A DNA stretch of 64,000 nucleotides. It comes from Deltaproteobacteria bacterium. Lineage in GTDB: Bacteria; Desulfobacterota; Binatia; UBA9968. The first letter of the stretch is position 1. The number at the start of each line of letters is the position of its first letter. Position numbers and translations under genes: made by a program. The DNA is taken from assembly GCA_016210115.1 (NCBI GenBank), contig JACQUW010000326.1, positions 131 to 64,130 of the forward strand, written 5' to 3'. The notes under the pieces were generated by a model. That model saw nothing but the letters and a program-made list of their open reading frames with translations. It was not told the origin of the DNA and ran no database searches. Positions 1-64,000 of this stretch are shown piece by piece.

Positions 1-74
1 GACCGGGTAATCAAGTGAAAGCGAGCAAAGAGTGGGCAGAGGGCAAAGGGCAGAAAAAACTCTGGAGAAGATTC

Positions 75-1055
75 ATGAGAAAAACAATCATTGGCTTCGC
101 GCTTGGCGCCATGCTCTTTGCACTTTGCGTGTCCGCCCACGCGCAGCAGCCGGGGAAGACGCCACGGATAGGTTATTTACAGATCGGCTCTGGACTCGGG
201 CCGGGATCTGAAGCATTCCTCCAAGGCCTGCGCGATCTCGGCTATGTCGAGGGGAGCAACGTCATCATAGAGTACCGGGGAGATCCCCAAAGAAGGGAAG
301 ATCGACTCCCGGAGCTGGCCGCTGATCTGGTCCGTCTCAAAGTGGACGTGATCGTTGCACTGGACCCACCAGCGGCGCGTGCTGCAAGGAACGCAACTAA
401 GACGATCCCCATCGTCATCAGGAGCACGGCAGACCCTGTTCGGGCAGGATTCGTATCCAGCCTTGCACGGCCGGGCGGAAACATCACGGGGATGACCTCG
501 ATCTCCACGGAGTTATATGGCAAGCGTTTGGAGTTGCTCAAAGAGATTATGCTACGACTCTCCCGCGTCGCCGTTATGCGGAATCCGGATCGTGGGGAGG
601 GCGCACACAACTTCAGGGAGATGCAGAATGTAGCCCGAGCGTTGGACCTGCAGCTTCAATCCCTGGAGGTCCGAGATCCAAACGATTTCGAAAATGCATT
701 CAGAGCCGCAGGCAGGGCTCGCGCGCAAGCGCTCATTACCATAAGGACTCCCCTCATCGTTAATCAGCGAAAACAGATTGCCGACTTGGCGGTAAAGAGC
801 CGGTTGCCAGCGATCTATGATGATCGCGCATTTGTAGAATCTGGCGGCCTGATGTCTTACGGTACGGACTTGGCTGATTTGCACCGGCGTGCCGCCATCT
901 ACGTAGACAAAATCCTCAAAGGCGCCAAGCCCGCCGACCTTCCGGTAGAGCAGCCGACGAAATTCGAACTGGTGATCAACCTCAAAACCGCTAAGCAAAT
1001 TGGACTGACGATCCCGCCAAATGTGCTGGCAAGAGCGGATAAGGTCATTAAATAG
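75..1055 (+). CDS. Periplasmic solute-binding protein, ABC_sub_bind (PF04392-like) family
   Basis: ORF 15..1055. Start moved to ATG 75, which has GGAGAAG upstream and gives the signal peptide MRKTIIGFALGAMLFALCVSAHA. Family-typical motifs RIGYLQ and RPGGNITG are present, as is the C-terminus PTKFELVINLKTAKQIGLTIPPNVLARADKVIK. Confidence 0.85.
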   Translation: MRKTIIGFALGAMLFALCVSAHAQQPGKTPRIGYLQIGSGLGPGSEAFLQGLRDLGYVEGSNVIIEYRGDPQRREDRLPELAADLVRLKVDVIVALDPPAARAARNATKTIPIVIRSTADPVRAGFVSSLARPGGNITGMTSISTELYGKRLELLKEIMLRLSRVAVMRNPDRGEGAHNFREMQNVARALDLQLQSLEVRDPNDFENAFRAAGRARAQALITIRTPLIVNQRKQIADLAVKSRLPAIYDDRAFVESGGLMSYGTDLADLHRRAAIYVDKILKGAKPADLPVEQPTKFELVINLKTAKQIGLTIPPNVLARADKVIK

Positions 1056-1560
1056 CAGGGAGCAAGGAGCATGGAGCAGGGGGAAAGAAACAGAATTCAG
1101 AGGTCGGAAATCGGAGGTCAATCTGGCACATGGCGAATGGCGTATGGCAGTAATGGATTCAACTCAGAGGTCAGAGGTCAGCAAAAGCACTCCGCGTAGG
1201 ATATCTGATTTGGGATTTCGGAATGCGGATCCTTCGACTTTTCTCAGGACAGGTTTTGCGTTGAGGAGAAGAACAATGGAACAATGGAAGGAATTTGGCC
1301 ACTCTTGCGGCATTCGGAAATCCGCAATCCCCAATCTCAAATCCGAATGCTACTGAGCCATTTGCTCTTTTCGCTTACCTCATCGGTTCTTCGAGGCGCA
1401 GCCACAAGACAAGCCGCTGAAGATTAGATTCTTACAGGTAAAATGTTGAAGACAATGACTTCAACAAAGTTTTTCGCGCCACAGGACGGCGCTTTGCTCG
1501 AGATGGTTTCTGATTTCGGATTTTCGAATGCGAATTTCGGATTGTGGATGGGGAGAAAGC
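1056..1560. repeat. Intergenic mosaic of short imperfect tandem words
   Basis: Runs include GGAGCA x3-4 (about 1058-1085), CAGAGGTCGGAAATCGGAGGTCA, ATGGCR x4 (1125-1157) and CAGAGGTCAGAGGTCAGC (1165-1182). Further runs are TGATTTGGGATTTCGGAATGCGG (1206-1228), GAACAATGGAACAATGGAAGGAAT and TGATTTCGGATTTTCGAATGCGAATTTCGGATT (1511-1547). Confidence 0.7.
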
Positions 1561-1601
1561 GGGGCAAGAACTGTGAAACAAAATCAGAAGGAGAGTGTGA
1601 T

Positions 1602-3203
1602 ATGAAGCCCAACCAACTGTTTGTAGTCCTGTCCCTCATAGCCCTTGTCTATGCTTCTTTGGGAAGAACACAGGAGCGGGCAACCGAGAAACTCGGGAAG
1701 GTTCACTTTCCAGTCTCCTGCAGTGCTGCGGCACAGAATCAATTCGACCGCGCCGTCGCGCTCTTGCACTCGTTCTCGCTCGATGAGGCGGCCAAGGCGT
1801 TCGCGTCGGTTGCCCAGGCCGATCCCAGCTGCGCGATGGCACACTGGGGCACCGCCGTGACGTTGTTCGGCAACCCGTTCACCTGGCCCTTAAGCGGCAA
1901 AGCGCTGCCCGACGGCTGGGCCGCAGTACAAAAAGCGCAGGCGGCTCAGGCCAAGACCCAGCGCGAGCGCGACTATATTGGTGCGGTCGAGGCGTTCTAC
2001 AAAGACTGGGACAAGGTAGACCACCGTACACGGGCGCTGGCCTACGTGAAGGCGATGGAAGGACTGGCGCAGCGCCATCCTGAAGATACCGAAGCGTCGG
2101 TATTCTATGCGCTGGCGCTCGATGTTACCGCCCTTCCCACCGACAAGACCTATGCCAACCAGTTGAAAGCTGCGAGAATCCTGGAAAAGGTATTCGCCGA
2201 GCAGCCCGACCATCCCGGCGTAGCGCACTACCTGATCCATAGCTACGATTTTCCACCCATTGCGGCACAGGGCCTGAGCGCTGCACGCCGGTACGCCGGC
2301 ATCGCCCCTTCCGCTCCGCACGCCCTGCATATGCCGTCGCACATCTTCACCCGGCGGGGACTGTGGGAGGAATCCATCGAGACGAATCGGCGCTCCGCCG
2401 CGGCGTCAAAAAACCATTTCGACAGCCTGCACGCCATGGATTACCTGGAGTACGCCTATCTGCAGAGCTCGCGGGACCGCGAAGCCAAGCGCGTGCTGGA
2501 CAAGATCAACGCCATCAAGAAAGTAGACCGGGAACATTTCGTCACCGCCTATGCCCTTGCGGCGATACCAGCACGTTACGCGCTTGAACGCGGCCGCTGG
2601 GCGGATGCGGCCGCGCTTTTACCCTACCCAGCCGAGAGGAGTTTCCCATGGGTCAAGTTTCCGCAAAGCATGACCATATTGGTTTATGCTCGCGCGCTGG
2701 GCGCCGCGCGCAGCGGCAACGCTGCCGCAGTGCGCGAGGAGATCGAAAGACTGAAAAGGCTGCGCGAGGCGATGATCGTAGCCAAGATTCCATACTGGGC
2801 ACAACAGACGGATATCCAAATCAAGGTCGCGTCGGCTTGGGCGGCATTTGCGGCGGGAGACAAACAGGAAGCACTTAAGCTCATGCGAGAAGGCGCCGAC
2901 ATGGAGGATGCGAGCGACAAACATCCCGTGACCCCTGGCCACGTCCTGCCGGCGCGTGAGCTACTGGGCGAAATGCTCCTGGAACTCAAGCAGGCCGCAT
3001 TAGCGCTGAAGGAATTCGAGGCGTCGCACAAACTCGAGCCGAACCGCTTCCGCGGCCTCTATGGCGCAGCACGGACGGCTGCGCAGTCGGGCGATATAGC
3101 TAAGGTAAAGACGTATTACGAGAAGCTTGTCGTCCTATCGAAATACGCCGATACCGAAAGGCCGGAACTTAAAGAGGCGAGAGCCTTCTTGTCAAAGAAG
3201 TGA
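1602..3203 (+). CDS. Secreted helical-repeat (TPR-like) protein of unknown function
   Basis: ORF 1443..3203. Start moved to ATG 1602, preceded by AAGGAGAG, giving the signal-like N-terminus MKPNQLFVVLSLIALVYASLG. Conserved-looking motifs are CAMAHWG, HPGVAHYLIHSYD and PHALHMPSHIFTRRGLWEES, and the C-terminal part looks TPR-like. Confidence 0.7.
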   Translation: MKPNQLFVVLSLIALVYASLGRTQERATEKLGKVHFPVSCSAAAQNQFDRAVALLHSFSLDEAAKAFASVAQADPSCAMAHWGTAVTLFGNPFTWPLSGKALPDGWAAVQKAQAAQAKTQRERDYIGAVEAFYKDWDKVDHRTRALAYVKAMEGLAQRHPEDTEASVFYALALDVTALPTDKTYANQLKAARILEKVFAEQPDHPGVAHYLIHSYDFPPIAAQGLSAARRYAGIAPSAPHALHMPSHIFTRRGLWEESIETNRRSAAASKNHFDSLHAMDYLEYAYLQSSRDREAKRVLDKINAIKKVDREHFVTAYALAAIPARYALERGRWADAAALLPYPAERSFPWVKFPQSMTILVYARALGAARSGNAAAVREEIERLKRLREAMIVAKIPYWAQQTDIQIKVASAWAAFAAGDKQEALKLMREGADMEDASDKHPVTPGHVLPARELLGEMLLELKQAALALKEFEASHKLEPNRFRGLYGAARTAAQSGDIAKVKTYYEKLVVLSKYADTERPELKEARAFLSKK

Positions 3204-3411
3204 GCCGATTGAGGCGGCGATCTTGGGTTGAAAGCCGTGAAAAAAACTACCTTCGCTAAGACAGCGAAAACAGGCCGGCCTTAGGATTCCGCGTAACGTG
3301 CTGGTGAGGGCAGCCAGGGTGATCAAATAAGACAACGCAACGGGCAAAGCGTCAAGTGCAAGGCGCAGAAGGCGAGAGGGAGTTAACAATAAAAGGACAG
3401 GAGAATAAAGC

Positions 3412-3860
3412 ATGAGCAGAAGAGGGTTTGTTCTTATCTGGCTGCTGCTTGCTGCCTTTCTGCCTGCTGTTTCTTTAACAGGGGCGCAACAGCCCAAAAA
3501 AATCTGGCGCATCGGTTCTTTCCATGTGGGTTTGGACCACGTCCCTCCTTCGTTCCCTGCTCTTCGCGAGGCCTTAAAGGCTTTAGGATACGAGGAAGGA
3601 AAGAACATCCACCTCGACTGGCGCAATCTGCCCGATGAGGAAGCCGCGCGTCGCTCTTCTCCTATAACCACGACCTTGCCTTCGTCGGCCGAGCCGCCGC
3701 TCCTTATGTGGACAAGATCCTAAAGGGCACCAAGCCAGCGGAGCTTCCCGTGCAACAGCCAAGCAAGTTTGATTTGGTCATCAATCTCAAGACCGCCAAG
3801 CAGATCGGCCTGACGATTCCGCCGAATGTGCTGGCAAGAGCGGACAAGGTCATTAAGTGA
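3412..3860 (+). pseudogene. PF04392-type SBP gene with large internal deletion and frame change
   Basis: The N-terminal roughly 80 codons have a signal peptide plus RIGSFHVGLDHVPP..LKALGYEEGKNIHLDWRNLPDEEAARR. Near 3645 they run into the C-terminal roughly 70 codons in another frame: LFSYNHDLAFVGRAAAPYVDKILKGTKPAELPVQQPSKFDLVINLKTAKQIGLTIPPNVLARADKVIK, stop 3858-3860. About 200 codons of a normal family member are missing. Confidence 0.8.
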
Positions 3861-3960
3861 TAGAAGTCAGAGGTCAGAAGTCTGAGGTCAGCAAAAGCAG
3901 CGCTTGTGATTTCGGATTTCGGAATGCGGCTTTGGAATTTAGGAATGAGAACAAGAAGGT
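3861..3960. repeat. Tandem-word spacer related to 1165-1228
   Basis: TAGAAGTCAGAGGTCAGAAGTCTGAGGTCAGCAAAAGCAG..TGATTTCGGATTTCGGAATGCGGCTTTGGAATTTAGGAATGAG. It shares the GAGGTCAGCAAAAGCA and TGATTTSGGATTTCGGAATGCGG modules with the spacer after the first SBP gene. Confidence 0.75.
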
Positions 3961-3979
3961 GAAATAATAGGTGACGTTT

Positions 3980-5068
3980 ATGCCAAAGAAAATTTTGATC
4001 GTGGATGACGAGCCGTTCAATCTCGACCTTCTGGAGCAGGAGCTTTGTGAGCAGGACTATGAAATCGAAAGGGCTAATGACGGCGTGGAGGCGCTGGAGA
4101 AGGTCCCGACTTTCGAGCCGGACGTCATCCTTCTCGACTATATGATGCCCAAGATGAACGGGCTCGAAGTGGTCCGGCGCCTGAAACAGGAGGAAAAATA
4201 CAGAGGGATCCCGGTGATTTTGCTGACTGCGAAGGCCTCTCAGGAAGACAAGATTAGAGGCCTCGATGCCGGTGCGGACGACTACGTGGTCAAGCCTTTC
4301 GACTCATTCGAGCTTCTTGCCCGGGTTCGCTCGATGCTGCGCATCAAACAGCTGCATGACTCATTGGATGAATGGAATAGGAATTTGAATGAGAAGGTAA
4401 ATCAGCAGGTAACCGAGATCGAGCGGATGGGCCGCCTCAAGCGCTACCTCTCTCCGCAGATCGCCGAGGTGATCCTGAAGAGCGACGACGATGCCCTTTT
4501 TAAGACTCACCGGCGCGAGATTACCGTGGTGTTTTTGGACCTGCGCGGTTTTACCGCATTCTCCGACAGCGCCGAGCCCGAAGAGGTCATCGACCTGCTC
4601 CGAAGCTATCACGCTGAGATGGGAACCCTGATCTTCAAGTTTGAAGGAACAGTGGAACATTTTGCCGGCGATGGGGTCATGGTCTTCTTTAACGACCCGA
4701 TTCCTTGCGATGACCACACGGAAAAGGCGGTCCGTATGGCTTCCGAGATGCGCGCGAGAGTCAAGGAGATCCGCGCCGGCTGGCTCAAGAAGGGTTATGA
4801 GCTCGATTTGGGGGTGGGCGTGGCGCGCGGCTATGCGACGCTCGGCAACATTGGGTTCGAAGGCCGAAGGGACTATGGGGCCGTGGGCAATGTGACTAAC
4901 CTGGCCGCGCGGCTCTGTGATGAGGCAAAAGGAGGCCAGATCCTCATCTCGCAGCGGGCCCTCGCCTCGGTCGAAGCATTGGTGGAGGTTGAGCCGATCG
5001 GCGAGCTTTCTTTAAAGGGATTTCACCGGGCTGTTCCGGCGTATAACGTGCTCGCGCTGAAATCGTAA
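3980..5068 (+). CDS. Response-regulator receiver domain fused to class III adenylate/guanylate cyclase domain
   Basis: The REC domain shows KILIVDDEP, DVILLDYMMPKMNG, LLTAK and DDYVVKPF. A coiled linker follows, then the cyclase domain (ITVVFLDLRGFTAFS, FAGDGVMVFFNDP, GNVTNLAARL). The ORF begins at GTG 3971; ATG 3980 is preferred. Confidence 0.9.
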   Translation: MPKKILIVDDEPFNLDLLEQELCEQDYEIERANDGVEALEKVPTFEPDVILLDYMMPKMNGLEVVRRLKQEEKYRGIPVILLTAKASQEDKIRGLDAGADDYVVKPFDSFELLARVRSMLRIKQLHDSLDEWNRNLNEKVNQQVTEIERMGRLKRYLSPQIAEVILKSDDDALFKTHRREITVVFLDLRGFTAFSDSAEPEEVIDLLRSYHAEMGTLIFKFEGTVEHFAGDGVMVFFNDPIPCDDHTEKAVRMASEMRARVKEIRAGWLKKGYELDLGVGVARGYATLGNIGFEGRRDYGAVGNVTNLAARLCDEAKGGQILISQRALASVEALVEVEPIGELSLKGFHRAVPAYNVLALKS

Positions 5069-5087
5069 GGCTTTCGTAGCCGAACCG

Positions 5088-5888
5088 TCAGAGGCGCAAG
5101 AAATCGCCGTCCTTCAAAACCATCAGCCGCTGGCCTTTGATCTTCTTCAGATCCCTAATGATCTCCTCACGATAGATCGGCTTCAGATGGGTTGCCAGAA
5201 ACGGAGTCGAGGGTCTTCCGAGCTTACCCGCCTCTTCGGCTAAGCTCTGAGGGGTGTGATGGCCGCTCTTGGTCGCGAGTTCCTGAAGCCGGTTAGGATA
5301 GGAGGTCTCCAGCACGACCGCGCAGAGATTCTTTTTGCGCCGGGCCAGAGACCAAATCTGTGCTGTGGGACCGGTGTCGCCGATGTGGAGCAGGGTCTTG
5401 CCTCGGTTAGTGATGAAAAACCCGGTGCTCGGAATGGAGTGATCCACTCGCACCGCGGTCACCACCGAATCGCCCACGGCCGCCGGTTCTTTTTCTCGTA
5501 GCGCGCCAAAGGACAGTATGGGCCTTGTCTGGTCCTCCCCGGTGATACGGGTAAAATCCGGCCATAGCGTATTGTTGAAAAGAGAGGCTTTTAAACCGGA
5601 GATGACGGGCCGGATTCCCCAGACGTGAATCGTAAACCCGTTGCCGTAGAGATTATCGGCGAGAGAAGCAAGCCCTAAGACATGATCCAAATGGCAATGA
5701 GTGATGAGAATGTTTTTGATCTTTCGCTGTTCGTTCAGGCTCAGCACAGAGGCCGCAGAACCCGCATCGATCAACAAAGAGCCGTTAACAAGATACGATG
5801 AAAGGTTCCGCCCCGGAAGTTGACCCCCGGCGCAACCGAGGACACGGAACTCTATGGTTGCATCCCTCATGCGTTTGCAGTAAATCAT
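5088..5888 (-). CDS. MBL-fold hydrolase resembling class II 3',5'-cyclic-nucleotide phosphodiesterase
   Basis: ILITHCHLDHVLGLASL matches the first nine positions of the class II PDE signature HxHLDH[LIVM]x[GS] as I recall it. The MBL-type layout is present (LIDAGS.., HxHxDH, later H and D). The gene is convergent with the cyclase gene. The start could be ATG 5888 or ATG 5870. Confidence 0.65.
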   Translation of the reverse strand: MIYCKRMRDATIEFRVLGCAGGQLPGRNLSSYLVNGSLLIDAGSAASVLSLNEQRKIKNILITHCHLDHVLGLASLADNLYGNGFTIHVWGIRPVISGLKASLFNNTLWPDFTRITGEDQTRPILSFGALREKEPAAVGDSVVTAVRVDHSIPSTGFFITNRGKTLLHIGDTGPTAQIWSLARRKKNLCAVVLETSYPNRLQELATKSGHHTPQSLAEEAGKLGRPSTPFLATHLKPIYREEIIRDLKKIKGQRLMVLKDGDFLRL

Positions 5889-5939
5889 AACCGCAAAAAA
5901 AATGGAATCTCCAATATCTGTTCAGGCCCTGGAGGTTGA

Positions 5940-6926
5940 ATGACCGCAGTGAAGTTCGCCCTGCTCTTATCGGCCATGCTCTTTTTTTCTTTGACGGCTG
6001 ATCGCGCCAGTCGGGCGGCGAATTCAAATCTACTCGTCGGGGTCCTGGTCCCAGAATACCTTCGTTCGGAGTCCCAGGTGATCAAGGGCCTGAAACAAGG
6101 GCTGGAAGAGGCGGGCTACAAAGAAAAGAAAAATCTCTTCATTGAGATGCGCAACGCCAAGGGCAACCGGGGGGCGTTAGATCCCCTGGCGCGGGAGTTG
6201 TTGAGCAGGAAAGTCGCCGCCATCCTCACCACCGGCACAAGGGCTACGCGAGCGGCCCTGTCGGCATCGGCAAACATACCAGTCGTTTTCTGCCATCCCG
6301 CGGACCCTGTCGCGCTGGGCCTTGTTAAAACGATGGAGCGGCCGGGAGGCAATGCGACCGGGGTGGCCGGCCTGGCTCTCCAGGCAACCCATAAGCGCGT
6401 GGAAGTGCTTCGGACGATTGTTCCCGGCACGCGCCGGGTGTTGATTTTTTACGACGCCAACAATCCCAATTCGCAGGAGAATTTCCGCATAGCTCAGACG
6501 GCGGCCAGCAAACAGGGGCTGCAGGTCTCGCCGCACCCGGTGAAGTCCACGGACGAATTGAAGGTTTCGATGAGCGCGCTTCAGGTTAATGACGGTGATG
6601 TTTTGTTTCAAGTATCCGATGACCTCGTGGATGGACAGGCGGCGTTTATTTTCGAAGAGGCACGAAAAAAGAAATTGCCCACTATTTTTAATGACGAAAT
6701 GTGGGCGATCAACGGCGCTATGCTGGCTTACGGCCCGAGCTATTTTGAAATGGGGCATCAAGCGGCCGGATTAGTGACTAAAATCTCGCGCGGGGAAAAG
6801 CCCGCGGCCCTGCCGGTGGAACAAGTCCGCAAGTTCGACCTGGTGATCAACTATCGAGCGGCCAGGGTAATCGGGCAGGATATTCCAAGAGCGTTAGTGA
6901 AAAAAGCCGACCGGGTTATCTGGTAA
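5940..6926 (+). CDS. Periplasmic solute-binding protein, ABC_sub_bind (PF04392-like) family
   Basis: GGAGG lies upstream of ATG 5940. The signal peptide is MTAVKFALLLSAMLFFSLTA. Family motifs are RPGGNATG and the C-terminus PVEQVRKFDLVINYRAARVIGQDIPRALVKKADRVI. It is a paralog of 75-1055. Confidence 0.85.
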   Translation: MTAVKFALLLSAMLFFSLTADRASRAANSNLLVGVLVPEYLRSESQVIKGLKQGLEEAGYKEKKNLFIEMRNAKGNRGALDPLARELLSRKVAAILTTGTRATRAALSASANIPVVFCHPADPVALGLVKTMERPGGNATGVAGLALQATHKRVEVLRTIVPGTRRVLIFYDANNPNSQENFRIAQTAASKQGLQVSPHPVKSTDELKVSMSALQVNDGDVLFQVSDDLVDGQAAFIFEEARKKKLPTIFNDEMWAINGAMLAYGPSYFEMGHQAAGLVTKISRGEKPAALPVEQVRKFDLVINYRAARVIGQDIPRALVKKADRVIW

Positions 6927-6935
6927 TCGTTTTTT

Positions 6936-9605
6936 ATGGCTGACTTAACCGACACCATCAAGGCCATCCCGCTATTTTCCGAACTGCCCCGCAGTGACGT
7001 CGCCAAGATTCTTGGAAAGCTGGAGGAGATCACCTTCACGGCCGGCACCAGGATTTTCTCCCAAGGCGATCCCGGCGACGCCTTCTATCTCATCCAGTCC
7101 GGTAGCGTCAGCGTCGTCCTGGAGGGTGGGGATGGCAGATCCGAAACTATCGCAGTCCTCGGCCCGCATCACTGGTTTGGCGAAATGGCGCTCCTGTCGG
7201 GCGAGCCTCGATCAGCGACGATCAGGGCCATCAAAGACACCACCGCCTGGAGGCTCAACCGCGACAACTGGGATGAACTTATCGAAGGCCATCCGGGCTG
7301 GCTATTTAAGTTTTGCGCTACGCTCAGCAAGAGGCTAACCCGCATAGAGCACCAATATTCGAAGGGAAGGGAAGCCTTTAACCTCCTGGCGGAGGAATAT
7401 TACTCTTCGCGACCCGCCGAGGAGCAGGCGTTTTTGCGCCGCGCCTCGTTGGTTCAAACGCTGGACGTCCGAGTCGTCAGCTTCCTCTTAAAGACTGACA
7501 AAGGCCAGGAATTCTTGAAGGCGCTCCAAAGCAGCCAACTGCCGATGGTGCGCACCCTGAACGACAGCCGATGCGAGCTCCAGCCTCTTTTCAAAGAATT
7601 CCTGATGGAAAAACTGGTCGTCTTGGAGGGGCCTTTTGCCAAAAGGCAGCTGCACGCCCAGTTGGCCACACTCTACGAATCATTGCAGACTTGGGATCAG
7701 GCTATTCAGCACTATCTGGAGGCTGAAGATTGGGGCGGCGCGTCTCATCTTCTCTTAGCGCACAGAGAGGAGCTTTTACAAAGCTCCGCCTCATTTCTGG
7801 AAAGCGCCCTGAACCGGATGCCGCCGGAGTGCATCTCCGCCGAGCTTCGCCTGGTTCACCTCAAGGCGGACCTGCAAATAAAACTCGGGAACCCCGAGGG
7901 CGCGATCCGAACGTACAAGGAAATCCTCGCTCAGAGAACTTCGGGCATCGTGGGAGCGGAATCGATAACTCGTTATCGCGACATGGCGAACGTCATGGCG
8001 CAAAAAAGGGACTATTCCCAGGCTCTCCAGTGCCTCCGCAGCGCTCTCCGCCTGACGGAGCAGGAAACCGCCAACCTCAGCTGGGAGGCGGCCAAGCCCT
8101 ACCGGGTAAACGGAGAAGCAGAGCCGCCGGTCTTCCAATCGGAAGAAAGCGCGCTGAAGCTGCAGGGACGGCAAACTTTGATCCCTCTGGTTTTCAATTG
8201 GGCGGGCAACGCCTCTCCGAGCAAGTGGTTTGGAGCGATATTGGGTCTTTTGGTTTGGGCCTACTTTTGGTTCTGGACACCGGAGATCGGTCTTGAACCC
8301 TATGCAACTAAACAGCTTGGCGTGCTCTGCCTGACATTGATCTATTGGGTCTTTTGGGTATTTCCGGATTACGGCGTGGCCCTCATTTTCGCGCTGACGC
8401 TCGTGCTCACGAAGCTGGCGCCCGTGGAGACGGTACTGGGTGGATTTGCAAGCACCACCTGGTTCATGACGCTGGGAGTTCTGGGACTGGGCGCGGCAAT
8501 CACGAGCTGCGGGCTTTTCTATCGTTTCTCGCTCCAGTTGGTGCGTTTTTTTCCTCTGACATACTATTGGCAAACGATCGCTCTCGGCATCATGGGCGTC
8601 GTGGTGATGGCCCTGATCCCGCAGCAGAGCGCCCGCACGGCCATCATCAGTCAAATGCTCCAAAATCTCTCCGAGAGTCTCAGCTATAAGACACCTTCGA
8701 AGGCATCCACAGGTCTCTTCGTTGCGAGTTTCCTGGGTCTTGGGCAGCTCGGTTTTCTCTTTCTGACGGGATCCACGACAAGCCTCATAGCCTGGGGATT
8801 GCTTCCCGCGGACGTCCGCGCGCAATTCACCTGGGGCTATTGGTTTCTCGCTGCTCTCCCTCCCACCTTAGTCGTTATCGTCTTTGTCCTCTTAGCGACA
8901 GTTTTTCTTTACCGCCCCGAGACACAGCCTCAGCTCTCCTACAAAATGGTTCAAAATCAGCTCGAGGTCCTTGGAGCGCTCTCTTCAAAGGAATGGATCA
9001 CGCTCGGCGCCCTTTTCTTCACTGTCGGCGGATGGCTGACCTTTTCCTACCACGGCATCGATGGCGCCTGGATCTCACTCATTGGATTCTGCGTTCTCAT
9101 CAACACGGGGGTCTTGGGGTGGGGGCTAGTGAAAAAAGCGATCGATTGGGAATTGCTGCTCTACATGGGCGCCACTTTGGGAATACCCGCCCTGCTGACG
9201 CGAGCGAAAATTGATGAGTGGCTTGTCGGGCTGCTCTCGCCTTTTATCCTTCCCTTTGTCGAATATCCCGCTGTTTCCTTTGTCATCATCTGCCTGATCA
9301 GCTACGCGTTTAAGCTGGTGTTCACAAGCTTTCTAACCGTTGTGACGCTCACCGTCGCCTTGCTTCCGCTCTCCATCGACATGGGGATCAGCCCCTGGAT
9401 CATGGCCATGCTCGTTCTCGTGGGATCGGAGGTCTGGTTTTTTCGGTTTCAAGTAGACTGGCACACGCTCGCTTATTCGACGACTGAAGGCAAAGGCTTC
9501 AGCTATCAGTTCATGAACTGGATCAATCCCGTTTACGCCGTGGCCTACATCCTGGCGCTCCTCGCGTCCATCCCTTATTGGAGATATTTGGGGCTGATGG
9601 GGTAA
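6936..9605 (+). CDS. Fusion protein: cyclic-nucleotide-binding domain, MalT-like helical/TPR region and multi-pass ion-transporter (DASS/ArsB-like) permease domain
   Basis: The N-terminus has a canonical cNMP-binding fold with the phosphate-binding cassette FGEMALLSGEPRSATIRA. The middle region resembles MalT/LuxR-type sensor TPRs (LATLYESLQTWDQAIQHYLEAEDWGGASHLLLAHREELL). The C-terminal roughly 460 aa are very hydrophobic with about 10-12 predicted helices and a two-half organisation reminiscent of DASS/IT-superfamily carriers. Confidence 0.85.
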   Translation: MADLTDTIKAIPLFSELPRSDVAKILGKLEEITFTAGTRIFSQGDPGDAFYLIQSGSVSVVLEGGDGRSETIAVLGPHHWFGEMALLSGEPRSATIRAIKDTTAWRLNRDNWDELIEGHPGWLFKFCATLSKRLTRIEHQYSKGREAFNLLAEEYYSSRPAEEQAFLRRASLVQTLDVRVVSFLLKTDKGQEFLKALQSSQLPMVRTLNDSRCELQPLFKEFLMEKLVVLEGPFAKRQLHAQLATLYESLQTWDQAIQHYLEAEDWGGASHLLLAHREELLQSSASFLESALNRMPPECISAELRLVHLKADLQIKLGNPEGAIRTYKEILAQRTSGIVGAESITRYRDMANVMAQKRDYSQALQCLRSALRLTEQETANLSWEAAKPYRVNGEAEPPVFQSEESALKLQGRQTLIPLVFNWAGNASPSKWFGAILGLLVWAYFWFWTPEIGLEPYATKQLGVLCLTLIYWVFWVFPDYGVALIFALTLVLTKLAPVETVLGGFASTTWFMTLGVLGLGAAITSCGLFYRFSLQLVRFFPLTYYWQTIALGIMGVVVMALIPQQSARTAIISQMLQNLSESLSYKTPSKASTGLFVASFLGLGQLGFLFLTGSTTSLIAWGLLPADVRAQFTWGYWFLAALPPTLVVIVFVLLATVFLYRPETQPQLSYKMVQNQLEVLGALSSKEWITLGALFFTVGGWLTFSYHGIDGAWISLIGFCVLINTGVLGWGLVKKAIDWELLLYMGATLGIPALLTRAKIDEWLVGLLSPFILPFVEYPAVSFVIICLISYAFKLVFTSFLTVVTLTVALLPLSIDMGISPWIMAMLVLVGSEVWFFRFQVDWHTLAYSTTEGKGFSYQFMNWINPVYAVAYILALLASIPYWRYLGLMG

Positions 9606-9638
9606 GGTTTTACCGACGATTGATCTGAAGGCATCCCA

Positions 9639-11186
9639 TCAGAGAGGGGCCTTGATGCCATACCGCTTCATCTTTTTAATGAAACCTTGCCGGCTTAAGC
9701 CCAACGCAGCCGCCGCCTGCTGCTGATTATTGCGACTCTGTTCCAGCGCCTCGAGCATCAGACGTTTTTCCAATTCAGCGACGGCCTCTTTCAACGGGCG
9801 TCTTGAGCTCGATATCGACGCGGTTGTCACGCCAAGTCTTCGGACACCCTCAGGTAAATCCGCAGGCGTAATCATTCTCCCAGCAACCGAGAGCACCAAC
9901 CGTTTCATCTCGTTCTCGAGTTCCCTCACATTCCCTGGCCAGGAATACCGCATGAGGGCGCTCATGGCTTCGTGCGTTAAATCCAGGGGTTCCCTGCCGG
10001 CTTCCCGACAGTAACTCGCGAGGAAATAGTTCGTCAAAAGCGGGATATCCTCTCTGATCTCACGAAGCGCCGGCATTTGGATGTGAATTACCTTCAAGCG
10101 ATAGTACAGATCTTCACGAAAAGCGCGCTGCTTGATCTCCGTTTCCAAATCCTTGTTAGTCGCCGATAGAACTCTGACATCCACAGGGATCGATTTCCTC
10201 CCGCCCACGTGCTCGATGATTCTCTCCTGCAAAACCCGCAGCAGCTTGGCTTGCGCTCCGAGACTAAGGTCGCCGACCTCGTCCAGAAACAATGTGCCTC
10301 CATGTGCTGCCTCGAACTTCCCCGTCCGTCTCTCGACGCCGGTTGCCACGCCCCTCTCGATGCCAAACAGCTCGCTTTCCACCAGCGCCTCCGGGAGAGC
10401 GGCGCAATTGAGAGCTACAAACGGCCCCCGGGCCCGCGGGCTCTTGTAGTGAATCGCCTTGGCCGCCAATTCCTTGCCCGTACCGCTCTCCCCGGTAATC
10501 AAGACGTTAACCGAACTGTTACTGATCTGATCGATCACTTTCAGAACCGCCTGGATTTTTTGGCTGGTGCCGATGATGTGTTCAGTAGAAAATCGCCCCT
10601 CAACCTCCTTCCAAAGGTGGCCGATTTGTTCCTGGAGCTGATCTCGATGCCGGCTCATCTCCTCCATCATCTGGGCCGTTTCGATAGCTACGGCGGCTTG
10701 CGCGGCTAGCGCTTTCAGAATCTCTTCGTCTTCATGGCTGAAAACTCCGGTCTTCTTATTTAAAACCTCAAAAGCCCCGATGATTTCCCCTTGATAGTCT
10801 CGCAGCGGGACCGCGAGAAGACTCCGCGTGCGGTAGCCGGTTCGCAGGTCGATCTCGCGATAAAAACGCGGGTCCTGGTGCGCGTCTTCCACGTTAATGG
10901 TCTCGCCCGTCGCGAGCACCGCTCCAGCAATGCCGAAGCGGGCTTCAAACCGCAGGATTCCCTCACTGCCGAGCGCTACCCTGGACGAAAGCTCGTTCTT
11001 TTCCCGATCGAGCAGAAAAAGACTCGCTCGATCCGCTTCCATCAAGTTGGTAGCCTCCTTGGCAATCAAGTCCAACAGAGCCGATAAGTCTCTTTCGGAA
11101 GACATTTTTTGGCAGATATTGAGAATAGGGAAGAGTTTTTCTGCCAAATGGCCTGGTTGGCTCGCAATTGGCTCTCTTGAATCCAT
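9639..11186 (-). CDS. Sigma-54-dependent transcriptional activator with N-terminal GAF domain (GAF, AAA+, Fis-type HTH)
   Basis: Walker A is GESGTGKE. The segment ESELFG..GGTLFLDEVGDL follows, with RVLSATN and a C-terminal HTH (NQQQAAAALGLSRQGFIKKMKRYGI). Start moved to ATG 11186, preceded by GGAGGGGG. The GAFTGA loop reads GVATGV. Confidence 0.9.
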   Translation of the reverse strand: MDSREPIASQPGHLAEKLFPILNICQKMSSERDLSALLDLIAKEATNLMEADRASLFLLDREKNELSSRVALGSEGILRFEARFGIAGAVLATGETINVEDAHQDPRFYREIDLRTGYRTRSLLAVPLRDYQGEIIGAFEVLNKKTGVFSHEDEEILKALAAQAAVAIETAQMMEEMSRHRDQLQEQIGHLWKEVEGRFSTEHIIGTSQKIQAVLKVIDQISNSSVNVLITGESGTGKELAAKAIHYKSPRARGPFVALNCAALPEALVESELFGIERGVATGVERRTGKFEAAHGGTLFLDEVGDLSLGAQAKLLRVLQERIIEHVGGRKSIPVDVRVLSATNKDLETEIKQRAFREDLYYRLKVIHIQMPALREIREDIPLLTNYFLASYCREAGREPLDLTHEAMSALMRYSWPGNVRELENEMKRLVLSVAGRMITPADLPEGVRRLGVTTASISSSRRPLKEAVAELEKRLMLEALEQSRNNQQQAAAALGLSRQGFIKKMKRYGIKAPL

Positions 11187-11273
11187 ACCCCCTCCCGTTT
11201 CTGAGCTTCCATACTCAGAGTTGGTGCCGAGGTGTTTAACAGGTAACGAGATGACCGTCAACAAAGTTCACAT

Positions 11274-11290
11274 TGTAAACTTCGTTTACA
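11274..11290. promoter_or_regulatory. Perfect palindrome TGTAAAC-TTC-GTTTACA, candidate activator binding site (UAS)
   Basis: A 7-bp inverted repeat with a 3-bp spacer lies about 170 bp upstream of the sigma-54 promoter, inside the divergent intergenic region. A second palindrome, ATTCGCGAAT, is at 11418-11427. Confidence 0.3.
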
Positions 11291-11456
11291 GATCGCGAAA
11301 CCCCTTCAGTTGCCGGGCTTTAGATCAACAGGCTCCAATTGTTTCCAATGGGAGCTGACAACGGAGATTCCACTCGCCCTTAGGCGTGTAAGTTCGTTGA
11401 ACGAAAAAACCCTCGTTATTCGCGAATACTTGTTCGTATCCTCCTTGCTATCCGAG

Positions 11457-11472
11457 TGGCATTGCGTTTGCT
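11457..11472 (+). promoter_or_regulatory. Sigma-54 (-24/-12) promoter
   Basis: TGGCATTGCGTTTGCT fits TGGCAC-N5-TTGCW, with GG and GC at the correct 10-nt spacing. It lies about 90 nt upstream of ATG 11561 and is divergent from the sigma-54 activator gene. Confidence 0.6.
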
Positions 11473-11560
11473 CAAATAACTATGGCGGCCGCGAGTTGAG
11501 AGCACCAGGAAAAAGGACCGGCAATGCGTGCATCCGTTCAAAATAAAAGGAGGTAACATT

Positions 11561-12040
11561 ATGGCTAGGCAGATTCTGGTTGCGCTAAAACCTCAACAGC
11601 GACTGGATGAGATCATGCCTTATATTGAGGAGATCGTCCGCCCAGGGGAAAAAGTTATCTTTCTTATGCGTTACCCGGTGAAGCCATGGCTTTGGCTGCA
11701 GGACCACTGGGTGACTACGGAATCGATCACGCAGGCCATGCTGGCAGGGAAAATAATGATGGAAAGATACTCCTGGGAAATGCAAAAGACGTTGGCAGAG
11801 GAAAGAATTGCTCCAGCCCGGCGCGTTTTGCGCAGCAAGGGAGTCGACGTGGCTCCGGAGATTTATACATCCAGCTTAAAGACCGTGGTAGAAACTTATA
11901 CGCGGACCGGAGAAGTCCTGCTGCTGCAGGCGGATAGCGGCCTTCCACTAATGAGGTTCCTTCGCAGTGCGACTGCTTTCTTAGGATTCTTTAGAAAGGC
12001 GAGCTTTCCGCCGGTGCTTCTGCTCCGGCCGGGTCATTGA
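11561..12040 (+). CDS. Small hypothetical protein with weak universal-stress-protein-like pattern
   Basis: A strong RBS, AAAGGAGG, sits 6 nt before ATG 11561. The alternating beta/alpha pattern (ILVALK.., KVIFLMRY.., VLLLQA.., PPVLLLRP) is USP-like, but no ATP-binding G-x2-G-x9-G(S/T) motif is present. Confidence 0.55.
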   Translation: MARQILVALKPQQRLDEIMPYIEEIVRPGEKVIFLMRYPVKPWLWLQDHWVTTESITQAMLAGKIMMERYSWEMQKTLAEERIAPARRVLRSKGVDVAPEIYTSSLKTVVETYTRTGEVLLLQADSGLPLMRFLRSATAFLGFFRKASFPPVLLLRPGH

Positions 12041-12042
12041 AA

Positions 12043-12078
12043 ATCCCTTACTGGAGATATTTCGGGCTGATGGGATGA
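12043..12078 (+). repeat. 36-nt copy of the 3' end (last 11 codons plus stop) of the permease gene 6936-9605
   Basis: ATCCCTTACTGGAGATATTTCGGGCTGATGGGATGA matches 9570-9605 ATCCCTTATTGGAGATATTTGGGGCTGATGGGGTAA at about 31 of 36 positions. It is in frame as IPYWRYFGLMG-stop, against IPYWRYLGLMG-stop. Confidence 0.65.
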
Positions 12079-12082
12079 AAGC

Positions 12083-13317
12083 TCAGGGCCTTTTTTTCAG
12101 CAGGAACTCAGCCTCGCCGTACTCTTCCAGCGCGAGCTTTTTGAGACCTGTTTTTTCATAGATCTCCCCCAGCAGAAAATGGAGCGTCGGTTCGTCAGGG
12201 TCCGCTCTGATTGTCTCCACCAGGGTCTCTCTGGCTTCGTAAAACAACCGATGCGAGATGAAGAGACTTCCCTTAAGAATGGCCGATGTGGTGCTCGTCA
12301 TGCCTTGAGCCTGGCTGAGCGAGGCGAGCTGCTGGTGAATCGGCCTGGCCTCTTCAGGTGACAACAGCGAAAACTGGCCGTCCGGGTTCCGGGGTAGAGC
12401 GACTGCAGCACCGCGGGCCTTTCCATCTTGCCGGAGACGCTGATTTGAACATCACCGCGATTCAGTTTCAGCTCCGTGACAACCGCAGTCCGGTTTCACA
12501 GGCGGAGAGCACCACGGTGTCAGCCTTCAAATGCAAAGAAAACATCTCGCGCGCGCTGAGCTGCCCGTTTTCCTCGCCTTCTCCCGCGAGAAGGAGACCG
12601 GAACCGAGGGGATCATCTTCTTTCAACTCGCCATGAACAGCAAAATGGAGAATCTCATAATTGGGGCTCATGGAGACAGCTTTGGGCTTTGTCGCCTCCT
12701 TCTGAAGATAAAGAGCGCTGTCAGGATAGGCTTCTTGAGGCGCATGCCGGGCGTTTGTCTGTTGAGAAAGGCGAGTTGGTCTTCTAGAAGCGACCGGGAT
12801 CGGGACAGGTGCTCAATAGCCTTTTGCGGCTCTCGCTGGCGCAGCAGGTCCGCGCCCAGTTCTCGAAGAAACAGGGCCTCCATGGTGTGCCAACGCCGGC
12901 GAACTGAATTTGTTTTGTGATCTCGATGCCTCGTTTGATCCATTCCCTCGCTTTGCCACGATCCCCCACAAACCTGTAGCTCAGCGTCAATTGGAGAATA
13001 GCTTGCGACTGGAGCCCGGGATGTTTTGTTTTTTCTGCCGCTTGCAGCGCTTTATCGCCATACGAAACGGCTTTCTGTAACTGGCCACTCATCCTGGCCG
13101 CGTAGGAGGCTTCGCGGTGGGCATTTGACGTCTCGACCCAGTCAGCGTTTTTTTCCGCCCGGAAGGCCCTGGCTTCCATGATTTGTAAAGCTTTCGCCGC
13201 CTCGCCCCGAGCTATGGCTTCACGAGTGGAGACGCCTGTGACGTCATCTTTGAGTTCTTCGACAGACGCTCCCGCAAACAGAAGCAGGGAAAGAACCAGG
13301 CCGGATAGGAACATCAT
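12083..13317 (-). pseudogene. Decayed TPR/CHAT-domain protein gene (multiple frame disruptions and deletions)
   Basis: The N-terminal frame (ATG 13317, AGGAGGG RBS) has a signal-like peptide plus TPR repeats. The reading frame then breaks at least three times (ORFs 12784-13374, 12668-12943, 12468-12671, 12083-12364). A CHAT signature is present (LQKEATKPKAVSMSPNYEILHFAVHG....VVLSACETG). The total length of about 410 codons is far below typical TPR-CHAT proteins. Confidence 0.6.
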
Positions 13318-13419
13318 CGTTGGGATCCCTCCTGCTCGCTTTTCGGATTGGCCTGACCAAGACGGAAAGCGCAATAAAGCGGACAGATGCCCCGCTCAGG
13401 TTAGTTTTAAAAAAGAATC

Positions 13420-14199
13420 TTATCCTGCATGTTGATAAAGTTTCTCCACCAAGGGTTGAGTCAATTCTCTAACCGGGCCGTCAAAAAAGATCCGGCCCTC
13501 TTTGAGACCGACGATCCGGTCCGCATACTCTCTGGTCAATTCCAGCGTGTGAAGGCTGACCAGGGCCGTGATTCCGTCCTCCAGGCAGATCCGCTTCAGG
13601 ATGTCCAGAATCACCCGCGACAGTTTAGGGTCGAGGCTGGAAACCGGCTCATCAGCTAGAATGATGGCCGGATCCTGCATCAGCGTCCGCGCAATCGCCA
13701 CTCTCTGCTGCTCTCCTCCGCTTAGCTCGTCGGCCCGCTTGTACGCATGATCCAAAAGCCCCACTCGCTTGAGATTGGCTAGAGCCCGGCCTTTCTCCTC
13801 ACGAGAGAAGCACTTGAGGCAGGTCCTGAAAACCGGCTGGTAACCCAGGCCGCCGGACAGGACATTTTCTATCACGGATAGACGCTTTACGATGTTGAAT
13901 TGTTGGAAAATCATGCCCACCTTGCGACGTAGATGGCGGAGTTCCCTCTGCTTCATCTTGAGGATATCCATTCTCGAACCGTTCGCCTCCAGATCGAAAA
14001 TGGCCTGCGGAATCAGGATCTCACCCGCCGTCGGCTCAACCAGGCGGTTGATGCAGCGTAGCAGCGTCGATTTTCCTGCGCCGCTCAACCCGATGATCCC
14101 GACGAATTCTCCCTGACGGACCTCGAGACTCACCCCTCGCAGGACATGGGTCGAAGCTCCGTAGGATTTATAAAGATCTTTAATTTCCAGAATCGTCAT
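13420..14199 (-). CDS. phnC: Phosphonate/phosphite ABC transporter ATP-binding protein
   Basis: Walker A is GLSGAGKST. The PhnC-typical N-terminus is LYKSYG..VLRGVSLEVRQGEFVGIIGLSGAGKSTLLRCINRLVEPTAGEI. The signature LSGGEQQRVAIAR and Walker B ILADEP are present. The start overlaps the phnD stop (ATGA). Confidence 0.9.
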   Translation of the reverse strand: MTILEIKDLYKSYGASTHVLRGVSLEVRQGEFVGIIGLSGAGKSTLLRCINRLVEPTAGEILIPQAIFDLEANGSRMDILKMKQRELRHLRRKVGMIFQQFNIVKRLSVIENVLSGGLGYQPVFRTCLKCFSREEKGRALANLKRVGLLDHAYKRADELSGGEQQRVAIARTLMQDPAIILADEPVSSLDPKLSRVILDILKRICLEDGITALVSLHTLELTREYADRIVGLKEGRIFFDGPVRELTQPLVEKLYQHAG

Positions 14200-15104
14200 G
14201 GTTTCTTTTTCTGCAATGCTTCCTTGAGATTGATTCCGGCGATCTTGAAAGCCTCCCGGACTGGATCGTAATCCCGGTCTGACGCCGGCATGAATCCATC
14301 GATCTGATAGAGATCTCTCAACATCTTTTTCCCCGCCGGCTCCTGGCCAAGGTCAAGGAAAAGGGCCTCTACTTTACGAACCAGTTCCGGGTCCGTCTTT
14401 TCACTTGCCACCAGATTATCCGCCGGAATCGGCTCGGAGTAGGCGATGGCTCGAATCTTCTGTTGCTCCGCGGGATCCTTCAAGTACTGGATCCAGGCTG
14501 CGTCTTTTCCGTCCGGGAAATTGGCGAAAGTCGCTCCGGCGTCTACCTTGCGATGAAGAACCGCCAGGACCGTGGCATCATGACCTCCTGAGTAAATGAC
14601 GTTCTTAAAGTCCTTTACCGGGTCGATGCCTTTTCCCTTGAACATCTTTCTGGGAAAGACATGGCCGGTCGTAGAGAGCGGGTCCCCAAAGGCAAAGGTC
14701 CGGTTGCGGAGGTCCTCCAGGGTCTTGATGGGACTATCGCTATGAGTGATAATGGCCGCGTAATAATAAGCGGATCCCTTCCGATGAGATTTCAGGATCA
14801 CCTTGACGCCCGCCTCGCTCTTGGCCAGAACATACGAGGCGGGACTAAGAAAAGCGATATCCAGTTTGCTGGAGCGAAGGGCCTCGACCACCCCGGTATA
14901 GTCCGTCGCGACGAAAGGTTGAACATCCATTCCGAGTTTTTTTTGCAGCAGGTCAACGATCGGTTGCGCATTTTGCGCAACCTGTTGTACGTTCTCCGAG
15001 GGGACGAACCCGATCCGGAGTATTCTTGTCGGGCCTTCCGACCTTCCGCACGCCGAGAACCAACACCACAGGATCATGGCTATCCAAAGACTCTTCTGGC
15101 TCAT
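14196..15104 (-). CDS. phnD: Phosphonate/phosphite ABC transporter substrate-binding protein
   Basis: The PhnD-family pattern is LRIGFVPSENVQQ..PIVDLLQKKLGMDVQPFVATDYTGVVEALRSSKLDIAFLSPASYV. The N-terminus is lipoprotein-like (WCWFSACG). Confidence 0.88.
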   Translation of the reverse strand: MSQKSLWIAMILWCWFSACGRSEGPTRILRIGFVPSENVQQVAQNAQPIVDLLQKKLGMDVQPFVATDYTGVVEALRSSKLDIAFLSPASYVLAKSEAGVKVILKSHRKGSAYYYAAIITHSDSPIKTLEDLRNRTFAFGDPLSTTGHVFPRKMFKGKGIDPVKDFKNVIYSGGHDATVLAVLHRKVDAGATFANFPDGKDAAWIQYLKDPAEQQKIRAIAYSEPIPADNLVASEKTDPELVRKVEALFLDLGQEPAGKKMLRDLYQIDGFMPASDRDYDPVREAFKIAGINLKEALQKKKP

Positions 15105-15246
15105 TTGCGATCATAAATACTCGAACGCTCGAAGCGCTGCAACCTGGAGCTTGCTTCGATGTTGGTCAGAGGATACCTTGGATTCTGTCAGATTTGCCGA
15201 CGGCCACGGGGATTATTTTTTTCTGCGGATGGAATAAGCAAACAGC

Positions 15247-16089
15247 ATGCGTCTGAGGCGGGGTTGGATCTTCTCTTTATTAGGGTTCTTTTTGGGCTGC
15301 GCGGCTATTTCCACCATCCCGCTTCAGAGCCTCCAGGTGGCTCCAGCGGGCAAGCCGATCCGATTCTTCTACCCGAACCACAATGGGAACGTGGAAGGTT
15401 ATCTCATCCGCCCCAGAGGCACAGGTCCCTTTCCTCTGATTGTTTTGCTGCACGGGCACAGCATGATAGGCGAGGGCGCGAGCAGAGTTCTTCCCGCAGC
15501 CGAGGAGTTTTCAAGGGAGCTTTGCTACGCCGCGCTGGCCATATCTCTACCCGGCTATGGAATGACGGAGCTAGGTGCCGACGGGGACAGAGAAATCGTT
15601 GAAAGCGTCGTCTTGGATGGAATCGCGCACGTGACCTCGCTGCCCTGGGTCGATCGCGAACGCCTCTTGGTTTACGGTTTCTCGCGCGGGGCCTTCTTTG
15701 CCGCTGCGCTTTCAGGAAAGCTCCCCAATCTACGAACCGCTGTTCTGCACGCCGGGGCATACGATCTGCAACGGCTCTACGAGGATACTCCAAGTCTGTG
15801 GGTGCGCCAGTCCCTGAGCCCCAATGGAGATCGGAGCTCTCGTCTGGTAACTATTCTTCCCGAGGTAACGGGATGGCGGGCCCCCACGCTCATCCTGCAC
15901 GGCGGCAAAGACCAGTTGATTCCGATCAGCCAGGCGTCTTTCCTGCGGGATCGGCTTGAGGCTTTGGGCAAGCCTCATCGCTTCGTTGTCTTCCCCGATG
16001 CCGGCCATCGTTTGCCTCTGGACGGCGTAAAACAGGAAGTGCTTTCGTTCATCGGTCAGAACGTGGGGACCGCGTGCAGTGCCAGGTAA
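15247..16089 (+). CDS. Alpha/beta hydrolase (dienelactone hydrolase / S9 peptidase-like)
   Basis: It has a signal-like N-terminus and the nucleophile elbow YGFSRGA. The late motifs LILHGGKDQLIP and FPDAGH are typical of the DLH/prolyl-oligopeptidase fold. Confidence 0.8.
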   Translation: MRLRRGWIFSLLGFFLGCAAISTIPLQSLQVAPAGKPIRFFYPNHNGNVEGYLIRPRGTGPFPLIVLLHGHSMIGEGASRVLPAAEEFSRELCYAALAISLPGYGMTELGADGDREIVESVVLDGIAHVTSLPWVDRERLLVYGFSRGAFFAAALSGKLPNLRTAVLHAGAYDLQRLYEDTPSLWVRQSLSPNGDRSSRLVTILPEVTGWRAPTLILHGGKDQLIPISQASFLRDRLEALGKPHRFVVFPDAGHRLPLDGVKQEVLSFIGQNVGTACSAR

Positions 16090-16141
16090 CGAAGCCAGTT
16101 CCTGCTGCTCTCTCCAACTGGCCACCGGCGCCAGCTCTATC

Positions 16142-16178
16142 GAACCTTTGAATCCTTGAACCTTTGAACCTTGAACAC
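16142..16178. repeat. Tandem-word spacer (CCTTTGAA / CCTTGAAC stutter)
   Basis: GAACCTTTGAATCCTTGAACCTTTGAACCTTGAACAC lies between the convergent stops at 16089 and 16194. Confidence 0.7.
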
Positions 16179-16193
16179 TTCAGGCGCCAGCAA

Positions 16194-17039
16194 TCAGCGG
16201 TCTTTGATCTCTTGAAGAAGCTGTCGAGCCGCTTTCTTGTGTTCGGGATCGTCCGAAAAATGGATTGGAAGCTCCAGCGCGGTCGTTAGCGAGCTGAGCG
16301 CCAGTTGCATTTTGCCCATAGCGACATAGCTCTTGCCCAGCTCTAGATGGCTCGCAATTACGCTTGGATTTAACGATATCGCCTTTTTCAAATACTCCGC
16401 AGATTTTTCCAGGCTGCCCTGAGGGATCGTGCGCCACAGAACCATGGACGCGAGCATCCGGCTCATCTGCCCGATCTCTGCCATTCTGCGGTGCCAGATT
16501 CCATAGACGTGATACGCGTACCCATTCTTGGGATCCTGGGCAATCGCCTTTTCCACAGCTTCCCGAACCTCGCCTGCCAGTTCAACCTGTCTGGAAATAG
16601 AAGATAGCGCTGCGATCTTGCCAAGGCTGACCGCTACGTAAAAATGACCCCAGGTTGAGTGAGGATCCGATTTGACCGCCTTCCGCGCATACTCCTCGGC
16701 CTTCTGGTAATGACTGAGCTTTTTCTCTTTTGAGTCGGGCGCGCCTTCAGGGACCATATCGCCAAAATCCACATAGACTCGAGCGATCTTAGACAACGCT
16801 TCGTGATTTTGGGGATCGACTTCCAGGACCTTTTGAAGCTCGCCCAGTGCCTCTTTCGTTTTGAAAGCCGCATAAAGGTCATCCGCCTTTTGCAGCCGGA
16901 TGGACATCTGAGAGCCATCGTTCTTGCATCGAGGGCATCCGATCCTGCCCTCCTCCGCGGCTTCCGCTATCCCCGCCATGCCGGGCAATCCTGCCACGAA
17001 CATACAAATTAGAACAAAGTGAAAAACCCGTTGCCCCAT
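16194..17039 (-). CDS. Secreted TPR-repeat protein
   Basis: The signal peptide is MGQRVFHFVLICMFVAGLPGMAGIAEA, and several TPR-like helical pairs run throughout. Confidence 0.75.
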   Translation of the reverse strand: MGQRVFHFVLICMFVAGLPGMAGIAEAAEEGRIGCPRCKNDGSQMSIRLQKADDLYAAFKTKEALGELQKVLEVDPQNHEALSKIARVYVDFGDMVPEGAPDSKEKKLSHYQKAEEYARKAVKSDPHSTWGHFYVAVSLGKIAALSSISRQVELAGEVREAVEKAIAQDPKNGYAYHVYGIWHRRMAEIGQMSRMLASMVLWRTIPQGSLEKSAEYLKKAISLNPSVIASHLELGKSYVAMGKMQLALSSLTTALELPIHFSDDPEHKKAARQLLQEIKDR

Positions 17040-17041
17040 AA

Positions 17042-17410
17042 TTACCTTACCGATACCGGCCTCCCTTGCCCATCGATAGCGACATAAACCACTTCGGCCT
17101 CGGTGACCCTGACCTTCTGCCTCGGTTCAGTGAACCGCTCGGCTTCCACCTCCACTCGAACTGTCATCGAGGTTCTCCCTTCACGCACCAATTCGGTGTA
17201 AAAACTCACCACATCGCCCACGTAAACGGGCGCGATGAACTCTACGCCTCGCAGCGCCTTGGTGACAAAATTCCTGGCCGCTTGCTGGCGGGCGGCTATC
17301 GCTCCCGCCAGGTCGATATGGCTTAGAATCACACCTCCGAATATCGTTCCGCGGTCATTGGTGTCTCTGGGGAGCATCGTCACCCGCAGTGTAGGCTCTC
17401 GCGCCGTCAT
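17042..17410 (-). CDS. Acyl-CoA thioesterase (hotdog fold, YciA-like)
   Basis: [28 protein letters not shown] is typical of the YciA/Acot family. ATG 17410 with GGGGAG upstream is preferred over GTG 17416. Confidence 0.85.
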
Positions 17411-17439
17411 CCTCACTCCCCACGTTTGCTAAGATAGAC

Positions 17440-17468
17440 CGTTGCCGACGAACCACCGTCGGGCAACG
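17440..17468 (-). terminator. Candidate hairpin downstream of ilvE
   Basis: CGTTGCCGACG-AACCACC-GTCGGGCAACG forms a 10-bp stem with one bulge. On the minus strand only a weak T-rich tail (TCTATCTT) follows. Confidence 0.35.
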
Positions 17469-17519
17469 CTATTCGGTCACGCTTCGCGTGAGCTATGACG
17501 AGGACTGCCAGGCGGATGG

Positions 17520-18437
17520 TCATAAGTAGGTGAGCCAGTGCGTATAGTTCTTTTCCTTTCCCTTCACAATGGCGAAGAAGGTCTCCTGAAGATCTTTGGT
17601 CACCGGACCGGGTTTCCCGCTCCCGATCCTTCGATTATCCACCTCCCGAATAGGAGTCACTTCGGCGGCTGTGCCGGTAAAGAACGCCTCGTCCGCAGTG
17701 TAAAGCTCATCCCGGGTAAAACGCTCCTCCTGAACGTGATATCCTTTGTCGCGCGCCAAGGTCAGCAAGGAATCCCGTGTAATGCCCGGCAGAATGGAGG
17801 TAAAAGGGGTAGTTTTGACTCTGCCGTTCCGAACAACAAAGATGTTTTCTCCGCTCGCTTCCGCCACATAGCCTTCCGTATCGAGCATAATCGCTTCATC
17901 GTAACCGGCCTTTTTAACCTCATTTTTAGCCAGCACCGAATTGACGTAGTTTCCCGAAACCTTGCTCTTGGTCATCATCACGTTCACATGATGGCGGGTA
18001 TAAGAAGACACCTTCGCCCGGATGCCGTTTTTGATTCCTTCATCGCCGAGGTACGCCCCCCAGGGCCAGACGGCGATTATGACATGGATCGGATTATCTG
18101 GAGCGTAAAGTCCCATATCCCCAAATCCCATAAATGCCAGAGGACGGATATAGCATGCTTTGAGCTTGTTGATTTTGATGACATCAATCGTAGCCTGCTG
18201 AATCGCGGCAAGTTCGTAGGGAGGCGGGAACCCCAGGATTAAACCTGAATCAAAGAATCTTCTAATGTGTTCCTCCAGCCGAAAAACAGCCGAACGTCCA
18301 TCTTCCAGGGAATAGCAGCGGATTCCCTCAAAATAAGCTGTGCCGTAATGGAGGGCGTGGGTTAGAACATGAACCTTAGCTTCCTCCCACCGCACCATCT
18401 CCCCATCAAACCAGATTTTCTCACTATTCACTGACAT
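17520..18437 (-). CDS. ilvE: Branched-chain amino acid aminotransferase
   Basis: The segments IWFDGEMVRWEEAKVHVLTHALHYGTAYFEGIRCY and GITRDS..EERFTRDELYTADEAFFTGTAAEVTPI are typical of the class IV aminotransferase IlvE. ATG 18437 has GGGGTGGG upstream. Confidence 0.92.
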   Translation of the reverse strand: MSVNSEKIWFDGEMVRWEEAKVHVLTHALHYGTAYFEGIRCYSLEDGRSAVFRLEEHIRRFFDSGLILGFPPPYELAAIQQATIDVIKINKLKACYIRPLAFMGFGDMGLYAPDNPIHVIIAVWPWGAYLGDEGIKNGIRAKVSSYTRHHVNVMMTKSKVSGNYVNSVLAKNEVKKAGYDEAIMLDTEGYVAEASGENIFVVRNGRVKTTPFTSILPGITRDSLLTLARDKGYHVQEERFTRDELYTADEAFFTGTAAEVTPIREVDNRRIGSGKPGPVTKDLQETFFAIVKGKEKNYTHWLTYL

Positions 18438-18517
18438 CGCCCACCCCAATCATACAATATTGCTGTCGACGTCCGGCTATTCTATGTCCGCAGGCGGTCT
18501 CCATCAAGAGTCTGAAT

Positions 18518-18549
18518 AAAAAAAGGCCACCACGCAGGCCGTGGTGGCC
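18518..18549 (-). terminator. Rho-independent terminator of the HU gene
   Basis: GGCCACCACG-CAGGC-CGTGGTGGCC is a perfect 10-bp stem. On the minus strand a run of 7 T follows it. It lies 24 nt after the HU stop. Confidence 0.8.
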
Positions 18550-18572
18550 CGAAATATCCCGCAGCCTCCCGC

Positions 18573-18842
18573 CTACAGCCCCTTCTTCAAGGTCGGAGCC
18601 GGCTTAAATCCCACGGTTCGACTCGCCTTAATCGAGATTTCAGCTCCCGTCTGGGGATTTCTCCCCTTCCTCGCTTTTCGCGAGCGCACCGTAAATGTTC
18701 CGAAACCGGGAACCTGGAAACGTTTGTCCTTTTTGATCGCCCGCGCCAGAGTCTCAAACGTCGCATCGACCGCGTCCCCTGCTGCTCTCTTGCTGAGCTT
18801 CGCTATTTTGGCCACTGCGATGATCACGTCGGCCTTGGTCAT
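18573..18842 (-). CDS. hup: HU family DNA-binding protein
   Basis: The 89-aa protein carries FGTFTVRSRKARKGRNPQTGAEISIKASRTVGFKPAPTLK, the canonical HU arm. Confidence 0.95.
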   Translation of the reverse strand: MTKADVIIAVAKIAKLSKRAAGDAVDATFETLARAIKKDKRFQVPGFGTFTVRSRKARKGRNPQTGAEISIKASRTVGFKPAPTLKKGL

Positions 18843-19015
18843 GATCCTTCACCTCCCTCCGCATATGATTTGTTGCCGCCTCCTGCATCCGTCAAAAACT
18901 TCCGTTCAAGTTTCACGCAGACGGCATAATTCCGAATTCGGAAACGAAAGTCAATAGAAAAATCTTTCAAAAAATTTTGTCCCGGCAACCGAAAGAAATT
19001 GAACGCGAAAAATTC

Positions 19016-19954
19016 TCATGGGTGCTGTTTTGAAATCATTTCACGCAGCACGCCATAGCGCACCCCTTGGTCGCTGCACAACGCTCCTGGAAATCTGAAA
19101 CGGGCCATGATTCTCTCAATCAGCAATGCTCCTGAAAGAATCACGTCGGCCCGTCCAGGCTCCAAGCCCTGGATTTTCTTGCGCTCAGCCACTGTCTTCG
19201 TTCGAAACATACGGACCTGGCGCTGCACTTCCGGCCGGACGAGAAAAGAGCCGTGAAGGTCCGCGTGCGAATATCGCCTGAGTCGTTTCTCGATCGCGGC
19301 CAAAGTCGTAAACGTAGCCCCTATGCCAACCAGCTTTTGAAACGCAGCCTCTTGCCCCCAATCCCTGGCGAGCGGCGTCAACGCCATATCCACCTCAGCT
19401 TCGAGCCGCAAAAACTCTTCGTCCAGGACCGGATCGGAATGGAGAAATCGCTCTGTCAGTCGAACCGACCCCAGGTCAAGGCTTGCGACACGTTGCACCC
19501 GGCCCTCTTTGCCCCAGACAAATTCAGTGCTTCCTCCTCCCACGTCCACGACCAGCGCCTCCCCGTCGCCGAGCGAAAGCCCCTCCTGAACGGCCCAAAA
19601 AGAGTAGAACGCCTCTTCCGCGCCCGACAATATCCGCAGTTCCAGATCCAGATCTCTTTTCAGCCGCCTGGAGAACTCGCCGGAGTTCTGCGCGTCTCTG
19701 AACACGCTCGTCCCCACTGCCGCGACCTTATTGACCTTGAGCCGGCGACAGATCTCAACGTATTCGGTCAAAACCCCGAGGCCGCGCTTCTCTGCGTCCG
19801 CGCTGATCATCCGGCTATGATCCACCCCTTCTCCAAGCCGGGTAATTTCCGCGCGGTCTTCCAGGACCTCAAACTCTCCACCGCTCTTCACCGCAGCGAT
19901 CAGCAGAAGGATCGTGTTAGTCCCGATGTCAATGGCGGCAAATGTTTTGGACAA
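19016..19954 (-). CDS. Ppx/GppA family phosphatase (exopolyphosphatase-like)
   Basis: AAIDIGTNTILLLIA and DVGGGSTEF are the ASKHA-fold phosphate motifs typical of Ppx/GppA. An apparent TTG start is at 19954. Confidence 0.85.
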   Translation of the reverse strand: MSKTFAAIDIGTNTILLLIAAVKSGGEFEVLEDRAEITRLGEGVDHSRMISADAEKRGLGVLTEYVEICRRLKVNKVAAVGTSVFRDAQNSGEFSRRLKRDLDLELRILSGAEEAFYSFWAVQEGLSLGDGEALVVDVGGGSTEFVWGKEGRVQRVASLDLGSVRLTERFLHSDPVLDEEFLRLEAEVDMALTPLARDWGQEAAFQKLVGIGATFTTLAAIEKRLRRYSHADLHGSFLVRPEVQRQVRMFRTKTVAERKKIQGLEPGRADVILSGALLIERIMARFRFPGALCSDQGVRYGVLREMISKQHP

Positions 19955-20171
19955 TGATTCGCTTCCGATGAGCTAAAACCGTTGTTTCAATTTCGTTTAA
20001 TGGATTCGACCGCGGGCCGCGGACAGGCCCTACGGGGTGGCAGATTGGAAATCTAAAATGGTATTTGAAATCTGAGATCTGCCCTTTGCAATTTCTCGCG
20101 CAGCGAGGATTAGGCCCATCGCCTCCGCCGGAAGGCTCGCTCCCGGAGGGCCGCCCGATGAGCTCAGCGTA

Positions 20172-22469
20172 TCAGTCTGCAACGGCGGCCCTGTAGTGGC
20201 ATTCCTTCTTGTAGCAGTGCCGCACTCGCCCTGCTCTCTTGGTGACCTTTTCCAGCACGATCGGGGCGCCGCACGAAGGGCAGGCCTCAGCCACCGGCCG
20301 GTCCCAGGTCGCGAAATCACATTCGGGGTAACGATCGCAACCGTAAAAAATTTTCCCCCTGCGGGATTTTTTTTCATGCAAGCGGCCTTCCCCACACTGC
20401 GGGCAACCGATCCCCAAATCCACCGGTCGTTCCAGCGGCCGAATGTTTTTGCACTCCGGGTAGCCGCTGCAACCCAGGAACCGGCCATATTTTCCCCATT
20501 TGAGTTGCATGGGCCGGCCGCACAATTCACAGGCCTCATCGACGGTCTCCTCTTCGGCGACCTGAACCTCCCCGTTGGACGCCCGGACGAAGTTCTTAGT
20601 GTTCTTGCACTCTGGATAACGCGGGCAGGCAAGAAACTCCCCGTTTCTTCCCCATTTGACCACCATCAAAGCTCCGCACTTCTCACAGGCGATGTCGGTG
20701 GGAACTTCCTGGCGCTTGACATCCCTCATTTCCGATTCGGCCTTTTTGAGGTCGCGTGAGAACGAGGAGTAAAACCGCTTCATGGCCTTGGTCCAGTTTT
20801 CCTCGCCTTCCTCGATTTTATCGAGAACATTTTCCATGCCTGCTGTGAACTCCACGTTCAGGATATCCGGAAAACTATCGACCAGGAGATCGGTCACTAG
20901 AAATCCCAGCTCTGTCGGCATGAGTGACTTCTTTTCATCGAGGACAACGTATTTCCTGTCCAGGACATTCGAAATGATCGATGCATAGGTCGAGGGACGA
21001 CCGATGCCGTTCTCCTCCAACTCTTTGATAAGAGCAGCCTGTGTGAACCGCGGAGGTGGCTGGGTGAAATGCTGCCGCGGCTCCAAAGAGAGAAGCTTCA
21101 ATGCGTCCCCAGCTTGCAAGTCCGGAAGCATTTTGTCTTCTTTCTCTTCCGGCTCCGCATCGTCCCCGTTGATCTTCTCATCCCGCTCTTCGGCGTAGAC
21201 TCTCATGAATCCGTCGAATTTAAGCTGCTGGCCGTTAGCCCGAAAAAGCGCATCGCCAACCGGGATCTCAAAGGTCGTCTGATCAAAAATTGCCGGAAGC
21301 ATCTGGCTCGCCACGAACCGCGACCAGATCAGCGAATAGAGCGCATGCGCATCCCGGCGAAGATACCTCCGGACCTTATCCGGAGTGTATTCCATCGATG
21401 TGGGACGAATCGCTTCATGCGCGTCCTGAGCGCCTCTCTTAGAACGATAAGTAACCGGCTCTTGGGGAAGGTAGCGGTCGCCATACTGGGCTTTAACAAG
21501 CTGCCGCGCGGCGTCCAACGCGTCGGCCGCGATGCGGGTCGAATCGGTTCGCATGTAAGTAATGAGCCCTACCGAACCTTCAGGCCCGAGTTCCACGCCC
21601 TCGTAGAGCTGCTGGGCCAGTTGCATGGTGCGCTTCGGCTGAAAACCGAGCTTCCTGGCGGCCTCCTGCTGGAGCTTGCTGGTCACGAACGGAGGAGCCG
21701 GATTGCGACGCCGTTCTTTTTTCTCCACGGCTCCGATCTTCCAGGCGGCCCCTTCCAGAGACTTCATGATCTCCTGGACTTGCTGCTCGTTTTCGATCCG
21801 GAGCTTCTTGATGTCGACCTTCTGCCCTCGCCATTCGACGAGTCGCGCCTTGAACGCAGGTAGAATTCTGCCTTCCAAATCGGCGATGAGAGACCAGTAC
21901 TCTTGCGGGATGAAATCGCGTATCTGTTTTTCCCGCTCGCACACCAGCCGCACGGCGACGGATTGAACGCGGCCGGCGCTCAGCCCTCGCCTGACCTTTT
22001 TCCAAAGAATAGGGCTGATCTGATAGCCCACGAGCCGGTCCAAGACTCTGCGGGCCACCTGGGACTCAAATTTATTTTGGTCCAACTCCTGGGGATGGGC
22101 GATCGCCTCCTGCACTGCCTTCCGCGTAATTTCGTTGATCAGCACCCTGTGAACGCTTCGATGATTTTTGCCGATCTGGTCCGCAATGTGCCAGGCAATG
22201 GCCTCGCCTTCGCGGTCAGGATCGGAGGCGAGATAGATCTTCTCTTTGCCTTTCGCCGCCCGCCGCAACTCCTCTACGACCTTCTTTCTTCCCTGGATGA
22301 CGCGAAAATCAGGCTTGAAACCCTTCTTGATGTCCACTCCCAATTTGCTTTTAGGGAGATCCACGATGTGCCCGACGGACGCCTTAACCTGGAAATCCTT
22401 GCCCAGATATTTTTCCAGGGTTTTGGCCTTGGCCGGAGATTCAACGATCACTAAGTTTTTTGCTGCCAT
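20172..22469 (-). CDS. topA: DNA topoisomerase I
   Basis: The TOPRIM N-terminus is LVIVESPAKAKTLEKYLG and DPDREGEAIAWH. The active-site region is TYMRTDS. Four C-terminal zinc ribbons of the CxxC..CPxYPEC type are present. Confidence 0.97.
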   Translation of the reverse strand: MAAKNLVIVESPAKAKTLEKYLGKDFQVKASVGHIVDLPKSKLGVDIKKGFKPDFRVIQGRKKVVEELRRAAKGKEKIYLASDPDREGEAIAWHIADQIGKNHRSVHRVLINEITRKAVQEAIAHPQELDQNKFESQVARRVLDRLVGYQISPILWKKVRRGLSAGRVQSVAVRLVCEREKQIRDFIPQEYWSLIADLEGRILPAFKARLVEWRGQKVDIKKLRIENEQQVQEIMKSLEGAAWKIGAVEKKERRRNPAPPFVTSKLQQEAARKLGFQPKRTMQLAQQLYEGVELGPEGSVGLITYMRTDSTRIAADALDAARQLVKAQYGDRYLPQEPVTYRSKRGAQDAHEAIRPTSMEYTPDKVRRYLRRDAHALYSLIWSRFVASQMLPAIFDQTTFEIPVGDALFRANGQQLKFDGFMRVYAEERDEKINGDDAEPEEKEDKMLPDLQAGDALKLLSLEPRQHFTQPPPRFTQAALIKELEENGIGRPSTYASIISNVLDRKYVVLDEKKSLMPTELGFLVTDLLVDSFPDILNVEFTAGMENVLDKIEEGEENWTKAMKRFYSSFSRDLKKAESEMRDVKRQEVPTDIACEKCGALMVVKWGRNGEFLACPRYPECKNTKNFVRASNGEVQVAEEETVDEACELCGRPMQLKWGKYGRFLGCSGYPECKNIRPLERPVDLGIGCPQCGEGRLHEKKSRRGKIFYGCDRYPECDFATWDRPVAEACPSCGAPIVLEKVTKRAGRVRHCYKKECHYRAAVAD

Positions 22470-22652
22470 AGTTCAATTCAAATGTTGCTGTTTCGAACCT
22501 CACATACGATTCGTCAATTTTGAAGTCCATTCATGGATCCTGCTGAGAGCCGCATCCAACTTCCGTCAGAGTCGGCCTGTTCTCCTGAAAGCGCGAGCGA
22601 CGTTTGACCTTCGTCGCCTTCGCCTCAGAGTCCGAGAGATCAATATCAACCT

Positions 22653-23759
22653 TTACACCTTAAATCGTTTCCCGGGAAGCTGCTTCACGACTCCGCGAAT
22701 CTCCAGATCCAAAAGCAGCTCAGTCACTTTTGCGGGGGAGAGAGAGCTCGCGCTGATGAGTTCATCGATCTGGGCCGGTCCTTCCCGAATCATCTCCCAT
22801 AGCCTCGCTGCGTCCTCGCTCAGCCCGGGAGGAATAGAGGCTTGGGAGTTTTCTGGAACCGCCGCACGCGAGCGCAACTGCGGCGCAATTTCTTCCACGA
22901 CGTCCTGGACGGTTTCCACCAGCTTGGCGCCCTGCCGGATCAACTGATGCGTACCCCGGCTCCGGCTTGACCCGGCCGCTCCGGGAACGGCAAAGACCTC
23001 CCGTCCTTGCTCCAGGGCTAACCTGGCGGTGATCAACGAGCCGCTCCTCTCTGTGGCCTCGACGACTACAACTCCCACAGCGATCCCGCTGATCAGACGA
23101 TTGCGCGACGGAAAGTTGTATGAAAAAGGCGCTCTCCCCATGGCAAGTTCGGAAAAAACCGCTCCACTGCGACAGATGTCCGCATACAGCCCTTCGTGCT
23201 CGGGCGGATAAACCACATCAACCCCGGAGCCTAACACGGCGGCCGTTCTCCCTCCCGCTTGCAAAGCAGCCGCGTGCGCCTCGCCATCGATTCCCCGCGC
23301 CATGCCGCTCACCACGGTAAAGCCAAAAGTCGCCAGGCCGCGAGAAAGATCGCGCGTCACCTTGAGCCCGTATTCGCTGGCGCTTCTGGAACCAACGATG
23401 GCCACCGCGTTTTCGTCGATTGTCTGAAATTCTCCTTTGAGATAAAGGCAGGGAGGCGGGTCATCAATCGAGCGCAGCCGCGCAGGATACCCGGGGGCGT
23501 CAAAAGGCAAAATCGCCGCCCCGAGATCAAGCGCCCGCTGCATCTCCTCCCGGACTTCATTCCAGCCGGCGAAGCTCAGAATTCCGTCGATCGCCTGCCG
23601 ATCGAGTCCCGGAATTTCAGCCAACTCTTTTTCCGGCGCGGTAAAGACGCGCCGGGGATCGCCAAAATGATCGATTAGTTTCTTAAACCCCGCACAGCCC
23701 AAGCCTCTGACACGCCCCAACGCCAGACAGGCAAGACTCGTCTCTTCGCTCGCAGACAA
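22653..23759 (-). CDS. dprA: DNA processing protein DprA (Smf)
   Basis: The Rossmann-like core (AIVGSRSASEYG.., VVSGMARGIDGEAHAAAL, TAAVLGSGVDVVYPPEH) and a C-terminal winged-helix-like tail are present. It sits in the conserved dprA-topA arrangement. Confidence 0.92.
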   Translation of the reverse strand: MSASEETSLACLALGRVRGLGCAGFKKLIDHFGDPRRVFTAPEKELAEIPGLDRQAIDGILSFAGWNEVREEMQRALDLGAAILPFDAPGYPARLRSIDDPPPCLYLKGEFQTIDENAVAIVGSRSASEYGLKVTRDLSRGLATFGFTVVSGMARGIDGEAHAAALQAGGRTAAVLGSGVDVVYPPEHEGLYADICRSGAVFSELAMGRAPFSYNFPSRNRLISGIAVGVVVVEATERSGSLITARLALEQGREVFAVPGAAGSSRSRGTHQLIRQGAKLVETVQDVVEEIAPQLRSRAAVPENSQASIPPGLSEDAARLWEMIREGPAQIDELISASSLSPAKVTELLLDLEIRGVVKQLPGKRFKV

Positions 23760-23912
23760 TAAACCGCCCTCCTCCCACAGATATGCATGGGTGAAGCATA
23801 GTTACTTGCCGTTTGTCAATCGCAGGTTTAGCTCAGAGGGCAATTGCGGTTAGGTTTTATTGTAATTCAAAAACGACCCGAATTCCAGCGTCGGAACAAA
23901 TTTCTCAGCAAT

Positions 23913-24428
23913 TCATGGCCCTCGAGAACGGCTAGATTCGGCGGTAATCTTCTCCAGCCGCAGCAATCTTCTTTTCCACCTCGAGCCGAGCGCAAAGCCG
24001 CCGATCGTGCCGTCACTCCGAACAACCCGATGGCAAGGGATAATAATGGGAACAGGATTTCGCGCAAGGGCATTGCCTACGGCTCTCGTTGCTTTCGGCT
24101 TTCCCAGTTGCTCGGCAATCCAGCGGTAACTTTTTACCTCGCCGTACGGGATCTTTGCGGCGAGTCTTAACACGTTCCGTGTGAAAGGCGGCAAATTGCT
24201 GAGATCACAGGGCGTGGAGAATTCCTGCAGCGATCCAATAAAATAGGCTTCCAACTCTCTTGCCGCAACCCTTTTCCAGCGGCGGATGAGAGCGTTTTGT
24301 TGCGCGTCGATTTTTTGGAATCGAGCAATCCCCCTGCGAGCTAAGCTCAATTGCTTGATCCCGCGCTCCGTGGCTTCAACAAACAGATTCGGCTTCATGA
24401 TCCGCCCTTCTACTTTGACCGTTTCCAT
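23913..24428 (-). CDS. ogt: Methylated-DNA--protein-cysteine methyltransferase
   Basis: The active site is [18 protein letters not shown], with the helix-turn-helix region [26 protein letters not shown]. An alternative start is ATG 24398. The longer form overlaps the der stop by 19 nt. Confidence 0.85.
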
Positions 24429-25807
24429 GCGGCGCCCCTAAAACTCTTCACCCGTTGTTCCCTCCTGGCGCGAAAGATCAGCCGCAAGGGCGAGTTTTCG
24501 AGCCCCAGGTTGAGGCGTAATTGCCGCTCCAGATAGCGTCGATATTCGGCTGCGACCGCCATCGGAAAATTTACAAAAATCACAAAAGTTGGCGGGCGCG
24601 TCGCCGTTTGCGTGGCGTAGAAAAACTTGACTTGCCTGCCCCGGGCAAGCGGTGGAGTATGCTTCTGCACCGCCTCCTGAAGGGCCTGGTTGAGTCGTGA
24701 TGTCTGGACACGGCACTGATAGGCGCTGGCGACCCGCGCCACCGTCTGCATGATGCTGTCGACTCCATAGCCCGTCAGGGCCGAGATAAACGTAACCGGA
24801 GCATAATCTACGAACGCAAGCTTTTCATAAACCCGCTCCCGATAAGATCTCCGGTCGCCCTGATCATGCGAGATCAGATCCGACTTGTTGACCGCCAGGA
24901 CTAAACCCTTGCCACGCTGCGCCGCGTAAGCGAGAATCTGAGCATCTTGATCGGTCACTCCCTCACTGCCATCCAGAAGATGGATCACCACATCGCCCCG
25001 ATCGACTGAACCGAGCGAGCGAATCACACTGTATCTTTCAATGCGATCGACGATTCGCGCCTTGCGGCGAATCCCGGCTGTATCGACGAGAACGTACTCC
25101 TGGCCTCGAAACACGAAGGGACTTTCCAGCGCATCGCGCGTGGTTCCCGGGCCCGCGTCCACCACCGAGCGGCCATAGCCCAACAGCCGGTTTACCAGCG
25201 TCGATTTGCCCACATTGGGCCTCCCCACGACCGCCAGAGACAGAGGTCGCGAAGCTTCTTCTTCGATTCTCTCCTCAACCTCAGCCGGAAACGCGGCCGT
25301 GATGCTATCCATCAACTCCGAAAGTCCGAAGCCATGCTCAGCGGAAAGAGGATACAGGCTCTCCAATCCCAGCGCATAGAACTCGTAGAGGGAATCCTCT
25401 CTGGGTTTGGTGTCGATTTTGTTCACAGCAAAAAAGACCGGCTTGTCCACGCCCCTCAAAAGCTCGACAGCGTCGCGATCCACCGGGCTCAAGCCCGTCT
25501 TCCCATCGAACAAAAAAAGAACAACGTCGGCTTCCTCGAGAGCCAGACGGCTTTGCTCCTGAATTTTTTTCTCCAGATCCGATTCCGGCTCCGGGTCGAA
25601 GCCTCCAGTATCGATCAGCACGAATCGCTTCCCATACCATTCCGCCCGCCCGTAATTGCGGTCCCGCGTGACTCCAGGGAGGTTGTCTACGATCGCTTGT
25701 TTCCTTCCGGATAGGCGGTTGAACAAAGTAGACTTCCCAACGTTGGGACGGCCCACAAGAGCTACGACCGGCAGGCGGGGAATAGGGCTTGAGGTTACTT
25801 TGGCCAT
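24410..25807 (-). CDS. der: Ribosome-biogenesis GTPase Der (EngA)
   Basis: It has two tandem GTPase domains ([20 protein letters not shown] and [20 protein letters not shown]) plus a KH-like C-terminus. ATG 25807 is preferred. Confidence 0.93.
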
Positions 25808-25882
25808 TGTCTCTAAAGTCCGGGAAAGGGCGGAGCGCATAGGGCTAAGAGTTTTTCCGCGCCATGCTCTTAGCTGCTCTGT

Positions 25883-26806
25883 TCACAGGCCCATCTCCGT
25901 CAGCGCGCGCGGGTCTCGAGTCCAGCCTTCGGTCACCCGGATGAAAAGCTCCAGGAAAACCCGACAACCCAGCAGGGTCTCCAACTCCTCCCGGGCTTGC
26001 CTCCCGATCTCTTTGAGCATCGAGCCCTTTTTTCCTATGAGAATCGGTTTATGCGATTCCCGGTCCACGTGGACGGTCGCTTTGATAACAACCAGGTTTT
26101 TTTCCTCTTTTTCGCTGAACTCTTCTATAGTGACGGCGGTCGCGTAGGGAATTTCCTCCCGCGTTAGAACAAAAATCTTTTCGCGGACGATTTCCGAGGC
26201 GATGAAACGTTCCGTTTGATCTGTTACTTCTCCTTCAGGATAGAAACAGGGGCCTTCGGGAAGCATCTTTTCTATTTTGTCCAAAACAAGATCGACGTTT
26301 TCTCCCTTAAGAGCGCTTACCGGAATGATCTCTCTCTCGGGCAGCAGAGCGGCGCAACGCTCCATGATGGGGAGCAGCTTCCCTTTCGATATGAGATCAA
26401 TTTTGTTGAGCAGAACAAGCGTGCGGGGCTGAAGCTCCGCGAGATTCTTGGCGATATCCTCATCTTCAGGGCCCATGCCCGCCCGGGCATCGACCAGCCA
26501 CAGGATGCCATCCACTTCTCTCAACGTCCTGAGGGCAACATCCACCATCCGGCGGTTCATGAGCGAACGGGCCCGGTGAATACCTGGAGTGTCGATAAAA
26601 ACGGTTTGCGAGCTCGGAGTTGTTCTGATTCCTAAGAGCCGGTTGCGAGTGGTTTGGGGCTTTGCCGAAACGATGGCAATCTTCTGTCCCAAAAACTGAT
26701 TGAGGAGGGTCGATTTTCCCACGTTGGGTCTGCCGACGATGGCGATGTACCCGGACCGATGGGAACCTGAGCCCTGATCCACCTTGGTTGCCTGTTCTTT
26801 CTCCAT
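25883..26806 (-). CDS. era: GTPase Era
   Basis: [22 protein letters not shown] and NKID are present, with a C-terminal KH domain (KPILIGKKGSMLKEIG). Confidence 0.95.
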   Translation of the reverse strand: MEKEQATKVDQGSGSHRSGYIAIVGRPNVGKSTLLNQFLGQKIAIVSAKPQTTRNRLLGIRTTPSSQTVFIDTPGIHRARSLMNRRMVDVALRTLREVDGILWLVDARAGMGPEDEDIAKNLAELQPRTLVLLNKIDLISKGKLLPIMERCAALLPEREIIPVSALKGENVDLVLDKIEKMLPEGPCFYPEGEVTDQTERFIASEIVREKIFVLTREEIPYATAVTIEEFSEKEEKNLVVIKATVHVDRESHKPILIGKKGSMLKEIGRQAREELETLLGCRVFLELFIRVTEGWTRDPRALTEMGL

Positions 26807-26850
26807 CCCTGAATCTCTCCCGGTTCATTATGACATGAGCTTCTGATGGA

Positions 26851-27507
26851 TCAAGAACGCACTTTCCTCTCGTCTCCTTCGCAGGTGTAGATGACCGCGA
26901 CCGATTTCGGGCCGAGATCGAAGCGGCGTCGTTCGGCGAGCCACGGGAGGCCGTCTTTAATTTCATCGACGCTCGTGACGCCGGGCGGGCTGAGAAAAAT
27001 GATGGTGACGGTTCGCGGCGATTCGATCACGGATTGACGGATGTTGCCGAATACATCCGCGAGCACGTGTTTGCTGAAAGGATTCCAGAAGTAAATCACC
27101 GTCACCTCAGGTGGAACACGGAAGCTGCGCGCGTCGACGTTGTGCAGCTCGATATCGCGGCAGCGCAGCCGCGGCAACGCCCGCTGCACATTTTTCACGG
27201 CCCGCTCGTTCAGCTCGGGGATCAGCTCGACGCCAATGATTTTCCGGAACGGATAAGTGGCCGCGAGCACGACGGCGCGTCCCATCCCTGAGCCGAAGTC
27301 GAGGAATACGTCTTCGCCCGGGCGGATGTCGATCAGCTTCATCAATTGCCGGAAGCGGATGTAGCTGGTCGCAATATACTGGTGGCAAGCGGCGTCGGTC
27401 ACGCCGTATGTGTCGAGGAAAATTTCCGTGTCGGAAAAGATGCCGAGCCGCCATTCGTAGAAGCGTTCGTAGAGCCGGTACAGAAAATAGCGCAGCCTTC
27501 GAACCAT
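26851..27507 (-). CDS. Class I SAM-dependent methyltransferase
   Basis: Motif I is VFLDFGSGMGRAVVLAA, followed by GVELIPEL. The substrate is unknown. Confidence 0.7.
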   Translation of the reverse strand: MVRRLRYFLYRLYERFYEWRLGIFSDTEIFLDTYGVTDAACHQYIATSYIRFRQLMKLIDIRPGEDVFLDFGSGMGRAVVLAATYPFRKIIGVELIPELNERAVKNVQRALPRLRCRDIELHNVDARSFRVPPEVTVIYFWNPFSKHVLADVFGNIRQSVIESPRTVTIIFLSPPGVTSVDEIKDGLPWLAERRRFDLGPKSVAVIYTCEGDERKVRS

Positions 27508-27863
27508 GGCTATTAGGAAGGCTGAGGTCTACGTGGATACAAAAGGGTTCTGGCCATTCCAAGAGCTGCGATCGATCGTGAAATACTAGTGGAATTGCAT
27601 CCTTCCCCGGATGTCAAAATGTTGCAATCGTTTTCGGATCATGGGACAGACGGAGAAGAGATCGGTCCCTTGAATCTCTGCCGTTTCACCGATTCGGGAT
27701 TATTTAACGCGCCGAGAAAGTCTCGGTGATAGACGAGAAAAGATTATGCCACGCCATAGTGTGATAGGCGAGCGTTCATGGGATAGATCACGACAAGCGG
27801 TTAAATGCGTGGCGCAAAGAGCATGGTGCTGGAAAAGTGGTTGGCACAAAAGTTTGTTTGAGT

Positions 27864-28400
27864 TCAGGATTTCTTTCCCGCCGCGGATGCTTCCAGAACC
27901 GAAAGCGCAATCGCCGGGTAGGCGCCGCACCGGCAAATATTGCCTGAAAGCCATTGGGCAATCTGCTCGCGCGTTGGCGAGGGGTTCTCCAAAAGAAGCG
28001 CCTTGGCTGCCATGATTTGCCCGGGCGTGCAGTAGCCGCACTGGGATCCGACGTTGCGGATGAACGCCTCTTGCAGCGGATCGAGTTTATCCCCTTCTGC
28101 GAGCCCTTCGATGGTGAGCACCGACTTCCCATGCGACTCAAAGGCCAGATAGCTGCACGAGCTCACCGCTCGATTGTCGACAAGAACCGTGCAAGCCCCA
28201 CATACCTCCGATTCACAAGACCGTTTGGTTCCCGTGAGCCTAAGGCGGTATCTTAGAAAATCGAGCAGCACTTCCTCGATCGGCACCTCTCCCCGCCACG
28301 GTTTTCCATTAACCGTGACCGAAAGCTCAAAAACCTGCTGCGTCTTGATGGCATCCAATTCCTTCACAGCTCCTCCATCGGCACTAAATTCGATTTTCAC
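27864..28400 (-). CDS. (2Fe-2S)-binding small subunit of a xanthine-dehydrogenase-family molybdoenzyme (S1)
   Basis: The plant-type cluster motif is SCESEVCGACTV..SC and the second cluster motif is CGYCTPG..CRCGAY. The start is uncertain: GTG 28400, or GTG 28367 with GGAGGAG upstream. Confidence 0.9.
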   Translation of the reverse strand: MKIEFSADGGAVKELDAIKTQQVFELSVTVNGKPWRGEVPIEEVLLDFLRYRLRLTGTKRSCESEVCGACTVLVDNRAVSSCSYLAFESHGKSVLTIEGLAEGDKLDPLQEAFIRNVGSQCGYCTPGQIMAAKALLLENPSPTREQIAQWLSGNICRCGAYPAIALSVLEASAAGKKS

Positions 28401-28418
28401 TCCCTGAGACGAACACGG

Positions 28419-29381
28419 CTATCGCCCGGCCTTTCTTGCGCCTTCAACAAACTGGGGATCGGTGAATCGGGACAGATTCATGGAGCGGATCTCATCTTCG
28501 CTTTTTCCCATCATCCGAAAAGCGGATTGCAACACCTTCACGTCCGGAGAAGGGTCCAATTGCAAGTATTGCTTCACGACCAGGTCGTAGGTTTTGTCCA
28601 GGAGATTGGACTCGTCGATCCGCGTGTACTTTTTGATGACCGCCGTGGTCTTTACGCGCTCCGCTTTCATGAACGAAATTGCGGCGACAAATCCCGCGGC
28701 GAACTTGTTCACCATAGCTGGTTTTTCCCGCAGCAGACGCTGCCGGGCGATGACCGCGTTCATGGGAAAGGCGATGTCCAGATTGGCAAAGTTGAGGAAT
28801 TCCTTGAACCCATATTCGATCGCCTTGAAGCTTGCCGGGTCGGCCAGGACGGCCGCATCGATGTGGCCGGTATGGATCGCCGCTAGTATTTCTCCGATTC
28901 CGCCAACCTGAATAATCTGGACCTGATTGGAAGGTATTTTCCATTGGCGCAGCGCATAGCGAAAAGCGAAGTCGTATAAGCCCCCGAATCGAGTGACGCC
29001 GATTTTTTTTCCCGCGAGATCCTGCGGGGTGCGAATATTCACTGAAGTCACAAGCGAGAAGGCGGGCTTCTTGATGGGGATGGCGATCACCCCGATCTCC
29101 GCTTTTTGCTCGATCGCGCTTAAGATGGCAGCGCCCCCCACCATCCCGAAAGCCACTTCACCCGAAAGGATCGCGGCCAAGCCGATGGGACCCGATCGGA
29201 TATAGGCAAGGTCTACATCCAGCCCCTGCCTCTCAAAAAAGCCCCGGTCCACGGCTACCCAGACAGGAGCCTGTGTTGCCGCCAGCGCAGTGTACGCGAC
29301 GTGGATTTTCTCGGCCAAAACGAGCGCCGGATTCGAAAGAATGATGAAAGCAATGAGCTTTAGAATTCCGTTGAATTTCAC
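28419..29381 (-). CDS. Periplasmic SBP, NMT1/SsuA/TauA-like
   Basis: GTG 29381 with GGGGTGG upstream gives the signal peptide VKFNGILKLIAFIILSNPALVLA. The body is paralogous to the SBPs at 41857, 44675 and 62779 (WVAVDRGFFERQGLDVDL..). The ORF extends to 29465. Confidence 0.8.
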   Translation of the reverse strand: MKFNGILKLIAFIILSNPALVLAEKIHVAYTALAATQAPVWVAVDRGFFERQGLDVDLAYIRSGPIGLAAILSGEVAFGMVGGAAILSAIEQKAEIGVIAIPIKKPAFSLVTSVNIRTPQDLAGKKIGVTRFGGLYDFAFRYALRQWKIPSNQVQIIQVGGIGEILAAIHTGHIDAAVLADPASFKAIEYGFKEFLNFANLDIAFPMNAVIARQRLLREKPAMVNKFAAGFVAAISFMKAERVKTTAVIKKYTRIDESNLLDKTYDLVVKQYLQLDPSPDVKVLQSAFRMMGKSEDEIRSMNLSRFTDPQFVEGARKAGR

Positions 29382-29468
29382 AAAACCACCCCGTTGAAAT
29401 TTTCGCTGCCAGCGGACAAACAAATTTGCAGTCCGGCCCGGTTTCTGACGATTCGATTGATACAAGGC

Positions 29469-31763
29469 TCAGATCTTACCCAGCGCCTGCAAGATCTTTT
29501 CCGCGGTAATCGGCAAAGATCTCACGCGAACCCCGATGGCGTCAAAAATCGCGTTGCCGATCGCCGGCGCAACCGTGACAATTGAAGTCTGAGACATCCC
29601 TTTCGAGCCAAACGGGCCCGGCCCGTCGCCCCTCTCCATCATGGACGAATAAAATGACCGCGGGAGATCGGCTATGACAGGCAACCGGTATTGAAAAGGA
29701 TCGCCGTTTTGCATCTGCCCCTCGCCATAGACGGTCTCTTCAAAGAGCGCGTGTCCTAACCCCATCACGGCCCCGCCGTCCATTTGTGCTTTGGCCGAAA
29801 GGTGATGCAGCGCCTTGCCCGCATCCGTGACAACCGAGAACCGGAGCACGCGCAACTCACCGGTCTCACAATCGACTTCAACTTCCGCGGCCCCGGCACT
29901 CGGGGCCCAGTGATCCATGCCGCTGAAAGCCGAATCTTTCTGCGTGGGGCGAGGCGCATGATGACCCACCGCTTGAATCACCGCATCTTCTCCTGACGCC
30001 CTCGCGACATCGCCGAAAGAGTAGCTCTCTTCGGCGTGCAACAGCCGCCCTCCGACTACTCGCCATTCTTCGGGATTTCCCCCCATTGTTCGACATGCGG
30101 TGAGAATCAGCTCTCGTTTGAGATTCTCGCACGTAATTTTTACGGCATTCCCCATCTGCATCGTTGTGCGTTGAGAATGCACGCCGATAAACGGCAGATC
30201 AACCGCCGTATCCGGCTGCCCAACCACGATCCGGCTCTGCGGAATTTCCAGCGACTTCGAGGCGATAATGCTGATGAGATTATGAACACCCTGGCCCAAA
30301 TCCGGAGCGTTGTGCTCAATCCTCACAACCCCGGAAGCATCCACGCTCGCCATGGCGGACGTCTTGGTGCCGCCCTGGGAGCCATGCCGGAGGCTAAGGG
30401 CCATCCCTTTCCCGCGCGCGACGCCGCGCCGGATTACCGGAGTCTTTTGTTCCAGCGACGAACGACCATCCCAACCCATTGCCGCGATGGCGCTCTCCAT
30501 CAGATCCAGGTAATCCGTGTCCATCAAAGGAGTTCCCTTGGCCACGAACTGGCCGCGCAGAAGAACGTTTTTTCTTCTGAATTCAGTCGGATCGATCCCC
30601 ATCTGCCGGGCTACGCTGTCAATGGCGCACTCTATTCCCCAGGTGGTTTGCACTTTGCCCGTTGCCCGGGTATGCCCCGCGGGCACTTTGTTCGTGTACG
30701 CGCAGCGGGCATGAATACTCACATGCGGAATGCGATAGCAACCCCAGGCCGAGATGACCGCGTTGTGGGTGGCGGTCGGCGCGCCGGTGGTATAAGCTCC
30801 CGTGTCCACGACGAGATCGACCTTCAAAGCCGCCAGCGTCCCGTCCGATTTCACGCCTATCTTTGCTTTGTAGACCATGGCATGGCGGGCATTCTGCCGG
30901 AAGCTAAGCTCCGCTGTGGGAATTAATCGTATCGGCCGGCCGATCTGGCGTGATAGAAACAACGTCGCGAGGATGGAGTTTGTCAGCGTTTTTGAGCCGA
31001 AGCCTCCTCCAACATAAGGAACCCGCACTCGAACGCGCCTGGGATCAACTCCAAAGATTTCCGCGATCTCTTCTGACTCGCGAAACGGAGAACTGGTGGG
31101 CGCCCAGAGGTCGATCTCATCATTCAGGAATCGGCCGAGACAACCGCCGACATTTTCCATGGGATGATGAAACATGGAAGGCGAACTATAAGTCTCTTCA
31201 AATATGCGGTCGGCTTGCTTGAATCCCTCTTCCACATCGCCCCACTCTAGCTTGTCCTCAAAAAGAAGATTGCTGCCTTTGCTCTCGTGAAGAACAGGCG
31301 CTCCGGGAGACAAAGCCTCGGTGGCATCAAAAACAGCCGGCAACACCTCGTACTCGACTTCGATCAATTCGATCGCCCGCCGGGCGGTGCGCAGATCCTC
31401 TGCGGCCACCAGGGCGACGAGCTCGCCGTCAAACCGGACCTTATCCACTGCGATAAAGCTCTCATCACTCATGGGTTTCCACGAAAGATAAGCCGTTGGG
31501 GCGGGAACCGGCAGGGCCGGGTTAAAGCCGTTCAAGTGCTCCCGATCCAGGATACCGACCACGCCCGGAAGCGCTGCGGCCCTGGATGAATCTATGGAGA
31601 GAATCCGGGCGTGCGAATACGGGCTGATCAGGGGAGCAGCGAAGGCCGTGCCCGGCAGATCCGGCAGGTCCTCAATATACTTCGCCTGTCCCGTCACCTT
31701 GTCCTTCGCATCAATACGCGGCTGCTCTTGCCAGCCGTGCACGGTCTCAGAAGTTTTGGCCAT
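29469..31763 (-). CDS. Molybdopterin-binding large subunit of a xanthine-dehydrogenase-family enzyme (L1), atypical active site
   Basis: The N-terminus is KVTGQAKYIEDLP, with VPYVGGGFGSK and the C-terminus GPGPFGSKGMSQTS..APAIGNAI. The position that is Glu in L2 (GMGE) and L3 (GIAE) is Gln here. Confidence 0.9.
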   Translation of the reverse strand: MAKTSETVHGWQEQPRIDAKDKVTGQAKYIEDLPDLPGTAFAAPLISPYSHARILSIDSSRAAALPGVVGILDREHLNGFNPALPVPAPTAYLSWKPMSDESFIAVDKVRFDGELVALVAAEDLRTARRAIELIEVEYEVLPAVFDATEALSPGAPVLHESKGSNLLFEDKLEWGDVEEGFKQADRIFEETYSSPSMFHHPMENVGGCLGRFLNDEIDLWAPTSSPFRESEEIAEIFGVDPRRVRVRVPYVGGGFGSKTLTNSILATLFLSRQIGRPIRLIPTAELSFRQNARHAMVYKAKIGVKSDGTLAALKVDLVVDTGAYTTGAPTATHNAVISAWGCYRIPHVSIHARCAYTNKVPAGHTRATGKVQTTWGIECAIDSVARQMGIDPTEFRRKNVLLRGQFVAKGTPLMDTDYLDLMESAIAAMGWDGRSSLEQKTPVIRRGVARGKGMALSLRHGSQGGTKTSAMASVDASGVVRIEHNAPDLGQGVHNLISIIASKSLEIPQSRIVVGQPDTAVDLPFIGVHSQRTTMQMGNAVKITCENLKRELILTACRTMGGNPEEWRVVGGRLLHAEESYSFGDVARASGEDAVIQAVGHHAPRPTQKDSAFSGMDHWAPSAGAAEVEVDCETGELRVLRFSVVTDAGKALHHLSAKAQMDGGAVMGLGHALFEETVYGEGQMQNGDPFQYRLPVIADLPRSFYSSMMERGDGPGPFGSKGMSQTSIVTVAPAIGNAIFDAIGVRVRSLPITAEKILQALGKI

Positions 31764-31787
31764 ACTGACGCTCTCTATCGCGACTCC

Positions 31788-33248
31788 TTACTCTTTGGGA
31801 CTGACAAGAAATCCCCACTTCTTCCTCGCTCTCGCCATTCTCTCAGGATCTGTCTTGACCGCTTGCGGAAAAGAATGAATTCTCTCATACGGTTTGCAGG
31901 CATCCAAAACCAATCGGGAGCTGTGAACAGCGTTCGGCAAAACCCCGGTATCGAGAGGACTGCTGAAAGAGCGACGGATGACTTGAGCCGACCGCTCAGG
32001 GTCGCTTCGGGTGCAGATGGCCCACACCACTTCCTCCAGATCGGCCGGATCGATATCATCATCGACGACAACGACATATCTCCCGTTTCTAATCCCCACC
32101 CCGCACTGCGCGGCCACGATTCCGACCTGCGTTGCATGCCCCGGATATTTCTGGCGCACCGAGATCACGGAAAAAAGGCTCCCACCGCCTGCCTCGTGGA
32201 GCCATACGCCTTTGATTCCTGTCAGACCGGCGCTCTCTAAATAGTTCCACAAAAGAGCCGAACGGAGTAGTCCCTGCGTATGCGCTTGTGAAGAGGGTGG
32301 CTTGATCGGAGGCCGCCCAAAAATAATCGGTTCATCGCGATACAAAATGGACTTGATTCGGATAACCGGCTGGGGCGATCTCTCACTGCCGTAGTAGCCG
32401 GTCCACTCGCCGAAAGGTCCTTCGGCCAAAAGATCGCCTTCCGCCGATTCGCCCGCGATGACGCATTCAGCGCTCGCAGGAACCGGTAGGCCGGTCATGG
32501 GCTCCTCGATGGTCTCGACAGGCTCGCCTTTTATGCCGCCGGCGTAATCCAACTCACACGTGCCGGCGGGCAGATTGAGCGACGATACGATAAAAACGAG
32601 CGGATCACATCCCAAAACGACGGCGACAGGACAGGGCTTTCCCTGCTTCCACCACTGCTCCCGGTGGAGTCGCCCGTGTCTGCCGGGTTCGGCATAAAAG
32701 CCGAGAGCATCCGGGCCATGAAGCATCGCCCTGTAAGTGCCGACATTGACCCACCCATCCTCGGGAGACCGGGTAATGACGCAGCAGCCGGTTCCAATAT
32801 AGGGACCGCCATCGTGCAGGTTCCATGTGGGAGCAGGGAATCTGCGAATGTCGATGTCTTTTCCCATGACCCGGTTTTTCGTGACGGGACTACTCTCCAC
32901 CTTCACATGGGGGATCAACGAAATGGTTTTGACTTTCTCCTTCCAAAGACGAACAAAATGGACTTCATCTTCCGGAAGCGGCAGGCGCAACGACAGGGAC
33001 AGCCTCCTCCGGGATCCGAGAGCGTTTAGAAGAACGCGATATCCACCCTCTACTCCCTTCAGCCGATCGCAGAGAACCGCCGGGTTATTCCGCGAGTGGC
33101 ACACCAGCGAAGCAAGCTCTCCGATCTCGAGATCGGGTTCCACCCCATCCACACAGCGCAGCTCGCCGGCTTTTTCGACCAAGGACAGCCATTCGCGCAA
33201 GTCCTTGTAAGATTCAGCCGCGCTTATCGAGGCTTCGGTCCCGCTCAT
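31788..33248 (-). CDS. UbiD-family (prenylated-FMN-dependent) decarboxylase, paralog 1
   Basis: EGPFGEWTGYYGS is present, with a typical UbiD length and N-terminus (DLREWLSLVEKAGELRCV). The start overlaps the GntR stop (ATGA). Confidence 0.9.
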   Translation of the reverse strand: MSGTEASISAAESYKDLREWLSLVEKAGELRCVDGVEPDLEIGELASLVCHSRNNPAVLCDRLKGVEGGYRVLLNALGSRRRLSLSLRLPLPEDEVHFVRLWKEKVKTISLIPHVKVESSPVTKNRVMGKDIDIRRFPAPTWNLHDGGPYIGTGCCVITRSPEDGWVNVGTYRAMLHGPDALGFYAEPGRHGRLHREQWWKQGKPCPVAVVLGCDPLVFIVSSLNLPAGTCELDYAGGIKGEPVETIEEPMTGLPVPASAECVIAGESAEGDLLAEGPFGEWTGYYGSERSPQPVIRIKSILYRDEPIIFGRPPIKPPSSQAHTQGLLRSALLWNYLESAGLTGIKGVWLHEAGGGSLFSVISVRQKYPGHATQVGIVAAQCGVGIRNGRYVVVVDDDIDPADLEEVVWAICTRSDPERSAQVIRRSFSSPLDTGVLPNAVHSSRLVLDACKPYERIHSFPQAVKTDPERMARARKKWGFLVSPKE

Positions 33249-33937
33249 CCTGCCTTCCTTCTAAGATAGAGGATCAGGTTCTGCCTCCCCTCTTGAATAT
33301 GCTGCCGGATCAATTTTCTCGCGCCGGCAACGTTCTGTTTCATAATGCAGTCCAGTATCATTTCATGTTCTTTGTAAACTTTTTTCCCTCTTTGCGGAAA
33401 ACCCTCCAGGCTGCGCTTGAGGATCAATCGTTCGAAGATCTTCTCCAGAGCGTTTTTGATAAATCGATTGTGACAGGCCTCTGCTATTCTCAGATGAAAC
33501 TCTTGATCGGCCCGCAATCTTTCCATCGAAATCGGCTGCTGGACCGCCCGATGATATTTTATTGTGATCTCTTTTAGATCTCTTATGAGCTCCTCGTCCT
33601 TTATAGAGGAAGCTTTCTCCACCGTGTAGGCCTCAATAATCTCCCGAAACGAATATAATTCATCCGCCTCATCGACGGTGATTTCATTGAGGTAGTAGCC
33701 TTTTCTCGCAACGCTCCTGACGTAACCTTCCTGAACCAGCCGGTTGATCGCCTCTCGTACGGGCGTCGTGCTCACGCCCAGCTTTTCGCTGAGATATTCA
33801 TGTTGCAGTTTCTGTCCTGGAACGATCTGCTGCGTAAAGATCAAATCTTTGATCTTGAAATAAACCTGGTCCGTCAGGCTGAGCGAATAAGGCGACCAGC
33901 CATCTTCTTTGAATGCGGGGTAAAGAGTTTGGTCCAT
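33245..33937 (-). CDS. GntR-family transcriptional regulator (FadR/FCD subfamily)
   Basis: The winged HTH is LQHEYLSEKLGVSTTPVREAINRLVQEGYV, with a helical C-terminal FCD-like domain. ATG 33937 with GAAGG upstream is preferred over the long ORF start 34129, which would overlap the upstream gene. Confidence 0.85.
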   Translation of the reverse strand: MDQTLYPAFKEDGWSPYSLSLTDQVYFKIKDLIFTQQIVPGQKLQHEYLSEKLGVSTTPVREAINRLVQEGYVRSVARKGYYLNEITVDEADELYSFREIIEAYTVEKASSIKDEELIRDLKEITIKYHRAVQQPISMERLRADQEFHLRIAEACHNRFIKNALEKIFERLILKRSLEGFPQRGKKVYKEHEMILDCIMKQNVAGARKLIRQHIQEGRQNLILYLRRKAG

Positions 33938-33959
33938 TATGATTTTACCTTCAGCGCGC

Positions 33960-34931
33960 TCAGGTAAGATACCCGTTTTGCCGGTAATATCTCCTGGCGC
34001 CGGCGTGCAGCGGAATTCCAAGCGCCGCGTCCTCCGTATCTCGACACAGCTTTTCCATGTCCAAAGAGCCGCTGTCGACGGGTATGAAATCTCTCCGCCT
34101 GTCGATCGCCTCGCAAATGGAATAGGCAACGCCCTCGTCCAGCCATTTATGCGTGATCAGGGGCCAGCCGCTGAAATCGATCGTCCTCACGTCTCTCGGG
34201 AGACTCTTAAAACGGGTTTTCGGTATGGCGGCGCCTTTAAAACCATACCTTTCCATCTCCCGTATGATCTTGGGTTCAAGCTCTACAAGTTCATAGCCGT
34301 TCGCGAGCGCCTCGTCTAACCATTTGGATATTCCTTCATCGAAAACCGCCCCTACTTGTCTGTTCAGGATGCTTTGCATGCGCCGGGGCGACGAGGGACG
34401 ATCGCATTCCTCTATCTCTCCGCCCCACTGCTTGATCCTTGCCGGAGAAAGCCCATAGAGAGAAAGAATCTTTGACACAGCATAGTAGGTCGCGTTATCA
34501 ACCCCGGCCAATCGAGTCGACACCCTCAGAGGAATCTTCCTGGCCGCGATCTCATAAAGAGACCTGATTTTCAAATCTCTGGAGACAGCAAAGGCAATCC
34601 TGTCCCAGGAGGGAAAACACGCCAGCGCCCGCAGAGGCAGTTTCTGCTTATAAATTCCCTTCCCCCGATACGCCATCGTAGCGATCGCCGACGGATTCAC
34701 GTAGGCGATATCCACGCGCCTCCTCGCGACCTCCAGCGGCGCCCGCATCCCACCCATGAGCCGCCCATTAACGGCCAGGCTCAAGCTCAGAGGCCTGTTG
34801 GCGCGACTGTCTTTTGAAGTGAAGGAGATCTTTAACTCGTCGCCCAAACTTGACATTTGTCTGGCGTACAACTCGGCGGCGATTTCGAGAGCTCCTTTAA
34901 CCCTGATCATGTTCGCTCTTAGTTTAACCAT
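33960..34931 (-). CDS. TAXI/NMT1-like SBP-fold protein without signal peptide
   Basis: Its internal pattern and the C-terminal LHAGARRYYRQNGYL resemble TAXI-type TRAP solute receptors. The N-terminus MVKLRANMIRVKGALEIAAEL is not hydrophobic. Confidence 0.6.
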   Translation of the reverse strand: MVKLRANMIRVKGALEIAAELYARQMSSLGDELKISFTSKDSRANRPLSLSLAVNGRLMGGMRAPLEVARRRVDIAYVNPSAIATMAYRGKGIYKQKLPLRALACFPSWDRIAFAVSRDLKIRSLYEIAARKIPLRVSTRLAGVDNATYYAVSKILSLYGLSPARIKQWGGEIEECDRPSSPRRMQSILNRQVGAVFDEGISKWLDEALANGYELVELEPKIIREMERYGFKGAAIPKTRFKSLPRDVRTIDFSGWPLITHKWLDEGVAYSICEAIDRRRDFIPVDSGSLDMEKLCRDTEDAALGIPLHAGARRYYRQNGYLT

Positions 34932-34935
34932 CGCG

Positions 34936-35523
34936 CTACGAGATCTTAATGGAATTCGCGTTCGCTACCCTGACGTTAAAATTGTAGGCGGACGACCTGA
35001 ACTGGCTGAGAGCAAAGACTTGCCCTTCGGGCCGGATGGCGTGGATGCAATCCTCCGGCACGACGACAAAGTAGTTCCTGATGCTGAACCCGATGACTGC
35101 ATGGTAAACACAGTTGCTCGATCCTATCCCCGTCACGACGATGGTGTCGCGGCAGGGCTGTAAGTCCAGATTCTGCAATACCGCCTCCATCCGGGTTCTG
35201 TAGAAGCAATCATGCGATGATTTTTGGACGACGGTTTCCGTCGGGAGAGGCTTCAGTTCTTCAACGAACTCCACGCCCGGATTGCCCTCGAGAAGATGAA
35301 CCTTCCTTCCAAAGACGGTAAATTCCGGATGGTCCACAGCGCGCACCGACTGCACGTGAATGATTTTTCCATCCGCTTCGCGAAACCGGTTGAGAAGTGA
35401 CTGTATCTTGTGAATGACCGGCCGAACCCCCGGCCCGTGCTTCTCACAACCTTCCTCCTGCATATCGACGATGACCAGTCCGAAGGAGCCCTTCGGAAGG
35501 TTCATGCGTGTTTCATTATTCAT
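34936..35523 (-). CDS. Isochorismatase-family cysteine hydrolase (amidase-type)
   Basis: The D-K-C triad context is FGLVIVDMQ, VVQKSSHD and VTGIGSSNCV. The start overlaps the upstream stop (ATGA). Confidence 0.85.
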   Translation of the reverse strand: MNNETRMNLPKGSFGLVIVDMQEEGCEKHGPGVRPVIHKIQSLLNRFREADGKIIHVQSVRAVDHPEFTVFGRKVHLLEGNPGVEFVEELKPLPTETVVQKSSHDCFYRTRMEAVLQNLDLQPCRDTIVVTGIGSSNCVYHAVIGFSIRNYFVVVPEDCIHAIRPEGQVFALSQFRSSAYNFNVRVANANSIKIS

Positions 35524-38500
35524 AAACTCTCTCCGATCCCGTCCCGTCTCCGGCGGAGAACGCCCCGACGTTCTTCTGTGGCTTCCAAATCGACCTGCTG
35601 GCCACCGTCAGTCAACGCGACTCCGTAAATCGCATAGGCCGCCTCGCGCGACACCAGTCCGTCTCTGATGTCTTTCAGTACCGCGTCAGGCGCCCTCTCT
35701 AGGGGGTCCCCGTATCCACCGCCCATGGCGACTCGCATGTAGAGGACGTCGTTCTTAGTTAATTCGAAATCACAACACCCCAGTTCTCTCGCCCGGCCGT
35801 TGATCTCAGCCATATTCACCGGCGCCTTATTCGCGGCAATCAAGCGCTCCACGTTGGTATCTTCCCACAAAGTCAGCACGCTCGGAGCGCCCGCCCAACC
35901 GCCAAAGATCCCCTGTCCGGAGTTGCCCGATCCGGTTACGCCGTAAGCAACGCCCGTGATCTTTCCTTCCGGAGCCTTGTGCAAGATATGCGCTGTTTCC
36001 GCTCCCGCGCCGCCGCGAAATTTTCCCGCGCCACCGCCGTCCACCACATGGCGCCGAAACAGGTACAGGATGGGAAAGTTGAGCTCGAACCATTCGACAT
36101 TGGGACAGCTCATAAAATTCCCGCCCCCAGAGTCTATGCCGTCCGCGAAGGAGCGCGCCCCGGTGCCGTCGAGCGCGCCATGCGCCATATTGAACACGCA
36201 GTACTTGCCGGCCTGATTGAGGCCCGCATGTTTTGCGTTGCGATGGCCTGCGTTCACCGCCATCACCTCCTTTTTCCACTTTTCGCTCCTCGCGAGCATT
36301 TGCATCAATGCAGACCTCGCGAGGTATCGAACGGTGTGGCCGGAAGACGTCGTGTTCAAAGAGACCGGGCCGGGGTAGCGGACATTGACGAGCGTTCCTT
36401 CCGGAGCCGCGATATCCAAAGGCCGCAAGAGCCCGTGATTTTTCGGAATATCGTATGCCAGAACAGGCAAGAGCGCCGCGAAGCACCAGCCAAAGGTGGC
36501 GTGGCGGGCGAGATTGACCCCTCGTTTTGCCTGTCTGTCCGTGCCTTCGAAGTCGAACAGCAAATGGTCGCCTTGTTTGTGGAGTGTCAACGTGACATTC
36601 AACGGTTCGTCCGCCTCGACCACGCTGCGCTCGGTCCACGAGCCGTCCGGCGCCTCTCTGATCCGTCCTCTGAGAACAATTTCCGAGTAGCGGATCATTT
36701 CGCTCGCCACGGCATCCAGAAGTTCGGCTCCGTAACGGCCGTACATCTCTTGCATCCTCGATCTCGCGACGTTATTTGCGGCGATTTCACACTTGAGATC
36801 GAGTCCGACCATCACGGGATGGCGGGTCATATGGATGATCGTCTCGAAGACATCTCTCCTAAGCGTTCCTTTCTCCACCAGTTTAAGGCCGGGTATTCTG
36901 ATTCCCTCGTGAAAAATTTCCGTTGCGCCCGGTGAATCGCCGCCGGGAGACATCGCCCCGATATCCGTGACATGCACGAATGTAGCGCTCCACGCAACGA
37001 GGCGGTCTCCAACATGGATAGGTGATATCATGTAGACGTCGCTCTGATGGATGGCCGCAAGGTAAGGATCATTGAGGAGAAACAGATCGTCAGGAAAAAT
37101 TTCTCCATCAAATCGTTCGATAATTTTTTTTACGGCAAAGCCGGCGCAGGCGACATGCTGCCCCATCGTGCTGCCCCCGGCCAAAATGTCCCCGTTGGCC
37201 CGGTAAAGCGCGGCCATGTAGTCGCGCTGTTGCGTCGTATTGACGGTGCCGCCCACGCGCTCGAGCGTTGTCGCCGTTTCATTGGCGATCTGATGGAGCC
37301 TGTGGGAAATGACTTCGAACGTGATCGGATCGATATCTTTAAGGAAGGAATCCATGCCTGCCTCATAAGCGCCTACCGATATCCGCACGTTTCGAAATTC
37401 GTCGAGAGTTGCGCAGTCCGGCGGGTTGATGACGATCGTGGTCACGGGAGTTTCAATCACCGCCGGCCCCGCGATTTCCGCTCCCGGCGTCAAGCGCCCG
37501 AAGTCGTAAATCGCCGTCTGGACAAAATCTCTATATTCCTCAAAGTATACGGGCCTGTTCGTTTTGAGCGCATCGCGCGCCGCCGCGCCCGTCGATCGTT
37601 GCCTGCAAATCGCGGGCTTTTTTAATCTGCCGGCCGCAGCCAGCCGGAAATTCATGATCTCCTTGCCCGCCTCGCGATAGGCCGAGCCCTTGCCATAAAG
37701 CATCTCATAGGCCGTGTCAAAGCGCTCGTACAGTTCCTCCAGGTTCTGTTCTGTCAGCTCTGCACCTCCTGGATCGAGACTCACGTTCACCTCGTGAACC
37801 TGGTGACGATAGCGCATATCCACGCTTCGAGAGATCGTGATCTCTTCATTACGGAAACCGGCGGCCGTAAGATCACTCAACGCCTTGCCGATAAGACCGG
37901 AAAAATTCTCATTGACCTTTCTCACGTCGGCCGGAACGAGAAGGTGATCGGATTTACCGTATTGATAGACGACGTCCGATGTGACAAGGCCACTGGCTCC
38001 GTGCACGGAAGCCGTCAAGGGAATGATCACCCGCAGGATTCCGAGTTCCGCGGCGTATCGACTTGCGTGAACGGGCCCGGCGCCGCCATAAGCAAACAGG
38101 ACATATTTTCTCGGATCACGGCCTTTCTCGACGGTGGCCTTCCGAATGAGATCGCTCATGTGCGAATTAGCGATCAGATAAATACCGCGCGCGGCCTCGA
38201 CTTCGTTTAGCCCCAGCGGCCTGGCAATTTTCTCCTTGAGAATTTCGACCGCTCTGCTCTTATCCAACCGTATCTTACCGCCCAGGAAGTAAGCTTCATT
38301 GAGATACCCCAGGATCAGAGCAGCGTCTGAAACGGTCGGCTCTGTTCCTCCCCGGCCATAACAGACGGGTCCCGGCTTGGCGCCCGCCCCTTGAGGGCCG
38401 ACCTTCAGGAGCCGCCCCTCCGGATCAATCCACGCGATGCTCCCCCCGCCGGCGCCGATGGACTCGATCCAAATTTTCGTGGATAAGATATTGTGCCTGG

Positions 38501-39467
38501 CGATAACGGGTTTGTAGTCCTTCTCGATCATTCCATCCGTCACCAGACTGACCTTGAAAGTTGTCCCTCCCATGTCGGTCGCAAGGATATTGGGCTCTCC
38601 GAGAAGCTGCCCCAGAAACTGGCTTCCCACGACCCCTGCGGCAGGGCCCGATTCGATGCTGCCGACGGCGTTTTTGCAGCTTGCGTCGATGCCCAAAACG
38701 CCCCCATAGGCCTGCATCACCAGCGGCTCCGCGCGAAGTCCCTTGTTTTCCAACAGCCCTTTGAGATTGCGCAGGTATACGGAAATTTTCGGACCGATAT
38801 ACGCGTTTATCACGGTGGTGGCCGTGCGCTCGTACTCACCAAGATAAGGAGCGACCTCGCTCGACAAGCTGACGAAAAGAGACGGATGATCCTCTTTGAT
38901 CCTGTCTCCTACCAGCTTTTCGTGGGAAGCATTGGCGATCGACCACAGGAGAGACACGGCAACGGACTCCACTCGCTTTGCCAGGAGCCTTTCGATAGCT
39001 TCGCGGATCTCATCGGTACTGAGGCGGATCAACACGGTCCCCTGGTGATCCACCCGTTCGGTAATCTCTTCGATAAGGGATTTCGGCACGATCGGCTCGG
39101 GCTTGCACAACGCCGACAAGTGGGCCGCCTCGGTCTCGCTGAGTCCATCCCAGGTCTTGCCGCGCATCATCAGAATGATGTCCCCAAACCCTCTAGTTGT
39201 GACGAGGCCGGTCTTGGCGCCGGCGCGGGTAATAATCGTATTGTCCCCGACAGTACAGGCGTGAAAAAAAATGAGCGTCGATTGAACCAGCTCGTTCTCG
39301 CTGCGCAATCCAAGAATCCTGGCCGCTTCGCGAACGGCATCGATGACCCCAACCGAAAAGTCGTCCGGCGTTGAAAGGGCCTTCGCGATCGTTTGATTCC
39401 CCGCTTCATCGAGAACCACGCAATCGGTAAAAGTCCCGCCGATATCAACGCCGACAATATAATTCAT
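35520..39467 (-). CDS. Fused hydantoinase/oxoprolinase A (HyuA) and B (HyuB), ATP-dependent lactam/ketone-activating enzyme family
   Basis: The N-terminus VGVDIGGTFTDCVV starts the HyuA domain, and DPITFEVISHRLHQIANE starts the HyuB domain mid-protein. The product is 1315 aa from ATG 39467. The ORF extension to GTG 39557 is encoded by a REP-like hairpin and was rejected. Confidence 0.9.
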   Translation of the reverse strand: MNYIVGVDIGGTFTDCVVLDEAGNQTIAKALSTPDDFSVGVIDAVREAARILGLRSENELVQSTLIFFHACTVGDNTIITRAGAKTGLVTTRGFGDIILMMRGKTWDGLSETEAAHLSALCKPEPIVPKSLIEEITERVDHQGTVLIRLSTDEIREAIERLLAKRVESVAVSLLWSIANASHEKLVGDRIKEDHPSLFVSLSSEVAPYLGEYERTATTVINAYIGPKISVYLRNLKGLLENKGLRAEPLVMQAYGGVLGIDASCKNAVGSIESGPAAGVVGSQFLGQLLGEPNILATDMGGTTFKVSLVTDGMIEKDYKPVIARHNILSTKIWIESIGAGGGSIAWIDPEGRLLKVGPQGAGAKPGPVCYGRGGTEPTVSDAALILGYLNEAYFLGGKIRLDKSRAVEILKEKIARPLGLNEVEAARGIYLIANSHMSDLIRKATVEKGRDPRKYVLFAYGGAGPVHASRYAAELGILRVIIPLTASVHGASGLVTSDVVYQYGKSDHLLVPADVRKVNENFSGLIGKALSDLTAAGFRNEEITISRSVDMRYRHQVHEVNVSLDPGGAELTEQNLEELYERFDTAYEMLYGKGSAYREAGKEIMNFRLAAAGRLKKPAICRQRSTGAAARDALKTNRPVYFEEYRDFVQTAIYDFGRLTPGAEIAGPAVIETPVTTIVINPPDCATLDEFRNVRISVGAYEAGMDSFLKDIDPITFEVISHRLHQIANETATTLERVGGTVNTTQQRDYMAALYRANGDILAGGSTMGQHVACAGFAVKKIIERFDGEIFPDDLFLLNDPYLAAIHQSDVYMISPIHVGDRLVAWSATFVHVTDIGAMSPGGDSPGATEIFHEGIRIPGLKLVEKGTLRRDVFETIIHMTRHPVMVGLDLKCEIAANNVARSRMQEMYGRYGAELLDAVASEMIRYSEIVLRGRIREAPDGSWTERSVVEADEPLNVTLTLHKQGDHLLFDFEGTDRQAKRGVNLARHATFGWCFAALLPVLAYDIPKNHGLLRPLDIAAPEGTLVNVRYPGPVSLNTTSSGHTVRYLARSALMQMLARSEKWKKEVMAVNAGHRNAKHAGLNQAGKYCVFNMAHGALDGTGARSFADGIDSGGGNFMSCPNVEWFELNFPILYLFRRHVVDGGGAGKFRGGAGAETAHILHKAPEGKITGVAYGVTGSGNSGQGIFGGWAGAPSVLTLWEDTNVERLIAANKAPVNMAEINGRARELGCCDFELTKNDVLYMRVAMGGGYGDPLERAPDAVLKDIRDGLVSREAAYAIYGVALTDGGQQVDLEATEERRGVLRRRRDGIGESL

Positions 39468-39492
39468 AGAATCATCTGCCCCTTTGACTCCG

Positions 39493-39527
39493 AGATCCCC
39501 TCTTTGAAAAAGAGGCGATAGGGGATT
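39493..39527. repeat. REP-like palindromic element
   Basis: GAGATCCCC-TCTTTGAAAAAGAGG-CGATA-GGGGATTTTC has an inner 7-bp stem CCTCTTT/AAAGAGG and an outer stem ATCCCC/GGGGAT. Confidence 0.5.
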
Positions 39528-39553
39528 TTCCGAGCTCCGCTGCGATTCATACG

Positions 39554-40633
39554 TCACTTATAGTACTTCGCCATCTGGTTCTCGACCCTCGATTTCGCGC
39601 AGGCCTCCTCGAACATCCGGCGCACGACTGGATCTTCGTCTTCATATTCGATTTGCAGTCCGCCTGTCTTGACGTCCGCATCCATCTCCCCGGGGTCGGA
39701 TGTCATGCCGTAGTATTTCTTGCTTCCCCATCGCAGTGCGAGATACCGCGCCGGCTCGGCTCCGGCGTTAAAATGCTGGTGAAACCAGTTGTTGGGAGGA
39801 ACAATCAAGCTTCCCGGGCCCCAATCGAACCGTTGATTGGGTTGACCCTGCGGCCACATGAGCGAGTACCCGCGGCCGCTGAGGATGATCACGTGAGCTC
39901 CGGGACCGTGGTAATGGGCTTTCTTGTAAGTTCCCACCGGAAACTGAGCCACGTGACCGCACAAGGTATTTTGCGAAATCTCCAGGCGGACCTGCGAGCC
40001 ACCGGCCCCTCTCTCCTTCCATTCGATCAGGTCCATGTTTCTTACATCCGCAACAAAATTCGTCTCCCACATCCGGCCCTCATACCAGAGTCCGGGACGC
40101 GAGAAATAATCCTCTTCCGAGCTGTAGCGATCTTTGAAAACAAAGTCGCAGTTGAAGATAAAATCCAAATTGTGAATCAGGTTGATCATGATCGGCGCGC
40201 TGGTCACAGCGATATAGCGGGCCGGCTCGCTGCCGCTCCCGTTGAAATGCTGGTGCCATGCGTTCAGCGGCGCGGAAAAGAGCGCGCCCTCCTGCCATTC
40301 GAACGTGCGCTTCGGCCCGCCCTGATTCCAGACGGTAGTGGCGCCCTTCCCGCTGATGACATAGATCAGCTCTTCGAAGAAATGCTTTTGCGGCTTGAGA
40401 CCCTGACCCGGAGCGATCTCACAGACGTAGGCGTCGTTCGTCTCGCCGGCGCCTTCTAGACAGATGCGCGCCGCAAGCCCGCCTTTGCGGCCCCACGGCT
40501 GCAGCGGAACCTTTTTGAGGTCCTCCATGAAAAATCCTTCGATCAAGGGGATTCCCTCAAGCTCCAGCCACTTCCGATAGGAGCTCTTCTTCTCGGGAAG
40601 CGGCGGCTTTTTAGCAAAGTTGGATTCGGACAT
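39554..40633 (-). CDS. Bicupin protein, gentisate 1,2-dioxygenase-like
   Basis: There are two cupin modules, each ending W(F)HQHFN. The C-terminal module has HYH..H..WFHQH, while the N-terminal one reads QKH. ATG 40633 with GAGGGGG upstream is preferred over the ORF start 40825. Confidence 0.8.
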   Translation of the reverse strand: MSESNFAKKPPLPEKKSSYRKWLELEGIPLIEGFFMEDLKKVPLQPWGRKGGLAARICLEGAGETNDAYVCEIAPGQGLKPQKHFFEELIYVISGKGATTVWNQGGPKRTFEWQEGALFSAPLNAWHQHFNGSGSEPARYIAVTSAPIMINLIHNLDFIFNCDFVFKDRYSSEEDYFSRPGLWYEGRMWETNFVADVRNMDLIEWKERGAGGSQVRLEISQNTLCGHVAQFPVGTYKKAHYHGPGAHVIILSGRGYSLMWPQGQPNQRFDWGPGSLIVPPNNWFHQHFNAGAEPARYLALRWGSKKYYGMTSDPGEMDADVKTGGLQIEYEDEDPVVRRMFEEACAKSRVENQMAKYYK

Positions 40634-40721
40634 TTTTCCCCCTCTTAATGCTGCCGTCGGTCGGGCGCCACGGAATGATCCTGCTATGTCGTCTCGACGG
40701 AGACCGTCTCGTTGAATATGC

Positions 40722-41783
40722 CTATTTTTGCAGGCCGAATAGCGATCGGAAGCGATCCATATGCCCTTTGATGTTCTCTCCTTGCTCCAGCCGGAGCGGC
40801 GTAAGCTTGAGGCGACGCCTATCAAGCTTGGGCGTGAGAGGTTTCAGGTCTGATCTGGAAGGTATCCGCTGCAGCCTCTGAAGCACCTGCTGCCCCTCAC
40901 TCGACAGGACATAATCGATAAGAAGCTTTGCAGCGTTCGGATGTTGCGGTTTTGCCCCCAGACCAATCACCCCGGTCGAGGAAATGATCGGATCCATGGT
41001 GGAGACCCACTCGATGGGGGCTCCTTGCGTCTTCATGAACTCGACGCGATGGACATAAGCGAACGCCATGGGCATTTCGCCCGCGACGACGAGCTGAGAA
41101 AGAAGCGTGTGCCCTTTGCGAAACTGAATATCCTGGCCGGCAAGCCTTTGGAAGTAAGCGAGAGCCTTCTCAGCGCCCCGCCTGTTTTCGAGTCCCAGAT
41201 ACAATTCATAGTCTGCGGGGTCCATTCCGATGTTGCCCTTCCACCTCGGATGGAGAAGATCGTCCCAATCTTTGGGAGCGTCGAGCTCCGAAATGAGTCG
41301 TGTGTTATAGGCGAGCACCGTGATCCTGTCGTCGGTGGACGTCCACAGCCCGTTTTCATCTTTCCAGCCCCGCCCGTAAGCCTTTCGCTCGGGCGAATCG
41401 TACGACTGCAAAAGTCCCATTTTGATCGCCGGATACATATCGACCCCGGTCGCTCTGATGACGTCGTACCCGTAATTTCCAGATCGCGCCTCCGCAAACA
41501 CTCTGTTTAGAAACTTCTCAGTGCTCAACCTGAGTACTTCAACCCTGACAAACGGGTATCTATTTTGGAAATGTTTTGCCAGATCATTGGCTTCGGTGAC
41601 GGTGCTGTACCAAACAACTTTACCCTCGCGCCTTGCCCCCTCTTCCCACGGATTTGAGGCAAACACAGATTGCGAGAAGAAGATTGTCTCAGGCAGAAAA
41701 ATATAAACGAAAAAAAGAACAAGAGCCCCTCGACCGAAAATCGCCGCCTCTGACCTCATCCGTCTTCTGAAAATACAATGCAT
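40722..41783 (-). CDS. Periplasmic SBP, family 1 (iron(III)/polyamine-type, SBP_bac_6-like)
   Basis: It has a hydrophobic N-terminus. The segment EGKVVWYSTVTEANDLAKHFQNRYPFVRVEVLRLST is typical of FbpA/PotD-like binding proteins. Confidence 0.7.
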   Translation of the reverse strand: MHCIFRRRMRSEAAIFGRGALVLFFVYIFLPETIFFSQSVFASNPWEEGARREGKVVWYSTVTEANDLAKHFQNRYPFVRVEVLRLSTEKFLNRVFAEARSGNYGYDVIRATGVDMYPAIKMGLLQSYDSPERKAYGRGWKDENGLWTSTDDRITVLAYNTRLISELDAPKDWDDLLHPRWKGNIGMDPADYELYLGLENRRGAEKALAYFQRLAGQDIQFRKGHTLLSQLVVAGEMPMAFAYVHRVEFMKTQGAPIEWVSTMDPIISSTGVIGLGAKPQHPNAAKLLIDYVLSSEGQQVLQRLQRIPSRSDLKPLTPKLDRRRLKLTPLRLEQGENIKGHMDRFRSLFGLQK

Positions 41784-41856
41784 ATCGCCTCCTTAGTCAA
41801 TGCGTATTCACGGCAACCCGGAGCAACGCCTGGAGGTATTCTTTAACGGCGGTAAG

Positions 41857-42828
41857 CTATCGCGAACCTTTGGCAACTTTTTCGATGAACCCTTCGTCAA
41901 TTAGTTCCTGAACAAGCGCGTTATCGTAAAACTCCTCGGCCCGGCGCCCGCCCGCCTTTATCTCGGGCGCGGCATTGTAGACACTGATCGAGTCCGTTAG
42001 CGGGACCAGAGCAGTATTGGCCGCGTAATAGTGATGGGTTCGGGAGAGCTGCTCCGGATCATTCATTTTCGTATATTTTTGGGTGACCCGGACTGAAAAA
42101 TCCGTCTTTTGTTTGTAAAGAGCGAGCCCCTCGACAAAACTCATAAGAAATCTCTTTGCTTGAGGCCTGTTCTGGGCCAGGTAAGAACGTTTGGCGACTA
42201 TCACCGAGGCGGGATATTTGATGCCTAGGCTTCCGAGATCGGCCAGGACCTTGAGGCCCAACGAGTTTACTTCAAAGAGAACTGGAGGCGCGAAAACGGT
42301 CGCCGCGACTTGCCCGGACCGCAGCGCCATAATCCTTTGAGCGTCGGGGCCTCCCTGAAGAAATGTCATATCGTTAGGGCCAAGACCTAACTTTTCAAAT
42401 GCCAGACGGGCCGCCAGTTCCGTAATGCCGCCGAGGCGCGAAACCGCGATCCGTTTACCTTTGAGATCTCCGGCAGAGCGAATGTCTTTGTGGACAACGA
42501 AGCTGTAAGGCATATAGCCGTAAGACGTAGCGATGATCGTCAGGTCTGCACCGCGAAGCGCGGCAAGAACCGGCAGGGTTCCCGAAAGGTTGGCAAACTG
42601 AAGCTCGTTGGCCAATAAAGCCTGAAGGTTAAGTGTGCCGCCGGAGATCATAATGAGATCTGCGTTGAAGCCATATTTTTTGAACAGATCGCCTTCCTGA
42701 GTGACCCACAATGGAGCATTGTATCCGGATGTGCCGGCATAGCTGATGCGAAGCGTCCGGGTCTGAGCACAAAGCGATCCGGTCAGCAAACTCCATGTCA
42801 TCGTGAGAATCAGGAACCGTAACAGCAT
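41857..42828 (-). CDS. Periplasmic SBP, NMT1/SsuA/TauA-like
   Basis: ATG 42828 gives the signal peptide MLLRFLILTMTWSLLTGSLCAQ. It is a paralog of 28419, 44675 and 62779. Confidence 0.8.
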   Translation of the reverse strand: MLLRFLILTMTWSLLTGSLCAQTRTLRISYAGTSGYNAPLWVTQEGDLFKKYGFNADLIMISGGTLNLQALLANELQFANLSGTLPVLAALRGADLTIIATSYGYMPYSFVVHKDIRSAGDLKGKRIAVSRLGGITELAARLAFEKLGLGPNDMTFLQGGPDAQRIMALRSGQVAATVFAPPVLFEVNSLGLKVLADLGSLGIKYPASVIVAKRSYLAQNRPQAKRFLMSFVEGLALYKQKTDFSVRVTQKYTKMNDPEQLSRTHHYYAANTALVPLTDSISVYNAAPEIKAGGRRAEEFYDNALVQELIDEGFIEKVAKGSR

Positions 42829-42920
42829 ATAAGTGCCTCGCTTTGTACGACCGTCACGGCCGTCCTTCCGTCTGCCAGTCCACATTATTCAGCTCTGTGC
42901 TTGAGACCGGCGCAGAACTT

Positions 42921-44378
42921 TCATCTGGACTCAGCGGGCGAGCCGAATAAAACCTCTCCCCATCGCGACATCGCTTCGTCGAGAACCTCTTTGTCAGCCG
43001 CGCAACGCCGCGGAGCACGATCCCGCCAACCGTACGGCCAGCATGCGTCTATAATCGCGCGCGAGCTAAGCCCTTTGTTGCCGGGCTCGATCGCGGGGTC
43101 CATCTCCGAGCTCCAGCATCCCTTGACGATCTCAACGGATCTTTCCGGATCTGACCGGGTCAGCACGGCCCACAAAACATCGTCGAAATTCCGGATGTCG
43201 ATATCGTCGTCCACGACGATGATGTAGCGGCCCATGAATCCCCCGGTGCGGCATCCCATCGCGGCAAAAGCCGCCTGCCGCGAGTGACCCGGATATTTCT
43301 GGCTGATACCGATCACCATTAGAAAGCGGCTGCCTCCGGCCGGATGGTACCAGACTCCCCGGACTCCAGGCACCCCGGCTTTGCGCAAAAAATCTTCCAC
43401 CGACATCGCCCTCAGCAGGCGCTGGGACCACGTCACTTCCATCGGAGGCCTGCAGGGCGGCGACCCTAAGAGTATCGGATCGTTTCGGTGATAGAGCGCT
43501 TTGACTTTGATCAAGGGCTCTTCACGACACGGGCTCGTATAGTAGCCGGTCCATTCTCCAAAAGGACCTTCCGGAGCCGTTTCCGTGGGCGAGATCTCCC
43601 CTTCGATCGCCAGCTCGGAAAATGCCGGGATGGGAAGGCCTGTCACTGGTCCGCGGATCACCTCTATCGGCTCTCCCGCAATGCCGCCGATGAATTCGTA
43701 CTCCGAGAGTTGTTCCGGAATCGTGTTTCCCGCGATCAAAAAAACCAGTGGATGATGGCCGAACGAGATCGCGATCGGGCAGGCCTTACCACGACGGAAG
43801 TACTTTTCCCGGTGAAAATAACCGTCTTTGCCTTTGATGAACCAGCCCACCAGGCAATCGGGTCTGTTGGTCAGCATGACCCGATACGTGCCCAGGTTCA
43901 CGGCCCCTGTATCCGGGTCAGCCGTTATGTTGGCGTTCGCGGTGCCTATGTACCTCCCGCCATCTTCGCGATGCCATTTCGGAGCCGGAAAGAGAAGAAG
44001 ATCGATCTTCTCGCCTTCGAGCGTATTCTCCATGATCGGACCGTCATTGACATACCGCGGCGCGATCGGCGCAGCATTCTCCAGCTTCTCTCGCCACCGT
44101 CGTTGGAAGGCAGCCAGCGCCGGTTCCGGACCAAAGCCGCAGCTTAAGCTCAGCCGTCGTAGCGATCCGGTCGAGTTCGTAAGCACGCGATACCCTTTCG
44201 GGTAACCGGGAATCTCGTCAAATAGAACCGCAGGACCGTTTTCCTTCTGCTGGGCGAGATCGGTAACCGCTCCGATCTGCTCGTCCCAGTGAGCTCCGCG
44301 GATGAGTCTGACCTCGCCCAGGGAGCGGACGTCTTCTACCCATTTTCGCAGATCCGACCAGTCATCCGTCATCGGCAT
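42921..44378 (-). CDS. UbiD-family decarboxylase, paralog 2
   Basis: EGPFGEWTGYYTS is present. It is closest to paralog 1 over its full length. The start could be TTG 44384, ATG 44378 or ATG 44372. Confidence 0.9.
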   Translation of the reverse strand: MPMTDDWSDLRKWVEDVRSLGEVRLIRGAHWDEQIGAVTDLAQQKENGPAVLFDEIPGYPKGYRVLTNSTGSLRRLSLSCGFGPEPALAAFQRRWREKLENAAPIAPRYVNDGPIMENTLEGEKIDLLLFPAPKWHREDGGRYIGTANANITADPDTGAVNLGTYRVMLTNRPDCLVGWFIKGKDGYFHREKYFRRGKACPIAISFGHHPLVFLIAGNTIPEQLSEYEFIGGIAGEPIEVIRGPVTGLPIPAFSELAIEGEISPTETAPEGPFGEWTGYYTSPCREEPLIKVKALYHRNDPILLGSPPCRPPMEVTWSQRLLRAMSVEDFLRKAGVPGVRGVWYHPAGGSRFLMVIGISQKYPGHSRQAAFAAMGCRTGGFMGRYIIVVDDDIDIRNFDDVLWAVLTRSDPERSVEIVKGCWSSEMDPAIEPGNKGLSSRAIIDACWPYGWRDRAPRRCAADKEVLDEAMSRWGEVLFGSPAESR

Positions 44379-44494
44379 ATCCAACCTGGCAGAGGGTTCA
44401 TACGTAACTTAGCGGTTCTAAAAAGGCGCCGAGAAGGCCTGTTCTCTCGCTCTTCTTGCGAAATCCGGCCGCTCTCCGTCATGTCCGCGCAGAG

Positions 44495-44574
44495 CCTGCC
44501 CCCGCGAAAGCGTGGGGCGGGTATCCAGTCCGTTTCTGCCCCGCGCCTGGATTCCCGCTTTCGCGGGAATGACG
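44495..44574. repeat. Inverted pair of REP-like elements (CCCGCGAAAGCG core)
   Basis: GCCTGCCCCCGCGAAAGCGTGGGGCGGGTATCCAG (44495-44527) faces CTGGATTCCCGCTTTCGCGGGAATGACG (44547-44574). The second contains the perfect hairpin ATTCCCGC-TTTC-GCGGGAAT. Confidence 0.65.
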
Positions 44575-44674
44575 AAAAGGCCCGTCGCGTCGCCTCCAAT
44601 GTCTACTGCCTAGTGAAAACTCAAACCAACTTTAGAAATCGTGAGGCAGCGTCAAAGCTACAATCACACGCCGT

Positions 44675-45661
44675 CTATCGATGAGCGCCTCCGAGCTCTC
44701 TTAGAGCTTCCATTAAGTAACTTTGGTCCACAAACTTTTCGGGCGAGGGCATGCGCCCTTTGGCCTGGATCTGCTCCTCATAAATCTGGACCACGGTTCG
44801 TATTCCCTCCACGTTGACTCGCGCATCCGGATCCCAGACTCGATTTTGGACGTAATACTCCCAACCCTTGCGGGCGTGCTCGGGCTTGAGATTGACCTCT
44901 GTGGCCAGAAGACTGACCGCTGCCTCTTTGTTCTCGTGCACCCAGCGCATGGCCATAACCATCGCTTTCATGAAACGCACCAGCAACGGCCGGTTTCGTT
45001 CGGCCCAGGAACGCCTTGCCGAGACCGCGCTGAGCACGTAGTTTGGAACGACGTCCACCGCTTTGCCGATGGCATTGAATCCCATTTCTTCCGCGGCATA
45101 ACTGGTGGGAATCGAGAGCAGCGCCGCGCCGATCTGGCCCGAGGACAAAGCGGCCAATGCCAGAGGAGATCCTCCGACATTGATCAGCTTATAGTCTGCC
45201 GGATACTCCAGGCCCTTGGCCTTCAGCACGCGCTTTAATAGAAACGCGACGCCGGAAGCCAGACCCGAGGAGCCGATGGTCGCTCCCCGAAGATCCTCGT
45301 AGGTCTTGTAGCCTTTGCCCCCGATGACGATGTGAGTCGACTTGTTCGACATTCCCCCGATTACCGCGAGATCCAATCCTTGCTCCACCGCCGCCACCGT
45401 CACGTCCGGCGTGGAGACCGCCGCATACACCGAGCCGCCCACCAGGGCCTGGACCGCTTTGTCCCCGCCGCGCATGAGCACGACCTGCGCCTCGAGCCCC
45501 TGCTGATCGAAAAAGCCACGCTTCGCCGCGATCCAGAGCGGCGCGTAACCGAGAATCTTGCTTGAAGCGCTTACCGGAAATTTGATCTTCTCCTGGGCTG
45601 CAGATCCGGATGAAAACCCAATCACGAGTATGAAAACCAATAACCAGTTCCGCCGCAGCAT
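44675..45661 (-). CDS. Periplasmic SBP, NMT1/SsuA/TauA-like
   Basis: ATG 45661 with GGCAGGAG upstream gives MLRRNWLLVFILVIGFSSGSAAQ. It is a paralog of the other NMT1-like SBPs. Confidence 0.8.
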   Translation of the reverse strand: MLRRNWLLVFILVIGFSSGSAAQEKIKFPVSASSKILGYAPLWIAAKRGFFDQQGLEAQVVLMRGGDKAVQALVGGSVYAAVSTPDVTVAAVEQGLDLAVIGGMSNKSTHIVIGGKGYKTYEDLRGATIGSSGLASGVAFLLKRVLKAKGLEYPADYKLINVGGSPLALAALSSGQIGAALLSIPTSYAAEEMGFNAIGKAVDVVPNYVLSAVSARRSWAERNRPLLVRFMKAMVMAMRWVHENKEAAVSLLATEVNLKPEHARKGWEYYVQNRVWDPDARVNVEGIRTVVQIYEEQIQAKGRMPSPEKFVDQSYLMEALRELGGAHR

Positions 45662-45683
45662 GGATCTCCTGCCTTTCTCTTCG

Positions 45684-46382
45684 TTATATCCGAGCATCCC
45701 TTTTCACCCGCCTGACAAAATAATCCCACATGGGTCGCAAGCGTTCTCCGGTGTAACTCAGATGAAATTTCGCTTCTGCCTCATCATCGCTGCACCAGGA
45801 AGGTTCGCCCGAAGCGCTCGCAAGGAGTTGGGCGCGAACCGCCTTTTCCAAAAAGACCCCGAACAACGTTGCCTCCTCCACCGAGCTTCCCACCACCGTC
45901 ACTCCGTGGTTTCTCATCAGCACGGCCCGGCCGTCTTGTAAGGTCTTGGCCAGCTCGGCACCCAGCTCAGGCGTACGGATGAGAGCGGTTGTAGACTCGA
46001 ACAACGGAAGCCGGGAGGAAAAAATAGCGCCCTCATAGCTGATGGGGCGGAACGTCTGGCCGAGAGAGCCAAAGGCAGTCGCAAACGGCGGATGCGTATG
46101 AATCACACAGTTCACATCGGGCCGGACCTTATAGATCTCCGTGTGAATGAAAATTTCCAGATGAACGCCTGCTTCCCCTTCCAGCTTTCTTCCTTCAAAG
46201 TCACAGACGATCAGATCCCGGGCCTCGATCTCCTCGAGGCCAAAGCCGCTCGGCTTGATCAGGATCTTCTCTTGGTTCTCGACACGCGCGGAGACGTGGC
46301 CTAAAATATTATCCTGATGGCCTTCACGGGCCAGAATCCTGCATGCGTAAGCGACCTTTTCTCTTAGCTCATTGAGATTCAT
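45684..46382 (-). CDS. Class II aldolase/adducin-family protein
   Basis: REKVAYACRILAREGHQDNILGHVSARV and VIHTHPPFATAF are typical of the family. Confidence 0.85.
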   Translation of the reverse strand: MNLNELREKVAYACRILAREGHQDNILGHVSARVENQEKILIKPSGFGLEEIEARDLIVCDFEGRKLEGEAGVHLEIFIHTEIYKVRPDVNCVIHTHPPFATAFGSLGQTFRPISYEGAIFSSRLPLFESTTALIRTPELGAELAKTLQDGRAVLMRNHGVTVVGSSVEEATLFGVFLEKAVRAQLLASASGEPSWCSDDEAEAKFHLSYTGERLRPMWDYFVRRVKRDARI

Positions 46383-46414
46383 AGACGCGCTGACCCTGTT
46401 TGAAATGTGTCTTT

Positions 46415-46508
46415 TCCTCCCCCCTTGCGGGGGAAGATTAAAGTGGGGGGATTGTGGTTTTCCTCATTCGCCCCCCCATCCTGGCCTTCCCCCGCGAGGG
46501 GGGAAGGA
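46415..46508. repeat. Two G/C-run hairpin elements
   Basis: TCCTCCCCCC-TTGC-GGGGGAAGA lies at 46415-46437. CCTTCCCCC-GCGAGG-GGGGAAGG lies at 46487-46508, with a perfect 9-bp stem. Confidence 0.5.
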
Positions 46509-46624
46509 ACTAAATCCGTTACCAGCAGCCATTGCGATACTGTCGCTGACCGAGGAATCAGGTCAGAGTCGCCGAAGTTTGCAGGCTCCCTTCACTCTCG
46601 CCCTGTCGCATCATAGTTGAAATC

Positions 46625-48934
46625 TCAGACCTCTTTCTTTTTGGACTCTGCGCCCTGCACCGCCCGCCAAACTCGTTCTCCTTTTAAAGGGATCTGGTGT
46701 GGTCGCATACCGGTCGCGTCGTGCACCGCATTGCAGATCGCAGGAGCTGCCGCCAATATCCCTCCTTCCCCCATCCCCTTCGCCCCATAAGGACCAGGAC
46801 CCCCGCCCTGCTCCAAAATCCGCGTCGTGAAAGACCGCGGAAGATCACGAAACCGCGGAAGCCGGTAATCCACCAGATTCGGATTCATGAGCCGCCCCTC
46901 CGTATAAACCAGCTCTTCACAAAGACCGAGCCCGATCCCGAACATCGCCGCCCCTTCGTCCTGACCACGACAGTGCAGCGGATGGATCATCTTTCCCGCA
47001 TCGGTAACCGAAGCGTACTTCAAAAGCTTTACTTCCCCCGTCATCTCGTCCACCTCAACCTCGGCCCCCGCTAATCCAATTTCCCAGAAGGGAGACGGGT
47101 ATCCGAGCGGCACCTCGCGGCTGGGATAGACTTTGAAAAATCCGCGGCCGACAATTTCAGTTCCCGTATCGGCGAAGGCGGATCGCATGACTTCGCGGAA
47201 GCTCAAAGTTCGATCCCGACAAACAACTTTCCCCTCCTTCAGCTCGACGTCTCCCGGATCCGCCTGCAGAGCCTGCGCCGCAGCGGCAATGAACTGCTCC
47301 CGCGCATGCCTTGCCGCCTTTTGCACCGCCTGGCCCATGATGGAAACAGCGCTGCTGGCGTTGGTCCCTTTATCGAAAGGCGTGTGTTGGGTATCCAGCT
47401 CAGCGACGCGCATCTCCTCGGGATTCATTGCCAGCTCTTCGGCGACCACCTGGAGCAGCGCGGTGCGAATGCCCTGGCCAATTTCGACCGATCCGGTCGC
47501 CAAAACCACGCTGCCATCCGAAAGGATTTTAACCAGAGCATGCGCCGGCTTGTTGGTCCCTCCGCCATCTTTAACGGCGCACGCGATTCCCTTCCCTCTC
47601 TTGAGCCCGTTCGCAGCTCCGTCTTCCCTGTTTTGCCACTGGATCATGTCCGCCACTTCAAGCAACCCGCCCTTGAGGTCGCAGTCCAGTCGCGTGTCAC
47701 CGGGAGCGAACTCCTCGCCTTTTTCTAGAATATTTTTGATCCTGAGCTCCAGGGGATCCATGTTGAGACGAAGCGCGATTGAATCGAGATGAGACTCGTA
47801 GGCAAAGACCACCTGGGTCGCGCCAAAGCCGCGAAAGGCGCCGGCGGGCACCGTATTCGTATAAACGTGAAAAGAGTCAGTGAGAACGTGAGGTATGCGG
47901 TAGGGCCCGTGCGCACGATATCCGGCCTTTTCCGCCACCGACGGCCCGGACGTCGCATAAGCTCCGCCGTTGAGGTAGACCTCGCAGCGGCGCGCGATAA
48001 ACCGGCCATCTTTGCTGACACCCGTCTTGATGGTGAGCTTCGCTCCCGGCTGGCAAACGGTTAGGAAGGTCTCGTCGGCGCTGAGCGCCAGCCTCACCGG
48101 CCGCCGGGAAAGGCGAGAAAGGGCTGCGGCGAGAGCCTCGGTCTTTATCCCGCCCTTGCCTCCATAACCTCCGCCGACATACGGAACCACTACTCGAACG
48201 TGGCTTAGCGAAATTCCGAACATCTGAGAGAGCTCCTGCCGGACGGGAAACGGCATCTGGGTTGAGCTCACAACCGTAAGGCTTTTGCCCTCGAAGCTGG
48301 CGACGCTGATGTGCGGCTCGAGCGGATAGTGCTGCGCGCTTGGGAACAAAAACGTGTCCTCGATAATATGATCCGACGCCGCGAATCCCTCTTGGATATC
48401 TCCCCGTTGATAACGGAAATGGAGACCGACGTTGCTTTTCTCATGAACGATATGGCTTGCGCCCCTGCCGTAGCTCGGTTCCTTGAAGCCTCGGAGGTTT
48501 TCATGAATGAGGGGAGCATTCTCCGCAAGAGCTTCTTCAATCGTCGTCGCCGCCGGCAGTTCGTCGTAGTCGACCTCGATCTTCTTAAGCGCCTCCTCCG
48601 CGATATCCTCTTCCACCGCAACCACAGCCGCGACAATATCCCCGGCGTAGCGCGCTTTATCGATCGCGACGATCGGCTGATCCTTGATGAATTGCCCGTA
48701 GAAAGGAAAAGCAACCTGCAAATTATCCCTGGTCAGAACGGCCAGGACTCCCGGCACCGATTGGGCTCCGCGACCGTCCACGCGACGGATATGGGCGTGA
48801 GCCAAAGGGCTTCGCAGCACCTTTGCGTACGCCATTCCCGGGAGTCTGAAATCATGGGTAAAAACGGCTCTCCCCGTGACTTTTTCTTCGCCGTCCACCC
48901 GGAGCAGGCTCTGCCCTACGGTCGCTCTTGACAT
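46625..48934 (-). CDS. Molybdopterin-binding large subunit of xanthine-dehydrogenase-family enzyme (L2)
   Basis: EEKVTGRAVF, VPYVGGGYGGKG, VYTNTVPAGAFRGFGATQ and GPGPYGAKGMGEGG are present. Confidence 0.92.
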   Translation of the reverse strand: MSRATVGQSLLRVDGEEKVTGRAVFTHDFRLPGMAYAKVLRSPLAHAHIRRVDGRGAQSVPGVLAVLTRDNLQVAFPFYGQFIKDQPIVAIDKARYAGDIVAAVVAVEEDIAEEALKKIEVDYDELPAATTIEEALAENAPLIHENLRGFKEPSYGRGASHIVHEKSNVGLHFRYQRGDIQEGFAASDHIIEDTFLFPSAQHYPLEPHISVASFEGKSLTVVSSTQMPFPVRQELSQMFGISLSHVRVVVPYVGGGYGGKGGIKTEALAAALSRLSRRPVRLALSADETFLTVCQPGAKLTIKTGVSKDGRFIARRCEVYLNGGAYATSGPSVAEKAGYRAHGPYRIPHVLTDSFHVYTNTVPAGAFRGFGATQVVFAYESHLDSIALRLNMDPLELRIKNILEKGEEFAPGDTRLDCDLKGGLLEVADMIQWQNREDGAANGLKRGKGIACAVKDGGGTNKPAHALVKILSDGSVVLATGSVEIGQGIRTALLQVVAEELAMNPEEMRVAELDTQHTPFDKGTNASSAVSIMGQAVQKAARHAREQFIAAAAQALQADPGDVELKEGKVVCRDRTLSFREVMRSAFADTGTEIVGRGFFKVYPSREVPLGYPSPFWEIGLAGAEVEVDEMTGEVKLLKYASVTDAGKMIHPLHCRGQDEGAAMFGIGLGLCEELVYTEGRLMNPNLVDYRLPRFRDLPRSFTTRILEQGGGPGPYGAKGMGEGGILAAAPAICNAVHDATGMRPHQIPLKGERVWRAVQGAESKKKEV

Positions 48935-49413
48935 GATTTCCTCATCATTTCGGCCGCGCGCAAAATGGATTCAATGATCATCTGATATCCGGTGCAGCGA
49001 CAGATGTTCGCATCCATGTACTCCTGCACTTCTTCCCAACTCGGGTCCGGTTTTTCGTCCAGCAGAGCCTTGGCCAGGAGAATCATCCCGGGAGTGCAAA
49101 AGCCACACTGAAAACCGCCATGCTCGATGAAGGCTTCCTGAAGCGGATGCAATCGATTGCCTTGAGCCAGACCCTCGATGGTCGTCACATCTTTCCCGTC
49201 GATCTCGAAGGCAAACAAGGAGCATGAGCTCATCGCCTTGCCGTCGATCAAGACGGTGCACGAGCCGCAGATTTCTATATCGCAGGACTTTTTGGTTCCT
49301 GTGAGACCCAGCCGGTCACGGATAAAATCGATCAATAACTCATTGGTCTTTGCTTCCGCCTGGCATTCTCTTCCATTCAGGCGAAAGCGAACAGAAACGA
49401 GAGATTCACCCAC
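48916..49413 (-). CDS. (2Fe-2S)-binding small subunit (S2)
   Basis: SCDIEICGSCTV..SC and CGFCTPG..CRCTGY are present. The start is GTG. Confidence 0.92.
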   Translation of the reverse strand: MGESLVSVRFRLNGRECQAEAKTNELLIDFIRDRLGLTGTKKSCDIEICGSCTVLIDGKAMSSCSLFAFEIDGKDVTTIEGLAQGNRLHPLQEAFIEHGGFQCGFCTPGMILLAKALLDEKPDPSWEEVQEYMDANICRCTGYQMIIESILRAAEMMRKSCQERP

Positions 49414-50284
49414 GCGTTCGCTCCTTTCTTTGGCACAACTGCCTCAAACCCCGGCCCACCAGGACCTTTACAATATGCCGCTTGTACTCTACGGAGCCCC
49501 AGAGGTCCTCCAAAGGATCAGACAAAAGGGTAGCCTTTTCCCCGGCCTCCATGGCCGTATCAAAAATCTCGTCGACCCCTTTTCCTTTGAGATCTTCCTC
49601 CACCTCCCTGGCCCGTACCGGTTTCGGGCCCACACAGCCTAACGCGATTCTTATCTCATCGGCGACCGAGCCGTTCCCACGCACCAGGACCGCAGCGGTA
49701 ACCGTAGGCCTCTCTCCCGGGCAGAAGCGAAGATAGGCGCCGCGAAAGTTGTCCGGAAGTTTTGGAATTTGCACTTCGGTCAAGATCTCATCCGGATCGA
49801 GAGCGGTTTTATAATAGTCCACGAAGAAATCATCCACGCTGAGGCTTCTTTCCCTTTTTGCATTCCGGGCCTTGATGCTGGCGCCGTAAGCCAGGAGGAG
49901 AGTTCCCGGATCAGCTTTGGGCTCCGCGAAACAAAGATTTGCGGCCAGCGTGCCGGCGTTTCGAATCCTCACGTTGGCCAACTGGCGCTCCATGTCTCTC
50001 ACAAGCGGAAAATGCTCCTGGACAATAGAGGACAGCTCCAGGGCGCGATGCGTCACCAGGGCGCCGATGCGCAATTTCTTATCCGCAGGGTCGTAGTCCA
50101 GAAAATCCAGCCCGGGAATTTTTTTTATATCGACCAGGTGACCGTAACTCGCCAAGCCCATCTTCAGTAGCAAGATGAGCTCGCTTCCACCGGCAAGGAT
50201 TTTGGCCTCCCCGCCATAGCGATCCAGCAGAGACGCGGCAGACTCAACAGAATCAGGCCTGTGCAGAGTAAAAGGTAGAATCAA
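49406..50284 (-). CDS. FAD-binding medium subunit (M2, CoxM/XdhB-like)
   Basis: FTLHRPDSVESAASLL..AKILAGGSELILLLK and NVRIRNAGTLAANL are present. An apparent TTG start has AAGGGGGG upstream. Confidence 0.88.
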   Translation of the reverse strand: MILPFTLHRPDSVESAASLLDRYGGEAKILAGGSELILLLKMGLASYGHLVDIKKIPGLDFLDYDPADKKLRIGALVTHRALELSSIVQEHFPLVRDMERQLANVRIRNAGTLAANLCFAEPKADPGTLLLAYGASIKARNAKRERSLSVDDFFVDYYKTALDPDEILTEVQIPKLPDNFRGAYLRFCPGERPTVTAAVLVRGNGSVADEIRIALGCVGPKPVRAREVEEDLKGKGVDEIFDTAMEAGEKATLLSDPLEDLWGSVEYKRHIVKVLVGRGLRQLCQRKERTRG

Positions 50285-50345
50285 AACCAGCCCCCCTTAG
50301 TTGATAGAATCTTGTAGAAAATCTTAGTCCTGGAATGCCCTTTTT

Positions 50346-51380
50346 TCACGTATCCAAAGTGCTGCGGTAAAAGAGATCCTCGACCCGGAGGGGCTTTGGG
50401 ATTAAGCCCTCTTCGTGGGACCCGCGGATCAGTATCTCAAGCATGGTTCTGTTCTTTGCCAGCCCGAACACGTAGGGATCCGGGCCGAAAACAGCCTCCT
50501 GCCGCTTGTAATCGTCACCTTCAAAAAGGAGATAGGCAGACGCCCAGCGCCGGGCCCTTTCGTAAGCGACTTCTTTGGAGCGCTGAAAGGCCCGGTAGAG
50601 CTCCAAAGCCGCCCATGGATGTTCTTTCAGGACGCGATTTTGCACGACGACCACGTGATTTACGGGAAGGACATGGATTTTGCTGAAGTACTCGCGAATG
50701 ATTGCCTGCCCGCGGTCGGGAAACAATCTTCGTATGCGCGGATTTCCCTCAATCCGAGTGCCGCCATAGCGGTCAAAGTCAGGAAACTTTCCCAGCCGAG
50801 CCCGGGGCGCGGGGACAATCCAGAAGGCGGCATCGAGCTCACCGTTCTCCAGCATCCGATCGAGAGTTTGATTCTCATTGAGCCAGTTCAGCGAAACGCC
50901 GGCGGGAGGATTTTTGTCGAGGCCAAAGACTCCGCCGTGGCTCGCTTCTTTCGCTCTGCCGATGTGCCAGCAGATATCTGACGCCTTGAGCCCGTAAAGC
51001 TCTTTCAAAACGATTCTCATCCATAAAGAAGCCGTCATAGGATAATCCGGCACGCCGACGCGCTTGCCCTTAAGATCCGCGGCATTCTCTATCCCGGCTT
51101 CAACATGGACACACAGGTTCAACCAATTAAAAGCTTTGCGCGGAAAGACAGGCAGCGCGCTCCATTGCCATTTTGACGGTTCAGGGGTCGCCTTCACCAT
51201 CAAGTATTCGGAGATCGACATCTCGAAGACGTCAAATTCATCGTGTTCGAGATTCCGGTAGAAGAGCTCTCCCGGCGAAGCCGTGACAAATTCCAGCTCG
51301 ATCCCCTGCGGCTTGACCGCGCCATCGATCAGAGGCTCCAGCCGAAGGTTCTCCGAAAACCCAACTCTCAGTCGCAGCAT
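50346..51380 (-). CDS. Cytoplasmic SBP-fold protein resembling 4,5-dihydroxyphthalate decarboxylase (PhtD/Pht5-like)
   Basis: It has no signal peptide. The N-terminus LRVGFSENLRLEPLIDGAVKPQGIELEFVTASPGELFYRNLEHDEFDVFEMSISEYL matches my recollection of that family's pattern. Confidence 0.65.
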   Translation of the reverse strand: MLRLRVGFSENLRLEPLIDGAVKPQGIELEFVTASPGELFYRNLEHDEFDVFEMSISEYLMVKATPEPSKWQWSALPVFPRKAFNWLNLCVHVEAGIENAADLKGKRVGVPDYPMTASLWMRIVLKELYGLKASDICWHIGRAKEASHGGVFGLDKNPPAGVSLNWLNENQTLDRMLENGELDAAFWIVPAPRARLGKFPDFDRYGGTRIEGNPRIRRLFPDRGQAIIREYFSKIHVLPVNHVVVVQNRVLKEHPWAALELYRAFQRSKEVAYERARRWASAYLLFEGDDYKRQEAVFGPDPYVFGLAKNRTMLEILIRGSHEEGLIPKPLRVEDLFYRSTLDT

Positions 51381-51390
51381 GGATCACCCA

Positions 51391-51470
51391 TGACTTTTCA
51401 CTTTTGACTATTGACCATTGGCCATTGACTATTTACTTTTCACGTTTCACGTTTCACTTTTCACTTCTTA
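51391..51470. repeat. Tandem-word spacer (TGACCATTG and TTTCAC words) overlapping the 3' end of S3
   Basis: TGACTTTTCACTTTTGACTATTGACCATTGGCCATTGACTATTTACTTTTCACGTTTCACGTTTCACTTTTCACTTCTTACTTC. The last codons of S3 (REVRSEK-stop) are encoded by the repeat. Confidence 0.7.
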
Positions 51471-51954
51471 CTTCCCTTAATTGCTTCGCGGCAGCAATTA
51501 CGGATTCAACGATCTTCTTATAACCGGTGCAGCGGCACAGGTTTCCCATCAGTTCTTCCCGCACGTCCTCCGGAGTAGGGTCCGGGTTGATCTCCAACAA
51601 CTCTACAGCAGTGAGAACCATCCCTGGAGTGCAATAACCACACTGGAGTCCCCAGTTATTGAGAAAGGCCTGTTGGACAGGGTGAAGCCTTCCATCCTTT
51701 TGCAGCCCCTCGATCGTTAAGAGCCGGCGGCCATCGATTCTAGCGGCAAGCATGAGGCACGCGCTCACGCTTTTGCCGTCCATCAGCACCGTACATGAGC
51801 CGCAGACTCCGATATCGCAGCTCCGCTTGGTGCCCGTGAGGTGCAGGTCGTCGCGCAGAACATCGATGAGCAGTCGATAGATCGGGATCTCCAACCGGTA
51901 CTCCTCGCCATTGACCCAAAAATGGAGCGGCCGCCGCTCAATCATGGAGTTCAC
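51454..51954 (-). CDS. (2Fe-2S)-binding small subunit (S3)
   Basis: SCDIGVCGSCTV..AC and CGYCTPG..CRCTGY are present. The start is GTG 51954 or ATG 51945. Confidence 0.92.
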   Translation of the reverse strand: MNSMIERRPLHFWVNGEEYRLEIPIYRLLIDVLRDDLHLTGTKRSCDIGVCGSCTVLMDGKSVSACLMLAARIDGRRLLTIEGLQKDGRLHPVQQAFLNNWGLQCGYCTPGMVLTAVELLEINPDPTPEDVREELMGNLCRCTGYKKIVESVIAAAKQLREVRSEK

Positions 51955-52810
51955 CCCCGCGCGCCCAGGCCTGCCGTAGCGCGCGCGGCACCAGGACCCG
52001 GATCATATCGCGCTTATACGATTCCGAACCCCGGCTGTCCGAGACCGGCTGGGCCGCGCCGGCGTATCGCTCCGCCAGTCTCTCCAGAACCCCGCCATCG
52101 ATCGCCTGCCCCCGCGCCTCAGAGTCAGCGTCAGGAAGAGCGAGAGGCGCCGGTCCCGCCGCTCCGACAACGACCCTGGCTTCGGCGCAGGCGCCGTTTT
52201 CGGCGGGCCGAGCCAGCGCCGCTACCCCAAGCACCGGCTTATCGGCTTTGGATTGGGGCGTGAACTTGATGTAGGAAACTCCAGAGCCGGGCGATGGAGG
52301 TGACACTTTGATTTCGGTCATGATCTCATCGGATTCGAGCGTCGTAGTGAAATAATCCAGAAACAGGTCGCGCATCCGCACGCGCCGCTCCCCGCGCGCG
52401 CTGCGGATCGTGACTTCCGCATCCAGCAGCACCAGAACTGCCGGTGGATCCGATGCGGCCTCCGCCCAGCAGACGTTGCCGCCGAGAGTGGCCACGTTCC
52501 GAATTCGGCGGCTCGCCACCTGTTTAAGGACTTCGGCCAATATGGGGACGCGCTCGCTCACAACGGGATGATCCGCGAGAATTTGTAAACTCGTCATCGC
52601 GCCCACGTGGAGAGCGCCGTTCTGCCAGGTAACATAATCCAGGCCCAGCCGCTCGAGGCTCACAAGACGCGCGGCATGGATGAGACCTTCTTTCAACAGG
52701 ATCGTCAGGGCCGTGCCACCTGCGGATATGCGAGCCTCGGGACCATGTTGGGCAAGAAACTCCAACGCTTCCTCGAGCGTATCCGGCGCACGATACTCCA
52801 AAATCCTCAT
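51938..52810 (-). CDS. FAD-binding medium subunit (M3)
   Basis: YRAPDTLEEALEFL..ISAGGTALTILLK and RIRNVATLGGNV are present. The start overlaps the L3 stop (ATGA). Confidence 0.9.
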   Translation of the reverse strand: MRILEYRAPDTLEEALEFLAQHGPEARISAGGTALTILLKEGLIHAARLVSLERLGLDYVTWQNGALHVGAMTSLQILADHPVVSERVPILAEVLKQVASRRIRNVATLGGNVCWAEAASDPPAVLVLLDAEVTIRSARGERRVRMRDLFLDYFTTTLESDEIMTEIKVSPPSPGSGVSYIKFTPQSKADKPVLGVAALARPAENGACAEARVVVGAAGPAPLALPDADSEARGQAIDGGVLERLAERYAGAAQPVSDSRGSESYKRDMIRVLVPRALRQAWARGGELHD

Positions 52811-55116
52811 TTATCTTTCACGGCGCGCAGCGCCGCGTGTATTTTTTCCGGAGTTATGGGCAGATCCCGGATGCGAACCCCGGTGGCATCCGCTACGGCG
52901 TTAGCGATTGCTGGAGCAACCGGAATGACTCCGGGTTCCGCAATGCCTTTTGCTCCGAAAGGGCCGTGAGGGTCTCGGCTCTCTATCAATAGGATTTCAA
53001 TCTCGGCAGGCAGATCGGCAGCCGCCGGAATCTTATAATCCTGCATATTCGAGAGGAGCGTTTGCCCGCCATCGGCGAACATGTTTTCAACAAGCGCGAA
53101 ACCGATCCCTTGCGCGATTCCTCCTTCCACCTGCCCCTGGGCGCCAAGAGGATTGATCACGCGGCCGACGTCGTGAGCCGCAACCATCCGGAGCACTCGC
53201 ACTTCGCCTGTTTCCTGATCCACGTCAACCTCCGCGCCATGAAATCCGAAAGAATACGCGGCCGATTTGTTGCCATGTCCTGTGGAATCAGGCTCCTCAG
53301 TGGGGGGATCGTAGAAGTGCTCCGCCATGAGCACGCTTCCGTCTCGACGGTAGTGCGCTGCTTTGGCCACCTCGGCGATGCTCACGCTTCTATCCGGCTC
53401 TCGTTGAATCCACACGCGTCCTGCTCCGACCTCTAGGTAATCCGGGTTTTCGGCATTCAACAGTTCCGCCGCAACCTCGATAATCCGGGATCTCAGCTTT
53501 TTCGCCGCTCCGATCACGGCGTTCCCGGACACAAAAGTATTGCGGCTTCCATGGGTTCCCAAATCCCACGGGATCAAATTCGTGTCGGAGCTCTCGACGC
53601 GGACCGCCTCGTAGGTCAGACCCAACGCCTCCGCGGCGATCTGAGCGATTGCGGTCGCTCCGCCCTGGCCGATTTCCTGCCCTCCGATCAGGATCTGGAG
53701 CGTGCCGTCATCTTCGATCTTTAGCATTGCGCCGCAGCCGTCGCTGTTTCCGTGGACCCGGGTTCCGCCGCCGGGGTTGAAAAGCCCGGCAATACCTATG
53801 CCGCGGCCGCGCCCTCTTTTTTGATGCGGCTTCAGCGCCCGCACAACGGCCTCCAGACACTCCCGCTGCGCGCAGGACTCCAGGCGGTACCCGAGCACGG
53901 TCTCATCGCCGGCGTTGTGGAGATTTCTCCTGCGCAATTCGAAGCGATCGATTCCCAGCTCGAGCGCAGCTTCATCCAAGAGTCCTTCGATCGCAAAGGT
54001 CCCTTGCGGATTGCCATATCCCCGATAAGCGCCTCCGTAAGGCTTATTGGTATAAACCGCTGTTCCTTCGAACCGAAATGCAGGCACTTTGTAGATAGAA
54101 AATGGATTTGTGCCTGCTACAGTCGCTTCCCCGGGCGCCTGACTGAGGTATGCGCCGGAGTCGACCAGAGTCTTCACTTCGAGGGCGGTAATGCGGCCGC
54201 TTCGGGTCAGGCCGAGACGACAATCAAAAGACATCGGGTGGCGAAAGCGCGTTGCCTGAAACTCCTCGGTCCTGCTGTAAACAATCCGTACGGGACGATG
54301 GGTCTTAAGGGAAAGCAGGGCGGCTATCGGATCGGGAGCATGCATCTCCATGCGGCTGCCAAAGCCCGCGCCCATAACGGTTTTGATGATGTGGACTTTC
54401 GCTTCGGGGATTCCCAAGACGTCGGCCAGTTCCCGCCGGAGTTGAAAGGGCATCTGGGTCGACGACCAAAGAGTCACCACCCCGGAAGCGGGATCGAAAT
54501 TGGCCACCGCCTGATGCGGCTCGAGACAACATGGGGCAACCGCCTGCGTAGAATAATGACGTTCCAACACAACCTCTGCCTGGCGCCAGCCCTGTTCGAT
54601 GTCCCCGGCCCCACGGCGAACGATCGCCGCCACGTTGCCGGACGCCTTTTCGTGAACAAGCGGCGCCCCGGATTTGAGCGCCTCCTCCGGGCTAAACACC
54701 GCCGGCAGATCCTCGTAATCGACCTCGATCAGAGCGAGAGCCTCCAGCGCGGCTTCCTCGTCCACGGCGGCGACCGCTGCGACTTCGTCGCCGATGAAGC
54801 GAACCTTTTCGGTTTCTAGAGGCAGCTTGTCCGCATAACGAGGGTTCTGGTGCTTGAAGAAACCGTACTTTATTCCCGGCGTGTCAGCCCCGGTCATGAC
54901 GGCGCGCACACCAGGCACGCGCCGGGCCCGTTCCGTACTGATATTTTGAATCCTTGCGTGGGCCAGCGGACTACGAAGAACTTTGCCGGCGAGCATGCCG
55001 GGAAAGTGAACGTCTACGCCGTAGAGCGCTTGTCCCGTGAGCTTTTGAACCCCGTCGATCCGGGGCACACCCGTGCCGACAATTCTTAATGGCTCAGGCG
55101 AAAACGGCTCAGCCAT
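52807..55116 (-). CDS. Molybdopterin-binding large subunit (L3)
   Basis: ATG 55116 with AGGAG upstream gives MAEPFSPEPLRIVGTGVPRIDG. MGAGFGSR, VYTNKPYGGAYRGYGNPQ and GPFGAKGIAEPG are present. Confidence 0.92.
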   Translation of the reverse strand: MAEPFSPEPLRIVGTGVPRIDGVQKLTGQALYGVDVHFPGMLAGKVLRSPLAHARIQNISTERARRVPGVRAVMTGADTPGIKYGFFKHQNPRYADKLPLETEKVRFIGDEVAAVAAVDEEAALEALALIEVDYEDLPAVFSPEEALKSGAPLVHEKASGNVAAIVRRGAGDIEQGWRQAEVVLERHYSTQAVAPCCLEPHQAVANFDPASGVVTLWSSTQMPFQLRRELADVLGIPEAKVHIIKTVMGAGFGSRMEMHAPDPIAALLSLKTHRPVRIVYSRTEEFQATRFRHPMSFDCRLGLTRSGRITALEVKTLVDSGAYLSQAPGEATVAGTNPFSIYKVPAFRFEGTAVYTNKPYGGAYRGYGNPQGTFAIEGLLDEAALELGIDRFELRRRNLHNAGDETVLGYRLESCAQRECLEAVVRALKPHQKRGRGRGIGIAGLFNPGGGTRVHGNSDGCGAMLKIEDDGTLQILIGGQEIGQGGATAIAQIAAEALGLTYEAVRVESSDTNLIPWDLGTHGSRNTFVSGNAVIGAAKKLRSRIIEVAAELLNAENPDYLEVGAGRVWIQREPDRSVSIAEVAKAAHYRRDGSVLMAEHFYDPPTEEPDSTGHGNKSAAYSFGFHGAEVDVDQETGEVRVLRMVAAHDVGRVINPLGAQGQVEGGIAQGIGFALVENMFADGGQTLLSNMQDYKIPAAADLPAEIEILLIESRDPHGPFGAKGIAEPGVIPVAPAIANAVADATGVRIRDLPITPEKIHAALRAVKDK

Positions 55117-55945
55117 GAATTTTCGTCTCCGCTCCTTTAAGCAAATCGGCCATGTTGTCGCCCATGATCCGCTCGACATCGGCTTCCGGAAGATTGATCC
55201 CCATCGGCGGTTTCCATGCCAGAACCTCGAGAGGTCGAAGCTGGCTGCCGATTTCCTGGATCGGACAGTCGCTCCCGAAGATCAGCTTTCTCGCCCCAAC
55301 CGCCTGCACGGCCTCTTTGATTCGCGGCAGCGGTCCCCACCCGGTCTCGAGCCAGACGTTGTCATTTTTTCGCGCTACGTAGATCGCTTCATCGGCATAG
55401 CAGATCTTCTGCGTCCCTAAATGCGCGAGGATGATGATGGCTTGCGGATGAGCTTCCGCCAGCGGCGCCATCAATACCGGGATCGCGAACGGAGTATCTC
55501 CCATATGGACAATGATCGGAAGGCTGAGACGAGCGGAGGTCTCGAAGATCGGATCCAGCAGCGCGCGCGAGCGCGGCGGCATGTAGCCATGGAGGCTCGG
55601 ATTCAGTTTTACGACCCGGTACCCATCCTCTCGAACCAGCCGCTCGAGTTCCTTGAGCGCTGCTTCCACACCGAAGTGCGGATTGATGTGCATACAGCCT
55701 ACGAGGCGGTCGGGATATTTTTTTACGACCTGGCTCACGTAAGCATGCTGCTCCCGGAAGCTCAGGTCGGCTCGCAGCGTCTCGCCTGAGTGCGGCTGGA
55801 CCACCGCGCGATCGACGCGGCGATCCACTCCGAGAATCGGAAACGGCCCATCCATGAGACGCAGGAGTTCTTCCGCAGTAAAGGGCGGGTGATTCCACAC
55901 GCCGGTTGTCTTGTCGGAGATATGGATGTGTCCATCGATAATCAT
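55109..55945 (-). CDS. Amidohydrolase_2-family metal-dependent hydrolase/decarboxylase (ACMSD-like)
   Basis: MIIDGHIHIS, IIVHMGD, ILAHLG and FGSDCP are the TIM-barrel metal ligands typical of PF04909. The gene overlaps the L3 start by 8 nt. Confidence 0.8.
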   Translation of the reverse strand: MIIDGHIHISDKTTGVWNHPPFTAEELLRLMDGPFPILGVDRRVDRAVVQPHSGETLRADLSFREQHAYVSQVVKKYPDRLVGCMHINPHFGVEAALKELERLVREDGYRVVKLNPSLHGYMPPRSRALLDPIFETSARLSLPIIVHMGDTPFAIPVLMAPLAEAHPQAIIILAHLGTQKICYADEAIYVARKNDNVWLETGWGPLPRIKEAVQAVGARKLIFGSDCPIQEIGSQLRPLEVLAWKPPMGINLPEADVERIMGDNMADLLKGAETKIHG

Positions 55946-55960
55946 GGCCGAATCTCACTT

Positions 55961-56350
55961 TCAGTCGAGGGCGGCGATACAGTCGATCTCGATCATCCAG
56001 TCCGGATCGACGAAACGGTTGACCTCCATAAAGGTGCTGGCCGGCAGATCGCCTTTGAAATACTCTTGCCTGACCTCATTGATTGTTTTCCAATGCGCCA
56101 TATCGCGGACGAGAAACTGGACCTTTACAATCTGGTCCATCCGTCCGCCGGCGGCTTCCACGATCGCTTTGATGTTTTCCAGGGCCTGCCGGGTTTGCGC
56201 CACGATATCTCCCTTCGCTACGCGCTCATTCCGATCTCTTCCCACCTGTCCCGACAGGAAAAGAAGCCGGCCTCCGGTCACTTCAACCGCCTGGACATAG
56301 AGGCTCTTTGGCACGGGCGCCTTTTCCGTTGTGATTATTTTTCTCGCCAT
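55961..56350 (-). CDS. RidA (YjgF/UK114) family reactive-enamine/imine deaminase
   Basis: The 129-aa protein has YVQAVEVTGGRLLFLSGQV and a C-terminal ..MIEIDCIA pattern. Confidence 0.88.
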   Translation of the reverse strand: MARKIITTEKAPVPKSLYVQAVEVTGGRLLFLSGQVGRDRNERVAKGDIVAQTRQALENIKAIVEAAGGRMDQIVKVQFLVRDMAHWKTINEVRQEYFKGDLPASTFMEVNRFVDPDWMIEIDCIAALD

Positions 56351-56411
56351 ATGATTTCCTCTCTTGCTTGTTTAGTTGTTGAGACGACGCTAACTGCCGA
56401 TAGGGTCTCCC

Positions 56412-56494
56412 TGGTCAATGGTCAAAAGTCATTAGTCAATGGTAGTTCGGCCTGATGGTCAATAGTTAATAGTCATTGGTCAATGGTAGTTCAG
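56412..56494. repeat. Two tandem copies (period about 44 nt) of a GGTCAATGG-word unit
   Basis: TGGTCAATGGTCAAAAGTCATTAGTCAATGGTAGTTCGG aligns with TGGTCAATAGTTAATAGTCATTGGTCAATGGTAGTTCAG. The word is the reverse complement of TTGACCATTG at 51411-51420. Confidence 0.75.
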
Positions 56495-56543
56495 CACCGG
56501 GAAATCCCATAATTTTCGCTGCATCACTTTGCCGATCAAAGCT

Positions 56544-56682
56544 GTTCCCGAAGGGGCAGGCCTGTAGGTCGCAGACGTAGGACCGTGCAGGTTCTGGGAG
56601 CCATAGACCGGGGATTAATCGACTCGCAGCCTCGATGTATTGACCCATCGGCTGCTGCCGGAAGGCCTGCCCCTTCGGGAAC
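56544..56682. repeat. 139-nt element bounded by 20-bp perfect inverted repeats
   Basis: GTTCCCGAAGGGGCAGGCCT (56544-56563) is the exact reverse complement of AGGCCTGCCCCTTCGGGAAC (56663-56682). The interior is 99 nt. Confidence 0.75.
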
Positions 56683-56751
56683 CGACGTTCCACCTAAGCT
56701 CAGGGCCTGCAGCATTTTGCCCTGCTTGAAAATGGCAAATCGCAACATATC

Positions 56752-58116
56752 TCACCACTTGACCCGATCCGCCCCCGGCACCCGAATCCGCTCGTAGCGC
56801 CATCGCTCTTCGCCCAACGGAATCGTCGCATCGATCCCGAGCTTCGAGGTTTGGTTGGGAAGCGACGCCGAAGGGTCCAGAGGCGCTCCAATCATTGTCG
56901 GGAATATATGAACGTCTCGATGAGGCTGCGCCCGTGTATTGATCGCCCAGGCAACCTGTTGCGGATCGAAGACGTCAATGTCCTCGTCAACCACCACGCA
57001 GTATTTGACCAGCGAATTGCCGCTGAGGACGTGCGATATGACACTCCATACTTCCGTCTCGAGCCGCTTGCGGAGCGCTATCACAGCCTGGTAGACGCCC
57101 CCATCGGCAACCGCCCAGTTGACTGCCACAATCTCAGGATGCACCCGGCGCGCGTCCTCGGCGATGGCCACGGTTCGCGGGAGCCACATCAACGTCTGAT
57201 CCTCAGTCATGGGAACGCCGGTCAGGGCATCCTGAAACAGGGGATTTTGCCGCGTTGTGATGGCCCTTACTTCCATGACGGGCGCCGTTCGGGTGCCGCT
57301 ATAACAGCCGGTAAATTCTCCGAACGGTCCTTCCTCTTCTCGCACTCCGGACAGAAGCACTCCTTCGAGGACGACCTCCGCCACCGGGACATCGACGTCG
57401 ATGGTAAGACAGCGATAAACCTCTAAAGGCCGGCCGAGGAGGGCGCCCGCAATACCGGTTTTATCGATTTGATGGGAGACCCGCGCGGTGGCAGCGATCG
57501 TAAACGCGGGAGGGCCACCCAGCACCACCGCAATTTCAGTCTCGACTCCGCGTTCTTCGTTGGCGAGAAGAGTTCGGGTGATGCGCCGCTGGTTCGCGCC
57601 CCAAAACCCCAGGCGCCGCGGCCCCTTCACCTGCATGCGGTGAATACCCAAATGCTGTATCTCGGATCTTGCGTCTTTAACCACCTCGACTCCGGCGGTT
57701 ATGTAAGGAGCCGCATCGAGTTCGGAGTGAGTCGTAATCGGCAAGCGAGCCAGGTCAACATCCGCCCCTTCCCACCTGATCGCCTGGTGCGGCGCTGCAC
57801 CTGAAACCTGCGCAGGAGCAACGGGTTTACCAATCGCTTCCCGATAGCGTTCTATTGCTTCCTTCTGATCGCATCCCAGCGCGCGGAGTAACCGTCGCAG
57901 CACGCCGTAGCCGCCAGCGACAACTCGCCAGTTCGGATAGCCCGCAACCTGCTCGAATATGAAGGCGGGTCCCTTCAGGTCGCAACTGCGACGGGCGTAT
58001 GCTGAAATTTCGAAGCGAGGATCAACCGGTTCCTTGATTCGGATTAAGTCTCCCTCCCTCTCGATCAGGCCGAGGAATTCCCGATAATCCTCTGCAGCGG
58101 GAACATCCGGCTTCAT
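56752..58116 (-). CDS. UbiD-family decarboxylase, paralog 3 (divergent)
   Basis: EGPFGEFTGCYSG is present, with the N-terminus YREFLGLIEREGDLIRIKEPVD. ATG 58116 overlaps the M20 stop by 1 nt (TGATG). Confidence 0.9.
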   Translation of the reverse strand: MKPDVPAAEDYREFLGLIEREGDLIRIKEPVDPRFEISAYARRSCDLKGPAFIFEQVAGYPNWRVVAGGYGVLRRLLRALGCDQKEAIERYREAIGKPVAPAQVSGAAPHQAIRWEGADVDLARLPITTHSELDAAPYITAGVEVVKDARSEIQHLGIHRMQVKGPRRLGFWGANQRRITRTLLANEERGVETEIAVVLGGPPAFTIAATARVSHQIDKTGIAGALLGRPLEVYRCLTIDVDVPVAEVVLEGVLLSGVREEEGPFGEFTGCYSGTRTAPVMEVRAITTRQNPLFQDALTGVPMTEDQTLMWLPRTVAIAEDARRVHPEIVAVNWAVADGGVYQAVIALRKRLETEVWSVISHVLSGNSLVKYCVVVDEDIDVFDPQQVAWAINTRAQPHRDVHIFPTMIGAPLDPSASLPNQTSKLGIDATIPLGEERWRYERIRVPGADRVKW

Positions 58117-59384
58117 CAACGCTCCGCTCCCTTCCCAAGAAAATCAAAAGCGACGGCGGCATAAAGGCATGCCGTCTGCACAATCTCTTCCACGTTGAAG
58201 CGCTCGTTCGGGACGTGCCCTCCGCTGCCGTCGTGTCCGAGAACTACGCTCGGAATCCCGCCGCGCTGGAGATGACGGCAATCGTTGAAACTCCCCTTAA
58301 ACACCGGATACGGTTCGGCGCAGATCCCCAGCTCGCGCAGCGCGTTGATCGAGATCTGCACGATTTCCGCTTTGACGTCTTGATAGAAGGGCTCGAAATC
58401 GAAGGCCACCTCCATCGTAAGCCCGTCCGCTTTCAGGCCCTGAAGCAGTTTTTCCACCTGCGCCCGGACCTCCCCCCCTGTGACTCCCGGCGGATAGCGG
58501 AGATCCAGCTCAGCCACTGCCGTATCGGCGACCACGTTCCGTTTCGTTCCCCCGCGGAATGTGCCGACATTCACGGTCGTGTGTCCGAGAGACCAGAGGT
58601 AGAGATCTACCGGCACGTTGCGCTTTTTAGCGTTCTCCTCGTGAAAGGGACGAGACAGCTCTATAATCTCTCTTACCTCAGCCGGCAGATCCGGCTCCCA
58701 TGATTCCAGCTCACGAAAGCGCGGCAACAGGGCCGCCAGACGCTCGACGGCATTATCCCCTTCGAACGGCCGCGCGGCATGCGCCGAACGTCCCGTAAGC
58801 TTGAGGTCAACGCCAAGCGAGCCTTTGTTCGCGACACCGTAGTGGCGGCCGGCGCCTTCTCCTACGATGACGGCGTCCGCCTGCACGAGATTCTGCTCGA
58901 CCAACCATTTGGTTCCATCCTCGCCGCCGGTTTCCTCATCCGGCACAAGCATGACCGTCCAGCTTCCCGGGAGCGGCATGTCCTTTTCTTTGAGGATACG
59001 GGCGAGCACCATCGCAGCGGCAATTTTGCTTTTCATATCCGCTGATCCCCTGCCCCAGAGCTCTCCATCGATGATCTCACCGCCGTAGGGGTCCACCCTC
59101 CACGTGCTTAGATTCCCGGCCGGCACCACATCGAGATGACCGTTGAACGCGAGCTTCCGCGGTCCTTTTCCCTGCAAGGTGGCTATCAAGCTGATCCGGC
59201 CGGTCACAGGCTCGTAGCGCTGGACCGGAATTCCCGCATCGCGAAAGTAAGCCTCTGCGAAGCCGGCAATTTCAGTCATGTCACAGGGCGGATTCTCGGT
59301 TTTTATGCGGACCAGCGCCTGCGTCAATTGCACAAGCTCATCGCGCCGTTTTTTTACCTCGGAAATGAGCGCGGATTTGTCCAT
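58116..59384 (-). CDS. M20-family metallopeptidase/deacylase (ArgE/DapE/CPG2-like)
   Basis: FNGHLDVVP, GRGSADMKS and VPDEETGG are present. ATG 59384 overlaps the upstream stop (TAATG). The long ORF extension to 59588 is unsupported. Confidence 0.85.
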   Translation of the reverse strand: MDKSALISEVKKRRDELVQLTQALVRIKTENPPCDMTEIAGFAEAYFRDAGIPVQRYEPVTGRISLIATLQGKGPRKLAFNGHLDVVPAGNLSTWRVDPYGGEIIDGELWGRGSADMKSKIAAAMVLARILKEKDMPLPGSWTVMLVPDEETGGEDGTKWLVEQNLVQADAVIVGEGAGRHYGVANKGSLGVDLKLTGRSAHAARPFEGDNAVERLAALLPRFRELESWEPDLPAEVREIIELSRPFHEENAKKRNVPVDLYLWSLGHTTVNVGTFRGGTKRNVVADTAVAELDLRYPPGVTGGEVRAQVEKLLQGLKADGLTMEVAFDFEPFYQDVKAEIVQISINALRELGICAEPYPVFKGSFNDCRHLQRGGIPSVVLGHDGSGGHVPNERFNVEEIVQTACLYAAVAFDFLGKGAER

Positions 59385-61138
59385 TACTCCAAAGCTCCAA
59401 CTGCTGCGTCGGCCGTTTCCACAGCCTCCTTCAGGCAGTCTGCGATCCAGTTGCGATTCCGGATGAGCCTGGTCCGCAGCAGCCTGGTCTCCAACGCTTC
59501 GGGGTCCATTCGAGACAATTCTTCGACCGGATAGAGCGAGGGAAACACGGTTCGCAACGTAGTAAGCCCATAGAGATCCTGGTCCCACTTTCCGTTGATC
59601 GCGGAGCCGGGAGCGTTAAGCGCGCGCGAGAGGCGCATGAGCGAGCGGTTGGTTGACAAGACCTTCGGCGAAAGGGGCCATCCCTCCTTTTCTCGCAAAG
59701 CTTGCACTCTTTTCTCCAGGTCTTTGGCAAGAGAATCGAACCGGCGGGCGCGATCCTGCAACTCGCCGAGACCAAATTCTTTGGGCGCCTTGTCGGCAAG
59801 CTCATCGAGACGCTTTACCATCTCCTGGCCGACGGGCGTAAAATCATACGGGAGAACCGGTTCGTTGCTGAGGCGCCCGACCAATCCGACGTAGACAGCC
59901 AGATCCTTTTGGAGAACTTTCATATCGACCGTATCGAGTGTCATCTCGATGCTGTGATGCCACGGCCCAAGGTCAGCGCCATTCCAGGCTTTCACCTGCT
60001 CCTCGGAATAGGCCATCCGCGGCGACAACGTCGGAACTCCAAGACCGACGAATGACATGTCCCCTATGCGCGTTAGTCGCACGCGGCGGCAGTGAACTCC
60101 CGGAAGGAGCTTTGCCTCGACCTCTTTATGGAAACGCAGAAGCTCAGACGAGCTTCGGGTGTTATATTCGGTCGCGCCGACGAGCCCGGGAGAGTCGACG
60201 TTGATGTAGGTCAGAGCTTTCCGGTCGAGCTCGTCCCAAAAGTGATCGCAAAACCATGTGGAACCCGTCATGGTGCCTGTCTCATGGCCCGACCATAACG
60301 TAAACCAGACGCTGCGCTTTACCTTATCTCGATGTTTGGCGAATGCCCGCGCGAGCTCCAAAACTCCGGAGTTCCCTATGGCGTTGCAGGAAACCCCACC
60401 ACCCCAGGCGTCCATGTGCCCTCCGATAAGGATGGCCTTGTCCGGCTCTTCCGAGCCCTCGAGCCGCCCGACCGTAATTTGTGTAGTGCGCCACTCCTCG
60501 GGTGAATGCGCTGACATCCGGACGCGGACGGGGCCACGCTTGCATAGATCGCGCAGATACTCTCCTGTGGCGCGCGATACCGTAAGGCAAGGTGTGGACG
60601 GCATGTTCTTGATCGTTTCCGGTGTCGGGTTTCCCCACACGGCTTTCACTGAGCCATAGGCGATGATCTCGCAATCCGACGGGCCCCAGTTCATCATCAC
60701 GTGGCCGATGGCCCCCCTGGCGGAGCCGATCCGCTCCTTTTCCTGGCGCGGTGGAGAATACGAAAGCTCGGAAAGCGTAATCTTTCCCCGCACGTCTTTT
60801 CCCTCGTAGTCCTTCTCGGTCCCCGCGCCGACGAAAACCAGATCGCCTTCGATGCCCTTTTCATCGGTGGAGCGGATATGGCAGAAGGGAAGGCAGCGAA
60901 AATCTCGCGTCTCGGGCGTGAGTAACTTTAGAGACGCTTCTCCGGGGAAGCTGACCAGCGCGTCCAGGTCATAGACGGTCGCCGGCACCCCGACCGCTTC
61001 CATCGCATCCCGAACGTAGTGCGCCATCCATTTTAGCTCGGGGCTCCCCGCCAGCCTTTGCGGAACCTTTTTCGTGATGTTTACGATATGCTCGTGGGCC
61101 CGATCGGCCGAAATCTCATCCAAAATTTCTTTGATCAT
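59384..61138 (-). CDS. M28-family metallopeptidase with PA (protease-associated) insert
   Basis: GGHMDAW, WSGHETG and a PA-like insert (DLVFVGAGTEKDYEGKDVRGKITL) are present. ATG 61138 is preceded by GGGAGGA. Confidence 0.8.
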   Translation of the reverse strand: MIKEILDEISADRAHEHIVNITKKVPQRLAGSPELKWMAHYVRDAMEAVGVPATVYDLDALVSFPGEASLKLLTPETRDFRCLPFCHIRSTDEKGIEGDLVFVGAGTEKDYEGKDVRGKITLSELSYSPPRQEKERIGSARGAIGHVMMNWGPSDCEIIAYGSVKAVWGNPTPETIKNMPSTPCLTVSRATGEYLRDLCKRGPVRVRMSAHSPEEWRTTQITVGRLEGSEEPDKAILIGGHMDAWGGGVSCNAIGNSGVLELARAFAKHRDKVKRSVWFTLWSGHETGTMTGSTWFCDHFWDELDRKALTYINVDSPGLVGATEYNTRSSSELLRFHKEVEAKLLPGVHCRRVRLTRIGDMSFVGLGVPTLSPRMAYSEEQVKAWNGADLGPWHHSIEMTLDTVDMKVLQKDLAVYVGLVGRLSNEPVLPYDFTPVGQEMVKRLDELADKAPKEFGLGELQDRARRFDSLAKDLEKRVQALREKEGWPLSPKVLSTNRSLMRLSRALNAPGSAINGKWDQDLYGLTTLRTVFPSLYPVEELSRMDPEALETRLLRTRLIRNRNWIADCLKEAVETADAAVGALE

Positions 61139-61169
61139 CAAATCCTCCCTTGTATGTATAGACTATATA

Positions 61170-61185
61170 GCGAGTCATGTGCCTC
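61170..61185 (-). promoter_or_regulatory. Weak candidate sigma-54 promoter upstream of the M28 gene
   Basis: The minus strand reads AGGCACATGACTCGCT. GG and GC have the correct spacing, but -24 is AGGCAC and -12 is TCGC rather than TTGC. It lies about 30 nt upstream of the start codon. Confidence 0.25.
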
Positions 61186-61422
61186 CCGCAGAGCCGGAGG
61201 CTTGATTGTTGAACCGCTCAAGGCGGTGCCCGGCTACGCCGGCATCGAAATCCCCCACGCGTCGTCTTCCTTCCTCTCCCTCGACGGGAGAAGGAACTCA
61301 TACTTGATGCGCTGGAGCCGTGTCGAAACGCAAAGCGTCCTACCAGCGACGTCGCAAAGCATACTCCCGTAAAGTCAAACTCTGCGAGTCCCGCAGCAGA
61401 GCTGGGGTTTGCCCGCGATTAA

Positions 61423-62454
61423 TTACTGCGCGCCAAGGACCTCCCTGAGCTTTGCGACCAGAGAGGGATTGAGCTGAAAAAAGCCCGCGGCGGTCTTTTC
61501 CAGCTCTTCTCCCGTCATCGGGTCGATGTTCAAATTAGACTTTTTCGCATCCGCCAAAAAATCCCTATCGTGCATGGTATCCGAAAAGGACCGCCGCAGG
61601 ACCTGGACCAATTCTTTTGGCGTGCCAGGCGGAAAACCATAGGCGAAAATCATGTTGCTGATGTCATGGATGCCCGATTGAATGAGCTGGCGCGCCTCAT
61701 CGGTCTTGGCAAAATCGATTGCCAGCGGAATTCCAGGCAGGTCTCGGAGAGGCTTCGGCAATAACTGCAGCACCACCACCGCGTCGCCCGATTCGATTGC
61801 TCTTCTCCAGGTCGCTTTGATCGATTCCCAGGTCCAACATCCTCCGGCTACTTCCCCTCCTTCAGCGGCGAGCCGAATCTCGGCCGTGCCTTTGTAGCCC
61901 GAGACAAGCTGGATCGGCAGCCCCAGAGCGGTCTGAAGTATTCTTATGTGATCGTAAACTACAGACCCGGGAGCGATCCCGCCTATTTTCACCGGCGTCT
62001 TCGAGGCGATCCATTTTTCCATGCTCGTGATGCCGCTCCTCCTCGTAAAAGCGCAAACAGGATTGTCCTTGACGACCACGCCCACGTATTCAAAGCGACG
62101 GGCGTCGTATTCAACCCCCGATCGTTTCAGAATCTGCGCCACGATCAGAGGGCCCACCTGGAGGTTACCCAGCGTGAGGCCGTCGGGTTTGGCGATTTTG
62201 TAAACATAGTTGGCGGAAATGAGCCCCCCGGCCCCGGTCATATTCTCGACGACGATAGTGGGATTGCCCGGAATATGCCTTCCCAAATGTCGCGCCAGAG
62301 TCCGAGAGTAAGTATCGAAGCCGCCGCCGGCCGCAAACCCGACGATGATCTTGAGAGTCTTACCTTTAAAGAACTCCTGGGCAAACACAGGGAGATCGGC
62401 CGTGAGCCCAAAAATGGCCATTGCGACGATGAGGGTGCTAATCTTGTTGCGCAT
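61423..62454 (-). CDS. Tripartite tricarboxylate transporter substrate-binding protein (Bug/TctC family)
   Basis: It has a signal peptide, and KIIVGFAAGGGFDTYSRTLARHLGRHIPGNPTIVVENMTGAGGLISANY is typical of the Bug family. The start is ATG 62454 or GTG 62463. Confidence 0.88.
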   Translation of the reverse strand: MRNKISTLIVAMAIFGLTADLPVFAQEFFKGKTLKIIVGFAAGGGFDTYSRTLARHLGRHIPGNPTIVVENMTGAGGLISANYVYKIAKPDGLTLGNLQVGPLIVAQILKRSGVEYDARRFEYVGVVVKDNPVCAFTRRSGITSMEKWIASKTPVKIGGIAPGSVVYDHIRILQTALGLPIQLVSGYKGTAEIRLAAEGGEVAGGCWTWESIKATWRRAIESGDAVVVLQLLPKPLRDLPGIPLAIDFAKTDEARQLIQSGIHDISNMIFAYGFPPGTPKELVQVLRRSFSDTMHDRDFLADAKKSNLNIDPMTGEELEKTAAGFFQLNPSLVAKLREVLGAQ

Positions 62455-62484
62455 GTTTCTCACCTTGTGAGATGACTCCTCCCT

Positions 62485-62712
62485 GCGTCATTCCGCCGAA
62501 AGCACTTCCTCCGAGCGGCCAGCAGGGCATCCGCAGCTTCGAAGTCGGAACTGGACCCCCGATAAAAACGTTCGGGGGTGACGTTCGATGCGGAAACGAC
62601 CTCGAGTGTTCTCGAAACGCGTCTCTTTGGTCGTCATTCCTCCGAAAGCCTACTTCTGTTTGTTAAAGCCAGGCCTCTCCCTTCGTCGTTCCCGCGAAAG
62701 CGGGAACCCAGG
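62485..62712. repeat. Array of REP-like palindromic elements
   Basis: The elements are GCGTCATTCCGCCGAAAGC (62485-62503), CTGGACCCCCGATAAAAACGTTCGGGGGTGACG (62551-62583, 7-bp stem), GGTCGTCATTCCTCCGAAAGCC (62629-62650) and CGTCGTTCCCGCGAAAGCGGGAACCCAGG (62684-62712). The last matches the element at 44547-44574 in the opposite orientation. Confidence 0.7.
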
Positions 62713-62778
62713 CTCTTTCTCCCGTCTTCTTACGCCAATCATTCGCAGCTCTCGTGCAATGCTCACCTCCAACTCCCT

Positions 62779-63753
62779 TCATCGTAGATCCTTGCCAAAG
62801 ACTTTTTCCAGGAACTTTTCCTTGGCGAGCCGATCGACGAAGCTGTTATCGATGAACTGTTCCGCAAGCGCCTCCGGCTTTACATCTTTGATATTCGAGG
62901 ACTCCAAAACCGTTGCAACACTGCGGGTGTCCACCTGCGGGATTCGATCCGTGTACTTTCGGGCGATCTCATAGCTCTCTTCCAAAAACGGCCGATCCGT
63001 GCGGTTGAGATACCTGGAAAGCATTTTGATCGTCCTTTCCTTTTCATGCACCAGGGCACCCGCCCCTTCGACCAGCGCCCGGAGAACGCGCAGAACCGTG
63101 TCCGGATTCTCGCGGGCGTATTTGCGCGTGGTCGTAAACCAGTTATACCCGAGCGGGATATCGAGGTCGGCCGCGTTCAGGAGGGCTCGCGCAGCGCCTT
63201 TAGGCCGCACCAGGGTCATAAAGCCGGCGACGACTTTCTGTTCAAAGGCGGCCTGTCTCTGCGGCACACCGCCCACCGCACGCAACGACACATCTTTTTC
63301 CAGGCCGAATTTCCGCAGCACAAGAACGGTTACGGCGTGGCCCGAGGAACCAAAGCTGCTGATGGCCAGAGACTTTCCCCTCAGGTCCTCGACTTTATTG
63401 ATTTCGGGCTGCACGTAAAGCGTGACGGGCGGCCGGTTCATGCCCGAGGCAACGGCAACGATGTCGGCGCCGCGGGCCGCCGCCGTGACAACGCCGGTCG
63501 CTCCGGTGCCCGCGAAATGCAGGCTTCCACCCAACAGGGCCTGAACGTTCGTCCCGCTGGAGGAGATGTAAATAAGTTGCACGTCAAGGCCATGTTTCTT
63601 AAACGCGCCAATCTCCTCCGCCATCCAGGTGCTGGCGGACGAAGGCGAGATGGCGGAGTAAGAAATGATAACGGGCGCCGCCCGCGTCGAATCGACCCAG
63701 AGGAAAACTGCTAGAACCAGAACAAGTGCCGCTTTCAAAACGAAACGATTCAT
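62779..63753 (-). CDS. Periplasmic SBP, NMT1/SsuA/TauA-like
   Basis: ATG 63753 with GGAGG upstream gives MNRFVLKAALVLVLAVFLWVDSTRA. It is a paralog of the other NMT1-like SBPs. The ORF extension to 63942 runs through a repeat hairpin. Confidence 0.8.
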   Translation of the reverse strand: MNRFVLKAALVLVLAVFLWVDSTRAAPVIISYSAISPSSASTWMAEEIGAFKKHGLDVQLIYISSSGTNVQALLGGSLHFAGTGATGVVTAAARGADIVAVASGMNRPPVTLYVQPEINKVEDLRGKSLAISSFGSSGHAVTVLVLRKFGLEKDVSLRAVGGVPQRQAAFEQKVVAGFMTLVRPKGAARALLNAADLDIPLGYNWFTTTRKYARENPDTVLRVLRALVEGAGALVHEKERTIKMLSRYLNRTDRPFLEESYEIARKYTDRIPQVDTRSVATVLESSNIKDVKPEALAEQFIDNSFVDRLAKEKFLEKVFGKDLR

Positions 63754-63784
63754 AATTCCTCCGTACCTCCGATTTAAAACGTAG

Positions 63785-63806
63785 GGGCAGGCCTGTGTGC
63801 CTGCCC
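63785..63806. repeat. GC-rich hairpin GGGCAGGC-CTGTGT-GCCTGCCC
   Basis: It has a perfect 8-bp stem. It shares the GGGGCAGGCCTGT core with the terminus of the 56544-56682 element. A related CAGGCCTGCCTGCCCTCCGA follows at 63821-63840. Confidence 0.55.
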
Positions 63807-64000
63807 TCCGTGAAGGCCACCAGGCCTGCCTGCCCTCCGAGGGGCCGCCAGGCCCGTGCGGCCTATTTCCCCCCGTAACTGCTGTAGGCCGGTCGATAAA
63901 TCCGCTTTCGTCCAGCTTCGAGATGATCCTGCCATCGACCAAAGTTTTCCAGTTTGTTGGGCCCTGTCAAATTCCGCCCCAAGATCAGGTCGCCATATAA

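Follow-up and report, generated by a model that had tools for sequence, protein, structure and literature searches.

We hypothesize that an uncultured, soil-type bacterium degrades carboxylated N-heteroaromatic compounds, with early steps that dispense with oxygenases, by means of a modular island located between positions 27864 and 63753 of the window (the whole 64-kb stretch of DNA analysed), and we give this reading a probability of about 0.5. The island comprises 28 consecutive genes, all on the minus strand (Table 1); this count and the enzyme families listed in the first-pass annotation were confirmed by the open reading frames, inspection of the start codons and Pfam. According to Pfam, the array encodes three xanthine-oxidase-family molybdenum large subunits, three [2Fe-2S] subunits and two FAD subunits, the third molybdenum set being devoid of the latter, together with three complete UbiD proteins, one Amidohydro_2 enzyme, one cupin, a fused HyuA/HyuB protein of 1315 residues, and isochorismatase, M20, M28, RidA, class II aldolase and GntR/FCD proteins. 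As previously claimed, no CoA ligase, Rieske oxygenase or flavin monooxygenase was detected in the region by Pfam; no UbiX is encoded in the 64-kb window, and no protein of the array reaches an NCBIfam equivalog cut-off. As many as 8 of the 28 genes, a count that the annotation did not give, encode proteins of the solute-binding-protein (SBP) fold, six with signal-peptide-like N-termini, and no permease or ATPase genes for them are found within the 36-kb island.

Table 1. Features of the island, in order of decreasing coordinates.
Feature	Position	Strand	Assignment	Basis
SBP_a	62779..63753	-	NMT1/SsuA-type SBP, predicted secreted	Pfam NMT1 80.7 bits, signal-like N-terminus
TctC	61423..62454	-	TctC-family (tripartite tricarboxylate transporter) SBP, predicted secreted	Pfam TctC 32.8 bits, signal-like N-terminus
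M28	59384..61138	-	M28 metallopeptidase, cytoplasmic	Pfam M28
M20	58116..59384	-	M20 ArgE/DapE-type deacylase	Pfam M20 + M20_dimer
UbiD1	56752..58116	-	prFMN-type decarboxylase candidate, HmfF-like	Pfam UbiD_N/UbiD/UbiD_C
Insert	56351..56751	-	Intergenic, 401 nt, period-7 tandem array and long hairpin	TRF, inverted repeat, fold z-score
RidA	55961..56350	-	RidA-family enamine/imine deaminase	Pfam Ribonuc_L-PSP 109 bits
Amhy2	55109..55945	-	Amidohydro_2 enzyme of DHLI beta-subunit type	Homology to lumazine-type loci
MoL1	52807..55116	-	Xanthine-oxidase-family Mo large subunit, canonical active site	Pfam
FAD1	51938..52810	-	FAD subunit of set 1	Pfam FAD_binding_5 + CO_deh_flav_C
FeS1	51454..51945	-	[2Fe-2S]x2 subunit of set 1	Pfam Fer2_2/Fer2, 8 Cys
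PhtD-like	50346..51380	-	SBP-fold decarboxylase candidate, cytoplasmic	PDB 9jp7
FAD2	49406..50284	-	FAD subunit of set 2	Pfam; 63% ortholog in L110
FeS2	48916..49413	-	[2Fe-2S]x2 subunit of set 2	Pfam; 78% ortholog in L110
MoL2	46625..48934	-	Mo large subunit, canonical active site	Pfam; 77% ortholog in L110
Aldolase	45684..46382	-	Class II aldolase/adducin-fold protein	Pfam Aldolase_II
NMT1_b	44675..45661	-	NMT1-type SBP, predicted secreted	Pfam, signal-like N-terminus
UbiD2	42921..44378	-	prFMN-type decarboxylase candidate, PhdA-like	PDB 7pda, E 5e-113
NMT1_c	41857..42828	-	NMT1-type SBP, predicted secreted	Pfam, signal-like N-terminus
SBP6	40722..41783	-	SBP_bac_6-type SBP, predicted secreted	Pfam
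Bicupin	39554..40633	-	Candidate ring-cleaving dioxygenase	Pfam Cupin_2
HyuAB	35520..39467	-	Fused HyuA-HyuB, ATP-dependent hydantoinase/oxoprolinase/caprolactamase family	Four Pfam domains
Isochorismatase	34936..35523	-	Isochorismatase-family hydrolase, amidase candidate	Pfam 106 bits
TAXI	33960..34931	-	TAXI/NMT1_3-like SBP-fold protein	Pfam NMT1_3 43 bits
GntR	33245..33937	-	GntR/FadR-type (FCD) regulator	Pfam GntR + FCD
UbiD3	31788..33248	-	prFMN-type decarboxylase candidate, PhdA-like	PDB 7pda, E 1e-105
MoL3	29469..31763	-	Mo large subunit of small clade without catalytic Glu	Alignments, clade limits
NMT1_d	28419..29381	-	NMT1-type SBP, predicted secreted	Pfam
FeS3	27864..28400	-	[2Fe-2S]x2 subunit of set 3	Pfam, 8 Cys

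Spacing within the array is mostly tight, with ten overlaps of 1-19 nt, and just five internal junctions exceed 240 nt (242-401 nt). Since the contig (64213 bases long) stops only 213 bases past the window, the array is possibly truncated on its 5' side. Co-orientation is wider than the array, each credible gene from 9.6 to 64 kb lying on the minus strand, the housekeeping genes TopA, DprA, Der and Era among them, and the shared strand does not set the island apart.

The array is a mosaic of separately conserved blocks. In the relative L053, TctCBA-GntR-M28-M20-UbiD1-RidA-Amhy2 are found at 76-91% identity (RidA 91%, M28 80% and in the same gene order, UbiD1 79%, M20 76%), followed by an ABC transporter and molybdenum enzymes, and a JGI contig carries GntR-UbiD-RidA-Amhy2-luciferase-like-MoL-FAD-FeS; in both, the UbiD1 block is preceded by GntR. 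L110 displays a collinear run of 14 genes from PhtD to GntR at 62-85% identity (PhtD-FAD-FeS-MoL2-aldolase-SBP-UbiD2-…-UbiD3-MoL3-FAD-FeS-SBP-GntR), the terminal GntR ortholog sharing 73%, and L001 keeps FeS1-PhtD…aldolase-SBP-UbiD2 at 71-82% (FeS1 76%). Orthologs shared by L001 and L110 include UbiD2 (82%), NMT1_b (77-85%), the aldolase (71-73%) and the PhtD-like protein (62-76%). UbiD3 is always followed by MoL3, UbiD3-MoL3-FAD-FeS being kept in L109, L110 and a JGI contig, and MoL3-FAD-FeS3 occur in 51 metagenome loci, several of which also hold SBPs, the cupin and a PhtD paralog. A third conserved block is SBP-cupin-hydantoinase. The relatives are MAGs (metagenome-assembled genomes) from soil, sediment and groundwater that carry the label 'Deltaproteobacteria' or Binatia.

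The recurrence of these blocks, in the same order and at 62-91% protein identity, in independent metagenome contigs indicates that the clustering goes beyond chance. Nevertheless, one array of this mosaic kind need not equal one pathway, and because block order is shuffled between relatives the island may place several substrates or pathways side by side. In L110, the best syntenic relative, NMT1_c-SBP6-cupin-HyuAB-isochorismatase-TAXI are not found between UbiD2 and UbiD3, and an extra large subunit and FAD subunit stand in place of the cupin-HyuAB block. This variable order, the co-orientation with unrelated housekeeping genes, the five internal gaps, the many other contexts of PhtD-like genes and a search that found no shared operator would all fit an accretion of unrelated operons without common pathway logic in a region that collects accessory catabolic genes, for instance a unit for hydantoin/lactam utilisation, oxidoreductases of aldehyde or purine type and UbiDs in other roles. 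We consider such an accretion unlikely, given that UbiD, PhtD-like, aldolase-like and cupin genes lie beside molybdenum enzymes in many independent contigs and that 14 genes are collinear in L110. In fact, the cluster mapping that the first-pass annotation had called for shows large parts of the array to be co-conserved in relatives, and the nearest characterised homologs are (hetero)aromatic-acid enzymes, two points on which its interpretation stands.

At the upstream end, homologs of SBP_a (40-41% identity) occur near the MoL3 loci L075 and L080, and TctC stands without TctA or TctB beside it; in L053 the corresponding position is occupied by TctC-TctB-TctA. UbiD1 has HmfF as its top PDB match (6h6x/6h6v, E 2e-79) and, like the other two UbiDs, keeps the EGPFGE motif. 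The insert between UbiD1 and RidA, at a junction of 27 nt in L053, holds a TRF array (TGGTCAA x10.6) and a 34-nt inverted repeat, with a fold z-score of -5.3. The M20 protein scores 215.6 bits against TIGR01910 of NCBIfam (cut-off 217.6). The best PDB matches of the M28 protein, weak (49-53 bits) and restricted to the catalytic domain, are NAALADase-L and glutamate carboxypeptidase II, an enzyme that acts as a folate hydrolase. Amhy2 had been listed as a decarboxylase candidate, with PicC as a precedent; it groups instead with the genes for 6,7-dihydroxylumazine isomerase (DHLI) found in lumazine clusters, aligning with the paired amidohydrolases of the lumazine-type loci L056 and L057 (36-38.5% identity over 97-99% of the length) and conserving the metal (Zn) ligands His6, His8 and Asp226, and is a candidate ring amide hydrolase/isomerase, not a decarboxylase. 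A PicC/LigW-type decarboxylase was rejected, the LigW match being partial (33 bits).

The loci holding the Amhy2 homolog pair combine two amidohydrolases, UbiD, UbiX, a GTPase and a purine permease with a molybdenum enzyme, which is the published lumazine architecture. The lumazine/pterin route, in which a molybdenum dehydrogenase is followed by an amidohydrolase_2 isomerase and a UbiD decarboxylase (PMC12391406), is the closest published precedent and was missing from those cited previously. The same trio of families, the homology and Zn ligands of Amhy2, the M28 match to glutamate carboxypeptidase II and the independent conservation of the upstream block suggest an alternative, to which we attach a low probability: M28-M20-UbiD1-RidA-Amhy2-MoL1/FAD1/FeS1 would be a pteridine pathway (for lumazine, pterin or a product of folate breakdown), functionally orthologous to Cupriavidus cluster I, and the other genes a separate pathway. 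However, Amhy2 is just 36-38% identical to DHLI-type genes, the M28 match is weak and covers the catalytic domain only, and UbiD1 is nearer HmfF (271 bits) than the UbiD of lumazine-type loci (195 bits, 32-34% identity). Moreover, the window lacks an alpha-subunit paralog, UbiX, a pterin deaminase, a purine permease and the GTP-binding chaperone reported always to accompany DHLI beta (PMC12391406).

Concerning the molybdenum enzymes, all three large subunits appear closest to 4-hydroxybenzoyl-CoA reductase (4-HBCR), a carbocyclic-ring enzyme, which speaks against N-heteroaromatic substrates. The alpha subunit of 4-HBCR is the best PDB match of MoL1 (1rm6, 463 versus 341 bits) and the best solved relative of MoL3 (329 versus 227 bits); for MoL2 the closeness rests on the top NCBIfam match. 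The active-site Glu and Gln are present in MoL1 (KGIAEPG and STQ) and MoL2 (Glu in KGMGEGG). In MoL3, alignments show the catalytic Glu replaced by Gln721 and the active-site Gln by Ser; Gln occupies the Glu position in 36 of 36 orthologs, and both residues are absent from all of them, which makes canonical hydroxylation by MoL3 doubtful. The three Mo-hydroxylases of the first-pass annotation are therefore upheld as family large subunits but overstated as a count. NMT1_d holds the place of the FAD subunit in relatives, which run MoL3-FAD-FeS3-SBP with FeS3 orthologs at 65-84% identity. No molybdenum subunit of the array reaches the NCBIfam cut-offs for CO dehydrogenase (CODH), xanthine dehydrogenase (XDH) or 4-HBCR, and none contains the CODH loop AYRC. 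Neither CO dehydrogenase, UbiD proper nor xanthine dehydrogenase figures among the closest characterised homologs.

Proximity of the large subunits to HcrA, the loss in MoL3 of the base needed for hydroxylation, and phenylphosphate carboxylase beta as the best NCBIfam match of UbiD2 (310 bits) and UbiD3 (276 bits) could also point to anaerobic operation in the reverse sense, with UbiDs carboxylating aromatic rings and HcrA-like enzymes carrying out reductive dehydroxylation, in the manner of 4-hydroxybenzoyl-CoA reduction and of the activation of phenol or benzene. This we regard as very improbable: all scores are far under the cut-offs (469 and 995 bits), the window has no CoA ligase, phenylphosphate synthase or benzoyl-CoA reductase, and the putative cupin dioxygenase suggests aerobic or microaerobic use. 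Likewise, the FAD subunits are devoid of the extra Cys cluster that carries a [4Fe-4S] in 4-HBCR; FAD1 contains only two Cys and therefore lacks the extra Fe-S insert.

Five decarboxylase candidates had been proposed, of which the three UbiDs and the PhtD-like protein are retained, the amidohydrolase is removed and the class II aldolase had been overlooked. UbiD2 and UbiD3 match PhdA, a phenazine-1-carboxylate decarboxylase, with 382 and 358 bits. The PhtD-like protein has neither Pfam match nor signal peptide and aligns over its full length with the 4,5-dihydroxyphthalate decarboxylase 9jp7 (E 1.4e-43); it is 33-35% identical to annotated plasmid homologs, and genes at 40-60% identity occur in 48 loci of species-representative genomes without nearby molybdenum enzymes. 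The aldolase scores 116.7 bits against the NCBIfam model of PhtC, a 3,4-dihydroxyphthalate decarboxylase (cut-off 200), and matches pyruvic oxime dioxygenase, Mlr6791 and NovR in the PDB; it is a candidate for a further decarboxylase or another metal-dependent lyase/oxygenase.

The presence of both dihydroxyphthalate-decarboxylase folds would also fit benzene polycarboxylates. Carbocyclic substrates, namely phthalate isomers or benzene polycarboxylic acids such as charcoal/humic oxidation products, are a further possibility, of low probability: HcrA-like enzymes would use water to hydroxylate the electron-poor benzene ring, PhtD- and PhtC-like proteins decarboxylate (di)hydroxyphthalates, UbiDs take further carboxyls and the bicupin cleave a gentisate- or protocatechuate-type product. 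The 4-HBCR kinship of the large subunits, with its clear PDB margin for MoL1 and MoL3, agrees with this, as do the TctC-type binding proteins here (TctABC in L053) and the cupin homolog of cultured Sinorhizobium and Phyllobacterium, whose neighbours are PhtD-like, aldolase-like and TctC genes but no molybdenum enzymes. Yet such a route needs molybdenum-dependent hydroxylation of a free benzene carboxylate, for which we know of no precedent, the UbiDs are nearest to furan- and phenazine-acid enzymes, and nitrogen-free substrates would leave RidA, M20/M28, HyuAB, the isochorismatase-type amidase and the DHLI-like amidohydrolase without an evident function.

In the cupin block, the bicupin carries an HxH...H site in its C-terminal barrel, read from the sequence, and its orthologs (54-79%) lie near MoL3 sets in nine metagenome loci. 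The gentisate-dioxygenase likeness ascribed to it is weak, its matches to gentisate 1,2-dioxygenase (GDO) and MabB reaching 24.7 bits in PDB and 36 bits in NCBIfam. SBP_bac_6 adjoins the cupin in two JGI contigs, and a HyuA gene comes after it in JGI 3300043331. HyuAB scores 570 bits (alpha) and 211 bits (beta) against NCBIfam caprolactamase, both under cut-off, and is translationally coupled by a 4-nt overlap to the isochorismatase-family gene, whose product weakly matches BiuH/RutB (NCBIfam). The TAXI protein has no hydrophobic N-terminus and no signal peptide.

N-heteroaromatic carboxylates are favored by the closest characterised homologs of the UbiDs, the PhtD-like protein and the aldolase, whose substrates are (hetero)aromatic carboxylates, by the DHLI kinship of Amhy2 and by the intact active-site residues of MoL1, MoL2 and the UbiDs, and a nitrogen-containing substrate by RidA, the isochorismatase-type amidase, HyuAB, M20 and M28, which handle nitrogen. 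Against this reading stand the missing UbiX and SBP permease/ATPase, the weak cupin assignment and the PhtD-like genes found elsewhere without molybdenum enzymes; the identities shared with characterised enzymes do not suffice for substrate assignment. The earlier interpretation is thus kept for the families and their co-conservation and revised as to the role of Amhy2, the molybdenum count and a single pathway; the substrate class is one we infer, most likely a pyridine-, pyrazine/pteridine- or related polycarboxylate. Secreted TctC-, NMT1- and SBP_bac_6-type proteins would capture anionic substrates, their membrane components presumably being encoded elsewhere. MoL1/FAD1/FeS1 and FAD2/FeS2/MoL2 may then place water-derived hydroxyls beside the ring nitrogen or on electron-poor carbons, giving pyridone/lactam tautomers. 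Carboxyls labilised by the hydroxyl would be removed by the cofactor-independent PhtD-like and class-II-aldolase-like decarboxylases, and less activated ring carboxylates by prFMN-dependent UbiD1, UbiD2 and UbiD3. Amhy2 might hydrolyse the ring amide of the hydroxylated heterocycle, the ensuing ring opening or contraction yielding a new carboxylate for UbiD1, with RidA clearing enamine/imine products and M20/M28 deacylating fragments. The bicupin would cleave the remaining hydroxylated ring, ATP-dependent HyuAB and its coupled amidase would process cyclic amide or carbamoyl products by opening and deamidation, and one or more GntR/FadR-type repressors probably control expression. Taken as a whole, this is most likely a route not yet described.

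The 28 consecutive genes of the island were all found on the minus strand by ORF listing and inspection of start codons, and both the array noted in the first-pass annotation and its gene inventory are borne out by the Pfam and NCBIfam families, gene order and spacing, as listed in the table below. Neighboring genes overlap by 1-19 nt at ten junctions, and gaps larger than 240 nt occur only 3' of the SBP_a, TctC, UbiD1, MoL2 and NMT1_b genes and after FeS3. Co-orientation by itself does not define the island, as all credible genes from 9.6 kb onward share this strand, including those outside it for a sigma-54 activator, Ppx, TopA, DprA, Der and Era. Since the source contig stops about 200 bases beyond the window, the 5' end of the island may be truncated. 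Neither a tRNA nor an Rfam family was detected in the window by the respective scans, and searches for promoter and terminator consensus sequences gave counts no higher than shuffle expectation, with no minus-strand sigma-70 site inside the array.

Position, strand and assignment of features in the window
Feature	Position	Strand	Assignment
Island	27864-63753	minus	28 genes
Genes 1-7, transcription order		minus	SBP_a (NMT1 type), TctC-type SBP, M28, M20, UbiD1, RidA, Amhy2 (Pfam/NCBIfam)
Genes 8-14		minus	MoL1-FAD1-FeS1, PhtD-like, FAD2-FeS2-MoL2 (Pfam/NCBIfam)
Genes 15-20		minus	class II aldolase-fold protein, NMT1_b, UbiD2, NMT1_c, SBP6 (SBP_bac_6), bicupin (Pfam/NCBIfam)
Genes 21-24		minus	HyuA-HyuB fusion, isochorismatase-family hydrolase, TAXI-like protein without signal peptide, GntR/FCD (Pfam/NCBIfam)
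Genes 25-28		minus	UbiD3, MoL3, NMT1_d, FeS3 (Pfam/NCBIfam)
Secreted SBP	28419-29381	minus	NMT1/SsuA-type
Secreted SBP	41857-42828	minus	NMT1/SsuA-type
Secreted SBP	44675-45661	minus	NMT1/SsuA-type
Secreted SBP	62779-63753	minus	NMT1/SsuA-type
Secreted SBP	40722-41783	minus	SBP_bac_6
Secreted SBP	61423-62454	minus	TctC
MoL3	29469-31763	minus	variant Mo large subunit
Segment lacking MoL2'	27864-31763	minus	compared with L110, L109 and L058-L098
TAXI-like protein	33960-34931	minus	TAXI/NMT1_3-like SBP fold, between isochorismatase-type hydrolase and GntR
UbiD1-RidA insert	56351-56751		401 nt
Tandem array in insert	56412-56487		period 7, TGGTCAA x10.6
Inverted repeat in insert	56544-56577 / 56649-56682		34 nt, imperfect
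Other short tandem arrays	51391-51466, 1054-1078, 1164-1181, 1319-1344, 1507-1543, 3862-3891		intergenic; period 7 at most sites
Short tandem array	16142-16176		intergenic; period 8
Putative signalling cluster	15-9605	plus	includes two ABC_sub_bind SBPs
Cyclase fusion	3971-5068		response regulator-adenylate/guanylate cyclase
Phosphodiesterase-like protein	5088-5888	opposite to the 15-9605 cluster	class-II phosphodiesterase-like metallo-beta-lactamase
Transporter fusion	6936-9605		889 aa; cNMP-binding domain and Na/sulfate-symporter-type transporter
ORF	1443-3203		586 aa, no Pfam match
ORF	26851-27507		218 aa, between island and era; no Pfam/NCBIfam match

The sets built around the molybdenum large subunits MoL1 and MoL2 display the hammerhead and two MoCo-binding domains, a 2x[2Fe-2S] subunit and a FAD subunit (Pfam), with eight conserved Cys in each FeS subunit of the island. 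Both large subunits keep the catalytic Glu (KGIAEPG in MoL1, KGMGEGG in MoL2) and the Gln contacting Mo=O (STQ). The closest solved structure is the alpha subunit of 4-hydroxybenzoyl-CoA reductase (4-HBCR, HcrA; 1rm6) for MoL1 (463 bits) and for the third large subunit, MoL3 (329 bits), and the 4-HBCR alpha model is the top NCBIfam match of MoL1, MoL2 and MoL3 (647, 531 and 427 bits against a cut-off of 995). Nevertheless, the island differs from HcrCAB in that this equivalog cut-off is not reached, the beta model gives 96 and 71 bits against 405, FAD1 (two Cys) and FAD2 (four scattered Cys) are devoid of the extra Cys cluster of the [4Fe-4S]-binding insert, and no enzymes forming CoA thioesters are present. 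Aerobic CO dehydrogenase was rejected, as the AYRC loop is absent from the large subunits and their scores (195-406 bits) stay far from the NCBIfam cut-offs of 950-991; likewise, the best scores for xanthine dehydrogenase were 594 (MoL1), 509 (MoL2) and 391 bits (MoL3) against 780 (NCBIfam XdhA/PucD/XdhB). The three UbiD proteins carry UbiD_N, UbiD and UbiD_C domains with the catalytic E-x4-E motif (EGPFGE) and pass the TIGR00148 subfamily cut-off, and they fall below the quinone-biosynthesis equivalogs for UbiD proper and menaquinone decarboxylase (155-190 bits against 788 and 186-217 against 496, NCBIfam). Consequently, CO oxidation, quinone biosynthesis and purine salvage, the unrelated functions against which the first-pass annotation had weighed its own proposal, are not indicated by the closest homologs, the scores below cut-off or the large-subunit loop.

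The best solved relative of UbiD1 is the 2,5-furandicarboxylate (FDCA) decarboxylase HmfF (271 bits, 2e-79), and the hmf furan pathway, which combines the HmfF/HmfG decarboxylase with the furoyl-CoA dehydrogenase HmfABC, resembles the island in combining a UbiD protein with a xanthine-oxidase-family enzyme. Unlike that pathway, the island lacks furoyl-CoA synthetase and any other CoA ligase, as well as a UbiX/HmfG protein and an HmfH oxidase. UbiD2 and UbiD3 match PhdA, the phenazine-1-carboxylate decarboxylase of Mycolicibacterium fortuitum (PDB 7PDA), over the full length (382 and 358 bits; 5e-113 and 1e-105) with EGPFGE kept; in contrast to PhdA, no PhdB/UbiX lies next to them, and their neighbors are Mo enzymes rather than phenazine genes. 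The family to which both belong is very large and uncharacterised, with more than 7000 proteins at E<1e-30. No UbiX/Flavoprotein-family match was found among the 48 scanned ORFs of the 64-kb window, and such a gene may lie elsewhere in the genome.

Two further decarboxylase candidates recall phthalate degradation. The PhtD-like protein, of the SBP fold, matches 4,5-dihydroxyphthalate decarboxylase (9jp7) over the full length (E 1.4e-43) and shares 34% identity with the enzyme annotated in Novosphingobium KA1; a look-up of its exact sequence returned no identical record. The class II aldolase-fold protein scores 117 bits with the PhtC model (3,4-dihydroxyphthalate decarboxylase; cut-off 200). 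Mlr6791 and NovR are among its further matches, but pyruvic oxime dioxygenase and a fuculose-1-phosphate aldolase score just as well, and the protein is best regarded as a candidate rather than an assigned decarboxylase. The presence of homologs of both dihydroxyphthalate decarboxylase folds (PhtD/Pht5 and PhtC), both cytoplasmic as in phthalate pathways, together with the HcrA-likeness of the large subunits, makes a carbocyclic substrate, phthalate or a benzene polycarboxylate, a serious rival to a heterocyclic one. The phthalate pathways differ in their Rieske phthalate dioxygenase and dihydrodiol dehydrogenase, neither of which is present here. The nitrogen-handling enzymes predicted in the island would favor N-heterocyclic substrates. 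A PhtD-like profile scan of species-representative genomes retrieved 48 loci at 40-60% identity, mostly MAGs labelled Binatia or 'Deltaproteobacteria' and also Thermodesulfobacteriota, Gaiellaceae and others, none with Mo enzymes within 10 kb; as the family occupies other contexts at this level of identity, the scan is uninformative on the island.

The Amidohydro_2 protein, Amhy2 (278 aa), had been listed as a candidate decarboxylase with PicC as a precedent, an assignment that we abandon. Its best match to a characterised decarboxylase, LigW, reaches 33 bits over residues 69-158 only, and full-length similarity to ACMSD, PicC or LigW, enzymes of 340-373 aa, is absent. Full-length homology is found instead to genes of the 6,7-dihydroxylumazine isomerase (DHLI) type: Amhy2 is 36-38.5% identical over 97-99% of the length (E down to 1e-65) to adjacent 'amidohydrolase family' gene pairs on plasmids of Ralstonia, Paracoccus, Ensifer, Burkholderia and others. 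These pairs lie in the order LysR-amidohydrolase x2-UbiD-UbiX-GTP-binding protein-purine permease, accompanied by a Mo oxidoreductase, the architecture described for lumazine/pterin cluster I (Doi et al. 2025, PMC12391406). In Cupriavidus sp. LA-1 this cluster provides LuDH, DHLI and XCDC/UbiX for lumazine and pterin degradation: a xanthine-oxidase-family dehydrogenase of three subunits uses water to hydroxylate C7 and C6, the amidohydrolase_2 isomerase DHLI contracts the ring to xanthine-8-carboxylate, and a UbiD enzyme then decarboxylates the product (PMC12391406). The DHLI beta-subunit ligands are His6, His8 and Asp235 (PMC12391406); Amhy2 keeps His6 and His8 in its N-terminus (MIIDGHIH), and its Asp226 aligns with the Asp of the beta-type copies. 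Because HxH is generic to amidohydrolases, the coincidence of the two histidines was at first set aside as trivial, and the link to DHLI was retained only once the full-length homology had been found.

The likeness to cluster I extends to a three-subunit xanthine-oxidase-family dehydrogenase, a DHLI-type Amidohydro_2 enzyme and a UbiD protein side by side, and to a putative logic of water-derived hydroxylation, ring amide hydrolysis or contraction, and decarboxylation. In contrast, the window has no DHLI alpha paralog (also missing from the clusters of Actinomycetota, PMC12391406), GTP-binding chaperone, UbiX, pterin deaminase or purine permease, its UbiD1 resembles HmfF more than it does the UbiD found in lumazine-type loci, and its block has M28, M20 and RidA in addition. 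Among the 48 scanned ORFs, in fact, no second Amidohydro_2, CobW-type GTPase or UbiX accompanies Amhy2, and the sequence identity, measured against the plasmid loci and not the LA-1 proteins, is too low for orthology. Among worked examples, the lumazine pathway comes closest to the upstream block; with several of the defining companions missing and the identity modest, however, the block is likened to this pathway and not filed as a member. An Amhy2 homolog at 56% identity was found in an unrelated gene context. Another (54%), in locus L055 (ENA KELL22 scaffold_701), is surrounded by five large-subunit genes of the xanthine-oxidase family, and M20, RidA, two SDRs, a luciferase-like protein and an Amidohydro_1 gene are found there as well; from this context, the association of the Amhy2 subfamily with Mo enzymes reaches beyond close relatives.

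As regards ring cleavage and amide hydrolysis, the bicupin shows two WxHQHFN-containing barrels and an HYH motif read from the sequence, and matches only weakly gentisate dioxygenase (3bu7, 24.7 bits) and MabB (36 bits, cut-off 650); its single-sequence AlphaFold model was unusable (pLDDT 34.5). Full-length bicupin homologs, 41-42% identical, are found in cultured rhizobia, in both cases away from Mo enzymes: at L112 (Sinorhizobium terangae pCB3126_1, 905-945 kb), a PhtD-like protein (33%), an aldolase-like protein (30%), TctC and a second cupin lie within 25 kb, and at L111 (a Phyllobacterium zundukense plasmid) the PhtD-like match is weaker (28%, partial). These two loci offer a genetic handle on the cupin/PhtD-like pair. 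The fused HyuA-HyuB protein (HyuAB) shows HyuA N, A and C and HyuB, four Pfam domains at 104-376 bits, and misses the substrate-level equivalog (570 against 1000), while the isochorismatase-family hydrolase is recognized by its Pfam fold and matches the characterised amidases BiuH and RutB weakly (50 and 36 bits). A role of the M28 and M20 peptidases as folate hydrolases was not adopted, as M28 resembles GCPII weakly and M20 is ArgE/DapE-like rather than CPG2-like. NicF and PicF are isochorismatase-type amidases, and the nic and pic pathways resemble the route predicted for the island in a Mo-dependent first hydroxylation followed by decarboxylation, a ring-cleaving dioxygenase, an isochorismatase-type amidase and similar regulator types. 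They differ from it in that Amhy2 is not PicC-like, they have no set of multiple UbiD proteins, and NicC/PicB monooxygenase, NicX-type dioxygenase and maleate isomerase are missing from the island. Nor does the dipicolinate dip cluster match, since its first enzyme is an O2-dependent monooxygenase that does not need the Mo cofactor (PMC11472048).

Comparison with related loci indicates that the island is a mosaic of at least three recurrent blocks, which associate with xanthine-oxidase-family enzymes, SBPs and GntR regulators. The upstream block is found in L053 (Logan assembly) as TctC-TctB-TctA-GntR-M28(80% identity)-M20(76%)-UbiD1(79%)-RidA(91%)-Amhy2(81%), followed by all components of an NMT1-type ABC transporter and by two Mo enzymes with about 41% identity to MoL1/MoL2, and in a JGI metagenome contig as GntR-UbiD-RidA-Amhy2-luciferase-like-MoL-FAD-FeS-ABC transporter-FAD-MoL. 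The 220-kb JGI contig L110 holds 14 collinear genes, PhtD(62%)-FAD2(63)-FeS2(78)-MoL2(77)-aldolase(73)-NMT1_b(85)-UbiD2(82) and then MoL2'(65)-UbiD3(72)-MoL3(76)-FAD-FeS3(72)-NMT1_d(68)-GntR(73), where MoL2' is an additional large-subunit paralog. Parts of this run recur in L001, FeS1(76)-PhtD paralog-PhtD(76)-SBP-permease-aldolase(71)-NMT1_b(77)-UbiD2(82), and in the NCBI MAG L109, UbiD3(80)-MoL3(81)-FAD-FeS3(84). A second JGI contig carries UbiD3-MoL3-FAD-FeS-SBP-SBP-SBP_bac_6-cupin-HyuA, a third MoL-FAD-FeS-PhtD-cupin-SBP_bac_6-…-FAD-FeS-MoL-aldolase-SBP, and the usual order in 51 metagenome loci with MoL3 is MoL2'-MoL3-FAD-FeS3-SBPs-cupin(54-79%)-…-PhtD paralog. Relative to these loci, the window has in addition the block NMT1_c-SBP6-cupin-HyuAB-isochorismatase-TAXI between UbiD2 and GntR-UbiD3. 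The individual blocks may serve different substrates. No literature linking Binatota and UbiD was found.

The relatives also differ in transport. Six SBPs have signal-like N-termini, and no permease or ATPase for them is encoded within the 36 kb of the island, whereas in relatives the equivalent positions hold TctBA or a complete ABC system; the six may be orphans serving transporters encoded elsewhere. The PhtD-like and TAXI-like proteins are devoid of such N-termini, and the latter, like the former, may act as an enzyme or sense a ligand in the cytoplasm instead of taking part in transport.

The unusual component of the island is MoL3. Neither of the residues that mark a canonical hydroxylase, the catalytic Glu (E1261 in the bovine enzyme) and the Gln contacting Mo=O (Q767), is present, their columns being occupied by Gln (KGMSQTS) and Ser (PTSSPF). 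In HMMER alignments, Gln721 of MoL3 sits on the Glu of HcrA, KdhL, CoxL and QorL. All 36 orthologs recovered from the 51 loci have Gln at this position and S, N, D, A or T at the other; in a library of representatives at 50% identity, only about ten clusters share 48% identity or more with MoL3, and those covering the C-terminus all have Gln, whereas 135 more distant relatives have Glu. Judged from these alignments, absence of the Glu is a conserved trait of the clade and not decay. E-to-Q variants known from characterised xanthine-oxidase-family members are inactive, and no literature was found on members of the family without the catalytic Glu. The three contigs retrieved by way of UbiD3 orthologs (L109, L110 and one from JGI) have MoL3 directly 3' of a PhdA-like UbiD, while in most of the 51 loci it is preceded by the canonical paralog MoL2' instead. 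In the window no FAD subunit adjoins MoL3, its slot being taken by the NMT1_d gene, and the MoL2' gene found ahead of MoL3 or UbiD3-MoL3 in relatives is missing. Loss of both points to a recent rearrangement of the island.

A further particularity of this genome is found in the intergenic regions. The junction between UbiD1 and RidA, 27 nt long in L053, contains here an insert with a tandem array and an inverted repeat able to form a long hairpin (-82 kcal/mol, z -5.3). A TTGACYA-type unit occurs only in the gaps upstream of the RidA and PhtD-like genes, in opposite orientations (11 matches against two expected), and in none of the 112 related loci fetched. A search of the gaps for a shared operator yielded only genome-specific period-7 arrays, which none of these 112 loci contains. 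Regulator sites, promoter spacing and a genome-specific repeat class are possibilities for these arrays, and unit sequences of the other short arrays vary by site. Outside the island, the plus-strand cluster at the start of the window appears dedicated to cyclic-nucleotide signalling, and the ORF next to era carries a GSGMGR motif that may indicate a methyltransferase.

Taken together, the closest homologs and the recurring Mo enzyme-decarboxylase pairings partly support the heteroaromatic catabolism put forward in the first-pass annotation: the island is predicted to encode a Mo-hydroxylase-initiated catabolism of aromatic heterocycles with non-oxidative decarboxylations. Based on these pairings, we hypothesize that the substrate would be hydroxylated, hydrolysed and decarboxylated before ring cleavage and amide hydrolysis, by Mo enzymes with neighboring UbiD or cofactor-independent decarboxylase folds, a ring amidohydrolase of the DHLI type together with UbiD and RidA, and a cupin with HyuAB and an amidase. 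A bolder reading, to which we give a probability of only about one in five, is that the island represents an undescribed and largely oxygenase-free mineralisation of N-heteroaromatic or benzene polycarboxylates in widespread uncultured soil bacteria, and that its conserved operon UbiD3-MoL3-FAD-FeS holds a new kind of xanthine-oxidase-family enzyme. In that case MoL3, with the universal Glu replaced by Gln and the active-site Gln lost, would have to use a different chemistry, for instance hydroxylating a carboxylated ring with assistance from the substrate, or catalysing a reaction coupled to its UbiD partner.

Clusters pairing Mo-hydroxylases with decarboxylases are already known from the catabolism of nicotinate, picolinate and furans and, since 2025, from that of lumazine. 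The island mixes features of several of these clusters and has five decarboxylase candidates of three folds. It belongs to a lineage for which no cultured member was among the relatives found, and which recurs in metagenomes of soil, sediment and groundwater. The conserved blocks of the island lend themselves to experiments, and the candidate new UbiD and SBP-fold decarboxylases are of interest for biocatalysis. For molybdoenzyme specialists, the MoL3 clade is a natural and conserved variant without a residue considered essential to the mechanism of the family. Possible sources of substrates are cofactor or pigment residues, pyridine acids of spores or plants, and oxidised pyrogenic nitrogen, and, if the inferred logic is right, the island would point to how electron-poor polycarboxylated heteroaromatics are degraded without oxygenases.

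Follow-up and report, generated by a model that had tools for sequence, protein, structure and literature searches.

Intact genes for a xanthine oxidase (XO)-family molybdenum large subunit (L1), in which glutamine takes the place of the catalytic glutamate, and for its small subunit (S1) were identified beside a UbiD gene in the window, which is the whole 64,000-nucleotide (64-kb) stretch of DNA analysed here. L1 belongs to a clade (the Gln clade) which is an uncharacterised group within the XO-family molybdoenzymes, and whose enzyme, judged from its residues, probably works differently from the canonical family. The best explanation of the whole, to which about an even chance could be given, is an intact, mechanistically divergent Mo enzyme acting with the UbiD protein (UbiD1), whose cognate FAD subunit (M) was locally lost.

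Glutamine at the catalytic position

L1 (29469-31763, minus strand) is a protein of 764 aa with the Ald_Xan_dh_C, MoCoBD_1 and MoCoBD_2 domains (Pfam). Its Gln725 (codon CAG, 29589-29591, minus strand) stands where the family has its catalytic Glu, which we take to be Glu1261 of bovine XO by family equivalence. In phmmer alignments Gln725 was opposite Glu726 of 4-hydroxybenzoyl-CoA reductase (HBCR, 1rm6_A) and Glu743 of quinoline 2-oxidoreductase (1t3q_B), and it also faced the equivalent Glu in 7dqx_A and CoxL 8uem_A. Of 151 representatives aligned with MAFFT, 133 had Glu in the same column. The initial annotation had placed this Gln by eye, and its alignment was not shifted in any of the four phmmer alignments or in the 151-sequence alignment; the C-terminal motifs (GPFGSKGMSQTS in L1, GPYGAKGMGEGG in L2 and GPFGAKGIAEPG in L3) and the loop described below had been read correctly as well.

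A search for other Gln members, proposed together with that reading, revealed a large uncharacterised clade, with Gln725 invariant in 120 of 120 clusters of L1 homologues (67-100% identity). Representatives P0001, P0122, P0124 and P0123 (all Gln) and P0125 (Asn) were monophyletic with support 1.0, and where the Gln members end the bit scores dropped from 754 to 503. By sequence, Gln or Asn at this position marks a monophyletic, large and deeply branching clade, which has so far been found only in metagenome-assembled genomes of uncultured soil and groundwater bacteria, mostly Candidatus Binatia. No paper describing natural Gln variants was found within the limited body of literature searched. 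Engineered Glu-to-Gln variants of R. capsulatus XDH (also Ala, Asp and Arg variants) are reportedly inactive, so retained catalysis in L1 would need a real mechanistic substitute.

Other active-site residues were changed too. The canonical A-F-R-G-F-G loop, which lines the substrate pocket in the XO family, was replaced by PAGHTRATGKVQ in L1 (codons 361-372, 30648-30683, minus strand), where L2 reads PAGAFRGFGATQ. Across the L1 family His-Thr-Arg-Ala-Thr-Gly-Lys stands for Ala-Phe-Arg-Gly-Phe-Gly, with His364, Arg366, Ala367, Thr368, Gly369, Lys370 and Gln372 invariant. Another change is Ser224 (31092-31094, minus strand), which takes the place of the Gln in contact with Mo=O, presumably Gln767 of XO by family equivalence; this column was Gln in 115 of the 151 representatives, and Ser (83), Thr (24) or Ala (12) within the L1 family. 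Gln531 and His653 are further invariant active-site changes, and at least 11 positions were invariant in the L1 family but differently conserved in Glu-type relatives, meanwhile the cofactor motifs GGGFG, Arg366 and GQG were kept. The large subunits of bacterial XDH, Qor and CODH (1JRO, 1T3Q, 1N5W and 8UEM) share the fold and the Pfam architecture of L1, and have GGGFG, the Arg of A-x-R-G and GQG in common with it, whereas all of them have Glu at Gln725, most have Gln at Ser224, and Phe or Tyr mostly stands at Thr365 and Thr368. Since the Glu-to-Gln change is invariant in a deep clade and comes with other conserved active-site changes, the divergent mechanism suggested in the initial annotation appears reasonable.

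Gene content of the operon

The gene content and order GntR-UbiD-L1-SBP-S1, first read from the open reading frames, were borne out by Pfam and profile searches and by junction-spanning contigs. The operon, which would be one module of a 36-kb decarboxylase, Mo-hydroxylase and ring-cleavage island, starts with a GntR/FCD regulator of the FadR subfamily type (33245-33937, minus strand; Pfam GntR 7.9e-16 and FCD 1.3e-21), whose ORF spans 33245-34129 with ATG at 33937 as the probable start. Its stop codon shares an ATGA overlap with the start of UbiD1, which was the basis for the translational coupling noted initially, and the GntR beside the orthologous operon at locus L002 was 73% identical to it. 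UbiD1 (31788-33248, minus strand; Pfam UbiD_N, UbiD and UbiD_C) is predicted to be a prFMN-dependent (de)carboxylase of the hydroxyarylic-acid/phenylphosphate-carboxylase-like branch, with 272 bits on TIGR00148 (cutoff 245), 276 bits on phenyl_P_beta and 261 bits on VdcC, and the acid-base motif GPFGEWTGYY was found in it. Orthologues of UbiD1 (72-80% identity) were located directly upstream of the Gln-type large subunit gene, L(Q), at L002 and L004, and Pfam-annotated UbiD genes likewise at L026, L027 and the P0007 loci. This linkage was restricted to the window's subclade; in half of the loci a canonical L gene was upstream of L(Q) instead.

Between L1 and S1 lies a gene for an exported solute-binding protein (SBP) of the NMT1/SsuA type, NitT/TauT-like (28419-29381, minus strand; Pfam NMT1 4e-21 and SsuA_fam 1e-23). 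The ORF covers 28419-29465, but translation probably begins at the GTG at 29381, which follows GGGGTGG. The signal-peptide-like N-terminus is common to a 68%-identical orthologue, which at L002 is placed after S. S1 (27864-28400, minus strand; Pfam Fer2 and Fer2_2), the small subunit for two [2Fe-2S] clusters with 8 of 8 Cys present, closes the catabolic array as its last gene. It was 74-84% identical to the S proteins of orthologous L-M-S operons, which were 50-57% identical to S2 of the window. No twin-arginine motif was visible in L1 or S1, in agreement with the initial remark that a Tat signal was not obvious. Independently assembled contigs (groundwater runs of one study; three runs) spanned each of the L1/SBP and SBP/S1 junctions, thus the L1-SBP-S1 order is not an artefact of MAG assembly.

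FAD subunit and proposed function

An FAD-subunit gene was absent from the L1 unit, as had been annotated, and tblastn with three orthologous M proteins found only M2 (49406-50284, 40%) and M3 (51938-52810, 36%) in the 64 kb, with no M remnant. Meanwhile 15 of the 22 informative loci had L-M-S with an FAD subunit, and every one of the seven closest relatives was among them. The relatives at 73-81% identity all had UbiD-L-M-S(-SBP), the nearest tree neighbours L004 (81%) and L002 (76%) among them, the outlying member P0123 also had M, and the deeper members of the Gln clade were likewise L-M-S. The Gln clade is thus ancestrally L-M-S (Mo, FAD and 2x[2Fe-2S]), and since both relatives and deeper members have this order, the missing M and the SBP gene between L and S are a lineage-specific rearrangement and not a feature of the clade. 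The initial description, with two subunits and an SBP gene separating them, therefore holds for the window and fails for the family.

In the preferred explanation L1/S1 would be cytoplasmic, would still bind the Mo cofactor, and would act next to UbiD1 on a putative aromatic or N-heteroaromatic carboxylate, which may be delivered by the NMT1-type SBP and sensed by the FCD-type GntR. In the lineage of the window, the operon lost its M gene and the SBP gene of the pathway came between L and S. Gln is unable to act as a general base, so the Mo-OH proton would have to be handled another way; the preferred guess is that this falls to His364, which is invariant, or to the carboxylate of the substrate itself. 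From S1 the electrons may pass to an FAD subunit used in trans, which could be M2, M3 or the product of a gene elsewhere, or else a different acceptor may take them. The substrate, the reaction direction and the proton acceptor of the clade enzymes are guesses. A Mo hydroxylase and a UbiD decarboxylase working on an N-heterocycle are documented for lumazine (PMC12391406), and GntR/FadR sensing of a pyridine dicarboxylate for DipR (PMC11472048). Subunit sharing has a precedent in the relatives, whose canonical L (Lb) is without an M or S of its own.

A tentative alternative is that L(Q)S truly works without FAD, as an enzyme of two subunits, both in the window and, independently, in the subclade that has Lb-L(Q)-S. 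It could then hand [2Fe-2S] electrons straight to a ferredoxin, a cytochrome or a partner linked to quinone. The operon has lost M at least two times, separately in the Lb-L(Q)-S subclade, while L and S were still intact and conserved, and six loci had no M gene within ~7 kb on either side. FAD-less enzymes do exist in the XO family and keep the catalytic Glu in those of the Desulfovibrio gigas aldehyde oxidoreductase (AOR)/IorAB type. D. gigas AOR (1SIJ/1VLB; 1sij was among the phmmer matches of L1) and IorAB combine Mo and two [2Fe-2S] clusters without a flavoprotein, like the window's operon, but they are FAD-less as families, whereas L-M-S is the ancestral state of the L1 family, with M lost only in some lineages. 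For lumazine the XOR subunit make-up varies by lineage, and clusters with IOR-like two-subunit enzymes or the Mo subunit only are reported (PMC12391406). However, a freed docking surface would be expected to change S, and the S sequence was equally conserved with or without M at the locus; in addition, L paralogues already share M and S in the clusters of relatives, two other M genes are in the window, and a gene for an alternative acceptor is not linked.

Comparison with 4-hydroxybenzoyl-CoA reductase

HBCR (HcrCAB) of Thauera aromatica (PDB 1RM6/1SB3; TIGR03194) was the best sequence match of L1 (full length, E=5e-97) and its best profile match (427 bits), and has the same three-domain Mo subunit and a partner with two [2Fe-2S] clusters. 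It was also the top Foldseek match (1rm6, TM 0.75, 30-31% identity). The AlphaFold model of L1 was of moderate quality (pLDDT 66) and poor in the cofactor loops, and so gives no firm geometry for His364 and Gln725. Together with the scores of UbiD1, which were best on the phenylphosphate carboxylase beta and VdcC models, the HBCR matches could give a hint that the Gln clade runs in the HBCR direction and takes a ring hydroxyl off a phenolic or hydroxy-N-heteroaromatic acid, while a phenol-type pathway would have UbiD1 as its (de)carboxylase. Such a reductive dehydroxylase is unlikely. The HBCR model was also the top one for the canonical L2 and L3, so the resemblance is generic; L1 scored lowest of the three paralogues (427 vs 531 and 647 bits) and far under the HBCR cutoff of 995. 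Unlike L1, HBCR retains Glu726 and the TTQ-motif Gln, and the reductive dehydroxylase UcdO keeps Glu741 (PMC11760930). The reductive dehydroxylases known from the family thus retain Glu, so the reductive direction proposed initially gains nothing from the Gln. Of the initial annotation, the observation is confirmed and the interpretation is partly supported. The M proteins of the relatives have only 290-299 aa and 2-4 scattered Cys, therefore they are without the [4Fe-4S] insertion, a further difference from HBCR. In addition, the scanned ORFs showed no CoA ligase and thus no CoA-ligase context for L1, and the linked bicupin dioxygenase points to an aerobic route.

Pairing with canonical large subunits and integrity of the genes

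At 11 loci the gene directly upstream of L(Q) was that of a canonical L with GMGEGG and AFRGFG, and the two had one S only and at most one M between them. L(Q) might then be a pseudoenzyme paired with a Glu-type L (Lb or L2) in an (LMS)2 dimer, as a scaffold, specificity or regulatory subunit, and an inactive paralogue partner, DHLI alpha, is known in the related lumazine pathway (PMC12391406). This is quite unlikely, as many loci (L001, L004, L008, L012, L015, L016 and L018) have L(Q)-M-S by itself, L1 of the window has no adjacent Glu-type L, and the substituted active-site residues are invariant and not drifting, with the cofactor-binding motifs retained. A decaying remnant, in which L1/S1 became non-functional after the loss of the FAD subunit with degradation yet to show, is highly improbable: none of the seven closest relatives shares the window's M loss or its odd gene order, but both reading frames are intact, the Fe-S cysteines are all present, L1 departs from the family at 2 of 259 invariant positions, which is typical of its members (median 1, mean 1.7), and dN/dS, averaged over the whole divergence, is about 0.08-0.10. 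L1 and S1 thus appear intact, under selection and without signs of decay.

Related N-heterocycle pathways

The lumazine system of Cupriavidus sp. LA-1, with lumazine dehydrogenase (LuDH), DHL isomerase and the UbiD-type xanthine-8-carboxylate decarboxylase (XCDC), is alike in gene content when compared by description, since it encodes an XO-family hydroxylase of three subunits together with a prFMN/UbiD decarboxylase for the degradation of an N-heterocycle (PMC12391406). It differs in that LuDH is an active NAD+-dependent hydroxylase for which no Glu loss is reported (PMC12391406). The third unit of the window (UbiD3, Amidohydro_2 and L3-M3-S3) is closer to the lumazine cluster than the L1 unit.

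The pyridine-carboxylate pathways for nicotinate (NicAB/NicC/NicX/NicF), picolinate (PicA-G) and DipR-regulated dipicolinate follow a logic that combines a Mo hydroxylase with a decarboxylase, a ring-cleavage dioxygenase, an amidase of the isochorismatase type and a GntR/FadR regulator. Each of these element types was also present in the island of the window, a likeness of element types only. Dipicolinate degradation in Alcaligenes is independent of the Mo cofactor (PMC11472048). The island differs from these pathways in its dioxygenase, which is a bicupin, and in its decarboxylases, which are of the UbiD, aldolase-II and Amidohydro_2 types.

Operon organization

The five genes of the operon were all found on the minus strand and occupied the low-coordinate end of a co-oriented catabolic array of 36 kb; their Pfam and NCBIfam assignments were unambiguous and the gene junctions were read directly from the sequence. 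First came a GntR regulator whose effector domain was of the FCD type (ORF 33245-34129, probably starting with the ATG at 33937), followed by the UbiD-family decarboxylase UbiD1 (31788-33248), the stop of the former overlapping the start of the latter in ATGA. Next were L1 (29469-31763), a molybdopterin-binding subunit of 764 aa, a binding protein of the NMT1/SsuA type (SBP; ORF 28419-29465, GTG at 29381 after GGGGTGG) with a signal-peptide-like N-terminus, and the 178-aa small subunit S1 with two [2Fe-2S] motifs (27864-28400). The gap from the L1 stop to the SBP start was about 85 nt. L1 was co-transcribed or tightly linked with UbiD1, with the FCD-type regulator and with the binding protein, which was exported and of the NitT/TauT type. 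A methyltransferase and then the housekeeping GTPases Era and Der were located 3' of S1, so S1 was the end of the island. A scan for promoters and terminators gave fewer sites than in shuffled sequence.

No FAD subunit gene (FAD_binding_5 and CO_deh_flav_C) existed in the operon, and the SBP gene lay between L1 and S1, as first annotated; both points were confirmed by the sequence, and the gene order also by Logan contigs from three groundwater-metagenome runs (X1, X2 and X3). The L1/SBP junction was spanned by contigs of X1 (28596-31252), X2 (29210-29481) and X3 (29318-29484), and the SBP/S1 junction by contigs of X2 (28102-28955) and X3 (28353-28559), with at most one base differing from the window. 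Misassembly of the L1-SBP-S1 order through binning or scaffolding was excluded by these separately assembled contigs, which fall short of fully independent confirmation, the three runs belonging to one study that may include the source sample of the window. At position 28754, inside the SBP gene, the window had C and the X1 and X2 contigs had T, which is a strain variant or a consensus difference with no evident consequence.

When the window was compared with the related loci L004 and L002, dN/dS was 0.08-0.10 for L, S and UbiD, approximate values as dS was near saturation, and nucleotide identity was estimated from the same comparison at about 76%. L1 departed from its family at 2 of 259 near-invariant columns (family median 1, mean 1.7). 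Decay of the genes was not indicated by these measures.

Family assignment of L1, S1 and UbiD1

L1 belonged among the Mo subunits of xanthine oxidase (XO)-family enzymes by both sequence and fold. Its architecture was Ald_Xan_dh_C, MoCoBD_1 and MoCoBD_2 (Pfam 1e-22, 3e-63 and 6e-50), and its predicted structure, with a pLDDT of only 66 and with disordered or poorly modelled cofactor loops, gave TM scores of 0.70-0.75 to 1rm6, 8uem and 5y6q in Foldseek, the best being the alpha subunit of 4-hydroxybenzoyl-CoA reductase (HBCR, TM 0.75). S1 contained Fer2 and Fer2_2 domains with all eight Cys present (C-x4-C-x2-C-x11-C and C-x2-C...C-x-C). UbiD1, with UbiD_N, UbiD and UbiD_C domains, scored 272 bits on TIGR00148 (cutoff 244.85), carried the acid-base Glu motif GPFGEWTGYY and fell in the hydroxyarylic-acid or phenylphosphate-carboxylase-like branch. 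A UbiX gene was absent from those ORFs of the window that were scanned with Pfam.

None of the NCBIfam equivalogs claimed L1. The nearest candidate was HBCR itself (HcrA/HbaC equivalog, TIGR03194), on which L1 scored 427 bits against a cutoff of 994.55; the same model was also the top match of L2 and L3, the two canonical large subunits of the window, with higher scores than that of L1. The FAD subunit of HBCR has an extra Cys-rich [4Fe-4S] loop, whereas the FAD subunits (M) of the relatives of L1 had 290-299 aa and 2-4 scattered Cys. This identity was ruled out by the score, the M loop, the genomic context and the missing catalytic Glu. A periplasmic, Tat-exported enzyme of the PaoABC type was rejected, as no twin-arginine motif was seen by eye in the N-termini of S1 or L1 and the PaoA and PaoC models scored far below cutoff; having neither Tat nor Sec signals by eye, the L1/S1 enzyme is predicted to be cytoplasmic. 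The Cu-containing CO dehydrogenase type was dismissed since Ala367 occupied the presumed position of Cys388 in the CODH loop, leaving no Cu site.

The catalytic glutamate position

The general-base Glu of the family (bovine XO Glu1261, quinoline 2-oxidoreductase Glu743, HBCR Glu726) was absent in L1, which had Gln725 instead (codon CAG, 29589-29591). In phmmer alignments, GPFGSKGMSQTS of L1 paired residue for residue with GPFGAKEASEGM of HBCR, with Gln725 opposite Glu726, and with VPGGIKGMGESA of quinoline 2-oxidoreductase, with Gln725 opposite Glu743; in 6-hydroxypseudooxynicotine dehydrogenase and in mycobacterial CoxL, too, the matching Glu fell opposite Gln725. When L1 was aligned with MAFFT to the 150 top-ranking representatives of clusters formed at 50% identity, this column was Glu in 133 sequences, and L2 and L3 both had Glu there. 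Misalignment was ruled out by the four pairwise profile alignments and the 151-sequence alignment, and the alignment made by eye in the initial annotation proved correct. The catalytic Glu of XO-family enzymes is held to be essential for catalysis and conserved (review PMC13653126). No description of natural Gln variants or of characterised members of the clade was found in the literature searched, outside which most subscription papers lay.

Conservation and boundaries of the Gln clade

Gln at the catalytic position was conserved in all 120 L1-family clusters recovered by a word-indexed search (67-100% identity). The exhaustive search of full-length representatives revealed a sharp edge to the group: the representatives P0122, P0123 and P0124 followed at 48-52% identity (841 to 698 bits), and beyond them nothing exceeded 38% identity or 503 bits. 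In a tree of 144 full-length representatives, L1, P0122, P0124 and P0123, all with Gln, formed a monophyletic group with P0125, which had Asn, with support of 1.0.

A second active-site residue was also changed. The Gln that contacts the apical Mo=O (XO Gln767), which is common and not universal, was Ser224 in L1; this column was Gln in 115 of the 151 sequences, and His in 7dqx. Within the clade it stepped from Gln (P0125, P0123) through Asn (P0122, P0124) to Ser, Thr or Ala in the L1 family. Systematic comparison gave at least 11 positions that were invariant in the L1 family and conserved as another residue in Glu-type relatives (residue of the latter in brackets): His364 (Ala), Ala367 (Gly), Asn495 (Thr), Leu523 (Pro), Phe525 (Asp), Gln531 (Ser), Trp567 (Leu), His653 (Asn), Ser720 (Ala), Ser724 (Gly) and Gln725 (Glu). 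An insertion at 611-618 was specific to the L1 family. Several of the substitutions fall in motifs that in this family line the pocket for cofactor and substrate, namely the A-F-R-G-F-G and G-x-Y-S-S-R loops and the I-N-P segment. The cofactor-contact motifs themselves, GGGFG(S/G)K, the Arg of the A-x-R-G loop and (D/E)xGQG, were kept, G252-G253-G254-F255-G256-x-K258, R366 and G490-Q491-G492 being invariant or nearly so. With its substitutions frozen and its cofactor motifs retained, the active site is more likely to be altered but functional than dead.

The related loci were all from MAGs, eight labelled Candidatus Binatia, two Verrucomicrobiota and the remainder Deltaproteobacteria, Syntrophobacteraceae or Thermodesulfobacteriota, which makes a characterised member unlikely. 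The Gln group was common in uncultured Binatia of soils and groundwater, and the labels "xanthine dehydrogenase family protein" and "CO/xanthine dehydrogenase Mo-binding subunit" given by automatic annotation mask what is probably a functionally different group. As a large and strongly conserved clade with a co-evolved second sphere, in which the base function has been relocated or else the chemistry is a different one, it offers a natural experiment for Mo-enzyme chemists.

Glu was missing from the catalytic column in 12 of the 144 full-length representatives, five of them forming the L1 clade. The other seven were scattered outside it, with column residues as aligned: P0176 Gln, P0217 Asn, P0142 Asp, P0227 Met, P0212 Ser, P0243 Ala and P0232 Arg. 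Loss of the catalytic Glu thus seems, from these alignments, to be recurrent in uncharacterised sequence space, which makes the single case less startling and the general question larger.

Loss of the FAD subunit

The comparison covered 27 related loci, taken from metagenomes and from MAGs representative of species; 22 loci, the window included, were informative on the gene that follows the Gln-type large subunit, L(Q). The order L(Q)-M-S, with an FAD_binding_5/CO_deh_flav_C gene, was present in 15 of the 22. The seven relatives closest to the window (73-81% identity) all had UbiD-L(Q)-M-S, usually followed by an NMT1-type SBP gene, and the outlying clade member P0123 (48%) was L-M-S too. S1 (74-84%), UbiD1 (72-80%), the SBP (68%) and the GntR regulator (73%) were all identical to this extent to orthologues in the L(Q) operons of relatives. 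An M orthologue was absent from the 64 kb, the FAD subunits M2 and M3 of the window being the closest to those of the relatives at 40% and 36% identity, and no remnant of an M gene was detected, either in the interval from L1 to S1 or in the rest of the window. An SBP gene between L and S occurred in no other locus examined.

In the L(Q) tree the window adjoined L004 and L002, both with M, so the loss of M was its own. M was also absent within about 7 kb on either side in six loci of another subclade (L006, L007, L009, L010, L011 and L019), among which L013, L014 and L021 were nested and yet retained M. M was therefore lost at least twice in all. The intrinsically two-subunit enzyme suggested by the initial annotation was not borne out, the absence of M in the window being a local state; of the divergent Mo enzyme it had proposed, the altered active site was real and the intrinsic two-subunit architecture was not.

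In 11 loci the gene immediately upstream of L(Q) encoded Lb, a large subunit of the canonical Glu type (GMGEGG, AFRGFG; 62-71% identical to L2); the loci with Lb were L002 (6235-8544), L005-L007, L009-L011, L013, L014 and L019-L021. Lb and L(Q) have a single S and no more than one M between them, as separate enzymes with common subunits or as partners in an L(Glu)/L(Gln) heteromer. No Lb was present in the window.

Electrons would probably leave the enzyme through an FAD subunit supplied in trans. This route is favoured because Lb of the relatives has no M or S of its own, and because S showed no meaningful systematic difference between M-less and M-containing loci. That L(Q)S is a truly FAD-less enzyme is a serious rival. 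The repeated loss of the FAD subunit gene bears on the modularity of the XO-family electron-transfer chain.

Proposed function and mechanism

Gln cannot deprotonate Mo-OH, so the base role is proposed to lie elsewhere. Conjecturally, it may have moved from Glu to the invariant His364 or to a carboxylate of the substrate, and the latter would also account for the negative charge removed from the pocket. Reductive operation, which had been considered in the initial annotation, was not indicated by the Gln in itself, since the reductive dehydroxylases of the family, HBCR (Glu726) and UcdO (Glu741, PMC11760930), keep the Glu.

We infer that the module handles a (poly)carboxylate, either aromatic or N-heteroaromatic, by a route that depends on oxygen. 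Its logic would resemble that of the nicotinate and picolinate routes. It is also analogous in logic to the lumazine route, in which a Mo dehydrogenase, an Amidohydro_2 isomerase and a UbiD decarboxylase take part, as in cluster I of Cupriavidus sp. LA-1 with LuDH, 6,7-dihydroxylumazine isomerase and xanthine-8-carboxylate decarboxylase (PMC12391406).

A broader reading can be offered tentatively, and we hold it somewhat less probable than its negation: the Gln clade might be a distinct catalytic class of the XO family that works without base-assisted attack of Mo-OH, through a relocated His base, through substrate-carboxylate assistance on heteroaromatic acids or by a different reaction. The electron-transfer module would then be interchangeable, as the FAD subunit was lost repeatedly without harm, and the alternative chemistry would have arisen more than once, as several independent non-Glu lineages exist on the representative tree, and be widespread in soil bacteria.

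Surrounding catabolic island

In total, three UbiD, three L, two M and three S genes were identified in the window. Also encoded were a protein of the class-II-aldolase type, similar to 3,4-dihydroxyphthalate decarboxylase at 117 bits (below cutoff), an Amidohydro_2 protein, a bicupin, a hydrolase of the isochorismatase family, an M20 deacylase and several binding proteins. With three UbiD proteins and three Mo enzymes, besides other decarboxylases, a bicupin, hydantoinase/oxoprolinase and amidases, the gene set of the island suggests that aromatic or N-heteroaromatic polycarboxylates are handled by a route not yet described.

UbiD3 (56752-58119), the Amidohydro_2 protein (55109-55945) and a complete L3-M3-S3 set (55179-51454) lay together on the minus strand (51454-58119), adjoined by the M20 deacylase (58116-59588); UbiD3, the Amidohydro_2 protein and L3-M3-S3 match the trio of lumazine cluster I (PMC12391406) in type of enzyme. 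Many genes of binding-protein fold were found between 27864 and 63942, namely NMT1-type at 28419, 41857, 44675 and 62779, TAXI-like at 33960 and family-1 at 40722, and neither a permease nor an ABC ATPase was seen among the scanned ORFs of this array. A 344-aa ORF (50346-51380) had no Pfam or NCBIfam match.

Hydantoinase/oxoprolinase A and B were fused into one ORF of 1345 aa (35520-39557, minus strand), and were separate adjacent genes (693 and about 612 aa) in the P0007 loci of a relative, where hydantoinase genes were linked to L(Q). The isochorismatase-family hydrolase (34936-35523) followed the fused ORF, and the two recall the N-methylhydantoinase and N-carbamoylsarcosine amidase pair. 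The bicupin ORF (39554-40825, TTG start as listed) shared about 100 nt with the upstream family-1 SBP gene (40722-41783), which makes a true start farther downstream probable. After S, this bicupin was the gene that most constantly neighboured the L(Q) unit, and in many L(Q) loci it was 72-75% identical to that of the window.
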